Under the pieces are notes generated by a model. It searched no databases. It saw nothing but the letters and a program-made list of their open reading frames with translations, and had not been told where the DNA came from. From Vitrella brassicaformis CCMP3155 (Eukaryota > Protista > Chromerida): a DNA stretch of 64,000 nucleotides. How positions within the stretch are numbered: the first letter of the stretch is position 1; each line of letters starts with the position of its first letter. A program made the translations under genes and the position numbers. Shown here piece by piece: positions 1 to 64,000 of this stretch. The stretch spans positions 1 through 64,000 of the forward strand of contig CDMY01000448.1 of NCBI GenBank assembly GCA_001179505.1. The letters are read 5' to 3'.

Positions 1-534
1 TCACTTTGTGCGTGATCTGGTCCTGAAAGGACAGCTCTGCGTCCACTGGATTGCTTCGAGCGAGAATACTGCTGACATCTTCACCAAGGGCCTCGACGAG
101 GCGCAGCACGCTCATCTGAGGATGAAGCTCCTCAACAATCCTGTGTTCGACGACGAAGGGACACCGATGGTGCCCGACGATCCGCACGACAAGGTGCTGA
201 TGGTGCCTGATCGGTCACACAGCGCAAACACAGACTCACACGCCGCTGAATGCGCCCTGTGCTGCTTTCTGCGTTTTGGTTCCGTCTGCTGAATGCGGAT
301 ACCTGTTTGAGAGGGGGAGGTCGCTGTAATGCGATGCAGAAGGACAGCACAGTGCGAGAGGGGGTGTCAGAGGCTGCGTGTGTTGGGGTAGATCCCCCCG
401 TGTAATGCCACTGCATGCTGAGAACCCTGAGCACTCCGAACTGTCCCTCCTTCTCGTGAACCGTCCCTCTGGCTCATCTGTTGCCTTAACGGGCAACGAC
501 AGCGATCCTCCACAGCCACTCTCATCTACCGACA
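1..534 (+). mobile_element. 3' end of a Ty1/copia LTR retrotransposon (RNase H C-terminus, 3' UTR, PPT, 3' LTR); 5' part lies outside the window
   Basis: ORF 8..292 starts RDLVLKGQLCVHWIASSENTADIFTKGL...LRMKL, the typical copia RNase H end (N-x-ADIFTK-x-L). A purine tract GAGAGGGGG (356-364) is followed directly by TG. Confidence 0.85.
365..534 (+). repeat. Putative 3' LTR (~170 bp) of the copia element
   Basis: Begins TGTCAG right after the polypurine tract and ends CCGACA at 534, a TG...CA terminus with a 5/6 inverted match. The right boundary cannot be checked against the 5' LTR, which is outside the window. Confidence 0.65.
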
Positions 535-548
535 ACCTGTTTTGCAAA

Positions 549-2125
549 ATGGCGCATGTGTTGCCTCTGCAGGTGTGGCAGCGTCGAGTGCTGTCCAATC
601 TGGGCGTCCGTGATGCCATCCGAGTCAGATCTTCGTCACGCGCCAGCGGCACCTCGGCTGTCAACTGCACCCTCATTCTCGGCCGCATCGACACATTGCT
701 GATTCGCTATGGGCTCAGTGGGCTGATTGACGTCGACAGACATGGCGGGACGGCTGGGGCGGCTCCGCTGCCCGGCGGCCTCTCGCGCATCGACTACCTG
801 TGCCGCGTGCTGTATCTGCTGGAGCGTGGTGGCCGTCTGTGGGCCTGGCTGGGCGGCTTCCTCCGCTTGGCGGCCATCTATCGGCTGACGCCCGCTACGC
901 CTCTGGTGATATCGGCTGAGTGGGTGCAGCAGCACTGGCCCACCAGGGCCGCCTTGCGCCAGCTGCCGCTCGCACTGGCCATCTACAAAGCCATCGGCCA
1001 TCTGCTCAGCCACAGAGGCGACAGCCTGGCCCTGACCACAGACGAACAGACGAACGAGAATGACGAGGTCAGTCACATCAGAGGGGACATTCATGACTGA
1101 CGTCTGCTGTCGTCATACCGTTGCCATGCGTTTCTGTCTGCAGGATGGTGGGCCTGACGGGAGTGACGAGCAAGAGGAGGATCTGGCCGAGCCGGTGGAC
1201 AATGCTGGCGCTGAGGAGGTCGGTGGCGGCCACATCAAGACATGTGTGTGTTCACTGCACCCACACATGTGCCCCTTACTCAGGACGACGGGCAAGAGGG
1301 GCCCATGGCGTCTGACGATGGCCAGGTCAGCAACAGACATACTGATGTGGTGTGGTGCTTTGATGGACGGCTCGTGTGTGTGGTGCATGGTGTGGCGGTT
1401 TGCAGGACACCCTGATTGGCGATGGCGACGGCGAGGCGGCCGGTGGGGGGCAGTCGATGGAACCTGACGGCGACGTAGGCATTGACTGCACTGCCCAATA
1501 GGGAGGGGCACACGGGTACGGTGTCCGCTGATTGCGTGTTTGTGTGTGCGAGCAGGACCATAGTGACGAGAGTGACGACCACCACATCTATCCCCACAAG
1601 GTCGGCACTGTGCGGTTCCGCATTCTGCCGGCCGACGAGGCCCCGGGCAACCAGCCCTACGACACAGACGACCCGGCCATCGAGGAGGACGGCTGTCGGA
1701 TCCGCTACTCGTCATTCTCGGCCTTCATGACGGACAACCTCATGTGCTACTGGTCCGTGAACATCGGAGCGGGCGACAAGATCGTTCTGAAGGCGTCAGT
1801 CCCACACGCTGATGCCCGCTTTCGGTCCCTCATGGCCACAGAGGCCGTGGGCGACTGCATCGTGGAGGACATGCATGTTGAGGATGGACATGGGGGACGC
1901 ACCGTGGTGCTGTGTGGCCACCGGTCGAATGAGACCGTCGCTGCGCACCTGCGGCTTACGCGTTTTGGATACATACGTATCCACACGACGGAGGGGCGTG
2001 TGGGTGGCGGTGTGTCTGTGGATGAGTGCTATCCCATTACCGTCCGCCATGCCCGTGATGTGCTCAGACAAGTGAGACTAGAGAGGGATGTGGTAGACCA
2101 GGGCATGCGCATGGATGGCCAGTAG
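549..2125 (+). CDS. Lineage-specific multicopy family protein, copy 1 (~424 aa, 5 exons: 549-1067, 1144-1218, 1284-1325, 1406-1474, 1556-2125)
   Basis: MAHVLPLQVWQRRVLSNL... N-domain, acidic mini-exon linker, and HKVG...CGHRSNETVAAHL...YPITVRHAR C-domain. GT-AG introns give a continuous frame. Near-identical paralogues at 35532-37132 and 47584-49108. Confidence 0.85.
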
Positions 2126-2301
2126 CTAGCTCAGACCAGCCGGTGTTTCTGTGCAGACCGACTGCATGTGTGACACGACTCATTGGATTGCATGATATCC
2201 GCGAGTGTAGTGCTTGAATGCCATTGAGTCGACAGAGTCATGCGATTACAAAGTGAAACACGCACAGCCCAGGCAACAGTGCACAGCATTTCGAAGGTCA
2301 G

Positions 2302-4820
2302 CTAGCGGGGTGTGGTGAAGAGCCCCTTGAGCATCGGCGGCTTCTTCACGTTGGCTATATTGGTCAGACCGGGATGTACCCTCCCTGCACACATCCATCC
2401 ATCCATGCATCCATACTCAACAGCCCACTCTACTCACCTGCAGCAGCGACTGCTTGTTCCTCTTCCTGCGACACGTGCTGTGTGGTGGGTCCCGGGCTTT
2501 CGCTGCTGATTGAGCTGTCGACGGGGTCGCGTCGCATGGCCTCGTCCGTCTCGAAGTTGTAGTGGAATGGGATGCCGCGGATGTCATAGAAGGTGTGCCA
2601 GGCCGGCCCGCGCCACAGCAGCGTCACGTCGGCGTCGCGCCGGCTGCTGTCGAGCAGGGGGCCCTTCTTGCTGTAGGTGATGCGACGGGGCCTCAGGTCC
2701 AGGTGGGGCGGCAGCTCCTGCACAGAGACAGACAGACAGACAGAGAGAGACATGGATGCACCTCACTGTGTTGTAGGGGTCAAGTCATGTGTGTCATACC
2801 TACCTTCACGTGTATCATTGCGTAGCAACGATGGCAGAAGTTCTCTGCATGTGTGACACACACAGAAGAGCCTCCGTCAGGGACATCAGGCACGCGCACC
2901 TTCCTCTTATAAGTGAGTGTCTATGTGTTTCAACGATCGCCCGACTGACCAAAAGTATAAGTGCATTGGAGTTTGGCCGGGAGAGTGAGGCACCTCGAGC
3001 AGGGGATCAGCCGGACAGGCCGATGGTTTCGCCGATCCCCTGACGGACAGACAGACAGACAGACAGACAGAAATCATTCAGGTCCCCCAGTGGACCGTCG
3101 CTACCTTTGCCGTGTATCTTAGTGAAGCACGCCTCGCAGAAAGAGTCATTGCAGCCTTATCATCAATCACACACCCATGGGTGCAATCCCATCAATCAAT
3201 GTGCACAGTGCGGGTCATATGACTCACTGGTGCAGAATATGGTGGCGACTTTGCCTGTCGTCCCTGCCGCCACTGCATCCCCCTCAGCAGCTGGCTTCTC
3301 GAGCATCATGGGCCCGCCCGCTGCCGTGTTGTCCGCCGATGCATGGGGTGCGCACTCGACACACATCATCTGACCGCTAGCGAGGTCTGCGCTGGCCACA
3401 AAAAGGGGAGGAAAGGGGATGAGGGGTCCAGAGACATGAGGAAGGAGACACGTGCTGCTCTCATTCACGTGATGCGCTTACCGTCTATGTTGGGTTCCTC
3501 GGTCTTGCCCGCCAGGAGGTCCTGTCAATCAACCGAGGGAAGGAACCGAGTGTGCGAAGCTAGCACTGGTGAAATGAGCAAGCGGATATGTGATGAGCGT
3601 ACGTGTATCTCATCTGCCTTGTCCCGCTCGATGCTGCGGCCACAAGCACACACACAGACACACGGAAACGGTTATTGCCGTGCGGATGTGCGAGTGTCTC
3701 TCTGAGTGTCTGCCTCACTGACTCTTTCACTCACTCAATGGCCTCGAGCAGCTGCACGACGTCCTGCTCCTCCACCTGCTGATAACTGAGGCGTGGACAC
3801 AACACACGGTAAGCCAGCCAAGCCAACGATATGTGTCTCTCTGCTGTGTGTGTCATGCGCGCGGGCACCCCACTCATCCATCCGCTCGCTGGCTCACTGT
3901 CTGTATTGGTGTGCGAAGTGCTTCAGGTAGGTCTTGAGTGTCCGACACACATATGGCTCCTGAAGTGCACACAGACATCGGCATACACGCAGAAAGGAGG
4001 TCGGTGCGTCCGTCCGTTTATTTGTTCGCGTTGGCAAGTGACCCACCCCACCTGGACAAGGTCGATTGAGAGTATTTCGGCAAAGCTCAGCAGCCATTGC
4101 GGGGACAACTGTGCAGGACCACACACACAGTAGAAGAGGCCCTTACACGTACAGGCATCCATCCCATCAATGTGTGGCCACCAGTGGGTGCTGCAACGAG
4201 CTGATGGACATCGACTCGGCCTCAAAGCTGGTCGGTCCATCAATCGACACACATGCAGCAGTGGCAGTAAGTTAGTTAAGTCGTGCAGATCAGATCTCTA
4301 TGCACCGCTGACCTACCCACCTCCACAGCATTCGTGTGATGCGCAGCTTCAGGTGCTCCTCGTGGGTGGCGTGCCTGCAGTGCTCCAGCAGCGACTTGAA
4401 GTAGTCGAAGAAGGGATGCTTCCACGTCGTCTGGTTTGTCTCGTTGTTCAGGTAACACACCTATACACACACAGACTTACTTGTGGGTGTCTGTCTGTTT
4501 GTCTGTGGCTCTTGGTGGATGGGTGCCTCTGTTTGTTGGTTGGATGGCTTACGATGCTGCCCACTCCCTTGTATGAAGTCCATGGTGGGGGCAGCTCCAT
4601 GCTGGCGAAACTCTCAACCACCTGATCGGTCATGGTGTGGTGTGTGTCTCTGTCCCACGACTGACGACTGCCCGTTTGACTGACCCATTTGAATGGTGCG
4701 TCGGCCTCGTCCAGGTCGGCCTCTATGTACAGTGCCCACTCCTCGATCGTCGGGCGGTTGCCCAGACAACGCAGCACAGGCTGAGTGGACGCTGAATGAG
4801 TGAGTGAGTGAGGGGACACA

Positions 4821-4857
<37 letters not shown>

Positions 4858-5783
4858 GGGAGACAGACGGACGACGCTAAGTGCATACGGATGGTCCCCC
4901 TTTTCTTGCTTTGTTCCCTCGCCCTTTTTGAGTGTGTTTTGTGTGGTAGGGTCGGAGAGGCCCATCAGGTAGAAGGGGTCGCCATCCAGCTCGTCCAAAG
5001 CCTGCTCACAGACAGACAGACAGACAGAGACAGACACACACACAGGGAGACAGACACTGTGACACTCTGCTCACGGAGATGCCCACTCTTCGGCCATCTG
5101 CTTACACCCTCAGTGAGCAGCTTCTTCCTTTCCAGCAGCCGCAACGTCTTTGACCAAAGCTCGTCGACATTGCTCGTCCACCCCTAGAAAGCCACGCAAC
5201 ACCACAGCGAAAAAAACATTAACTGCGGTGTACGCTTTTTCTTCTTTGTGTCGTGCTGCCTTCGACTTCGATGATATTTTCCGGCGTCTCAAAAGCTGTG
5301 CGGAACTCAGGAGCCCCCTCACCTATATCCAACCAAACACAGGAGAGATGGACGCACGTGAGAGAGGGGGATACAAGATCGCATCCCCAGACCCGCTGCC
5401 GCGCGTGTGCTTCATGTATGGCCTCCTCACCAGGTCTGATCTCCATGTACACGTATGTCTTATCGACAGGGTAGGAGGACAGGAATCCCACAGGAATGAG
5501 CCCCTCCGTCATGCCAACACGAGCGGCATCCTCGCTGGGAAACTGAAATCGATACGCCGGATTCTCCGTCTGATGCGTGGAAGAAGGCACCGACGCACAA
5601 ACCAGCACCAAGCACAATGGCCCTCATCGCCCCACACTCCTGCAGTGGTTGTGCTGTGCTTACATCGTGTATGCGTCCGAACTGGACGACCTTGTGTCTG
5701 GGGCCTTTGCTTGGACTCGGTGACCGGCCGGCCGCCTTGGTTGAGGTGCCTGCTGCCTTCGAGGGACGTCCCTTGCGCAGCAT
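2302..5783 (-). CDS. Multi-exon WW-domain and tandem B-box-type zinc-finger protein with a CEP164-N-terminus-like WW module
   Basis: Exons encode EEWALYIEADLDEADAPFKW..LPPPWTSYKGVGSIVCYLNNETNQTTWKHPFFDYF (CEP164-like WW, ~4330-4790); CVEC...ATIFCTSCNDSFCEACFTKIHGKGDRRNH and CSRCLTLPAKLQCTYTFENFCHRCYAMIH (B-box-like, ~2800-3380); WHTFYDIRGIPFHYNFET (WW-like, ~2540-2610). ATG at 5783, TAG at 2302-2304. Confidence 0.7.
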
Positions 5784-5873
5784 ACCGTTCAACAGTTTCG
5801 CGCAAGACTGGGGGCGGTTGGGGGCGTCCCCGTCTCGAAGTGGATTGAATCCTCAGCAGGGCGGCAAGCGAAA

Positions 5874-7536
5874 ATGGCAACGCCGGAGTGCAGGTAAGAC
5901 ACCGGGACGAAAGAAGACAGTGGCTGTAAAGTGTGTGCCGGTTCTCTCAGGAAGTGTGGGATGGTGTTTGCGGGTGCCGCCGAGCTGTCGAACCATGACC
6001 AGAACTTCTGCGTCGATGCGCCTGGACGGAAAGAGGAAGCTGACACGCTCTCGCCAGAGGACCGAGAAAAGGCCTTCCAGCAGCTCAAGTGCGGACGAAA
6101 TTGTAACACACTCAGTCTGATCAAGCTTCATATCCCGTCTTGCATGGCAGGGCCTACATTGCCAGTAGGGGGCCACGGGATGACCCGAAGAGCAAGCCAA
6201 CGCTGGCAACCACGGTACAACAAAGGGCATCGGTCACGTTCAATTTGTGTGAGTGTTGTTTTAACTGCAGCCCTTGGAGGAGATTGGCAAGAGGTTCAAC
6301 TTGCTGCGGCCGCTAGTGCGGGACTCGGACGATGCCAACGACAGGCTCATGCAAGCAAGGTGTGGCCGACGGGTGGAAAACACGAAGAGAGGAGGCCGGA
6401 GGGGCCATTGTTGAGTGTGGCGCTTTGTGTGGACTTCAGGTCTCATGAGCTGGCGGCAAAGGTCGCGGAGGCGCGGAGTGAGCGCCAGGTGCTGGCAGAA
6501 GAGAATGCCAAGGTCAAGCTAGGTCAGACACAGCACACGACGCATGCAGCCCCAGATGACACACCCAACCATGACGCCCCTCCGCTTGTCTGTCCGTCTG
6601 AACGTGTCTGTGTCCAGTTGGACGAGGAGCTCAAGGCCACTGTGCAGCAGATGCGGCAAAAGAAGGTCGGAGGGCCGCAGGGATCATCCGCCACACACAT
6701 ACTTTGGTGTGGTTTGGGTGTATGGTGCACGGATCTCGATCCATCATGATAACAGAGAGAGGCGGTGGACGTGCAGATGGAAAAGGAGAAACTCGAGAAA
6801 GAGCTGCAGGCACGTGACACCTAACGACACATGAGCCAGCACACAAACGACGCCAACGGACGGATGGCTGGTTGAATCGATTTGTCTGTCTATGGGTGGT
6901 CAGCACTTGGACCAGGGCCGCCTCGCCGCGCTCACCGAAGAGGGGCGGCAGCAAGTCCAGGTGAGCAATTGGTTGAGAGAATACCATAGCGGAAACATCC
7001 ATCGATTGGCCGGTCCACTGCTGCCTTTCCTCCTTCCTGTCTGCCCCACACATACAGTCCCTGCAGCTAGAGCTGAGAAAGCTCAGAAGACAGGTGACAT
7101 CAAAGCAGAAACAGGAGACTACATACACGCCCATTCCCTCCCTCCCTCCCTCCCTCCCTCCCTCCCGGTGTGTGTTGTCAGGATGAGCGTCTGGCATCGC
7201 AGATCGAGGCCGCCAAGGACCAGATACTGCACAGGAGACAACAGTCAGTCATTCAGCCAGGCCAGGCAACACATCGATCGCATCTACCATACCAATGGGG
7301 TCCATCGATCCGTCCGTCCACCCATGGATGGATGGATGGATGGCTACATGGGTGCGTGGCTGTCTGCAGGTATGAGAAGGGCAAGGAGAGGGGGTCTCAG
7401 TCGGCGCGGCTGCCCCCCACCAACCCCTTCGCCGTCGAGCAGCTCCTCAGCCTCGCCAAGCGACAGGCGGTACGTATGTCTGTCTGTATGTGTGTCTGTG
7501 ATATGACACAGAGACGAGAGACGCCTACACCCGACA

Positions 7537-7569
<33 letters not shown>

Positions 7570-10500
7570 GACTGCAATGCGGCTCTCTATCATTCATCCA
7601 TTCATTCAGGCGGAGGAATCGGAGCTGGTGGCGAAGCATCGCAAGTGAGCATCCATCCATCCATCCATCAAGACACGCCTGTTTGTTCTCCTGCAACTCA
7701 ACTCACTGACTGCCGTTGTAATCAATCAATCGTCAGATTGCATGAGGAGAGGACAAAGCTCGAGTCGGACTGGCACGCCCTGCAGGGCCGCAAAGAAACC
7801 ACTCACACAGACGCAGAGACCCCTCCGCTACACAACGAGTTCTCCCCTGACGCACTTGGTAGGTACACACACATATACAGGGGGTGGGGTGCTGCATCCA
7901 CCTTGCAGCATACACACACGAGATGCGATGCCTGCAGCTGAGTTCGTCAAGGGTGTGGAGCAGAACCTCGATGCCGACAGGGTGGGTGGGGTGCCTGGGC
8001 ACATCCATCCATCCCTATGTCGCTTGTCGGTCTATGGCCTGTCTTCTGCTCTGCTGCTGCCGTGCGCTCTCTCCTCATGCAGGAGCACCTCCGTGTGCTG
8101 CAAGAGTCCTACCAGGAGACCATCCAACACGCCAAGGCAATCGAAGCACACCCAACGGCAGCCGCCGCCACGCAGCCACCAGGTCAGCAAAAGGCCAGCA
8201 ACTATCCACCCGATACCGGGCAGCCCACTCTTGCCCGCATCTCATTGTCAGGCGCTGAGGACGATGCCCATCAAGAGGAGCTGCCTTCGAGCATCCAGCG
8301 TATTGCTGACAATGTCGCACACACGCTCGATAGGTCAGCAGCTACACACACGCACACACACAGAGAGAGCGAGAGACGGAGCCGCACGCAAAGCTGCCCA
8401 CACGGCAGGTCCCCCGAGGCGGCCCCGCACCTCACATCCGCTGTGCAGCAGGCACTGAGGTGAACGAACGGCTGTATGAGACACATGCATATGACACGCC
8501 AGCAGCCTGGCTGCATGTGCAGGTCAGCCTTCGCGTGTGAGGAGGATTCGGCCCTTTCCCCCGCCCAGCCACAGCAGGGCCCCGACACGGACGGGTCAGC
8601 TCAATCCATCACACACAACGACAGACATGTCTGTCTGTCTTTGCCACTACATCTCTCTGTCTGCACCCTTGATGAATCTGTACCTATATCATCAGAGCGG
8701 TGCTCCGTCAGCGCAGCACTTTCGTGGACGCCGCGCCGTCCAGTGCTCGTAGCGTGGCTGGAGACAGCTCTTTGAGAGGCAAGACGCCCGGGTTTGGGGG
8801 CGAGTCCGCCTCAGACATACACCGGGATGATCGGCCGCCATCGCAGGCGTCACACAACAGCAGCGATATCGTGGAGCGATACATCAAGTGACCACCTGCC
8901 CCTGGAGAAAGAATGAGACATATGGAAACATAGATGTCTGTTTGTTGTTTGTAGGGAGGGTGGTTGTGACCCGGCTGTGTTGCAGCACCTGATCGGCCTC
9001 CGGGACTCCCCAGGCAAACCCCTCTCTCTCCCCCCAGCCCCAGCCCAACCAGCGGCACCAGCACAACCACCAGCAGCGGGTGTGTCGCCTTTGTCTGCGG
9101 CCGAGGAGGACATATTGCGTCGTCAGCAGCATGAGGCACTGCAGCTGCAGCAAAGGCTCCACGCCATGCAGAGCGAGATGCGCACACTCGACGCGCACGC
9201 CTACTCACCTCCCGCCCCTCGCACACCCCCGCCATGGTGGGCCGGGGGGGCGCTGCCGCCGTACCCCTACCCTCCGCCAGTGGCTTTCCCGGCTGATGCC
9301 ACACCTCCACCCGCACAGGCACCTGCCGCCCCCGCCACGCGTGGGCATGCTGAGACGCGTTGAATAGTGATTGATGTGCGATTGTCTGTCTGTCTGTCTG
9401 TCGTGAGCGTGCAGGTGAGGAGAAGGCCAAAGCAGAGCAGGCGGAGACGGGGGCGAGCGGTACTGGTAGTGGTGGTGGTGGTGATGACAGCGGTACGGCG
9501 ATGCTGCGTCAGCTGGTGGAGCAGGAGCGGATGCAGCTGGAGGCGCTGATGCGCCTGCCGCCCGACTCTGACCTCTACGCCCTCAGACACAAACACTTCC
9601 AGGAGATGACCGGTCTTAGATGTGAAATCGAAAAGACCCTACAGGAAAAGACACTGGAAGAGGTACGTACCAATGTCATGACCAGAGCAGAATGTGTGTG
9701 TGTGTGTGTGTGTGTGTCAGCTGCGTTTGGACCGTGACAGGGCCATTGAGGCGCGTCGTCGTCAGGAGAGGGAGGAGGCGTGGCTGGAAGAGCAGAAGAG
9801 GACACTCATCGAGCTTGAGGTCAAGAAGCGACTCGCAAGGGAGGGCGAACGGCCCGCCACGCCTCCGCCAGAAGACCAGCCCTACGACCCCTCAAAGGGA
9901 TTCTACATCTACTGGGACTTCATCGAAGCGCTCCCACTCAGGCAATCCATCCATCCATCCATCCACTCGCAGTGTGATGACGATGCTGTGTCTCCCTCCC
10001 TCTCTCCCTCCTTCTGTGCGCAGGTTCAATCGGTGCCGAATCGCCTACGCCTTCTATGACGGCCCCTCAGCTCTCTCGAGCGTCAAGGCCACCCACACCG
10101 AGACCGCCCTCAGCATCGGCTCGGCACTCAGAGTCACATTCGCCTCCTCCCGCCTCCTCACCCTCCTTCCCGGCGCACCTAACGCGCGCCTCGTCCTGGA
10201 GGTCCAGTTCGAGCCGCAGACTGCCAAAGACACATCGGAGACCAGCCCTCGAGACGAAAAGGACGATGCTGCGAACACCCCCACGGCCGCACAGGTGGTG
10301 CCAGTGGGGTGGACAGCCGTGGAAGTGTTTGATGGCGCCGGGCGGCTGCGGGCAGGGAGATACCAGTGCCCGGTCCTTCGGCCGCCTCCCCTGGTGGCGG
10401 CGCCGTCACCGGTCCTGGCGGGGGTGGAGCGGATCGCTGACGGCTGCCGGGTGTTCATGCGGATCGGGTATGTGGACCGGCACATCCAGGACACCCGCTG

Positions 10501-13500
10501 GAAGATCGACGCCACGGCATATATGCAGGCCACGGGCATGGCCCTCAACGACGAGTATGCCATCCCATCCATCCTACAGAACGGTCAAGAGGCCGATGAG
10601 GAGAGGGCGCGGCGACGGAAGATGGCGAAACGACAGGACAGGGCTGAGAGGGAGGAGAGGAGGCGGCAAAGGCAGCGACAGCCGCCCCAGCTACGGCGAG
10701 AGCGAGAGGCAGAGAGGGAGTCCTTCGACGACACCTCCCCACGGCACCAGCGGCAGCCGAAGCGGCAGCCGAGAGAGGAGCCAAAGCTCGGCATCGGCGT
10801 GCATGTCGTCTCACTGGAGGACCTGGCCCTCCCTCCCGACACCCTGGCCAAGCTCAGCCCATCTGCCGTGCCTCCCTCGCCCAGTGAGGTGTTGATGCAG
10901 GTGCTCTGCGGCCTCTACAGCCACGCAGACGGCAGTCTGCTCAAACATGAGACGGAGCAAGCTGAGCTGTGGCCAGCGTCTTTTGCAACGAAGCCGCAGA
11001 GGAGCAATGCTCAAGCGATCAAACAAGGCGGCGAAGACAAGAAGAGAGACGGCGCCAAGGAAGCTGAGAGGCCGATGAGCGTCACCTATAGAGACGGCCG
11101 GGTGTTCCACAGCCCCAAGACGCCCCCCGACAGAGCACCAGGAGACCGCCGGCTGTCTGAACGGTCGCTGGCGTCCTCATCTCTGGTGGATGACAACTCT
11201 GAGTCTGTAGACACCGAGGAGGACGCCAATGCAGTCATGGACAGCGAGCGGGACAGGAGGAGCAACGAGAGTGGGGCCTCCTCTGACAGGCGGCAGAGGC
11301 GCTCCTCAAAAGTACCGGCGGTCGATGGCCTGTGGTGGCCTGAGTGTGTGTGGGTGGTCCTCAAGGTCATCGCCCGTGTCTCGGATGAGCAGCACACGCT
11401 TAGGTCCACCCCACCCTCTTCTGCGGAGCAGTGTGTCGTTGCGTGGACAGCTGCATGGTGAGACACAGCGAGAGATATAGAGAGAGACTCTGCCAACCAT
11501 AGATCTCCTCCCTCACATGTCTGTCTCCTCGATTGTCTGTTTGTTTGTCTGTCAGTGTTCCCCGTGTGGCCAGCCTGACTCGGCAGGACCTGTCGCTGCC
11601 CCTCTTCTGGCCGCCCGCCCAGTACCCCCCCTACCCGCCCCAGGGCCCCACCGACGCCATGGCTTTCCCCCTGCAGACCATCGACCAGTTCCTAGCCATC
11701 GATGGCAGCACGCTCAAAGTCATCCTGTACCACCCCTCGCTGCACCAGCACATACACGGGGAGGCTGAGGCGGCCATGGCCAAGGAGACGCCCCTCGAGC
11801 GGCCGCTGAGTCCTGTGAGTGAGGAGAAGGAGAGGGAGTCAGAGAAAGAGCTGCAGCTGTTTGTGGCGCATGAGGCGGTCCCCAATGACGAGGTGACAAA
11901 CAAGGGCACAGGGAGACGACACAAAGAGCGTGTAGACTATCTATCTGTGTGACGATGGGATGGGATGTCTTCAGCTGTATGATCCCGAGACGGACGGCTT
12001 CGACATCTACATGGATCAGGTAGGTTGGTTGAGAGGAATTGTTTTCATCGCTCTGGTGATAGTTGGTGTCTGTCTCGCCCTCTCCGCCATCCGTCTTCTG
12101 CTCATCGCCGGCCTCCTGTCGCGATCTACATGGATCAGATCCGTTTCCCCCCTGAAGCGGCCCTTGCATGCCGCGTGGTCCTGCGGGTGATATCCTCCTC
12201 CTTCTCGCCCATCCTTGATGCCATGGGCGGAATCTCCTCCCTCTCCTCACACCGCATCATCCACCGGCTCGACCCGCCTCTCTACATGGACTACAGAAAG
12301 GGCCCCATCGACCCCACAGCACTTCTCATGATCCGTGTCGACTGTCTGGACCGCTTCCTCATCCATGACGCCCTGCGCAAGACGGAGGGGGAGGGGCACA
12401 CGAATGTGTCGCCCTTTGTGGCGGTCAACAGCGAGGCGGAGAGGGAGGAGGAGAGGGATGTGGAGGGGCCGGGAGCGCCCTGCCGCTTCACCTGGGGGTT
12501 TGCCGTCTTGCCACTGTTCGTCAAGCAGCGTGCGAGCGGCGGGGGGCAGCCTGACCACCCTACGGAGCAGTCCTTCTGTCTGAACGAGGGAGCCTTCCAG
12601 CTGGGGCTGTCTCTTTCGCCTTATCCCAAGTATTCACCCGAGCACCGATCCGTTAACGCAACATCGCTCGACGACAAGCCGAAGGTCAGGCTCACGGAGG
12701 GGCCCATCCCTTCCTTGATCCCTCTATCCGTCTGCCTCTGTGATCAGGTGCCCTGCGCGTCCGTCCTCATTCGTGTGGTCTCTGCGCCCAAGTCACCGGA
12801 CGGCCTCAAGCTCTACCGCCGCAGCAATGTCGACCCATCCGAGTGGCCCCACATGGGCCTGCAGGCCGACCCCCCTCAATACGAGGACGCCGTGTACGAC
12901 ACCACACGCTTCGTTCCCTCACCAGACGAGCACAAACTCTTCGACAAGTACACTCCTCTACTGAGAGAGCTGGAAGCGCATCAACAAGAACAAGACCACG
13001 ATGAGGGAGATGACGATCCGCAGGGAGTCCCGGCAGACAACGAACAGCCGATGAGTGAGGCCGATGCGGGCGGGGGCGAGGATGCTGCTGCGTCAAGCTC
13101 TAGTGCTCGGTCTGAAGACCAGATGGAGGGTGAGGGTGACAAGTGGAGCGTGGAGAGCGGCTCGCAGGGTGCGGCCGGTGAGCCCCAGGGGCGGCAGCGG
13201 CCAGCTGAGCCCATGAAGCACATGACTCTTCTCGACGAGCTGCTGAGGCTGAGGCGCCGCTTCCCTCGCGAGACGGGCACCATCTCCAGCCCCAACAGAC
13301 AGGCGGCCATGAGTGAGCGAGCCCTCAAGCACTGGCTCAGGTCAGCCAGCCACACATATAAGGCAGGGACAGCCCCAGTGACCGGGCGTCATGTCATCTA
13401 TTGCAGGGTTCAGTTCGGTTCGCCCAATCTGCAGGAGATGCGTCTGCTCAATGACCAGCACGTCCTGCCATACGACAAGACTGTGGGCTTCAGGGTCAAC

Positions 13501-14636
13501 ATCGACTGTGTGCACGGCTTCCGCAAAGACGCACCCCTAGTCGTGCTCCACTCCCTGTTCCCACCTGGAGGCCTCTATGAGGTGGGGATGGCTGGCGTGG
13601 CGGGGTGCCAGACGGTGGGGTGGATGACAGAGGGTCGCTTGTTGTAAGTGTGTCTGTGTGTGTGCAGGAGACGCCGCTGCTGGAGGACACGCACTTTACG
13701 ACTCGCCGGGACTTCTCGTTCTCGATCAGGTCGCCGCGATTCGTCACACAGTGGACCAAATACAAACCATCCAAGTAAGTAACTGGCTGACGACAGACCG
13801 ACCAACAAGAAGAATGTGGCAGGGCAGGCACGTGTGTGTGTGTGTGTGTGTGTGTGCGTGTGATGCGCATCACACATAGGATGTCCCGGTACTCGACTTT
13901 GATAGTGGATGTGCGGTGGCTGAACGTGAAGGCGAGCCGGTCTGAGGGTCTCTTCCCGTGGGGGTGGTTCGTCATCCCCCTCTTCGACAACCACGGCTTC
14001 CTCATGAGCAACTGCTACCAAGTGCCGCTGTTTCAGGCACGCACAAGAGACACAGCACAGTGCTGTCAGACAGGATCCTATCTATGAGTCTACCTACCCT
14101 CATCAGGGCGCCGTGTCTCAAGACGCCTTGAGCGAGCTGAAAGAGACCATGATCAAGCACGAGCAGCTGCAGCAGCAGCAGCCGCAGCCCTCCGCCCCCA
14201 CATCGACCGCCCAGCTGCCATCGATCCGCAAGTTGATGGACAAGTGGCTGCAGTACAACTGGGCGGACGAGAGGAAAGTCGCCAAGTGGGACAAATGGTC
14301 GTCCGTCTTCGTGCGCCTCGTCGACGGACAGCTGGAGCACGACAGACGCTACTCGCGGCCTGGATACCAGCTGATGGCTGAGAGGCTCGATCGGTCCTTC
14401 CTGCCGTATGGCCGGAGCGGGAGCTATGCCTATGACGCTAAGAAGATACCCAAGAGGACGCTGAATCTGGTGACACTGAAGGGAGGTTGTCTCATGCATG
14501 TGAGTGTGTCATTCCATTCACGGGTACGTCTCTGTGTGTGCAGCTGACGCCCCGAGGCGAGACGAATGAGGAGTACGAGCGGAGAATGAACGAGCAGACG
14601 CAGAAGGCCACAGGCATCACCAGATACGCTTTCTGA
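5874..14636 (+). CDS. CCDC17-like protein: N-terminal C2H2/C2HC zinc finger, coiled coil, several C2-type modules (many exons)
   Basis: Spliced start MATPECRKCGMVFAGAAELSNHDQNFC resembles the CCDC17 N-terminal finger. LRQLVEQERMQLEALMRLPPDSDLY and YDPSKGFYIYWDF resemble CCDC17 conserved blocks. Repeated YD-x-GF...GW-x-(L/V)F...YQ-x-P modules. Ends ...TRYAF* at 14636. Confidence 0.7.
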
Positions 14637-14820
14637 TCGGCCCAGCTGCAAGCTTTGTGTTGCGTCATGGAGCCTCTCAGTGCGGTGTGTGTCGTGTGGT
14701 TTTCATGTGGGTTCCATGTTTCTTGGATGCACCCGACACGTGGATGTGATGTCTGCACGCTCTATCGGTCAATAAATGCATTCCTTGGAGAGAGAGAGAG
14801 AGAGAGGGGGGTACGTTCCC

Positions 14821-17667
14821 TCACACGCAGATCTTCTTGCGGCGCATCTCCGCCAAATATTTCTCGGGCACAGCGAGCTTCTTCAGGTCTTCGACCTTCC
14901 TCTCCTGATTGAGATTGATGCGTGCACACACACACAGACACACACACACACAACACAACACAACACAACACACGTGTGTGTCCATGGGGTGTGCCAAGAA
15001 AGCATTCCATTCCCCGCACACGTGGTGGGCTGGCTGACTGACCTTGATGCGCTCCAGTTTCTTCCTCTGCTTGGCAAGCTGTGCACGCACCAAGTTGCCC
15101 TCCTCAAGGAAATTGCTGGCCACACAAACACACAGACAGACAGGAAGATGTCTCTCTCGAGCCTGCCCTCGCATGGCAGGTGCTTCTTCTGTCTGACCGT
15201 CTGTCTTGTAGGTTCTTTTCCTCCTTGGCGGCGATCTGCCCCCTGATGTCCTGCGCGTGGGCCACACGCAGCCGCCGCTCCTCCTTAAGGCGGCGGCGCT
15301 CGGCCTCCTCCTGCAGTGCAGTGCAGATCACCACAACGCCGCCCGCTCCTGCGGTGTCTCTTTCTGCATGTCTCTCTTGGTCTGTTGTGAACTGATGTGT
15401 GTTTGTGTTTGTGTGTGCCTGCTGTTTCTGGACGGCAATGATGCGTTCGAATTCCTCCTTCTCGCCCTTGGCCTGCTCCATCAGCTTACGCTCCTTCTCA
15501 TCCTGAATGCAGCCATGCATCCATCGATCCATCCACCAGCCAGACAGACAGACGGACGGACACATTAGGAGGGTGTGATGTGGCGCGTGATTGCCCGACC
15601 GACTGACTGACCTGCTGTGCCTTGCGTGCTTCCGAGACCTCGGCGTTGATGCGAGCGATCTTGGCCGCCTCCTGCTGGTCCTTGTCGCGAGCTGCACGGT
15701 CCGCCGCCTCCATCGCCCTACATCGATAGCATCCACCCACCACACCAGGGATGGGCGTGTGCATTTGTGTGTCTGTGCAGTCCATGGACACCTCTTGGCC
15801 CGCAGTGCATCCATTTCTGCGGCCTTGTCCTGAGCCTTCTCCTGTAGGGCGCGCAGGCGAGCGACCTCCCGTTCCTTCTCGGCGGCGATGCGCATCAGCT
15901 CCGCCTCACGCTCGCGCTCACGCTTGTCCTTGTCACGCAAGTAGTCGACAATCCTTGAAACAAGAGACACACAGACGGACCGTGGTGCGGCGTGGTGTGG
16001 TGTGGTGGGAGGGGCTGCTGTGTGTCTGTCTGTCTGTCTGTCTGTCACTTTTGCTGCTCCAGCTGCTCTGCGAGGGCGCGCTCCTCCTTGACTGACACCC
16101 AGCACAGAAAGGTGATAGTTGTGGACGCATCATTAGGTGAGTTAGTCACCCCACCTTTGAAAGCTTCAGCGTTGACTTCGTTGACTTCCTCCCTGAGTCT
16201 GCGTGCGGCCTCCTCCTTAGCCAGCCGCTCCTTGACCTCCTCCTCCTTGAGCGCGTCGATCTGACGCAACACGTAGTACTTCTCCTGCTCACGCAACTCC
16301 TCGTCACGGATCCGTTGGGCCTGCATACATCGAATCGGTCAAGGCCACGCACACGCATGGAGACAGAGAGAGAGAGAAAAATGGCGGCCGATTTGTGACG
16401 TACCTGTCTGTCTTTGATTTGTTCGACGATGACGAGTGCGCCCCTCCTTTGGTCCTCAGCGCGTTTCTTCTCTCGCTCCTCTGCGACCTTGAGTGCCTTG
16501 AGTCGCTCGATCTCCATCATCAGGTCCAGCTGGCGCTCCTCGTCCTCCTTCTCACGCAGGATCTCCCTGAACAAGTGTCTCTCTCTCTTCATCTGCTCTC
16601 TCCCCCTCCCCGGTGTCTGTGCAGATGTGTCTCTTACTTTCGTTCGGCGATCTGCGCCTCTCTGACTGTGGCGACTTTGGCGTAAAGCGTCATTTGGTTG
16701 AGGTGCTTGACTTCGTCCTCCTGCTCGTCAAGCAACTCCTCGGCCTACACAGCGCAACACAACGCAACACAACACAGGATAACGGGCAACGTGTTGCAGA
16801 GAAGAACACTCTTGACGACTGACTGACTGACTGGCTGACCCGCTGGAGGACGCTGTTCTTGTGTGTGTGCTCTTCCTTCTCGGCTTCGGTGAGGGGCGCA
16901 TTCCGGCGGCGCTCCTCCTCCATCGCCAAAATGCGGTCCTTGCGGGCCTGTGGAAAGCGAGATGTGGAGCAGGATCGACCTCCTGGTGGATGGCTGAATG
17001 TCTGGCTTTTGCTGCCTTGCCTTCGACTTGGCCATTCGCTCCTCGATCTCCATTTGCTGCCTCCGCTTGACCTCATCCTCCTCCTCACGGGACAAAATGA
17101 TGGAACGATTCTAAGTACACACAACAGACAGACACATCCACCCATCCTCCGTGCGTCCGTGTGTGTGTTGAGCGCACCTTGAGTCTGTCCAGTTCGGAGG
17201 CGCATATGACGGCGGGCGTGGCCTCTGCCTTCTGCTCTGCCCCCACAGCATTGCTCTTGCGCCGCAGCTGGACCGTGTCCTTGCCCACTATCTCGATGGT
17301 CTTGTCCGAGTCGCGCCGCCGGGGGCTGGGCGAACCGAAAAGCGTCTCGTCGACGTTTTGCTGCTGCGGGTGCGGCTGGGTGCCCTGCTGCTGTGCGGTG
17401 TGGAGCAGCTTGTAGTGGAGCGCTGATTGGTGCACATAGATGTGAACCAGACAGGCCAGCCACGTGATGAGCACCCATTTCTCTCTGCCTTGGCCGATTG
17501 GCCTTCCCCCTTGCCCACCCACCTTTGGCACTGCCCGTGGAGCCGACCGAGACCACTGACTGCGCCTGATGGTAGACAGACACAATCACACAAGCACAGG
17601 TGGAGCAGGGATGGCGTCGCGCCGAGGCCCCTCCTCTGGGGACCAGCTGCTCTCGTGGTCTTACCAT
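14821..17667 (-). CDS. CFAP45: Cilia- and flagella-associated protein 45 (CCDC19), multi-exon
   Basis: Exons give RKDRILAMEEERRR, IDYLRDKDKREREREAELMRIAAEKEREVARLRALQEKAQDKAAEMDALRAKRAMEAADRAAR and VPEKYLAE, which match CFAP45 motifs. ATG at 17667 is followed by a GTAAG intron; TGA at 14821-14823. Confidence 0.9.
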
Positions 17668-18079
17668 TTCAGCTGTTTGCTTGTGGGCAGCGGAAGGGGG
17701 CGCCCCACTGCATGCGCGAGCTAAGCTCGCTGAGCGATCTGCAAATCGGCCATTCGTGTGTTAGCATGAGTGGCTGTTGACATCAAACAGATACATGTAC
17801 ACACAAGTCGGTAGCGCTTGCCATCAGCTGTACGGGGGCACCACTCAAGCAAAACCAACAAGCCATGCATCCAACCTCAACTCACACTGCCCCCTCGGGG
17901 CAGCCACACAGATGGCACTGCATGCGCAGGCTGTCGACGTCATTTAACTCAGTTTCTCATTTAAGAGAGAGGGCCGCTGAGCGTTTACCTGGAAGGACGG
18001 CCAGGATGCAGGGAACAGGTCGATCCATCGCAAAACCAATTGGACCATCCAAATCGAGTTTCGTAGCGATATTCCGATA

Positions 18080-18744
18080 ATGGCGAGCAGATCTGCGGTG
18101 ATAACGGTCGTGTTCGCTCACATTGCCCTCTGCGGCACGGCGGCGGGCGAAGCCATATACGATAACCAGGGCCTCGGTACGTTGGTGACAGAAACGGGGG
18201 GGGAAAGGGCAGCAGATCTACGTGCGGTGAGCGCCTCGTGTGTAGGGAACGGATATGCCGGGGCCTGCGAGGGGAAGAAGTGCGCCATCGGCGGAGAACT
18301 CAGCGTCAAGTAAGAGAGGAAGGATGCCAGTGGATGGCTGGAACAGGTGCACAGATCCCTCGGTGGATGGCGTATGTGCGCTTGCAGGGAGGGGCCTGAG
18401 ATGGGATCCCTGTGCTACCTGCCATTGGGCAAGCAGGCCAAGGCGTACAAGAATGAGGACGGGATGGACCTCGAATTCGGCGCTGAAGTCTTGTGTTCTT
18501 ACTCACAGTACAGGTTCTCGGACTTCCCCAAAGAAGGCCGGCCGGCCTGTGTCTTCTACAGCACGACGACCGGCGACCAGCACGTGATCGTAAGTAACCA
18601 AAACAAAAGACCAGTGGTTCATTCAACGTGTGAAAGCGTTTGTGTCTTCCCGAGGTCCGGATGCAAATGCAGGTTGGCACGAAGATGATTTTTATGAAGG
18701 ACGCTGAGAAGCTGGACTACCCCGAGTGCGGTTTCCAACTCTGA
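18080..18744 (+). CDS. Small secreted cysteine-rich protein (167 aa; exons 18080-18309, 18388-18589, 18673-18744)
   Basis: Signal-peptide-like N-terminus MASRSAVITVVFAHIALCGTAAG; two GTAAG...CAG introns keep the frame; 7 Cys in the predicted mature part; no family recognised. Confidence 0.75.
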
Positions 18745-19389
18745 GCTGGTACGTCAACAACACACGGAAACGTGTATGTATGTGTATGTAATGTATGTTT
18801 TCCCCTACCCCCATTCCGTGCAGCCAAGGCATCACACCACGGCAAATCAGGCGGCAGCAAATAGCTAGCTATCTGCAGCAGCATTATACATTTTCTTTCT
18901 CTGGACAGGACATGACATACATACACACACACACACGAGGTTCCTCACACGCACACACACCGAGGGTTTTGGTCGCTGTTTGCAGTGTGTTTGCGTGTGG
19001 TTTGAGTACCTTGATCGGCTGGCTGCCTGTGTGCGTGTGCGTGTGCGTGTATGTGCAGTGGCCTGTGTGTGAGTGTGTCTGAAATAAATGGGCGCGCGGG
19101 GTAGTCAATTAATCAAACAGAGGTCGGCTGGCTGGCTGTCTGTCTGACTGCGATGGCCTGGACTGGCTGACTGCATGGATGCCGCTGATATTTGCATTGG
19201 CCGTCTGATGGACAAACACGACACACGACCTTTTTTCTCCGTTAACTTTACCCCCTCCAGACCAACAGCACAGCTCGCACATTCAGAAGGTTTACTTGTC
19301 GTCATGCCCCGCCTTTCGCAGCTTCTGAACATACAGGCAGGCACACACACACAGGCCGACGCAGAATGAATGGATCGTCCGTACATGAT

Positions 19390-20141
19390 CTGTCGCGAAG
19401 GGCCGAGCCTGAGCCTGTGTCTGTGTGTTGTGTCTGTGTGTGTGTGCATCGTATGGATCCCACCTTGCACCCCCACTCACCCCTGCACTCACTCGGTTGT
19501 CTCTCCCTCTCTCTCTTGGCAATGCCGTGGATGGACGAGTATTGACTGTAGACCTTTACCGTAACCGATTCTGTGAGATGCCAACACCCACCGCCTTGCC
19601 ATTCGTCCTTTCCACTAGGTTGCACCTTTCACCACTTCAACGCACTCACCCCATCGATTCCCCCCCTGCCGCATACCCACTTCTCACACACGCAAGGCCA
19701 GCCCCTCAACCGCCGCACACAGACAGCCCACCACATCAACAGTCATTCCCCGGCCTCCCAGCCTCAGGCGACGGACACTCATTAGTCGACTTTTGTGTGC
19801 CTGCCGCAGGACATTCACACCCGGACATTCACACAAGGCCGTTCGCTCAAACCGCCGCACACAGACAGCCCACCACATCAACAGTCATTCCCCGGCCTCC
19901 CAGCCTCAGGCGACGGACACTCATTAGTCTCTCTCTTTGTGTGTGAATGTCTGGGTGTGCCTGCCGCCCACTGCTGCACACGCGCATGAATTCACCCATT
20001 TCGCAAACCCCACGCATCAATCAGCAGTGCTCAGATGAGCATAGCAGCAACCTTCACGGGCACCTGCAATGGGAAAAAACCTCCCCGGCCCACCGGTCTA
20101 TCGTCTGCAGGGTTCCAAACCCTGCAAGCTTAGACGTGCAG
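19390..20141. repeat. Dispersed ~0.75 kb element, copy X (with an internal 80-bp perfect direct repeat at 19708-19787 and 19850-19929)
   Basis: Colinear similarity to 38140-38812: CGAAGGGCCGAGC, ATGCCGTGGA-GGACGAGTATTGACTGTA, TTGCACCT-TCACCACTTCAACGCACTCACCCCATCGAT..GCAAGGCC, CCTGCAATGGGA, GCTTAGACGTGCA. Confidence 0.85.
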
Positions 20142-20218
20142 CGGGAAAGGAAAGGCATGCACACGAATGAATGGGACAATGTGCGCATTATGACTATATT
20201 CTAGATCTGTCGAAATCT

Positions 20219-23200
20219 ATGTCGCCAGGACGTTCTTCGTGCAGGCCGCTGCCCGCTGCTCTGTCCTCTTTTTTCCCCATCTGCCCTCCGCCCTCGTTCA
20301 CGCGAGTCGTGCAGCTGCGAAGAGCCGCCCACCGCCTGCGGGATCTATCTCTCCCGTCACACTGCCGCCCTTATGTCAGCAGCGCACGGGTGGCACATTC
20401 ACCAGCTGCTGCTGGCCAACCGTCAAAGATCTCAGCAGTAGCACCACCGGGAGCAGCATCAATGGTCCAAGCCTCTCCACCGCAGATGGAGGAGGGGCTG
20501 TCTGCGTCTGTGTCTGTGAGTGATGCTGACGTGACCGCTCTTATGGGGCCTGCACAGATACCAGGCAAACCATACTTCGGTGAGTGACTGAGTGAGGGCG
20601 AGGGGGGGAAACGTGAGTACTCGAGGAAGTACACACACACGTGAGGCTGTTGTGATCTTGATTCAGATCTGGGCCCTTTCACTTATCGGCAGATCGGTAA
20701 GTAAGGGAGATGTGATGCCCTGCTGGCTAATCCCCTTGGTGTGCATGGCATGGTGTGTCCTGCCTGTCAGGTTCGACTGATGAGGGGGTGCGTCTGGATC
20801 GGTGGGTGCTGAAGCACGTCACTTCCAACTGGTCCGTCTGCAACAAGGTCATCCGCATACAGCAGGTCTTCGTTGTCCACAGCAACCAGTGAGTGAGTGA
20901 CCACACAGCCACGCAGGCAGGCCTGCCTGCCTATACAGCACGGCACACCCATGTGCTGTGCGACCTCTGTCTGTCTGTCTGTCTGTCTGTCTGTCAGGCC
21001 ACCCGAGGAGCACCAGAAGCAGGTCATGTACAAGGTAACTTTTAATGCACTCGCCTTGCCCCCTCACATGACATTCGTTGTGTCCCTCCCCCTCCCCCTC
21101 CCCCACGCTTCAGCGGTTCCGGCCTGTGCTAGGTCCCGGCCATCGTCTGCGCGAGGGCGACTGGGTGTACTGGCCACGTGTGCTGCAGCCGGTGCCCAAG
21201 CCGACCGTCGTCAGGGCCGCATTCGACGTGGCAAACACCGACCCAAGGGATTGGTCAGTCAGGCAGTCAGAGCAAGGGGTGGGGTGCATTGAATGCATTG
21301 AAGTGTGTGTGTATGTGCTCCTTTGTGTAGGATATTGTACAAGGATTCTGATTTCCTAGCTATCAACAAACCTTTCGGGCTGCTCACGACGGGCACCAAA
21401 CACGTGGGATGGACGAATGAATGAATGCACAACGCGCATCCCTCCCTCTTGGACGGTGGATGTGATGTGGTGTGTTGTGGTGTGGTGTGTACCATCGGTT
21501 ATTGCCTGCAGGACAAGGTCAGTGTCAAGCGCAACTTTCTGGAGCGCCTGCAGTTCTCAATGGACTATGTACGCAGTCATACAAGCCAACAGGCAGCATC
21601 AGAAAGAGACTCAGAGGCTTGCGCACACACACACACACGGACATGCCACATCATATCTTTGTGTCTGTGCCTGTGTGGGTGGGCTATGGTCATGGCTTGT
21701 GCCATGCAGCCTCCGCGATTGATCCACCGTCTTGCAGGGGATACCAGCGGCGTCTTGCTGCTCGCAAGGTGCCAGCCTAGCCCAGCCGTTGTGCACACAT
21801 CACACGGGCGAACACGTCTGTGTGTGTGTGTGTGTGTGGCAGGACCAAGTCGTCCGCAGACATGGCCGTCGACCAGATACAAATGTAGGCGAGGCACGCT
21901 TGCAAGATGCCCCCACAAGGAATGCAATGCTGCTGCTCACCACATCTGGCTTCTTGCTGCGCTGCAGGCGGTGTTTCTGGCGCCGCACCTACTGGGCGGT
22001 GACTGCTGGCCGACCAAATGGGCAGCACGGAACAGTCAGAATCGCACTCGGCAAACAAGAGGTGCACATAGAGAAGCAATCAACGGCGCCTTGACACCGG
22101 TGGAATGGCATGTGTGTGTCCGTTAACAGGATGACGATGTGGTGGTGCCAATGACGACCATGGATGGCGGCATCGCCGCCGTGACGCAGTGGCGGCTGCT
22201 CAAGCACTCGTCTGCGTGCGGCGGCATGTCGCTCATGGAACTCAGCACCACATTCGGTAGGCATCCAACATGACCCACATGCTGGAGGGCCAACATGACC
22301 CACATGCTGGAGGGCAGGGCGTGGTCTCTCTGCTCGGTGAAGTGTATGTGTGTATATGTGTGTGTGTTCGGTTGAGCAGGTCTGCGGCACCAGATCCGGG
22401 CCCACTGTGCGTATGGCCTCCACTGCCCGCTCGTCGGCGACCCCCTGTACTTCAACCTCAGCAGCGAAGTACTCGCTGGCAGCAGACAGCACACCAGGAT
22501 GGATGTCTGTGTGTGTGTGTGTGTGTTGGGTGTGTATGTGTGATATCAGTGGTGTGAGGCGACAGCGTACAAGAGTGCCTTCTACAGCGATGCGGCCAAG
22601 GATGAGCGGCGGCGTGTGCTGGGGCCCCACCCACCACTGCACCTGCACTCGAGAGCCATCACCTTCAACTCATTCGCAGGTAGGTGTCTGTGCCATGCTA
22701 GAGAGGTACAGAGATAGATGCACTTGCGCGAGCCACACCAGCCATCTGTCTGTGGGAATGTGTGGACTGTGTTGTGAATGAATTAAGGCGAGGAGGTTGA
22801 AGTGACGGCTCCCATGCCGCCACACATGGCACAGACGTTCGACAAACTTGGTAAGTACGTGGCGTGGATGTATTCACCCACCCCCACTCACGCCACACAC
22901 ACACACACACACACACACGCATACACAGGTGGGTCCCTCTGTCTGTCTGTCTGTCTGTCCACTTGAGGCTGGAGTGAGTACATCCACCAGCAGGACGACA
23001 GTGCTGCACGGTTCAACCCATGGCGCCCCCAGCAGGCAAGTTTGAACAAATCATGACCTTAAGTCGAGTCGCTACATACCCGTCCACTCTTGTCTCTTGC
23101 CTGCCTGCAGGACCCACACATGCTGGAGCTCTTGCTGGAGCGAGAGGCAGACAGAATCGCTACGCCCTATGACGCGCACACAGCAGTGCAGCAGCGGGGC

Positions 23201-24057
23201 GACGCACAAGATGCCGCTGCGGACGCGGCAGCGACAGATACAGAGGAGTGGGAAACAGGTATGCGAAAGACCCACACAGGACGGGTCACACAGACGGACA
23301 GACATGTCCTGTGCGTGTCTGTGTGGCTGCAGCACCAAGTGGCGACAGCGGGCCGGCAGCCGAAGATGTCAAGGACGACCAGCCGCTGACCAAAGCTGAT
23401 ATCGAGAAGCGGCGTGCAGCGGAAATGGACGCACTGCGGCAGACCAACTTCGTCGCCCGATATCACCGAGACCGCAAGAAGCACGCCCAGCAGCAGATGA
23501 CCAACAGGCGACCGCCCCTCTCACCGAGCAGCGGCAGGCCACACCGCCATCCCGCCCCTTCTTCACAACTTGATCGCTCGAAGCAGGCGATACGGGATGA
23601 CTTCATTCACCGCTTCATCAGCGGCAAGATGGCCACCTTGCCGCCCTTGTCGCCCGCCATGGTGCCGCAGACACACCGGCAAAAGAAGGAGGGCATCGTC
23701 GAGCAGCAGAGGAGTAGGCGGCAGAGCAAGAGGGAGCGGGAGAGGGAGGGGCAGATGCTGGCCTGGAGGGAGCAGGAGGAAGAGCACGACACAGATGGCG
23801 ATGACGATGGGGTCTGGGGTGAGCAGCACACAGAGCTGGGCATGTACGGCAGAGATGAAGAATCGGACGACGACAACCACCAGCAGCCACAGACCAGCAC
23901 CAACAGCACCACCAGCAGCAGCACCACTGAGGGCGTTGCGTATGACGACTTGAACAAGAGGGTGCGTGATAGGCTTCGCCGCAGTGTGTTCGACGGGTTG
24001 AAGGACAGATGGGAGATTGAGAGAAACAGGCAGGGGTCGGGCAGAGTGAATGAATGA
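20219..24057 (+). CDS. RluA/RPUSD-family pseudouridine synthase-like protein, predicted organelle-targeted, with the catalytic Asp replaced and a long C-terminal extension
   Basis: Motifs INKPFG, HRLAGDTSG, RRTYWAVTAG, GLRHQIRAH..GLHCPLVGDPLY and LHLHSR. The N-terminus is rich in Arg/Ser/Pro. The C-terminal exons (23111-24057) join in frame through a probable GC-AG intron at 23036-23110; without it the gene would stop at 23056. Confidence 0.8.
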
Positions 24058-24150
24058 ATGGATGAGTGAATGGACGGATGAGACGTACGAATATCAGTAC
24101 GGATGGACAGATAACTGCACTCATGTACGCCTGAATGCATGTCGTCTAGC

Positions 24151-27100
24151 TCAGCTGCTGGCATCCAGCAGATCATCCCAATCATCTCCTTCACGCAGTC
24201 CGTCCCCCTCATCCATGAGCCTCGCGTCATCCCTCGGTCGCCCCGCAATGGATACATCCTTTGACACACGCGGCGGTGGGGGCACCCACGCACGACGCTG
24301 GTGCTCATATCGACTGACAAGCGGCACACACACACACACACACAAAGATGTCTCGCCGGCCGTGGTCGTGTCGATTTGCTGGTAAGTCGTTCCTACCCGG
24401 TGTCGTCGAAGTTGGCGGGCCGTCTCCTCGATCTGCCTGCACCACCGGCAGCTCCAACAGCACCTGTACCGCCGGGGCTCCAGCTGATGGTGCTTCCCCC
24501 AACGCTCGTCAGCCCGCTGGACAGGAAGTCTCCTTCGGGGATGCCCTGTGCCTGTGCCGGCCTTCCGGGTCCAAGGGTAGCCGCGTCTACGGTGTCTGCC
24601 TCTTCTTCTGGGGGCATGCCCAGTGAGCCGACAAGGCTCGTCGGCACCACCTGGGCTGTCCGCCCCCGTGCCCTCCCTTGACGATGATACGGTTGCCGGC
24701 GGCCGCGACTGTGGGACATGAGATGTGTGTGACCTGGCAGGCCTACTGCTGAATAAATGGTATTGTGGGTGTGTGCTTACGAGGGGTAGATGGGCGGCAG
24801 GGCCTGGCTGTCCGAGACAAGGGCGTCCTTGACGTATCGCCCATAGTCTGACCTCTCTGTCAGACGGACAGACAGGAAGGTGACACAATAAACAAACAAC
24901 ACAAGCACGATTGCTCGCTCACCTTTCTTTTTCCGTTGGTATGTCGCAGGTCCTCTCTTCCTCTGTGGTCTCTCCCCCGGCGGCCGCCAGAGATCCCCAA
25001 AAGTCTCCGGAATTGGCTCGAGGGCCGTGTCTTGCCAAGCCAACCCATCCTGTTGGGCGGTCGGCTTGCGTGAGATCTTGCCCGACTCTGGCACATGTGA
25101 ATGCACGATCGGAGGAATTGCTGCCCTGCGACAGACGGAAGGTCTGGTCTGTTGGCTCACTTGCGCGTTGAATAGTGTCTGTGATGCCAAACAGTGAGGC
25201 TGAAAGAAAGAAGGAGACATTCACATGGACACCGACAGTTGATGAGTGTGCAGGCCTGTCTGTTGGCATGCTGACCGTCAGCGGCGATATCCTTGAAATG
25301 CTGGGCCACCCGCGACGATCAATGCAGAGAAGAAGTGCATGACGCAACCAACGCACACAGGGAGGAAAGGAAGATATGGAGCCGCATGGCACCCATGGCA
25401 TGGAACACACGCCCTTTACCTGTCCCAAAGCCTCAATCGTCTCGTCAACCTCGTGAATGCTACACACACACACAGAGATGCGCACACATACAAAGGGGGA
25501 GATACGACTGCTTTCGAGGCACAGATGATCCATTGTCTCGCGTACCGTTGTTCCTCGGTCTCCAGTCTGAATGAGAGGATCCTCTGGTGCAGCTTCCGAC
25601 AAGCGCGCATCACTATCTTGAGCCTGTGCATTGCAGGGATGGGCATATAGAGGCGGTCGATCGCAGTGCATCATCTCGGTCGCATGAAGTCGTTCACCTG
25701 GCCACCCTGAGATTCTGCCTACGGTAATGCTTGATGCCGTGAAGCATCACAGAACTGCAGACGGACAGCCCACGCACTGAACCTCGCCATGCCTCTCCCT
25801 GCTTGTTTTGTTTCCTTTCAGGTCGCTCACCCAGCGATGAGAATGGTGGCAGACCAGAGGTGGCGGCTGGAGCACAGAAAGTAGAAAAACAGCGACGGCA
25901 CCACGTCACGATTGGCCAAGAAAGCAACAGCCAGCATGGTGAAACCCAAACCGCTGACTCGGCACAGGCAGCAAAGGGGTGCACTTCACGCGCATCCCAC
26001 TGCGCGATGATTCGTTCGTTCTTTGGTCAGTCACCTGAGGATCGTTCGAAGCACGATGAGAAACCGGACGGCCCAGTCGCGCTTCCGGGACCGGATTTTC
26101 TCTCGCAATATCGCTGCTGACATGCGAGTCTGGCATTTGGAAACGTGACGCCTCACGTTTCTGCACGATTCTTGTTTGTTGATCGTCCCTATGTACCTGC
26201 AGGTCTCTGATTCTCGCCAGGAGGACGTTCTCCTTGGGGTCTTCCCGCTGCAGCTCGCCTGGATCCACCATCATCAACTCATTCAAACACCTACCACACA
26301 CACCGCACAAATGCACAATGCACAAACTACCATCCATCGTCTCTCCCCGTCATCGCTCCGTGTCCGACGCACCTCTGTAGGTCTTTCATCTCGAAGTATT
26401 CCTGTGGCTTCCTCTGGAGCACATCAAATTCCCACAGGGGCGTGTCTCCGACTTCGGTGCCAGCCTCACTCGCCAGCTCGGCGTCAGGGTGCACATAATG
26501 CAGCGACGTGTCAGGACCGTACCCAAATGACGGGGGCGGCGTCACCTCGATAACCTCTGGCTGCCCCTCTGCCTCAGATATCCCCGTCCGGAGCGTCTCG
26601 GCCGTCGGCCGCACTCGCACTGAGGGGAACCAAAGCGCGTCTGTCCGGTGTGCTGAGTGGTGTGCTCTTGGGTCTCCTCACCGCCTTTTGTGGTCAGTTG
26701 TGAGACATCGGTCTTGAGTCGTTTAGCTTTGCTGCGCTCGAGCGGAACGAGGCCCTTCTTCTGCGGCACGGAGATCTTGGGGAGCGTCTGGGGATCCGTC
26801 CAGACGCGCTGGAACTCGGGAGCGGTGTACCACTGCTGACGCAAGGCCTTCACAGAGGGACGGAGGGAAAGAAGAGAAAGGACCGACGCATCTATCGATC
26901 GAGCTCTGTTTTGTCTTACCTTCCATATTTTGCATCGTTCGTCGGGTGTGAATGTGACCCCCTTTGGCATGCAGCTCCCCACCAGCTCCAGGATGGTGTT
27001 GGCCTCCAGGTCGTCGATGCGTTTGTACTTGGGAATGGACTGCAGGCCGGCTTGAGCAAAGTGGCGGTAGAGGTGGGAGAGGCCGAGATCGCTGAGGATG

Positions 27101-27503
27101 ACGCGCATCGAGATGGTGGGCACCTTCCTTTTGGGGCCCTCCCCCTCAGTCTGACTCATCTCTGTAAGGAAGACACGCAGACAGACAAATGAGTACGTGG
27201 ACAGCTTCCGCTGGCACCAGCCAAACATGTTTTCGCTCTACCTTTCTCCTCTTCTCCCATTGGCCGATAAACTCTCGTCGCAGCCTCCTGTCCCTGATAA
27301 GCAAAGCCCCATGTCGGCCACGCCGCAGGCTGATCCTTTGGCAATGCTGCTGCACCAGTGGGAAGTTGCCCCTTCTCCTCGTCTACATCTGCAGGCCCTT
27401 GCTCCAGGCCCCTCCCAGACCGGCCGCTGATGTTAAGCAGGGGAAGCCGGAATGATGTGCGTTTCCTTGACGAAGACTGAGACTGCCCTTGAGACGACGC
27501 CAT
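24151..27503 (-). CDS. Hypothetical multi-exon protein with a SAM-like segment near the N-terminus (may be two genes)
   Basis: Coding-like exons MASSQGQSQSS..., MRVILSDLGLSHLYRHFAQAGL (SAM-like), LKIVMRACRKLHQRILSFRLETEEQ and ...DDWDDLLDASS*. Linkage of exons across ~25700-26000 is not certain. Confidence 0.5.
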
Positions 27504-27876
27504 CGTGCTCCAGGCCCTGTCAGTGGCCTGGTCACGGAAGCTTTGCAAATGGCGCTGTAGTAGCGAGATGCTTTGTTCACCAAGTCCCCTTTCTCTTCGG
27601 GACTCGCGAAGCTTGCTGAGCGTGGCACGCTCTTACGAAACAAAGTGTTTATCCGTTTGTCCGTAATTGGGGCCAAGCTAGCAATTCCCTTCGGTTCCCT
27701 TGGGGGGGCTTGCATGCGAGCTTGGGGGCTTTGCATGCATTTCTTTCGCGAACGCGAGCGAGTCCCGCCAGCCCGACGGAGGAGGGAAGTTTCATTTCCA
27801 AAATAAAAAAAGAACGAAATCAGAGAAGTCTGCGAGCTAAGCGTGCAGAAGATCTTGAGCTCCATTCCCTCTAGCC

Positions 27877-29878
27877 ATGTCTTCTGGATTCATCCCCTCG
27901 CCGAACCGACCACCTCCTTCGAGCGCGCCCACCTGCTCGCCCTCTGAGCGGCCTGGCGACCACAACCTTGACAGCTGGAGGGCTGGCGAAGCGAGATCGC
28001 TGGGCGAGAGTCTGTCCTTCCCGTGTGCCGCCTGTGGCAAGAAGCCCGAAGACGTGCCCGATGGCGTAGGCGTCTTTCCGAAGTGCAATCGGTGCAAGCT
28101 CGTCAGCTACTGCGGTACGATGGATGTGACAACCATTGACGCATGCATGACCGCATGTGTATTGTTATATTTTGTCTGTGTGACTTACTTAGGGACTGAA
28201 TGCCAGCGGAGTGACTGGCCGTCGCACAAAGACAAGTGCAAGATGGGCAAGGAGGAGATGGCCCGTACCGTGGCAGGCTCGTATGAGTACGTGCTTCGAT
28301 GGAGTCATGGCCACATGGATTGGCTGCCCTTCTTTGAGCACATGCGGCGGCGTCAGGGGTTCATCCTCGGCGACATCTGCACCTTTCCAACACCACCAAG
28401 CTGAAAACCTTCTCCCTGAAGCTCTCGGCCATTGATGCTCGCAACTGTGCCGTCGGCAGTACCTGCATCCTGCGCCCAAACTCGACTTACGAGCCCACCA
28501 GCCTCGCCCACTACGGGATGGTCACCGACACGTTGGCTGACCGGTCTGTGATAGTCGCCCACGGTCAGCTGCGAGTATTCCCCATCACGCAGAGCCACCC
28601 GCACAGCAACCCGGTCTTCTTCGAGGCAAGCCCCGAACTGTCGACAATGCTCGCGATGCTACAAGTCTGTGCGCAGACTGCCCTGGAAGACATCATCGAC
28701 GAGACCACTTACGCGCCCCTGTGCCTGATTCCTGTCTTTCCAATGAGAGACTGGGGCCAGGCCTCCCGAGTGCTCTTCTGGCAGGTGAGTGCAGTGCAGT
28801 GCAGTGCAGTGCCGTGCAGTGAGGGAAGATACCTTGCAGCATCGTGCGTGTGGCTGGGTGTGGCTGGGTGCATGGTGCGTGCTGCCTGTGTCTGTGTCTG
28901 TGTCTGTGTCTGTGTGTGTGTGTGTGTGTGTGCAGAAGCTGAAGCTGGGCATCAGGATTGATGGGAGAGGGGACTGTTCCTGGTACTTCCTTCCCTCAGT
29001 GGTGTACACGTCGATGGAGGCGCTGCTGCGCGGCGTTGCCAAGGTCTTCGGGGCGGGAGTCATGGACCGCATCAAGATGGCACACATGACCACCTACGAC
29101 ACGTGCGCGACCCGTGCAACACACATGGCACACACACGACGCTTTCAAATATGTGTGTGTGTGTGTGTGTATTCAGATACGTCGGGACGAGCGTCGGCGT
29201 GTTGACGGCCCCAATCAAGGACATGATGACGCGAGCAGCGTGGCAGGCCAACATCGCGGCCTTGATCCAGCACACGGAGCTGACCGACACACTGCAGGAC
29301 CTCTACCGCACCAGGGCACAAGAGGTGAATGAATCCGTGTGGCACAAACACACACACTTGTGTATGTTATGTTTGTTTGGCAGCGGCGTGTGTCCGCCGA
29401 GGTGGTTGAGAAGGAGGTCATGAATGCGGCCATCGCCTTCACGGACCTGGTGCGCGCCCACCTCATCGAGTACACCGAGGTCAGCACGATCGCTCAGAAG
29501 GAGACCAACACAGACAGCCCAGAGAGAGATGAGGTGTGTAACACAGACAGCGGTCTTCTTGGCTGTCTGTCTGTCTGTCTGTCTGCTCTGTGCCCACAGG
29601 ACATGAAGAGCAACACGTACGAGAGAATGTCACTGCAGGACCACTGCGGCCTCCCATGCCACGAGTGGCGGCGCATCAGAGCCGAGCTGCGGGACATTTC
29701 TGTCGAGAGCTATCCGGAGGACGTCAAGGCTGTCATCAACATGCCCGAGTGTGAGGAAATGCAGCCAGAGAGCGTGGTGGGACGGCTGTGCCGCCTGCAG
29801 GCCGACGGCACCTATATGCCCTCCTTCCTTATGCTCCTGCGGGCGCATGGCCTGCTGCGTCTAGACAGGAGCAAGTGA
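27877..29878 (+). CDS. MYND-type zinc-finger protein with an unrecognised C-terminal domain
   Basis: CAACGKK...CNRCKLVSYCG|TECQRSDWPSHKDKC is a canonical MYND finger across one intron. Downstream exons continue to ...LRLDRSK* at 29878. The junction near 28260-28400 is not resolved. Confidence 0.8.
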
Positions 29879-30853
29879 TTGGCTGATGGGGTGCATGGGT
29901 GGTGTCGGTGGACAAACGATGCGGCGTCTTGTCTGCCGCCGTGGCGATAGATACTCATTTTGATGTGTTGCGACTGACTGCTGATCTAGATCGTGTCGCA
30001 AGTCATCGGACAGATCCAGCCCGTCAAGCAGCGTGTTGAGAGGTGCGATTACTGCATCCGTGTCTCGGTGGTCTCGCATGCAGATACGCGCGCGAGCAGG
30101 CAGCCGCTATACACACACACACATGGGTCCACCAGAACGGCACACACACAGACAGACAGACAGACAGACAGGCGGTCGGGCGTAAGGGGCATCCATCCAT
30201 CTATCCATCATGGTGGCCACACAAGACAGACAGACGGACGGACGGTCTCTGTAGGCGACGAGAAAGTGAGAGAGAGAGGGAGGACTATACACACGGACGG
30301 AGACCGTCACACCCACGGCGAGCACACAGCCAAGCCACTCCACACAAGTGTCAGTCAACCCGTCAGTCATGTCGTACACACAAGTTGAAAGGTCTTTACA
30401 TCCATCCATCCATCTGTAAGAAGAGAGAGAGAGAGAGAGAGAGAGGCTCCAGCCAGCAGCCAGCCAGTCATCCACCCACACACATCCGCGCACAAACACC
30501 CACACCCACAACCACGCCGACACACATATCATGGCTTGCAAGGACAAGCACAAGCGGGCCGTTCGCTTGTCAATTCTCCCTCCCTCTCTCCCATGCCGGC
30601 ATGCATTATGATACTGACTTACATGGCAACGGCGAGAGAGGCGGGGCAAGGAAAGAAAGGTCTGAAGGGGAGGAAGGAGTGACATCTAATGCAATTCCTA
30701 GGTGGGCAGCCAAAGTCCGGTGGGATAGCAGCAGCCAGGTAGGCAGGCAGTAAGATGGGACGGGCGCGGCGCAATATATGGATGGCATGTGGTGTGGTGT
30801 GTATCCTACCTTCTTTGCTCGCTCACGCTTTCCCAGCCAGCTCGGTCCTTCGG

Positions 30854-33800
30854 TTACTCGTCTACAGAGGGCTGCAACACGCCCTCGCCCTCCTCTCCAC
30901 CTCCCCCTCCCTCTCCCTGTTTCTCCTTTTCCTCTCCTGTGTCCTCCTGCTGCTGCTCTGGTGTGTGGAAGGGATTACTACAGGCCACCACCCGACCGCC
31001 GCTCTCGCCCTCCCACCCCTCATCAGTCACCCGGCTCTCCAACGCCCCCGCCTCGTTGCCGATGCTGGTCGACCGGGTGGAGACAGCGTTGGTGTGGGTT
31101 CGGCCCCTCTCCACCGTCGTCTCGGCCTTCTCCTTGTCTGGGTGCATGTGTGGGTGTATGTGAGGGGCCGACGGGCCGTCGTCGGTGAGAGAGGGGGGTA
31201 GCGGCAGCTTGGCTGATATGTCCAGGCTGCTAAACGACACCAGCCGGCGGTCGGGGTGGCTCCTCGCCCGCTTCGGATCCGACACAGCCATCACCTCGCC
31301 ATCGCCGTCCCAGTCGAGCAGAGGCTTCCTCTCGTCAGACTGGCTGTGAGGGGTCACTGGCCGATTGCCCTCCTCCTCCGGCTGCGGGATCGACAGCGTG
31401 ACAATGGGCGGAAGGGGTGGCGATCCCTCAGGCACCCCACACGCAGACGCCAGCTTGGGTGCTGGTGGGGGTGGGGGTGGGGGCGGCGGATGAGGAGGGG
31501 GAGAGGAGGCGAGGGGCTTGCGCGCCGACGAGCGGTCGAAGGAGAGGGACCGGACTCGCGCCTCCTTGTTAGTCTCCCGCCTGCCCCCCGACACACACGT
31601 GGCCGCCACCTGCCGAGCAGTCGCCCTCCTGTCCTCGCCATCCCTACCGCCGTGTTGCCCCCCGCCACCGCCCCAGTGGTGGAAGAAACCTATCATGGTC
31701 TGCAGCAGCCGAGACGACGCATTCCCCCTGTTGTTGTGGTGATGCTGCTGCTGGTGGGGGTCCGTGCCGTTCGGCACCGAGCACCGGATGGGCGGGCTGG
31801 CAGTGGTGGGTGTGTAGGGCTGTGGGGAGGGCTGTGGGAGCGCCGGGGGGCTTATCGGCTTGGCTTTGTCATTGCTGGTGGCGTTGTTGTTGTTGCTGCT
31901 GCTGTTCTGCTGTGTCTCTGCGGTGCCGCCGGTGTCTGCGGAGAAGCAGGGAGGGGAGGGGGGCGGGCGGATGGATGCCGTGGCGCTAGACGACATGGAA
32001 CGGGCAGGCTGAGCGAATGGACAGACGGCAGGGAAGCAGACGGAGGGCTGTGTCCATGTGTGTGTGTGTGTGTGTGTGTGTTTCATTCTGCGGATCGGAT
32101 GTGTGTCTTACGGGTGGCTGTGGGTAGGCGACCAGCCGTTGGGATGAGAGCAGATCCGCTGAAGACCTGCACCTTGGCAGCGACTGCTGCTGCTGCTGCT
32201 GCTCACGCGACAAGACCTTCGCCCCACGACCGGGCGGACGCACCAGACGAGCCTGACAACCAACGAGGCACAACGACACATGACACGCGTCCAGATCTCC
32301 ACAGTTAGGTAGGTAAGTAGATGTATGCATGCATTGTTGATCTCGTCTGTCTCATCTCTCCTCACCCCCTCTGTCTCGTCATGTGTGCCGTTGATCATCG
32401 TCTGCTCGGCTGCTGCCCCTCCCGCCGCGCCTATCCCCGCCCCTCCAGCTCCCTTGCTCGGCCTGCTCTGCGGCGGCAATGGCGGCCTCGAGCGACACGA
32501 CATGCGCCCCTTCCTCACCACCCCACTCCCACTCCCACCACCCCCACTCGCACCATTCGCCCCCTCAGGGACATCCCCATGCAGCGCCCCTAGCTGCTGC
32601 TGCTGCTGCTGCTGCTGTCCGCCAGTCACTGCCCTCTTATGGCTGTTGATGGCCGGCAGAGACAGCCGCCCCCTCTGCATCTCCCTCTCCCTCTCCCTCT
32701 CCCTCACGGTGGATGTGTCTTCAAAAATGTCGATGTCGTGGAACTCCTCCAGGTCGTCTAGCATCAGGTCGTCTGCAACTTTGTTGTTGCTGCTGCTGCT
32801 CCTGCTGCACCGGCCGCTGAGGGAGACGTCCATGAAGTTGGCGATCCGGATGGAGGGCCCCTGCCCCTGCTGCTGCTGCTGCTGCTGTGTGGGGGCGGGG
32901 TGGGTGATGGGAGGCAGCTGCTGCTGCTGGTGGTAGTTCTGCTGTTGGCTCTGCTGCTGCTGCTGCTGCTGGCGTGCGAATGGGAGGGGCGTGAGGGGAG
33001 CGAGTGGGGCTGAGGGTGAGCGGATTGGGAGGTGGTCCAGGTCGTCATCCATCGACAGCGATATGTGCGGCCTGACATCAAGAGCGAGGGAGGGAGGGAG
33101 GGAAGGGAAATGTGTGGATGTGTGTATGGTCTTTCTCCTGTTGGTAATTTGCGTGTTGTGTGTGTGTGTGTACCCTCCAGGTCCGCGTGTGATGGTGATG
33201 AGGTCCTCTGGCCGCGTGAGCCACGAGTGGAGATGCTCCTCTAGCAGACGCAACTCCTGCACACAACATCCACACACACAGACACATCCGGCACAGATGG
33301 CACAGATGGCACGGTGCTATCTTATCTATCTGTCGCTTCATGTGTGTCGTGTGTGACGTGCAGGTGAGGTGTGTACCTCCGATAGTTCCTCGATGGTCGG
33401 CTGCTCGAAGAGCTTGATCTTCTTGCAGCTCACGTGCAGACAGTGCCTGCAGATAAATGGATGGATGGGAAGGAGAGAAGAAAGGAAAGACACACAAGAC
33501 AACAAGAGAGAGATCCGCCGATACATCTATCTGTCTGTTACGAGGCCCTCCCTCCCCTCCTGCGTGACGTGACTTACCTCTTGATATGGTTGGTGGCGTG
33601 CATCTCGTATATATCGTCCCCGATGGCCACCAGCCGCGTCACGCCCTTAAGGCGATGCACCTCAGACAGAAACGTGTTACACTGATGGATGACCCACACA
33701 AACCAGACACCAAAGAAACATCCAACCCCTCCATCCGTCCACCCATCCACACATCAGATGCCCCTCCCCCTTCCCTCCGCTCCGCTCTTTGCTCCCCCAC

Positions 33801-34434
33801 TACTTTCTCCTCTGACCTTCCACTGTGCGATATCGTTGGCAAGGCACTGTCCCGCAGCCGCCAGGTTGCCGCTATCCTCCCGGGCGCTGATCCGCCGCAC
33901 CCCCCTCTCCCTCAGCCACCCCTGCAGCACCGGCATGAACTCACCGAGGCTCGTGTCCAGCCAGTGACGCGTGGCGTTGGACACCACCACCAGGGAGCCG
34001 AAACGCGACGCCACCTCGAGCACACGGATGGCCCGCTGCTCCAGCCGACGCAGCTCCGCCAGCAGCTGCTCATGCAATTGGCTCAGCCGGTCTATCTGAA
34101 GCCGCCTGAGGCCGGACCTCGGAAAGATAGTGTCATCTGCAACACAAATGCCACCACAAATGCCGTCAGATAGCAAGAACAGCCCATTTGCAATGGAGAA
34201 CGTGATAAAGAGGCCTTTTCTTCGTTATTTTTGGGTACCCCAGTCCCATATGAGGAGGTAGGGGGGGTGGTCGGTGGGCAGGGCGTCGCCCACAGCGGCG
34301 GTGATGCTCGTGGAGCGGCTGCTGTCGTTCGAGCAGGCGGGGGAGGCCGCCTGCCCGTCGGTAGGCTCTCCTGCACCATTGAGCTCTTGTTTCTTGGGCT
34401 CGGCCGCATCCTCACCACCAGTATTGGTCGTCAT
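30854..34434 (-). CDS. HAD-superfamily phosphatase-like protein (alveolate DWDDT type) with a long Q/P/S-rich C-terminal tail
   Basis: Spliced motif I LLIWDW|DDTIFP; motif II VVVSNATRHWLDTS...FMP..ISAR..WK; motif IV LVAIGDDIYEMHA; KKIKLFEQPTIEEL. The 3' end is approximate. Confidence 0.8.
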
Positions 34435-34525
34435 ACCGACCTACAAACCATCCAAACGAAAGCGGACGAAAACTCTGTTTACCCTCCAGATGCGCGCTTT
34501 TTCTGTGATCTTCGTCCAGAGCGAG

Positions 34526-35135
34526 ATGAGGTCAAATATCTTTCTTGTCACGCGGCGTTTGCCCTTCCTGGCACCACGGCCCTTTTCGTCGCTCCGCGTG
34601 CGATTCGAGGCTGCGGTGGTGCCGAAAGTGAGAGCCACAGCAGCCCTCCTCTGCCCCGCAGACCACCAATGGCACAAGAGCAGCAGCAGGCAGAGGAGCA
34701 GCGATGAGGACTCGAGTCGGCAGGTGCTGATGACGGCGTTGGCCATGACGGGTGTGTTCTACGTGGGTATGGAGGAGACGAGGAAGCGCCGGCGGCAGGC
34801 AGCCCACTGCATCATGGCCACGCCGCACCGTGAGATCACCATGCACAGCAAGGACGAACCCAAGCTCAAACACACCGACACCGCCTGGAAGCTCTTCATG
34901 GTGAGGGTCACATGGCAGCCAGAGAGGGAGGGAGGGAGGGAGGGAGGGAGGCTCACATCCGCGCAGCAGAGGTCTGTGTGGACACACGTGTGTGCGTGTG
35001 TGTGTGCAGCGTCAGAGCTGGTTCAACTGGATCTGCGGTGTGTTCTGGCTGACGTGGAGCACCATCGTGTGCGTGACGTGTGTCGGCATTATCCTCTTCC
35101 AGCTGTGGCACTTCGACTCCAACAGAGCACTCTGA
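34526..35135 (+). CDS. Small predicted mitochondrial membrane protein (2 exons)
   Basis: MRSNIFLVTRRLPFLAPRPFSSLRVRF transit-peptide-like start (an alternative ATG at 34490 is in frame). Exon 2 reads SWFNWICGVFWLTWSTIVCVTCVGIILFQLW..* (hydrophobic). One GTGAG...CAG intron. Confidence 0.6.
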
Positions 35136-35531
35136 GGCCACACATAGACAGACAGACAGACAGATCCGATGATGCAACGCGGCAATTTTGCTGTCACCTC
35201 CTCAGCATTGTGTGTATTGTATTATTGTAGCAAGACCCGAGTTCGCCTGCTTGTGTGTGTATTGCCCGAAGGTAATGCTGTGTCGGGCATGGCAGTTGGT
35301 GGGCGGCAGTGAGGATGAGAGAGAGGGTGACCTTTTCTCTCTTTGGTCTGGCTGTTGCCGTGAGTGAAACTGACAGTGGAAGGATGTGCTGACTGACGTT
35401 ATGTGAAGGAGAATCCCAAGAGAAAGTTCAATTGACAGAGGAGTAAACCATGCCGACAGACAGACACCATGGCATGTGTAGCGTCATTCAATCACTCTAT
35501 CCACGCAGTCTGTCCATGTGTGGATGGCTAC

Positions 35532-37132
35532 TCACTCGTCATCCATGCGCCTGCCCTGGTCTATGACCTCCCTCTCTAGTCTGACTTGTCTGAGCATACC
35601 ACGGGCATGGCGGACGGTAACGGGATAGCACTCATCCACAGACACACCACCACTCACACGCCCCTCCGTCGTGTAGATCTCTATGTGTCCACGCCAAACT
35701 ATGTGTGCACGCCAAACTAGCAGGTGCGCAGCGACGGTCTCATTGGGCCGGTGGCCACACAGCACCACGGTGCGTCCCGCATGTCTATACTCGTCATGCA
35801 TGTCCGCCACGATGCAGTCGCCGAAGGCCTCTGTGGCCATGAGGGACCCAAGGCGGGCATCAGTGTGTGGGACTGACGCCGTCAGGATCCTCCTCTTGCC
35901 CGCTGCTTCATGCCTGTTCCAGTAGCACATGAGGTTGTCCGTCATGAAGGCCGAGAATGACGAGTAGCGGTACCGACCGCCGTCCTCCTCGATGGCCGGG
36001 TCGTCTGTGTCGTAGGGCTGGTTGCCCGGGGCCGCATAGGCCGGCAGAATGCGGAAGCGCACATTGCCGACCTTGTGGGGATAGATGCGGTGGTGGTCGT
36101 CACTCTCGTCACTATGGTCCTGCTTGCACACACAAACACACAATCAGCGGACACCATACCCATGTGCCCCTCCCTATTGGGCAGTTCAGTCAATGCCTAC
36201 GTCGTCGTCAGGTTCCATCGGCTGCCCCCCACCGCCCGCCTCGCCGTCGCCATCGCCAATCAGGGCGTCCTGCAAACCGCCACACCATGCACCACACACA
36301 CGAGCCGTCCATCAAAGCACCACACCACATCAGTATGTCTGTTGCTGACCTGGCCACCGTCAGACGCCATGGGCCCCTCTTGGCCGTCGTCCTGAGTAAG
36401 GGGCACATGTGTGGGTGCAGTGAACACACTCATGTCTTGATGTGGCCGCCACCGACCTCCTCAGCGCCACCATTGTCCACCGGCTCGGCCAGATCATCCT
36501 CTTGCTCGCCACTCTCGTCAGGCCCACCATCCTGGAGACACAGACGCATGGCAACGGCATGACGACAGCACACGTCACTCAGGAATGTCCCCTCTGATGT
36601 GACTGACCTCGCCAGCGTCATTCTCGTTCGTCTGCTCGTATGTGGTGAGGGCCAGGCTGCCGCCCTCGTAGCTGAGCAGATGGCCGATGGTCTTGCAGAT
36701 GGCCAATGAGAGCGGCAGCTGGTGCAAGGCGGCCCTGGTGGGCCAGTGCTGCTGCACCCACTCAGCAGATATCACCAGCGGCATAGCGAGGGTCAGCCGA
36801 TAGATGGCCGCCACACGCAGGAAGCCGCCCAGCCAGGCCCACAGACGGCCACCACGCTCCAGCAGATACAGCACGCGGCACAGGTAGTCGATGCGCGAGA
36901 GGCCGCCGGGCAGCGGAGCCGCCCCAGCCGTCCCGCCATGTCTGTCGACGTCAATCAGCCCAGTGAGCTCATAGCGCCTCAGCAATGCGTCGATGCGCCG
37001 CAAGATGAAATCACAGCCGATGACGGAGGTGCCGCTGGTGTGTGACGAAGATCTGACTCGGATGGCATCACGGACGCCCAGATTGGACAGCACTCGACGC
37101 TGCCACACCTGCAGAGGCAACACATGCGCCAT
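35532..37132 (-). CDS. Lineage-specific multicopy family protein, copy 2 (5 exons, inverted relative to copies 1 and 3)
   Basis: ORFs 36575-37132 and 35532-36143 are highly similar to copy 1. The introns and three linker mini-exons are also conserved. Confidence 0.85.
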
Positions 37133-37214
37133 TTGCGGCCATTTAATTCATTCGGGAAAGAAACGCGAGCTTCAAGGCGAGCTTGGCATGGGATCGGGGG
37201 GCGACATTCCGGCT

Positions 37215-37915
37215 TCTTGAATCCACCATCTACTGTCGACATCATCATGTTGCGGCGCATCTCTCAGCGACTGATCTCTGAGCCGCAGCCATCGCCGGCA
37301 GTGCTGCGTGAGTGCGCTGATCAGCTGGTCAGGGCCCTCCCGAGTGAGAACCACGAGCAGGTCGACTTCTACTGATCCGTGTCGATGTTCTGCAACAAGT
37401 TCGCCGGCTATGCATTCACAGATCCGCCTTTCTGGCAGCAGCTGGGGGACGTACTCATCGGCGTACTCACACAGACGCAGCAGCAGCAGCGGCAGCAGCA
37501 GCGGCAGCAGCAGGAGGCCTCAGGCTCCTCATCGGCGGTGGAGATCCGATGGCTGGCGCTTATTCTCAACTCGTACGCCAGGGTGGACTTCCGNNNNNNN
37601 NNNNNNNNNNNNNNNNNNNNNNNNNNNNNNNNNNNNNNNNNNNNNNNNNNNNNNNNNNNNNNNNNNNNNNNNNNNNNNNNNNNNNNNNNNNNNNNNNNNN
37701 NNNNNNNNNNNNNNNNNNNNNNNNNNNNNNNNNNNNNNNNNNNNNNNNNNNNNNNNNNNNNNNNNNNNNNNNNNNNNNNNNNNNNNNNNNNNNNNNNNNN
37801 NNNNNNNNNNNNNNNNNNNNNNNNNNNNNNNNNNNNNNNNNNNNNNNNNNNNNNNNNNNNNNNNNNNNNNNNNNNNNNNNNNNNNNNNNNNNNCTGGTGA
37901 CGCACATCGACCGCC
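37215..37915 (+). pseudogene. Truncated duplicate of the helical-repeat/RAP-like gene at 38894-40833, with a premature stop and an assembly gap
   Basis: 37230-37593 is near-identical to ~38877-39240 but has TAC-TGA (37373-37375) in place of TAC-TGG. After the gap, 37894-37915 equals 40004-40025, then similarity ends. Confidence 0.75.
37594..37893. other. Assembly gap (300 N)
   Basis: Run of N. Confidence 1.
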
Positions 37916-38030
37916 ACCGACGTCCGTGAGGGGCTGTATACAGACAGGGTGTTGTTGGAGCATCACATCGGTCTCCACAACCCTATGCGGGTGTGGTGCA
38001 CCTCCACTGCCACCCCGTCGATGTGATAAT

Positions 38031-38061
<31 letters not shown>

Positions 38062-38139
38062 CATCGCAAGCCATGCACCGCACCCCCCACACACATTTAT
38101 TTATTCACCCCTGCACAACTCTATTCTCTCTGTCTGTGT

Positions 38140-38812
38140 GTGTCTGTCGTGCGAAGGGCCGAGCCGAGCCTGAGCGTGTCTGTGCTGTGTGTGTTCTGTG
38201 TGTGTGTGTGTGCATCCCATAGGCCCACACACACACACACATCCATCCCCCCTGCACACACACACACTCTCTCTCTCTGTCTGTGTGCAATGATGCGAAG
38301 GCGAGGCCCGAAGGGCCGAGCCGAGCATGTCTGTCTGTCTGTCTGTCTGAGTCTGTGTGTGTTGTCTGTGTGTGTGTGCATCACACACAACACCCCACAC
38401 ACAGCCACTCACCCCTGCACGCACTGGTTGTCTCTCCCTCTCTCTCTGTGTCCATGGGCTTTTGGCCAACTTGGCGATGCCGTGGAAGGACGAGTATTGA
38501 CTGTATAGCTTATCTGCAAGAAGTTCTGAAAAGTGCCAACACCCACCGCCTCGCTATTCCCCCTTTCCACCAAGTTGCACCTCTCACCACTTCAACGCAC
38601 TCACCCCATCGATACCCCCCCTGCCGCATACCCACTTCTCACACACGCAAGGCCATCCGCTCAAACTCTCCACACAGACAGCCCATCACACCAACAACCA
38701 TTCCCCGGCCTCCCCGCCCCCCTGCAATGGGAGAAAGCCCCCAAAGCGAAAGTATTAGGGTTTGTTGGGGCGCAGCAGCTGGGGCGCAGGGTTTGCGAGC
38801 TTAGACGTGCAC
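38140..38812. repeat. Dispersed element, copy Y; its 5' part contains 2-3 imperfect ~150-bp tandem units (CGAAGGGCCGAGCCGAGC...TGTGTGCATC...CCCCTGCAC...)
   Basis: Colinear with 19390-20141; tandem units visible at ~38040-38455. Confidence 0.85.
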
Positions 38813-38893
38813 GCAAGAGAATGAGCAGCATAGACCTTGGCGAAGGATTGGCTTCTTGTCCTGAATAATACACCGTCTGCTGTCGACATCATC

Positions 38894-40833
38894 ATGCTGC
38901 GGCGCATCTCTCAGCGACTGATCTCTGAGCCGCAGCCATCGCCGGCAGTGCTGCGTGAGTGCGCTGATCAGCTGGTCAGGGCCCTCCCGAGTGAGAACCA
39001 CAAGCAGGTCGACTTCTACTGGTCCGTGTCGATGTTCTGCAACAAGTTCGCCGGCTATGCATTCACAGATCCGCCTTTCTGGCAGCAGCTGGGGGACGTA
39101 CTCATCGGCGTACTCACACAGACGCAGCAGCAGCAGCGGCAGCAGCATCATAAGCAGCAGGAGGCCTCAGGCTCCTCATCGGCGGTGGAGATCCGATGGC
39201 TGGCGCTTATTCTCAACTCGTACGCCAGGGTGGACTTCCGGCACGAGAGGCTGATGGAGGTGGCGGCCAGTGTGTTGCTCCAACGCACCGCCCCATCCTT
39301 CGAAGGCACCGACGTATCTCAGCTTTGCAATGCCTTCGCCCGTCTGTCGCCGCCCCTCACGTCGCCCCATGCACCCAAGTACCTGAGGCAGCTCTGCGAC
39401 GGCCTGGCTGTGGCCGCCATGCGGCACGTGGCGGAGCTATCTGCTCAGGGCATTGCCAACATCGTCAACGCCTACGCGCGGCTGGAGGCCTTCCACCATG
39501 ACCTCTTTGTAGCTCTCGAGACGGCCGCCATGGACAAGCTCGACTCGTTCGGGCCGCAGGAGATGGCCAACGCGCTCAACGGCTACGCCAAGTTTGCCGA
39601 CAGCCGGCCGGAGGTCAAATCGCCCCGACTCTTCGACGCCTTCGGTGACCGCATCGCCGCCCGTCTGCGGGAGTTCAAGCCGCCGGAGCTTGTGATGGTA
39701 GTCAATGCGTACGCCAAAGTGGGCTTCCACCGACGGCGGCTGTTCGACCGACTCGACGAGCGGCTGCCAGAGGTGGTCGGCCATCTCAACGGCCGTGAGC
39801 TGTCCATTCTTGCTAACGGATACGCTCGCTTCTGGCGGAGATGCGACGCCCTGTTCGACCAGATCAGCGTGCGGCTGCTCTCTGCTGACCACTCACAACA
39901 GGCCGATATCCTGCGGCCGTCTGTGTGCTCTGGCATGAATCTGGCGCTGCTGCTGCACTCGTACGGTCGGCTGGCGGTTCGGCATCAAGGGGTGATATCT
40001 GTGCTGGTGACGCACATCGACCGCCGGCTGTACGAGCTTGACAGCCGCAACCTGGCGCACGTGCTGGTGTCCCTGGCCAAGCTCGATTGGCGCTGCCCGG
40101 AGGCCATGAAGAGCCGACTTGTCGCGGCGGTAGAGGGGCAACTGGGCGTGTGCAAGAAGTCCCACCACCATCAGCCCCAGCAGCACCAGCAGCGTCAGGG
40201 TCACGAAGGGATGGTCGACTTGGGGATGGTGAGCGTCACCCATGCGTTGTTGCACCCCTACTACTATGACCCGGGGCTGGTGGCTGTGCTGCTCGAGGAG
40301 CTGCACCGCAGACGAGCCATGAGCGCCTCATTTGTCCACCAGGTGAGTGAGTATGTTGTGTGTCACACGCACGTATGAGTTTTGTCAGCCGCCCGTCCCA
40401 TACGTATGTGCTACGCGTGTGTGTGTGCGGGGGGCAGATGTACGTGTGTCTGTCCCTGGTCACCCACTCTCCCCCGAGCACAACCCCCGCTGCGTCGACT
40501 CTCTCGGCATTGACCAGCCTTCTCGACCGCGTGGAGGCCGCCCACCAGAGGAATCCCGATTGTTTCGCCCTGCGACCCTCCTCGCTCCAGGATGCCGTGC
40601 AAGAGGCCATCCCGAGGTGGTGTGGTGGCTTCGTGCAGGAGGGCATCGCCGGGCCATATGTGCTGGATTTGGTGGGTCCTCCGCTGAGTTTACTGGAGAG
40701 GGGCCTTGTCGAGCATTGCAGCACAGCAGAGGGGGACGGTGTGACAGGGTGGGAACAGAAGCGAGGGACGGAGAGGGGAGGAGGGGAGCTGCCACAGTGG
40801 GCGGCGGCGGAAGAGGGCCAAGCTGTCATGTGA
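38894..40833 (+). CDS. Helical-repeat (heptatricopeptide/FASTK-like) RNA-binding protein with a RAP-like C-terminus, predicted organellar
   Basis: Repeats ~36-40 aa apart: DVSQLCNAFARL, QGIANIVNAYARL, QEMANALNGYAKF, PELVMVVNAYAKV, RELSILANGYARF, NLALLLHSYGRL, RNLAHVLVSLAKL. Second exon SSLQDAV...EGIAGPYVLDLV is RAP-like. First in-frame ATG at 38894 (MLRRISQRL). Confidence 0.8.
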
Positions 40834-41073
40834 TGTGTGTACGTGTATATGTATGTATGCGTGGGTGCGGAGAGCGTAGAGCGCAGAGACAGACAGACAG
40901 ACAGGGGACTGAGGGAGGGAGGGAGGGACGTTTGTTGACTGACTGACGGTTATTTACTGTCAATATCATGTTGATGGATGGATGGATGTTCCCTGGATGT
41001 TGGTTGACCAAACGCGCATCGCATCATCAGGTTCCTGTCCCTCCGTCCAGGCACCTTGCCCCAATTCACCCAA

Positions 41074-41373
41074 NNNNNNNNNNNNNNNNNNNNNNNNNNN
41101 NNNNNNNNNNNNNNNNNNNNNNNNNNNNNNNNNNNNNNNNNNNNNNNNNNNNNNNNNNNNNNNNNNNNNNNNNNNNNNNNNNNNNNNNNNNNNNNNNNNN
41201 NNNNNNNNNNNNNNNNNNNNNNNNNNNNNNNNNNNNNNNNNNNNNNNNNNNNNNNNNNNNNNNNNNNNNNNNNNNNNNNNNNNNNNNNNNNNNNNNNNNN
41301 NNNNNNNNNNNNNNNNNNNNNNNNNNNNNNNNNNNNNNNNNNNNNNNNNNNNNNNNNNNNNNNNNNNNNNNNN
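41074..41373. other. Assembly gap (300 N)
   Basis: Run of N. Confidence 1.
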
Positions 41374-41460
41374 CCACCACTCACGCCCACCCATCCATCC
41401 CGCAGGCAGCACCCTCTATCATCCATCATCGATCAGCCAGCCAGCCAGCCAGCCAGTTAG

Positions 41461-43052
41461 TCACACACTATCGTCCCCCTCCCCGTCCCCCCTCTTGGCA
41501 GCGGCGGTGCTACGGCGACCCAGCAACCCTCCCGTCAGCCGACTCAACAGGCCCCCCTGGTGCATGGGGGGCGACTCGTCACCATTCTCGGGGATGCGGA
41601 ACCTCGGCAAGTTCATGGCCGCACCGCCACCGCCACCAGCGGCAGCAGCAGCTGCAGGAGGGGATTCTTGCTCTGGGGTCTTTTCCTGCTCCTGCTCCTG
41701 CTCCTCGGTGGCTTCTGGCTGCTGCAGCTCGTGTGGCTGGGTGCTTGCGATGGCCTTGAATCGTGTGCGTATGATGCAGACGAAGGCGCCGAACTCGATC
41801 TGCTTGGCGTTGAGGGCCGTCACCAGGGCGGGCAGGTCAGCGATCGGGGGGTCGCACAGCAACACTGAGTGAGCAAGGGGCAGGGAGTCCACACACAGAC
41901 AGACAGACAGACAGACACACAGACAGGCAGACAACAAGTGGGTCCATGTGATGTGCGTGGCGTGTGCGTACCTTTGTATTCGGTCTCGTCGTCTTTGAGG
42001 TAGAGTTCAAAGGCGTACTCCTTGGCGTCATCGGCCGGGTGCAGGTTCGTGAAGATCACGCGCACGTGGCCCTTGCCCACGGAATCTGTGGGTGCACGTC
42101 ACATCACATGAGTGTATACCGCCAGGCACACTCGTCCGTCCGTCCATCCATCGGTCTATTGTCACCCACCTACCCACTCACCTGCAACTCGGGAGAGTTT
42201 GAGTCCGAGTTTGCGCTGGAAGCTGGATATCAGCACCTCGTACTCGGCGTGACGCTCAACCATCTTGGCCTTCTCGCGCTCGTACACTGACACAACACAA
42301 CACAACACACCACACCACACCACACATGTCCCAGCGCTTCTCTCCCTGCACGCCACGCCTGCACGTCTGCCTATCTATCTGTCTCTCTCCTCGTATCGTG
42401 GTACCTACTTACCTTTCTTTGCGCGTTCTACTTTGGCTTTCATGTGCCCCGTTTCGGTCTCGGCGTTGCGCACGTCCTCGGGCAGACGCTCCAACTTGGA
42501 CAACACATCCTAAACACACAGATAGATAGACCAGCACGCCGCCATGTGTGTGGCTGAAGGCATCTGTTGCTGGCTGTGAGCATGTTATGTTGCGGACGCT
42601 AAGCTGCTGCTGGAAGTCGGCCTCCTTCTGCTGGAAGAGGCCCTCCTCTGATAACACACACCATCAGCAACAACGTTGGCACATGGCAACACGTCTGTCT
42701 GTCTGTCTGTCTGTCTGGTGCGGTGGTCATCTCTTGGTCTTTTACTGGCTTGGTACTCCTGCAGCTTGGTCCGGTAGGCAAACACCTCCTTCTGGATCTC
42801 ACCCAACACACCTGCGCCGCGCCATGGACCCGACCCACATCCGCCCGCCACGCCATCCATCCCACCCCACTTCGATACCTTACCTTGTTTGGTGGTCTTT
42901 GAGTCCTGGCATCTCTGCTTGCCGACCTCGGCTATCTTGAGGCACTGGTCGCGGACCTTCTGTGCGACCTCGACCTCCTCCTGCAACGCATCCTTCAGCT
43001 GCTGCTGGCTTGCCAACAGCTGACGGATGAACGCTCCGTCTTGCGGTGCCAT
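41461..43052 (-). CDS. SPC25: Kinetochore Ndc80-complex subunit Spc25-like protein
   Basis: N-terminal coiled coil, then SFQRKLGLKLSRVA..GHVRVIFTNLHPADDAKEYAFELYL...CDPPIADLPALVTALNAKQIEFGAFVCIIRTRFK, matching the Spc25 RWD-like head. Confidence 0.8.
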
Positions 43053-43252
43053 TTCCCACCCCAATCTCTGTTTGTAAACTTCGTGGGCGAACTTGAAAGA
43101 CCGTTATTTCGTGGGCAGCGCAGCAGGCCATGGCCCCATTTGGATAGCGCTCGCCCATCATGATACTTAAACCCCATTTGGATAGCGTCTTTGTCGCCTG
43201 AAGCATTGATTCAGCCACTTGATTCAGCCCCAACTTGAAGGCTTGCAGAACG
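43053..43252. promoter_or_regulatory. Putative bidirectional promoter carrying paired direct-repeat motifs
   Basis: CCCCATTTGGATAGCG at 43134 and 43172; TTGATTCAGCC at 43206 and 43219; TTCGTGGGC at 43080 and 43108; AACTTGAA at 43090 and 43232; located between two divergent ATGs. Confidence 0.5.
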
Positions 43253-45389
43253 ATGATGGCCGACTCATTGGGGGCTGACGCCAACATGGACACGAAGGCT
43301 CAGCAGGTGGTCAGACAGACAGACAGACAGACAGACAGAGACCAAGACGCCACTCATGTGTCCTGTCTGTCTGTCTGTCTGTCTGTCTGTCGGGGTCAGG
43401 AGGATAAGCCAGGGCCTTCATCAGGCCCCAGTTCAGAGGTAGGCACAAATATGCATGGGAACTTGACAGGCCACCCACATGTGCAGGGCGGTGTATCTGC
43501 GTCTCTGCTCCAGGAGTGTCGTCACGATGTGCTCGACGGACGGCTGGAGTCGTTGAGAAAGTAGGCAGACATAGCGAAACGATAGAGACATGAATATGCA
43601 TCATATATGGTGTCTGTCTGCCTGTACCTTCTCCCGCAGGTCTTTGCATGAGAAGCGCAGCCGCAGTCTCAAGATATTCGAGCGCCTGTCCACTGTGGCC
43701 GACCGCATCCAGCACGTCACCTTGTGCTCCACGGCACCGGCAGCTGTGGTGATGCCCCCGCCACCCCAAGAGGAGAAAGCAGCCCCGGGCAGCAGGCAGA
43801 CCACCATAGACCGGCTGGTGGGCGAAGGGAGCCCCTTGAGTGCGTCGTCTAACGAAGAGTGAGTTACCGGAGGGATGTATTGTCTTTCATTCCTTCCATT
43901 GCCATTTCTTCTTCTTGCTGTCGGTCGGTCGGTTGGCTTCTTGCAGCTTCGCCCCGGAGAACAAAGCATCGACCAAGCCAGTCATCCCGCCGCTCAACAT
44001 GTCACGCCTGGCAGACAGCAGAGAGCCGGATCCCCCTCTGGGAGACGCGGAACGGGAAGGCCTGCTGCAGAAACAACACGAAGAGGCGGAATGCGCGCAT
44101 GCTCGGCAGGGTGACGAGGATGCCGGCGTTGATGAGAGGCGAGAGCAAGGCGGTGACGTCTCTGTCCCCTGTGGCATCCCGAGTCCATTCTTCCAGACCA
44201 AGTTGGAAGAGGAGCTGTGGACGGAGGTGTTGCGGCTGCGGCGGGAGAGCGAGGCAGACCAGGACACATGGAACACCAAGATGGCACAGGTGAGGCAGCA
44301 TGAGACACGACCACATTGGACACATTGGACAAATGGAGGATTCGACTTTTTCTCCTCTTTGCTGGGTGCAGTTTCATGAGCAGCTTTGTCGGCTGGAGGC
44401 CGACCAGGCCGAGAAACAGAGCATCATTGACCAACTAACACACACCATCCAAAATGTCCAGGTAAGGACTAGGATCATGCCTGCACCGCAAACAAGACGT
44501 CCCTCTATGTGTTGGCCGACAGGCGATTCTGGAGTCGCTCTTTGGCGAGCTGAGAGACATCCGACTGACCATTCGCGGCCTGCGCAGAAGACCTTCCTCT
44601 CCGAGAAGGGGAGGCTCGTCTCGTGTTTCTTCCGCCAACCCACGGCAGGGTCGGGCGTTGACACATTCGCCAGCCGTCAAAGAGCTGCCAGCTGTCGTGC
44701 CACGCGTCAAGGTGCCCTCAGTACCGCCATTGAAGCTGTCAGACTCCTTGAAGAAGGACAAGACAATCGACAAGGATGAGGACAGCAATGTCCTTCTTCA
44801 AGGAGCGGCTAAGACGGAAGTCACAATGTCTCCTCAGTACAGCAAGGCTGCAGCCCCTCCCGCCCTCTTTGCAGCGCCCCTCGCTCCCCCAGAGTCGCCT
44901 GTACTGTGTGTCCGCACCCCTCCGACATTCAGATCGTACAATGAGACGACAGGCCGTTCTCCGCCGCCTCTCTGGCTGATCCAGCCGCCTACCACAGCTG
45001 GCACTATGGTGCCTGAGGGTGTGGAGACGATGAGAAGCGTCCCAGATGAGGGAGTCAGGAAGACAGTCAAGGGGGGTGTGGTCCCCAAAAAGGGGCTCTT
45101 ACAAGATCGGCCGCCCTCCGCGAGGAGGGAGAAACGCCCACCACTGGCGCGATCGGTGTCTCTGCCGCCTCCGCATTATAATAGGCCCTTTCGACCGCGA
45201 TTTGTGCTGCCTCCTCCTCCGCGTCGGCCGCCGCCGCCCTTGCCCCCTGCTTACGTGGTGCGGCCGATGCCTGTGCCAGTGGTGTATATGCGGCCGGTGC
45301 CGCCTGTGGCGTATGTGTATGCGGGGGTGGACTCACGTGCAGCGGCGGGGTGTCTGGGTGCATGCAGACCGAAGCACAGAGGACGATAG
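43253..45389 (+). CDS. Hypothetical coiled-coil protein with a Pro-rich C-terminus (multi-exon)
   Basis: Spliced exons MMADSLGADANMDTKAQQ, SLHEKRSRSLKIFERL, TKLEEELWTEVLRLRRE, FHEQLCRLEADQAEKQ; last exon is ORF 44658-45389. Confidence 0.65.
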
Positions 45390-45537
45390 ACTGACAGACA
45401 GATCAATCACCCAATCAGTGTATGGATGGTATGTACACATCAGAGCGGTGCGGTCCCGGACCGGAACACACACACGGACATGCAATGCACACGCGTGAAT
45501 GTCTTGACGGACGTGGTGTCTCAAGCAAAGGGTTCAA

Positions 45538-47387
45538 TCACTGAGCCCCGCCCTCCTTCCTCTTTGCTCTATTGCCCTCACTGAGTGCCCGATAGAAGGA
45601 ATCAGCGTCCATGACTGGAGCGAGAGGGACAGACGACCACAAATGGCGCCGCTTGTTGATCGTGTGCCCGATGGTAGGCGTAGCCCCGAAGAGCCTTGCC
45701 AATGCGGGCTGATCAGTGTACTCGTCCTTGAAGGCTGTCATGGGCCCCTCTTTGCTCTTCTTCATGCACCGCACGGCCGCCACCACCTGCTTGAAGTGCT
45801 CGCGGCTGTGTCTGTCACACTTGTCGAGCCACCTTTGCACCAGCCCGTGATGAGCCTGGGCCACCACATCCACAAACGTGACCTGCGACGCAGAAGAAAA
45901 AGGCACGCAGCTGGGAGAGCCATGATTCTGTTGGGTGTGTGTGACCTGTGATGGTGGTCTGGGTATCGCCCCCGCTTCGAAAGTGTCGTCGATTTGCTTT
46001 TCGTAGGACGTGACAAAGCGGCGATCCGGCGGATAGCCGACACCAACGTCCCACGGAACGCTTTGCTTCTGAAAGGAGGAGACACATACACGAAGCCCTG
46101 ACGTGAATCACCCATGAGCCGTGGTGTGTATACCCCTTCGAGCCACCGACCCACCCATCCCACAGACCATAGCGACAGGCGCCAGCTTCCTGTATATCTT
46201 CTCGAACCTGTCATTGTTAGCAAACGCTGCGCCAACCACAGAGAGCGAGAGAGAGAGAGACAGACAGGCACAAGCATTCATCCCCATGTCATGATGGCAC
46301 AGATACACGGACAGGCAGCCGCCCGCCCACTTACCCCGTTTATGGAATTTGAAGTGCGCTCTGCTCATCGACACCCACATGTTGCCCGCAAACGAGTCTG
46401 GTGGCGTCTCGCTCATACAGTCAAATGTCCTGGCATCGCTGGTCGACTCGCTACTCTCCGCCTCTGTGGGCGCGTGTTGCGACGAGAGGAAGTGTCTCGG
46501 CGGGTAGTGGTGGTTAAGCCACGCATTAAGCGTGTTGCTGTACTGAGAAGACGTTGTGATTTCCGTCTCGGCAGCACCAGAGGAGGGAGCTCCTTTCCTC
46601 TTTGACTTTGGTCGCCGGTGACTCCGGAGCTGCAGGAAAGCAAAACAAGGCACTTGTGCATCTATGTCTTTGTGAGGTGCTCAGCTGGCGTCTGGTTGTT
46701 ACCTTCTTATCGAGAAACAGCCGGACGGGCGGAACAGCATACGAGTCTTCGCTTCTGGCCTGCCGTCCTGGCCTTCTCTCGTCAGGCAGAGAGCGGGCAC
46801 CGATGGACGGCAGGTGGCCCTTCTCTTGGTGCAGGCTTGCTGGTGAGCTGTGGGCAGGGACGGCCGCCTGCCGCTGCACTGTCATACCGGCGTGGGGAGG
46901 AGGGAATGTCTTGGTGCGCCTGTGGAGGGAGGGGGTGCTCCTGTCATCACAAAGGAGAATTGTGTCTTTTGGGGCGGTTTGTCCTCCTCACTCACTCACT
47001 CACCCACTCATTGACTCACTTTGTCTGCGGCGGCGCCTTCGTGAGCGTTTTTGTGAGCGCGTTGTCCTTCTTGGGGCTGCCGGGCACAGACGCTGCTTCT
47101 GCGCGTGTCTCAGCCTGCTCCTCCCCCCTCTGTATGGCGCCGTGTACGGTGAGCAGGGAGTCGAGCATGCCCAGGAAACGCCGCTGCTCCAACTCGCTCC
47201 GCCATTTCTGCAAGAGAGAGGACCGCACTGACACTGACTCATCCGCCAAACATGAATGGGTGTACATGCATTGCTTCGTCATGACGGTGCGTACGTGCCA
47301 CTCCAGAAGTGAGGGCAGCTCTTCCTTGAACAGAGTTGTCACGAACGACTCGCGGCAAGACTTGATTGACTCTCGCTCGGCGGCCAT
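45538..47387 (-). CDS. Hypothetical multi-exon protein with several short T/S-x-(Y/F) motifs
   Basis: Exons MAAERESIKSCRESFVTTLF, KWRSELEQRRFLGML, TTSSQYSNTLNAW..VSMSRAHFKF, RRFVTSYEKQIDDTF, TAFKDEYTD...KEGGAQ*; the introns are GT-AG. Confidence 0.6.
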
Positions 47388-47583
47388 TTTCTTCTCAGCG
47401 AGCTCAGCTCCCCCCAGCGGCCCCCGCATGCATGCCATTGCAGACGTCTTTTCCGTCTCTGAAATATTCACTGGATGAGCTTTTTTCGGCGATTTCTTGC
47501 CGCTCCTTCGAAAACTGGTGGTGCTTCGGCCCTCGGCTCGCAAAAAGCCGGTTTTCCGGAAGAATCTCCCCCCGTCTGCAAAA

Positions 47584-49108
47584 ATGGCGCTTGTGTTGCC
47601 TCACGAGGTCTGGCGAGACCAGGTGGTGTCCAATCTCGGCGTCTGCGACGTCAGCAGGGTCAGATCCTCGTCACGCCCCAGCGGCACCTCCGTCATCGGC
47701 TGTGATTTCATCTTGCGGCGCATCGACGCATTGCTGAGGCGCTATGGGCTGAGTGGGCTGATTGACGTCGATAGACATGGCGGGGCGGCTGGGGCGGCTC
47801 CGCTGCCCGGCGGCCTCTCGCGCATCGACTACCTGTGCCCGCGTGCTGTATCTGCTGGAGCGTGGTGGCCGTCGGTGGGCGTGGCTGGGCGGCTTCCTCC
47901 GCTTGGCGGCCATCTATCGGCTGACCCCCACGATGCCTCTGGTGATATCGGCTGAGTGGGTGCAGCAGCACTGGCCCATCAGGGCCGCCCTGCACCAGCT
48001 GCAGCTCTCATTGGCCGTCTACAAGACCATCGGCCATCTGCTCAGCTACCAGGGCGACAGCCTGGCCCTGACCACAGACGAGCAGACTGGCGAGAATGGC
48101 GAGGTCAGTCACATCAGACGGGACATTCACGAGTGACGTGTGCTGTCGTCATGCCGTTGCCATACGTCTGTGTCTGCAGGATGGTGGGCCTGACGAGAGC
48201 AGTGGCGAGAATGAGGACCGCCAGGAGGGCGAGGTGGCGGAGCCGATAGAGCAGGATGGTGACGAGCAGGTGAGCGACACGTGCTGCACTCCTGACGCAC
48301 ACAGACGTGTGGATGCCACGGTATCGACCTGTTGTAGGATGATTTGATGGAGAGTGTCCCCGACCAAGGGCAGCACGAGCCTCCCCTGCCTCCCTGCCCC
48401 TCTGCCTCCGAATACGACACCTGGCACTGGTGCCGCAGCGGGGCTCCCCCCTCACAAGAAGGCGATGACGAGAGTGACGAGAGTGATGAGAGTTACGAGA
48501 GTGACGACAGTGACGACCACCACAACTATCCCCACAAGGTCGGCGATGTGCGGTTCTGCATTCTGCCGACCGATGAGGCCCCGGGCAACCAGCCCTACGA
48601 CACAGACGACCCGGCCGTTGAGGAGGACGGTGTTTTCCGCTACTCGTCATCCTCGGCCTTCATGACGGACAACCTCATGTGCTACTGGTCCGGTCGCGAA
48701 GGAGCCGAGGATGAGGCAGCGGGCGACCAGGAGATCCTGATGGCGTCAGTCCCACGCAATGATGCCCGTCTTCGGTCCCTCATGGCCACAGAGGCCTTCG
48801 GCGACTGCATCGTGGCGGACACGCATGACGAGGATGGGGGGGATCTGCCTTTGGGACGCACCGTGGTGCTGTGTGGCCACCGGTCGAATGAGACCGTCGC
48901 TGCGCACCTGCGAGTTGCGCGTTGGAGCACACACATTGACATAGAGATCTTCACGACAGAGGGGTGTGTGGGTGGCGGTGTGTCTGTGGATGAGTGCTAT
49001 CCCATTACCGTCCGCCATGCCCGTGATGTGCTCAGACGAGTCAGACTAGAGAGGGAGGTGGTAGACCAGGGCAGGCGCATGGATGACGACGACGACGACG
49101 ACGAGTAG
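47584..49108 (+). pseudogene. Lineage-specific multicopy family, copy 3, with a +1 frameshift in exon 1 (pseudogene or assembly error) and a different linker-exon set
   Basis: TGCCCGCG at 47836-47843 versus TGCCGCG in copies 1 and 2 splits exon 1 between ORFs 47497-47955 and 47762-48136. The C-domain exon ends at 49108. Confidence 0.75.
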
Positions 49109-49565
49109 TCACCCACGTTGCCTGTTCGTGGGAGGCTTCGCGCGTTGAGTGTGCGCCTGTCTGTCTGTCTGTCTGCCTGTCGACTCGTTTTGCTGTCCGC
49201 TCAGAGATGGACGGCCTTGGCCTTCATTCGATGAGTTGTGTTTCAGTCAATCCTGCGTGCCACCTCTACCACACCACACCGCACCCCGCCACACCACACC
49301 ACACCACACACGTGCACACGAGGAAATGTCATAGTGTTTGAGAGCCGCCACTCAGCGCGCATTCTTTATCAATCATCTCATCTCGTGTAGAGAGAGCTAC
49401 ACACAAATACTTCCTGTCCAGTCAGCAAAACCGGCAGAATATACGACATGAAGCGACAGACAGACAAGACAGACAGACAGACAGAGAGGCCGGCCCGGTC
49501 ATCCATCTATCTGTGTGGATCTGCGCCACCCACTGTGGTTGGGTAGGTGACTGGCTGCTGGTCAG

Positions 49566-52500
49566 TCAGTCAGCCCGTCCATCCCCCATCCCCCCAGTCT
49601 GCTCGCCCTTGCCCTCCGCCGCACCACCGACTGACACGTGTCTTCTCAACCCTTCCTGACCACCCCTCAATCCTTGCTGATGATGAACGGCCGCAGAGGA
49701 GGGGCCACCACCCACACCTGTGGCCACACGCACCCCTCTCCGCTGCCGCATCAACGTCTGGTCCTGTCTGGCGGCCTCGTCACGATCCTCCTCTGGAATA
49801 TATGTCAGATCCGTCTGCCCCCTTGCCAGATGGTGGTGGTGCTGCTGCTGATGATGAGTGGCGCTGCCAGGGGGTGGAGGGACAGGGATCGGCTGCCGCG
49901 GGAAAAGCGACGACATGGGCGAGTCTCCGTCGGTGCTGGAGCCGTAGAATCGCTCTCGCTCCCTGAGGTTGCTCTCTCGGTGGGTGAGGAAGGGGAACTG
50001 GAATGGCTGGAAGATGCTGTCGGCGTCAGAAGACGATGCGCATTGGATGAGGTAGTGGCCCACTGCGTCGCTTGCGTTGGGGTGGGCGGGGGTGAATGAG
50101 GGCGGCAGGAAGGCCGACAAATCGCGCACACACTGGCAGACAGACAGACAGACAGAGAGGCGGACAGCAGGAGAGACACGCCGTCCACGTGCTCTGTGTC
50201 TTCTCTGGGAGGCATCTTCGCATTCCCTACTTGAGTGGCGGCGATGAGTCGATGGTCAAGTTCCCTTTGGTCCGGCACCCTCACCCACCAGTGCGTCACA
50301 AACCTCCCCAGCCAGTCGACCCATCCGCTCACCCACTCAACCGCCACACTCCACATCGACACCACCGGCCGCCACCTCAACCACGCTCTCAATCCCCGGC
50401 TGTCTCGAGCACTGGCCTGCACACGTGGTAAAGGTGGGGGAGGGGGGCCGGCCTCACGCAGCGAGCCTGAGCGCGCCAAAGGCGTGTTGCGGTAGGGGGG
50501 AGCGGGGTGTGGGTGTCGCCTTTTCGGCTGCTGCTGCGGCTTTGTGGCTGCTGCAGCAGGCTCTTCGGCTTTGCGATTGGCGACGGGTGGGCTGTGTTGA
50601 TGGTTGTCGTCCTCCGCCTTTATCGCAGCAGCCTTGGGGATCCACGGCAGCTTTGTCGTGTCTGCGGCCTCACTTGCTGGTGGCTGTGGCTGCGGCTGCG
50701 GCAATGGTGCCTCCTCTTCCTGTGTATTCCGCCTTGTTCCACTCCTTCCCCCACCCCCACCCCCAGCGGCAGCGGCAGTTGGCTCGCTGAAGAGCCCTAT
50801 CTTGCCTTTGCCGCTCTTGAGCTTGCTGACAAGAAGGTTGTTCTCCCACTGCGACAGTAGGTGCTGCAGAGGACCTTGCTGCTGCTGTTGTCTCTGCTGC
50901 TGCTGTCTCTGTCTCTGCTGCTCTCGGTCTGGGTGGTCCTGTGTGGTGGTGATAGTGGGGGTGGGTGTGTGTGAGGGGGATGCAGGCGCGTCACGGTCCC
51001 CGCTGATGTCCATGAAAGTGGGGTGGGGCTGGGGAGGCGGCGGAATGTGTGGATGGTGGCTGTGGGCGGCCGACAGGGCATCACGCGGCGGGGAAGACAG
51101 AGACCGCGGGTGGCCGTGGCTCGGCTGGGGAGATGACGATGCTGAGAGGGACTGTGTCGTCTTGCCTTCCGCTCTCAATGTAGGGTCGGACTTGATGGCC
51201 TTGACCAGCACCCATCCGAACACCGCCGTGCGCACGATCAGCTGTGGCAGCATCGACAGGAGGAAGAGGCCGATCGACACGAGCCCGCCGCCACAGAGGA
51301 TGATGAGCAGCCCCAGCCGGCTGATGTCCTCGTCTTGCCACCCGAAGGCCACTCTGATCTTCTCCCCCAGGCACGCAATGCCGCCGGCGAGTTTCTGCAC
51401 GCCGCCCATGAGCTTCTGCGTGTTGTGGAAGGACTCGAGCACCGACCCCTCGGGCAGGGCATTGCCGAAAACTGGGAAGGGGTGGCCGTCCTGGTCGATG
51501 GCCACCAGGTCGAAAGCGCCGAAGGGCGTGTCGACGCCCCATCCCTGCTCTCGCTTCGCCTGCGACAACACGGATGGGTGAGCGCCGCTCGACGTGGGCG
51601 TGGCCGTCTCGTCGCCGCTGCCCACCCCATTTGGCTGTCGTTGAGGCGCCTCTGCCGCCGATCCCCAGTTGCTGTGGTCGCCGTGAGTGGTGGCTGACGG
51701 ATGGTGTGCCGCTGCCTTTGGCTGCTGGTCGTGCATGGGGGGCGCCTTGGCGGGGGATGCCGGCTGGGAGGGCACTAGGGGCGAGAGAAACGACGCGTCA
51801 GCCGGCCACTGGGGGAAGGCGAACGGCCCCTTGCTCTGCAGCGCGTCCCAGAGAGACGAGAGGGCCTTCCTGCTCCTGCTGAAATCAGGCGCATCCTGCT
51901 GCGAGAGCTGCCGTGGGAGGGACCTCTTGAGGATGCCTCCTCCCCCTCCCCCTCCCCCGGCCTTTGGCGTGATGGCCGCACCCACAGTGGTGCTGCGGGG
52001 GCTCCTCACCGTGGCCACCTTCCTCTCAACAAGGCCTTCCGAGTGGTTGCCAGCCAGGTCGTCGAAATGCCGGTCTAGGGCGCGTTTCGCCAGCCGCCCT
52101 GCGCGCTCATCCACTGGCTCTTCGCGCATCGCCGCCTCGAGTAGCCGTGGGCGGATCACCAGGTCGCTGTCAGAGCAGTTTCGCCGCATGGTGTCAGGCG
52201 TGGGTGCCTCCTCAGCTCCCGTTGTGGACCCGCCGACGTCACTCATGGCGCGTCGGAGAGGCAGCGACTGCCATTGAGAGGACAGCAGCACGAGCAACGA
52301 TGAGGGGTCCAGCTGCTCCTGATCCGGCATGTCAGCTTTGGCCGCCACGGGCGGCGACATGGCCGACGCCATCGGCCGGGTCGACGCCTCCGATGCCTCT
52401 TCTGTCTGCTTGATGGGCAGTGTTCTGGCGCCGGTCTGTCTGGCGAGCGTCGAGAGCTTGAATGGGTTGCGCCTGGTGCGGCCGATGGAAGCAAACGATC

Positions 52501-53404
52501 TCATGAGAGAGCGCAGCGGCTTCGGTGGCTGGCCGGGGAAGACCGGCGTGGGCATAGACGCAGGGGGCTTCCTCGTGCGCGGCTGTGCTTGTGGCTGTGG
52601 CTGTGGTTGTGGCTGGTCCTCGGCCTTGAGAGGGGGAAGGAGAGGGGCCTGGTCGGGGGACGACGTGGTGGATGCCGGCAGGGACGGCTGGTCGATCGCC
52701 CCGGGCTGGCTGAACAGTGGCCGCATGAAGCTCAGCAACGGGCTCGGCACACCGCCATCAGCAGCACCTGTTGCTGCTGCTGCTGCTCGCTTCTTGGCGC
52801 CGTCCCCCTTATGCTGCGGGGTGCTCTTTGCACGGTGCCTTGCCGTCCCTGCTGCCGCTGCTGACCGTTTCGGGTGCAGCTGCCTGTCATCCGGCCACCA
52901 CGCGTAGAAGAGCGAGATGCAGACGAGGCAGCAGGACACGCACGCGGGGATCTGCCACATGGGGGCGCGGACGACGGCAAATGCGAGGAACGACCAGAAG
53001 GCGGCCACCAGGAGGCTCTGTGCCGGCGTGCGGTAGGCCGCGGGGTCGTTGCTGAGCAGATGGAGGAACTTCTTGGTCCACCGTGGGTGGTGCTGCGTCA
53101 GCTGCTCAACCCGCTTCACGTAAGACTCCATCAGCTGACAACGGGCCGCAAACACACCACACTCATGAGTGGATGCGCGTGTGTGAGTGGTACTTAGGCA
53201 CTTGCGCGTGGCTGCCTACTTACTTGTGGCTCGACACGGTCGGGCACGATCCACTCCTGGTATGGTGGTTGTGTGTTGAGGTGGACGCAGCGCGTGAATG
53301 AGGGGTATGGTGAGGTGAAGGCGATGCGCAGATGGAGGAAGCCCAGCGTGACGCCAGGGCCTTTCATGCCCCACTCCGGGTGACCTGACCACCGACAAAG
53401 AACA

Positions 53405-53437
<33 letters not shown>

Positions 53438-54959
53438 GTAGCTAGCTAGCTAGCTAGCAGCGTGTCCTGCCTTGCTTCCTCCCTGCCTGCCTCCCTGCCT
53501 CACCTCTGACGGCCCTGTGGTATTTGTTTTCCCTGTCGCCCTCTTCATATGGGTAGAGGTGCACCCAGAAGTCGGCCACCTTGCGCTCGCCCCGGTAGGC
53601 CGCACGGTCTCGCGCCGCCTCCTCCACACCCGACACCGACACGTCCACCACTCGCCCCCTCTCCCTCCCCTGCTGACCCAGCACCGCACCGCGCATCTTC
53701 TCGGCCTCCTTCGGACGATCGAACGCCTGGAACTCCCTCTTGAGGTCCTCGAGAAAGCTCTGCGGCTGCGAGAACCGCCTCTCCTTCTTTGGCTTCTCGG
53801 TGGTATCCTGGTCGGGGGATAAGGGCGGCTGGAGGCCCTCTGCGTGATGCACCTGGGCGAAGAAGTGCTCACTGTCGCAGCTGAGGAGGTTGGCGATGGG
53901 GATAATGGCGCGTGCGTAGCCGATGGAGGGCGGGAGGGGGGAGGGGGCGTGTTTCTTGGTGTGCGGCTGGAACAGGGGCTGATTGAACGGGTTGGGGGTG
54001 TCCTTGGGCGTCGTGTGGCGGACATCCACCAGGATGTCGCCGCGCAAATCACGGGGCATCAACAAAAGCGTCTGGGGCAAGCAAGGCAGAGAGAAGGAAA
54101 ACAATCACGATGGATGGAAACACACACATGCACACACGTGATTGATGCACGCACCCGGTAATACGCACCTGGTTCCAGTCCACCCGTGGGTATGGCTTCT
54201 CCATCATGACCTTGGGCGTCGTCGTGGACTTCCTGTCCTCACACGAGACCTCCACCCAATACCGCTCCCCCCTCCCACCACCCCTCCTGCCGCCCCCCAG
54301 CAGTAGCCCGCTCAACACATCAACAGAGAACTGCCACCGAGCAACCTCAGACGCCCTCTGGGGAGATGGGAATGATTCTTCTGGCGGGGGGAAGGGGCAT
54401 GGCGGGGAGGGCGAGTTAGCACGGGGGGCGGGTGACGGCTGGGCTGACTGGTGCTGCTGTTGTTGTAGTTGTGGCTGTGATTGTGGTTGACTGTGCCGTT
54501 GGCTGAAGAGCTGGACTGATCGGTTGTCCGACACATAGGCGAAGTTCTTGAGGAGGAAGTTCTTGGCGTAACGAACGGTCCAGTTGCCACTCTTGAGCTG
54601 ACAGACAGATGAACCGACAGCATACATACAGACAGTCAGACAGTCAGACGGACGTGACAAGAGATTGTTATTGATCAGATAAGTGTGCCTTGTCCCTCTC
54701 TTCGTTGGTGTGTGTTCACATCCACCACGCATAGACAGAGCTCACATTCTTGTCGATGTCCTCGAGTCCTTGCTCTAGCTTGTCGACTGACAGCCAATGA
54801 CCCACCACCTTCTCTATCCAATGCAGGCCCAGTCCTGATGGATGGATGGATGGATGGATGGATGGATGTACGGAAAACACATGAATCTTGCGGTCGGCCA
54901 TGTGTACCTTCTGTCTGCTGGTCTGATTGTTAATTACCTCGCTCGTCGGCTGCGGTCAT
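49566..54959 (-). CDS. C2-domain and PRT_C-like transmembrane protein (MCTP-like) with long low-complexity insertions; 5' end approximate
   Basis: C2-like exons (YWVEVSCEDRKSTT..PYPRVDWNQ, GDILVDV, IGYARAIIPI, WVHLYP, LGFLHLRI); a TM pair; then QKLMGGVQKLAGGIACLGEKIRVAFGWQDEDISRLG...FVTHWWVRVPDQREL, typical of PRT_C. Confidence 0.7.
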
Positions 54960-55265
54960 TGCGGCAACGGAGCCCCGCCAATCATGTCAGAATGGCTGCA
55001 TTCTCGTACGTGAATGCATTGGACAGCGACCTTTCTTCTTCTTCTCTCTTTTCTTCTTTTCTCCCCTCCCCGCGAGCTTATGTGGGGAGCTCGCAGGACC
55101 CCCGATCTCCCCCCACTTTGTTCCTTTTTCCCTTCCCGTCACACAGCCCCGTTCCCATCCATCCCCTTTGCGTGAAACTGCCCACCCCACATCCATTCAG
55201 ACTCCCACCCCACATCCCGTCCTTCCAACGTTCCCCCCCTCAGTTTCCTTTGTCTGTCCTTGACG

Positions 55266-57389
<2,124 letters not shown>

Positions 57390-58071
57390 ACAAGTCAAGG
57401 GAGGCACAGACAGACATATATATTCAGTGCAACCAACGGTCCAAGCTGTCATCCATATTATCTGTCTCCGTCTGCGGTCGGCCGAAAAACAAATGGCTGC
57501 TTCCTTTCCTCCTTTTTGCCTTGCCGTGTTGTTGCTTGTTGGTACTGTTGTCTGACGAACGAAGAAGCGAAGAGAGCTTGTTGTTCAGTTGTCTGCACAT
57601 GTGCTAGTTTCAGGTCTGATGAGCGAACGAACAGGAACAGAGGCAGCTGAACTATCGGCTGCCTAATCGATCGACCAAAGCCCACACACATATGTACATT
57701 CTTTGTACGAGAAAACGCCACGCCCCAGCTGACGGAAAAACAGGGGGGCTGGTATGCTGGATGACGACACATCAATCTGATCTGCCAAGGATCTACGTAC
57801 CGTACCGTCCGCTTGCGCGTCGCGTCAACCCACCCGGCCACCCTTCCACCAGGCCCACCCACATTACATTCACCAACGCACGCAACGCAGGCCATCGATA
57901 GATACACTTTGACCCATATCTATCGACAGACATTGGGACACGTCACAGCATCAGACAGACAAAAAACACAACGAACGAAAAACAAAGAGCGATCGAACCA
58001 ATAGCTAGGCTGCCTGGTACACGTACGTCACAGATAAACCACGTCACGGCTCCAAAACACACATGATGTGT

Positions 58072-60365
58072 CTAATTAATTGTCCAGCGTCCCCGACCGG
58101 CCCCTGCGCAGAGCCCCCTCCCCATTCATGGTCGTGTCAGCCACCAGTGGGCCATCGGCGCACGCATCGAACTGCACAACACACCACAGAACGTACGTAC
58201 GCACAATCAGACATACATGCATTTGGCATCCATCCGTCCGTCGATCTCACCTGCGTCTGTTGGATGATGTCCGCTTCGTCGGTGTCGGTGTCGCTGGCCG
58301 TGTCTGTCTCGGTGCCGGCGTCTTTGCTGTCGGTCACCTTGGTGTATGGGACGCCGCTGCTGCTGCTGCCGGTGGGCGTGACTCGGTCGCGCTTGTAGGT
58401 GAAATGCAAAGAGCCGAACACCACAAAGCACACCGACCACGGAATCAGCTGACACGCGACACACAGGCAGGCAGGCAGGCAGGCACGGGCTTTACACACG
58501 AATGGTGTCCTCTCTCACATCGGTCACTTACCATGGCCACGGTCAGGGAGTTCGCGAGAGCATTCAGGTTGTGGGTGCGGACCTCCTCGGCCATGCTCTT
58601 GACATCCTCTGTCTGCATCTTGTAACCGTAAAACATCTGCAGCCGATCCCCACGCACAGCAAACGATACATACCCGCACACGTATACACAAAAGGAAAGT
58701 TACGCCGGCCCGGCCACACTATACCTTAGCCAGGAGGGCCACGGTTGGTACGCCGAACAAAGCCGCAGAGGAGCCCTCAATCGCCACCAACCACGAGAAG
58801 ATGGTGGCGCGGTCACATGGGTCGACGATATCGGTGAGCACCGGCCTGTTGGTGGCCGACGGACACCACGACGCCACCTAAACACATACATATTCGACAC
58901 AGCATGCTTATGCTTACACACCAAGGCCCTTTCTCGCCCTCACTTACGAGGCCAAGGAGGAGCATCAGGACGAAGTAGCCGAAAAACCACTCCGGCAATC
59001 GTGGCATAAGCTGCAGGATAATCGCCGTCGTGGGGATGCCCAGGAACACCGACAGCTGTGCAGCGAGCGGCCGCCCGTGTGCGTCGCTCCATTTGGCGAG
59101 CTTGTCCCCCACATAGCCGCCGAGCAGCCCCCCCAGCCCTCCACCTGCCTGCAGAGCGGCCCAAAGCACAGCTGCCTGGCCGTCCTCCATCTTCATGTAC
59201 TGAAAGTATACACACTTCATGGTATGCATTGCGATCAATGATCCGTGTACGAAGTCACTCGACGACCAACCTGAAAGTACATCGTAAACCAGCCTTCTTG
59301 GTTGCAGCGAACGAATAACAGGCATAGGCATGGATGCAGTGCACAGCGGGAATGAGTGATTGATCGGATGAGCGGTGCTTTGATACACTCCTCACTCATT
59401 GCGTTCCAAGGGACGGCGCCTGCATGAGTGAGCATGTATATGGATATCGACATCATGTATGAGCACTCATTGCTGACCGAAGATGCCTTGGCCCGCGAGG
59501 CACCAGAAGCTCGGCTTACGAAGCGACCGCATCAGCTTCCGAGTCTCGCGCTTGACGCCGGCACATACGCGCGATACACGAGTAACACCCTGATAGCAGG
59601 TGGAAGTGAATGTGAGGTATTGTTGATGCGCCGGTGCGTGTGAATGGATACGGACCTGTGCTGTGGGAGTCATGGGCGCGCTGTGTCTGGGCACTTGGAG
59701 GTTTGACGCACAGATGACGACACCCAGGCCTACACTCATCAGGCCGACCATGATAAACCCGACTCGCCACCCAGACACGCCTGCAGTGCAGCCCTCACAA
59801 CACACACAATGCGCAAAAGGATGCATGGCCTGGCACTAGCTGTATATCTCACTACCCACCCAGCAGGGCCATCTGTGACACGGTGGTGATGACCAGGCTG
59901 CCTATGATGCCGCCAAAGTTCTGCGACAGCTGCACCCAGCCAAAAGCGATACCTCGCTCGTCCACCGCAAAGAGGTCAGCAATCATGCTGCACAAAGTCC
60001 AGCAGGCGCCCTATCGACTTGACTTGCGTCTGCCTTACCCACCGCACCCACATGTGGCGCGGGCCCTACCTTTGGGAGAGCGGGCCCACACCTGACCATC
60101 AGATACACATACAGACACCAAACGACGCATGTGTCGCCTGTGTCCATGTAAGTGTGTTACGTGTGTGCTGCACCTACTCGCAAGAGCTATGCCGTTGATC
60201 GACCGCAGGATGGCCATCTGGCACCCAACGCAGATGTCAATCGTGTGTGCCGACACCATATCCGTTGCCCATCCCTCCGCCAATGCTCACCTCCCACAGG
60301 GTCGACGAAGCCGCCAGGACTATGGTCACCACCCCCCAAAGGACACACCCGACACACAGCACACT

Positions 60366-60397
<32 letters not shown>

Positions 60398-61088
60398 GGC
60401 AGGCAGGCACAGACAGGCAGGCAGGCAGGCAGGCGCGCGACACGCACGGGCAGACAAACAGTGAGCGTTCGTGCTTGTCTGTCTACGTGTGGTCTCTATA
60501 CTTTGGCCTGCTGTAGCGGTCCGCAAGGAAGCCCCACAAGGGCGCAGACAGTGATTGGAACAGGCATTGGTAGAGGGACAGCTGGCCCAAATCAGTTGGC
60601 TGCAGCTGCAACTCCCTTTCCAGTGCACGGAAAGTCGATGGTAGCAGCTGCCAATCGGCACCTGAGCCCACACAGGGAGGCCACAACCACACCAACGCTG
60701 CGTGGTGGCCACACCGGGTCTCCCGTGCAGTGCATCGAGAGGCGGCTCACCGTCGAGAGCACACGCCATATTGAGAAGATTCTGATAACAAGCAGATGCA
60801 CATCCACGCACAGAAACCACCGCACCCCTGCTATCCCATTTGCTTACGTACTTGGGTTTTCCTCCTGACCGCATCGTCACTGTCGGCGCACTTTTGCAAA
60901 GCGGCAGCGTCAGCTGTGCTGTCGTCATCCACACACAGCACCGACAGAGAGGCCCCGTCACGCAGCGCCTTCATTGCCACAGCTGCTGCACCAGCGGCAC
61001 TTCAGTCAGCACCAGTCAGCACACCACAACGAGGATCTTGCTGCCCGTTGCCTGAAGCCGCGGATCTGGTCTGTGGTCTGTGTGGCAT
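58072..61088 (-). CDS. MFS transporter, spinster-like (multi-exon; both ends approximate)
   Basis: Spliced NLLNMACALD|GADWQLLPSTF...LWGFLADRYSR, MIADLFAVDERGIAFG and GGYVGDKLAKWSDAHGRPL; multiple hydrophobic exons. Confidence 0.85.
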
Positions 61089-61403
61089 TACAGACGGCGC
61101 AAAGAACGGGTTCTTCGCCTCGCCTTTCTCCTGCGCTTCCACGATAGTAACGAAAAGGCCGGGAAAAGCCGACAAGGAACAAAAGCGAGAGAGGAAAAAA
61201 CTCCCGATCGCTTCTGCGAGCTCAGAAGTGCAAAACCAACTTGTGCCAGAAAAAGGCTTAGGTATCGTGTGCAGCACAGAGAATGCCATCAGGAACAAGA
61301 TCCTGCAGAAACGCATTGTTCTCCTTCCATCCCCTTTGACTGACTGCCGGCGTTGTTGCCACAGAGGCGTCCATATCTGTCCATCGGGAAATCCACGATT
61401 GTC

Positions 61404-64000
61404 ATGTTGATAGCGCGTTATTTCGACCAGAGGCGCGGCGAGGCCGCCCAGCAGAAGTCGGCGCAGCTGCATCCGGACATCGCCCTGTCGAGTGGAACTG
61501 TCGCTGCCCGCCTGGATGGGTGGCTGCCGCACCGGCCGCCCATCGAGGCGCTCATCGCCCGCGGCATCTTACGAGACCCCTATGAGAAGCAGCTCATATG
61601 CGATCGGCTGGAGCGGTTTCTCCGACAGAAGGTTGCCGAGAGGGACCTGGCGCACATCACGGGCACTGCCGAGTACGACCCCTCCGTTGCGGCCTACCTG
61701 ATGGACAATGGCCTGACGCAGCTGGCGCACCTCAATGCAGAGGGCCGCATCGCCACTCACCTGTCGGATGTGGAAAAGCAGCTGAGGGCGGCACGTGATG
61801 ACGACGAGCGGCTAAGGGCGGCGATTCCCTCACACGTGAAGGAGAGGAGGGAGGAGGCCAGCCGTCTGATCGAGCAGGCGACGGCCATCCAAGACTCGAC
61901 GGAGAGGGTGGGCAAGCAGCTGTGCGACCAACTCTACAGCACCGAGGACGGCACTGATGGGCTGCCGTCTGTGGAGCAGATGAAGCGCATGATTGAGGAG
62001 TCCCGTGTGGCTTTGCGGAAGCAGCAGGTGATCCAGCGCCAGGCGCACTTTGTGGCCGCCCTGGAGCAGATGGTCAAGATGACCGACCAGGCACGGCAGC
62101 TGGTTTTCCACCGCACCGACGAGGCCGTCCGGCTGACGCATGAGGCCCTGCGTGTGTGCGGCAAGCTGCCCCCCAACAGCCGGGAGGTCGGCACCCAGCG
62201 CGTCCTCTTCGTCCTCCAGTACGCCAAGAACCACTACCTGCAGGCAATACACCGGCAGATCGACAGCCCTCGCGTCAAGTGGGGAACCATCACATTGCTG
62301 CACCAGCCCGACGCAGGCGAAGGCCATGTACCTCTACCCTCCCCCTCTCAGTCGGGAGGCCCCCATCTCGATGGTGATGAGAGCGTCAAGGCGGCCATCC
62401 TGGAGTCTGTGGCTGCCCTGGTGTGGGTGCAGAAGATCGCTGCGGCCGCCACGCAGCTGCTGGAAAGGGGTGTGGGGGCGGACGAATCGTCGGTGCATGT
62501 GGAGCCGGCTGAATGGTGGTGCTTTAAAGCACTGGCTGTCAAGCCCATCGCGGCTTTCAGGTGAGAGGACAGACAGACAGACAGACAGACAGACAGAGAG
62601 ACAGACCACGTGTGTCGATTGATCCATGTCATGTATGTGTCACACATGACATGTATCGGCATCGCATCAGGTACCACTTCATGTCGTCAACGAGTCCGCT
62701 GTGCCGTGTGGACCGGCCCGAGTGGGCCTTCAACTTCATGCTCGACCTCTGCACGCAGCACGCAGCCGCACTCGACACCATATGGCCCCCACCTACCGCA
62801 CAAGAACAACGACAGCAACAGCAACAACAGGAAGGACAGCACCAAGACGCCAGCAGTGAGCTGACCGCCGCAAGTCTATCGGCTCTTCCAGCTCTCGACG
62901 TGTCGGAGTGCTTGGGGCACCAGCTGGCGGATGAGGTCCGGCTGCTCGTCCGGGCCCACATGCGGCTGATTGTCTTCCAGAAGCCAGCTCCTGCTCAGAC
63001 GGAGAGCGGCCCTCAGCAGACGGACTTCCGTGGCCTCCTGGACAAGACGCAGCAACAGGGGCCAGAAGAGGCACCCGAAGCAACCAGCACCCTCCCCCAA
63101 GCCGCCCGTGCCCATGTGTCGCCTGCGTCATCGGCTCTGTTCCTGCACCTGATGACACACCTGCTCGAGTTGTTCCGCAGGTGGGAGCGCGTCAACGTGA
63201 CGTCGGCCTTCGTCCTGTTCAGAGACTTCAATGACAACTTCCACCTGACGGCATCCTCCCAGGACACAGCAGACGCACCCACACAGCAGCCACCACACAC
63301 CCACAAACAGCAGCGGCACCAGCAGCAGCAGCAGCAGCAGGAGGGTGCGGCAGAGAGGCCCCTTGCCGACATGCTCTCTGACCTGAAGGCCAACCTCGGC
63401 CAGACGGACGCGCCCGTTGGTGATGATGACGATGAAGCAAATGCGGCCGGTGGGGAGGGTTGGGACGTCGATCTGGACCTCCAAGGCGAGTATGAGCAGG
63501 GAGAGACGCTGACAGAGCAGCAGGGCCACACCGAGGGAGAAAAGGAGAAGGCCAAGGGGAAAGACAGAGGTGATGGTGATGGTGTGGGCATGTTGGACTA
63601 CTGGATGTACCACGACCAGCAGTTCGTCATGGCCAAGCTGGACGAGGTCCTCAGAGCCACAGCCGTCCCCCAACAAGCCTGGCAGCCCCAGACACTCTAC
63701 CTCGCCTCGAGAGCCGACGAACACGCCACGAGCAGCAGCCCACCTGCTGCTGCAGAGGGCCTCACAGCACCTCCCATCTAGTAAGCTAAGCTAACCCACC
63801 GAGCTACAGAAGCGAGATGATGCACTCACTGATGTATCCTCATTATGTATCCCATGTGTGTGTGTATGTATGTGCAGCCGTGTGGTGCGAGTGTTGGTCG
63901 ACTTGCTTCGCGTTTCGTCCGAGCGGCTGGTGGGTCTGACGAGCGACGCTGCGCTGTTCAACTTCACGTCGATCCACAAGGCCGCGATCGGCCGTGTGTG
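61404..64000 (+). CDS. RINT1/Tip20-family tethering factor-like protein with an N-terminal RPEL-like motif (3' end outside the window)
   Basis: Spliced AAFR|YHFMSSTSPLCRVDRPEWAF resembles the RINT1/Tip20 FRYHF...KPEW motif; N-terminal coiled coil; LDGWLPHRPPIEALIARGIL is RPEL-like. Confidence 0.7.

What the first reader, a model, noticed from the sequence alone, without database searches (positions are those of the whole stretch)
549..49108. Three dispersed copies of an unknown gene family show patchwork (mosaic) sequence exchange
Seen: copy 2 (minus strand) is identical to copy 1 for the first 91 nt of CDS, then identical to copy 3 for 69 nt (36970-37038 = 47678-47746) where copy 1 differs strongly (TSVIGCDFILRRIDALLRRY versus TSAVNCTLILGRIDTLLIRY). 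The C-domains alternate invariant blocks (FMTDNLMCYW, SLMATEA-GDCIV, RTVVLCGHR-NETVAAHL) with hypervariable blocks. Introns are conserved, yet I see no shared flanking sequence beyond a few nt upstream of the ATG or after the stop. Inference: an actively diversifying family shuffled by ectopic gene conversion or recombination, as in immune, effector or antigen repertoires, and spread as intron-containing DNA cassettes. Its function is unrecognised.
Basis: partly seen in the sequence, partly recalled or inferred. Interest (0 to 1): 0.78.

Follow-up and report, generated by a model that had tools for sequence, protein, structure and literature searches.

The report
Gene-converted F-box-like paralogues in Vitrella
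Three nearby genes in the alga Vitrella brassicaformis (one of them broken) belong to a very large, species-restricted family of probable ubiquitin-ligase adaptor proteins, and they really have swapped short stretches of sequence, which is a familiar way for such families to evolve.

Summary
Copy 2 equals copy 1 for CDS nt 1-91, where copy 3 differs at 22 sites. It then equals copy 3 for CDS nt 95-163, where copy 1 differs at 19.

The window is Vitrella brassicaformis CCMP3155. The three copies have two more close paralogues on other contigs. All five belong to a family of at least 150 loci that was found only in Vitrella.

- **Exchange:** recombination tests are significant (PHI p=0.0002). 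One gene pair differs by 5.6% in exon 1 but 30.9% in exon 5. Synonymous divergence is as patchy as non-synonymous divergence. Ectopic gene conversion is therefore well supported.
- **Assembly:** both gaps lie outside all copies.
- **Boundaries:** homology stops at the ATG and the stop codon in all five copies. I read this as conversion confined to the gene body, not as mobile cassettes. Copy 1's upstream flank is a young copia-type retrotransposon.
- **Broken copies:** copy 3 carries a +1 frameshift and the C276 copy carries three frame-breaking deletions.
- **Selection:** C-domain dN/dS is 0.8-1.4 and not significantly above 1, so diversifying selection is not shown.
- **Function:** the N-terminus is F-box-like by motif and by the top structural matches (Cdc4, FBXO31, beta-TrCP). 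It is below Pfam thresholds. The C-domain has no clear known fold.

An earlier first-reader note of this scan describes an F-box-like family with a hypervariable loop elsewhere in this genome; I did not test whether it is the same family.

The parts
549..2125 (+). Copy 1, intact. Exons 549-1067, 1144-1218, 1284-1325, 1406-1474, 1556-2125. Introns 76, 65, 80 and 81 nt.
   Evidence: Alignment and segment table. The public model P0086 has the same internal exons.
35532..37132 (-). Copy 2, intact; this is the mosaic copy. Exons 36608-37132, 36457-36531, 36350-36391, 36201-36269, 35532-36119.
   Evidence: for coordinates. The public protein P0068 (432 aa) matches this five-exon model.
36970..37038 (-). 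69-nt tract in copy 2 identical to copy 3 (47678-47746) and nearly identical to the C334 copy. Copy 1 differs at 19 positions.
37042..37132 (-). First 91 nt of copy 2's CDS, identical to copy 1. Copy 3 differs at 22 positions. Two substitutions private to copy 2 (CDS 92 and 94, window 37041 and 37039) sit exactly at the junction.
47584..49108 (+). Copy 3, frameshifted. Exon 1 47584-48103, exon 2 48180-48269, last exon 48338-49108. Its middle region differs from copies 1 and 2.
47836..47838 (+). CCC run where the other copies have CC. This +1 frameshift in copy 3's exon 1 leads to a stop at 47953-47955. The public model P0087 avoids it with an extra intron that removes the most conserved part of the family.
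1..534 (+). 3' end of a copia-type LTR retrotransposon: Pol C-terminus at 1-195 and an LTR at about 365-534. It ends 14 nt upstream of copy 1's ATG.
   Evidence: There are 31 other copies in the genome, many 97-100% identical.
37220..37593 (+). Stretch between copy 2 and the first gap. It is a ~97-98% duplicate of 38867-39240 (part of the neighbouring gene) and carries a stop codon that the other copy lacks.
   Evidence: (D6).

Best explanation
The three genes are members of a five-copy subfamily: three in this window, one on contig C276 and one on C334. The subfamily sits inside a very large family of at least 150 loci, found only in Vitrella brassicaformis. Family proteins have an F-box-like N-terminus, a helical middle domain, an acidic disordered linker and an alpha/beta C-terminal domain of no recognised fold. 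In this subfamily the linker is broken by four short introns. The patchwork arose by repeated non-allelic (ectopic) gene conversion between these dispersed paralogues, which lie in both orientations. Short tracts of tens to hundreds of nt were copied from one paralogue, intact or broken, into another. Tracts need homology, so exchange is confined to the gene body. This keeps exons and the embedded introns alike while the older flanks have diverged beyond recognition. Shown here: the mosaic, its statistical support, the family's size and restriction to Vitrella, and the broken state of two copies. Inferred: the proteins act as substrate receptors of SCF-type (Skp1-cullin) ubiquitin ligases, with the variable loops of the C-domain contacting the targets. 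Not shown: that the shuffling is adaptive.
For:
- **Conflicting splits:** among the five copies, ten different two-versus-three splits occur and they cluster along the gene.
- **PHI test:** p=0.0002 for the whole gene and about 0.001 for exon 1 alone.
- **One pair, two histories:** copy 3 and the C334 copy differ by 5.6% in exon 1 but 30.9% in exon 5 (p=2e-28; dS 0.06 versus 0.67).
- **Synonymous sites follow the patches:** dS is 0.54 in the first 60 codons of copy 1 versus copy 3, and 0.13 in the rest of exon 1. Selection on amino acids alone cannot explain this.
- **Introns closer than exons:** copies 1 and 2 differ by 4.3% in the introns and 11.4% in exon 5 (p=4e-4).
- **Tract geometry:** copy 2 is inverted relative to copies 1 and 3, and tracts as short as 69 nt are flanked by sequence of the other type. 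This fits non-crossover conversion, not crossing-over.
- **Family-wide discordance:** some protein pairs have a middle domain 93-100% identical with a C-domain at 50-57%, and others show the reverse.
- **Against an assembly chimera:** two bases private to copy 2 lie between the two tracts. The genome was assembled with Velvet at k=75, so any 75-mer that contains them spans both tracts.
- **Family size and range:**. A profile search of 1.84 billion representatives gave 189 hits. Of the 20 I looked up, 19 are Vitrella proteins or cluster at 90% identity with one; one (P0186) is an unnamed JGI/IMG sequence.
- **F-box-like N-terminus:** conserved motif LPxD/E-V/L-W...L...D/E-A...R. In the structural search of the N-domain model, nine of the top 29 rows are F-box proteins aligned at their F-box: Cdc4 Z 5.1, FBXO31 4.7, beta-TrCP 4.5 and 4.1, Fbs2 4.2, SLY1 4.1, FBXW8, FBXO3 and Fbw7.
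- **Supporting associations:** UniRef names two distant members F-box proteins, and one member carries a BTB domain instead. Skp1 genes are present in the genome.
Against:
- **Exon 5 is ambiguous:** the three possible topologies are supported 8:8:7 with no spatial clustering (PHI not significant). There, fine-scale conversion cannot be told from repeated substitution at hypervariable sites.
- **F-box evidence is weak by sequence:** Pfam gives no hit for the window's copies and only sub-threshold hits in a few members (E 0.0037-0.034). hhalign against five bona fide F-box-like domains of this genome gives P=0.02 only. The structural Z scores (5.1 at most) are in the range the tool calls common.
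- **No expression evidence:** none was found for these five copies.
- **Selection and decay:** dN/dS near 1 in the C-domain and two broken copies fit a decaying subfamily as well as a diversifying one.
Confidence: 0.72

Rival explanations
1. The subfamily is in neutral birth-and-death decay. Gene conversion happens only because the copies are similar, has no adaptive role, and the variable blocks are simply unconstrained loops.
For: C-domain dN/dS is 0.8-1.4 and never significantly above 1, in both secondary-structure elements and coil. Copy 3 is frameshifted and the C276 copy has deletions of 2, 97 and 1 nt. No transcripts for these five copies were seen among the sources listed. Copy 1's promoter region is displaced by a retrotransposon.
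Against: Copies 1 and 2 and the C334 copy keep full open frames and all splice sites. Exon 1 has dN/dS 0.4-0.6. Differences in exon 5 are strongly clustered between invariant blocks, whereas they are Poisson-distributed in the introns. That pattern means constraint still acts on parts of the protein.
Confidence: 0.35
2. The mosaic copy is an artefact of short-read assembly, gap filling or iterative base correction among 90%-identical paralogues.
For: The genome is a 2015 Illumina-only assembly (Velvet, SSPACE, GapFiller, IMAGE, ICORN). Copy 2 lies near a contig end and next to a near-duplicate of the neighbouring gene. The contig starts inside a repeat.
Against: Two bases private to copy 2 lie between the two tracts, so any 75-mer or 100-nt read that carries them spans both. 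The same two tract types also recombine differently in the C276 and C334 copies on other contigs. Discordance is family-wide. REAPR checking was applied by the authors.
Confidence: 0.07
3. There was no exchange. A single tree holds, with bursts of local substitution (hypermutation or diversifying selection) in short blocks.
For: For the two 5' blocks alone only three of the four possible combinations occur, so a tree with copy 2 as an intermediate could fit those two blocks. Exon 5 incompatibilities are not spatially clustered.
Against: Across the gene ten conflicting splits occur in clusters and PHI gives p=0.0002. Blocks differ as much at synonymous sites. Exon 1 and exon 5 give tenfold different dS for the same pair.
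Confidence: 0.04
4. The gene body itself is a mobile cassette that is copied exactly from ATG to stop, introns included, to new sites.
For: In all five copies homology begins within about 6 nt of the ATG and ends within 0-8 nt of the stop. No flank similarity exists.
Against: There are no terminal repeats, target-site duplications or transposase-like partner at the ends. The ends coincide with the limits of selection and of possible heteroduplex. Divergence between copies is very uneven along the gene, which a simple copy-and-paste would not give. Copy 1's upstream break is explained by a retrotransposon insertion.
Confidence: 0.04

Closest known systems
Lineage-specific expansions of F-box adaptor genes in nematodes and plants (FTH/FBA2, FBA, Kelch classes), evolving by birth-and-death with fast-changing substrate-binding domains. 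Thomas 2006 (PMC1524861) as cited and summarised in PMC3984280.
   Same: Hundreds of copies confined to one lineage. [quoted passage not shown] A lineage-specific C-terminal domain that varies most. Many pseudogenes. Clusters plus dispersed copies.
   Different: The C-terminal domain here matches no Pfam family or solved fold. The F-box is below Pfam thresholds. Positive selection was not demonstrated here. The host is a chromerid alga, and no description of this family turned up in the papers searched.
Gene conversion between the F-box paralogues FBXO6 and FBXO44 in primates (PMC3984280).
   Same: Interparalogue conversion tracts that cover the F-box and part of the adjoining domain.
   Different: There, a single old event between tandem neighbours. 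Here, several short tracts among five dispersed copies in both orientations and on three contigs, with broken copies taking part.
S-locus F-box (SLF) genes of Petunia and relatives, where genetic exchange between paralogues shapes recognition specificity
   Same: F-box receptor genes whose repertoire is reshaped by exchange of short segments.
   Different: SLF genes are linked in one locus and have a known target (S-RNases). No target or phenotype is known here.
Pseudogene-templated conversion repertoires such as chicken immunoglobulin V genes and trypanosome VSG mosaics (from my own knowledge).
   Same: Broken copies coexist with intact ones and share tracts with them.
   Different: No expression site, no programmed mechanism and no surface protein. 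Evolutionary-time conversion is enough to explain the data.

Membership tests
F-box proteins (SCF substrate receptors) | Sequence match to the F-box profile (Pfam PF00646 or PF12937) above the gathering score | tested here: not met
   No hit at E<=1 for the window's exon-1 products. Two of 43 N-domains hit PF12937 at best E=0.034. Distant members reach E 0.0037-0.025, all below cut-off. hhalign against five in-genome F-box-like domains aligns LP to LP in register but gives only P=0.02.
F-box proteins (SCF substrate receptors) | Three-helix F-box fold at the N-terminus followed by a helical linker, as in Skp1-bound structures | tested here: inconclusive
   N-domain model has pLDDT 82. Top structural match is Cdc4 residues 270-362 (Z 5.1, 84 aligned, rmsd 4.0). 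Eight more F-box proteins are among the top 29 rows, each aligned at its F-box. The Z values are low, so the enrichment is the argument, not any single score.
F-box proteins (SCF substrate receptors) | Binding to Skp1 | not testable with these tools
   Skp1 genes are present in the genome (three matches over the PF01466 cut-off). Binding needs an experiment.
Gene families shaped by ectopic (interparalogue) gene conversion | Phylogenetically incompatible sites that cluster along the sequence | tested here: met
   PHI p=0.0002 for the whole gene with five copies and about 0.001 for exon 1. Split map. Exon 5 alone is not significant.
Gene families shaped by ectopic (interparalogue) gene conversion | Segments of one gene pair with very different divergence, at synonymous sites too | tested here: met
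   Copy 3 versus the C334 copy: 5.6% in exon 1 against 30.9% in exon 5 (p=2e-28), dS 0.06 against 0.67. Copy 1 versus copy 3: dS 0.54 in codons 1-60 against 0.13 in the rest of exon 1.
Gene families shaped by ectopic (interparalogue) gene conversion | Mosaic confirmed in independent sequence data | not testable with these tools
Metagenome scans gave nothing.
Diversifying immune, antigen or effector repertoires | dN/dS above 1 in the recognition domain | tested here: inconclusive
   Exon 5 pairwise dN/dS is 0.79-1.40. One-sided Fisher P is 0.16 or higher in every partition.
Diversifying immune, antigen or effector repertoires | Secreted or surface-exposed product (signal peptide, membrane anchor) | not tested
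   No predictor was run. By direct reading the N-terminus is the polar F-box-like motif, and the model shows no long hydrophobic helix.

The most novel reading that the evidence does not exclude
Vitrella uses this family as an intracellular recognition repertoire. Intact and broken paralogues serve as a donor library, and conversion into expressed F-box-like receptor genes diversifies the loops that pick targets, for example viral or bacterial proteins, for ubiquitin-dependent destruction. This would be an immune-like system built on a new substrate-binding fold in a photosynthetic relative of apicomplexans.
Probability: 0.08. Interest if true: 0.8.

Novelty: new member of a known kind. Interest (0 to 1): 0.4.

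Why it matters
On these counts roughly one gene in a hundred in Vitrella may belong to this unnamed family, yet the genome paper and the other papers searched do not mention it. If the proteins are ubiquitin-ligase adaptors, this closest free-living relative of apicomplexan parasites has built a large, fast-changing target-recognition set of its own, with a binding domain of unknown fold. The window also gives a clean, well-bounded example of gene conversion between dispersed paralogues. In it, introns are better preserved than exons, and public gene models hide a frameshift and a retrotransposon fusion. That is useful for anyone re-annotating the genome.

Tried and rejected
- **Pfam scans** of exon products and of full-length relatives found nothing usable.
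- **PDB by sequence**, with the family profile and the N-domain profile, gave no hit even at E 10.
- **Foldseek against PDB**, for the full model and the N-domain model, gave nothing below E 0.2.
- **VIA-align wide search of the full model** returned only generic sheet-plus-helix matches to residues 304-432 (Z 7.0 at most, which the tool calls the usual background), so no fold is assigned to the C-domain.
- **ESM Atlas** gave scores of 0.81 at most, leads only. Those leads were 'F-box' and a cluster in which 20% of members carry PP2.
- **hhalign** of the N-domain against five bona fide F-box-like domains of the same genome gave the right register but only P=0.02.
- **dN/dS split by secondary structure** showed no partition significantly above 1.
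- **PHI on exon 5 alone** was not significant.
- **Flank homology among the five copies** turned up only microsatellites.
- **Search by sequence in the scan's earlier findings** was blank.
- **Spliced models:** Exon pieces were searched by reference, and the only full-length spliced sequences used were the public proteins returned by the tools (P0068, P0085-P0087).
Full report
**What is there.** The window is contig C448 of Vitrella brassicaformis CCMP3155. The organism is named by the sources of the matching proteins. The genome size and scaffold number, 72.7 Mb in 1064 scaffolds, agree with the genome paper. Repeat finding and alignment show three homologous genes at 549-2125 (+), 35532-37132 (-) and 47584-49108 (+).

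Copies 1 and 2 have five exons. A 173-175-codon first exon is followed by three mini-exons of 75, 42 and 69 nt, which encode an acidic linker, and then a 189-195-codon last exon. The four introns are 65-81 nt long with GT-AG ends. The public protein for copy 2 (P0068) has exactly this structure.

Exon products were searched by reference, and the full-length sequences used were the public proteins that the tools returned.

**The observation.**
- Copy 2 equals copy 1 for CDS nt 1-91, where copy 3 differs at 22 sites.
- Copy 2 equals copy 3 for CDS nt 95-163 (36970-37038 = 47678-47746), where copy 1 differs at 19 sites.
- Between the two tracts lie two substitutions found only in copy 2.

The invariant and variable blocks are also real. 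Variable sites are over-dispersed in exons 1 and 5 (p=0.0002) but randomly spread in the intron and mini-exon region. In the model the variable blocks fall mostly in loops and hairpins between strands, often with indels.

The two assembly gaps lie outside all copies. Copies 1 and 2 share one gap-free stretch.

**More copies.** A DNA search of the whole genome finds just two further close copies. One is at C276:51887-53345 and one at C334:95917-97076. After these, identity drops to about 70%.

The C276 copy has frame-breaking deletions of 2, 97 and 1 nt. Copy 3 has an extra C at 47838 that leads to a premature stop. The public model of copy 3 (P0087) hides this with an extra intron that removes the best-conserved part of the protein.

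So three of the five close copies are intact.

**Exchange between copies.**
- Among the five copies, ten different conflicting splits occur and they cluster along the gene.
- A PHI test with permutation gives p=0.0002 for the whole gene and about 0.001 for exon 1.
- The strongest single result concerns copy 3 and the C334 copy. They differ by 5.6% in exon 1 and 30.9% in exon 5 (p=2e-28), with dS 0.06 against 0.67.
- Synonymous divergence is as patchy as non-synonymous divergence. Between copies 1 and 3, dS is 0.54 in the first 60 codons and 0.13 in the rest of exon 1. The blocks therefore have different ancestry and are not local selection.
- Introns of copies 1 and 2 differ by 4.3%, less than exon 1 (8.7%) and exon 5 (11.4%; p=4e-4).
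- Copy 2 is inverted relative to the others, and tracts as short as 69 nt are embedded in sequence of the other type. This points to non-crossover gene conversion.

In exon 5 the three possible groupings of four copies are supported 8:8:7 without clustering. There I cannot tell very fine conversion from repeated change at hypervariable sites.

Across the wider family, domains of the same protein pair often disagree strongly. Some pairs have a middle domain 93-100% identical with a C-domain at 50-57%, and others show the reverse. Module exchange is therefore general in this family.

**Artefact?** The genome was assembled from Illumina reads with Velvet at k=75 and then scaffolded, gap-filled and base-corrected. 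Copy 2's private bases lie between the two tracts, so any 75-mer that contains them spans discriminating sites of both types. That makes a graph chimera unlikely.

I leave about 7% for an artefact.

**The sharp ends of homology.** In all five copies similarity starts within about 6 nt of the ATG and ends within 0-8 nt of the stop. Flanks share only microsatellites.

For copy 1 the reason upstream is plain. Window 1-534 is the 3' end of a copia-type LTR retrotransposon with many 97-100% identical copies, and it ends 14 nt before the ATG. The public model P0086 even fuses the Pol tail to the gene.

For the rest, the simplest reading is old dispersed duplicates. The dS of 0.65 retained in the C334 copy's exon 5 shows their age. 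Their gene bodies, with the short introns inside them, are kept alike by conversion, which cannot extend into non-homologous flanks.

I found no terminal repeats or other marks of a mobile cassette.

**What the protein is.** Six-frame searches with either end of the protein find at least 150 loci, with up to about 350 first-look candidates. Many lie in clusters on contigs C240, C350, C55 and C377, and most are single-exon genes of 350-500 codons.

A word search and a full HMMER profile search of 1.84 billion representatives find only this family, with 189 clusters. Of the 20 distant hits I looked up, 19 are Vitrella proteins or cluster at 90% identity with one, and one (P0186) is an unnamed JGI/IMG sequence. 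A few environmental sequences are 81-84% identical to the nearest genome copy.

Pfam, the PDB sequence search and Foldseek give nothing.

AlphaFold2 with a family alignment gives a confident model (pLDDT 81, pTM 0.77) in which the linker is disordered. The C-terminal part has only background-level structural matches, Z 7.0 at most.

The N-terminus carries a conserved motif, LPxD/E-V/L-W...L...D/E-A...R. When it is folded alone, its best structural matches are F-box proteins aligned at their F-box and linker helices. These are Cdc4 (Z 5.1), FBXO31, beta-TrCP, Fbs2, SLY1, FBXW8, FBXO3 and Fbw7, making nine of the top 29 rows.

Sequence support is weak. Pfam hits are sub-threshold and hhalign gives P=0.02.

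UniRef names two distant members F-box proteins, and one member carries a BTB domain, the equivalent adaptor module for cullin-3. Skp1 is present in the genome.

I therefore call the family F-box-like. I put about 60% on a role as substrate receptor of SCF-type ubiquitin ligases, with the variable C-domain loops as the likely contact surface. This last step is inference.

**Is it diversifying?** C-domain dN/dS among the four closest copies is 0.8-1.4, against 0.4-0.6 in exon 1, and is never significantly above 1.

Clustered change between invariant blocks shows that constraint persists. But adaptive diversification is not shown, and two broken copies fit birth-and-death turnover.

**Comparison with what is known.** Large lineage-specific F-box families with fast-changing C-terminal domains, pseudogenes and occasional gene conversion are well described in nematodes, plants and mammals (PMC3984280 and the work it cites).

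This is a new member of that kind, with an unrecognised binding domain, in a chromerid. The genome paper has no occurrence of 'F-box' or 'gene conversion', and the one Vitrella-plus-F-box paper that I opened does not describe this family.

An earlier first-reader note of this scan (s1-221831) describes six paralogues of an F-box-like family with a hypervariable loop on another piece of this genome. It may be the same family, but I did not test that.

**Verdict.** Gene conversion is supported. The cassette reading and the immune-like reading are not supported by present evidence. Interest is moderate.

Noticed in passing
window 1-534: 3' end of a copia-type LTR retrotransposon: Pol C-terminus at 1-195 and an LTR of about 170 nt at 365-534. 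There are 31 other copies or solo LTRs in the genome, many 97-100% identical, so the element was active recently. The contig starts inside it. The public gene model P0086 splices the Pol tail onto copy 1.
   Followed up: partly
window 37220-37593 and 38867-39240: A 374-nt stretch running up to the first assembly gap is a ~97-98% duplicate of part of the next gene 1.6 kb away. It differs by a TGG-to-TGA stop and by a CAG-repeat variant. It is either a real partial duplication or a doubtful scaffold join.
   Followed up: partly
window 47836-47838 and 47875-48004: The public protein for copy 3 (P0087) reads on in the shifted frame after the extra C and then skips about 130 nt as an intron, which deletes the family's most conserved segment. 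This looks like an annotation artefact over a pseudogene.
   Followed up: yes
window 1068-1555; L017:706-2019, L021:1501-2931: The acidic linker is split by four short introns only in this subfamily. In other members the same position holds an uninterrupted D/E/G-rich coding stretch. This raises the possibility that the introns arose within linker sequence.
   Followed up: no
proteins P0177, P0030, P0083, P0186, P0189, P0190, P0193, P0150: The family's core domain is annotated in fusion with BTB_2 plus TLDc, CBM_25, HMG box plus SAP, a cyclin C-terminal domain, ankyrin repeats or ubiquitin. Some of these may be merged neighbouring genes.
   Followed up: partly
window 37039-37041: The only two bases private to copy 2 in the 5' region sit exactly at the junction of the two conversion tracts and create a short CACACAC run. 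This may be a scar of the exchange.
   Followed up: no
whole window, e.g. 3036-3094, 43304-43362, 60360-60430: (GACA)n/(TGTC)n and (CA)n/(GA)n microsatellites are very frequent and account for nearly all other 'repeats' in the window.
   Followed up: no
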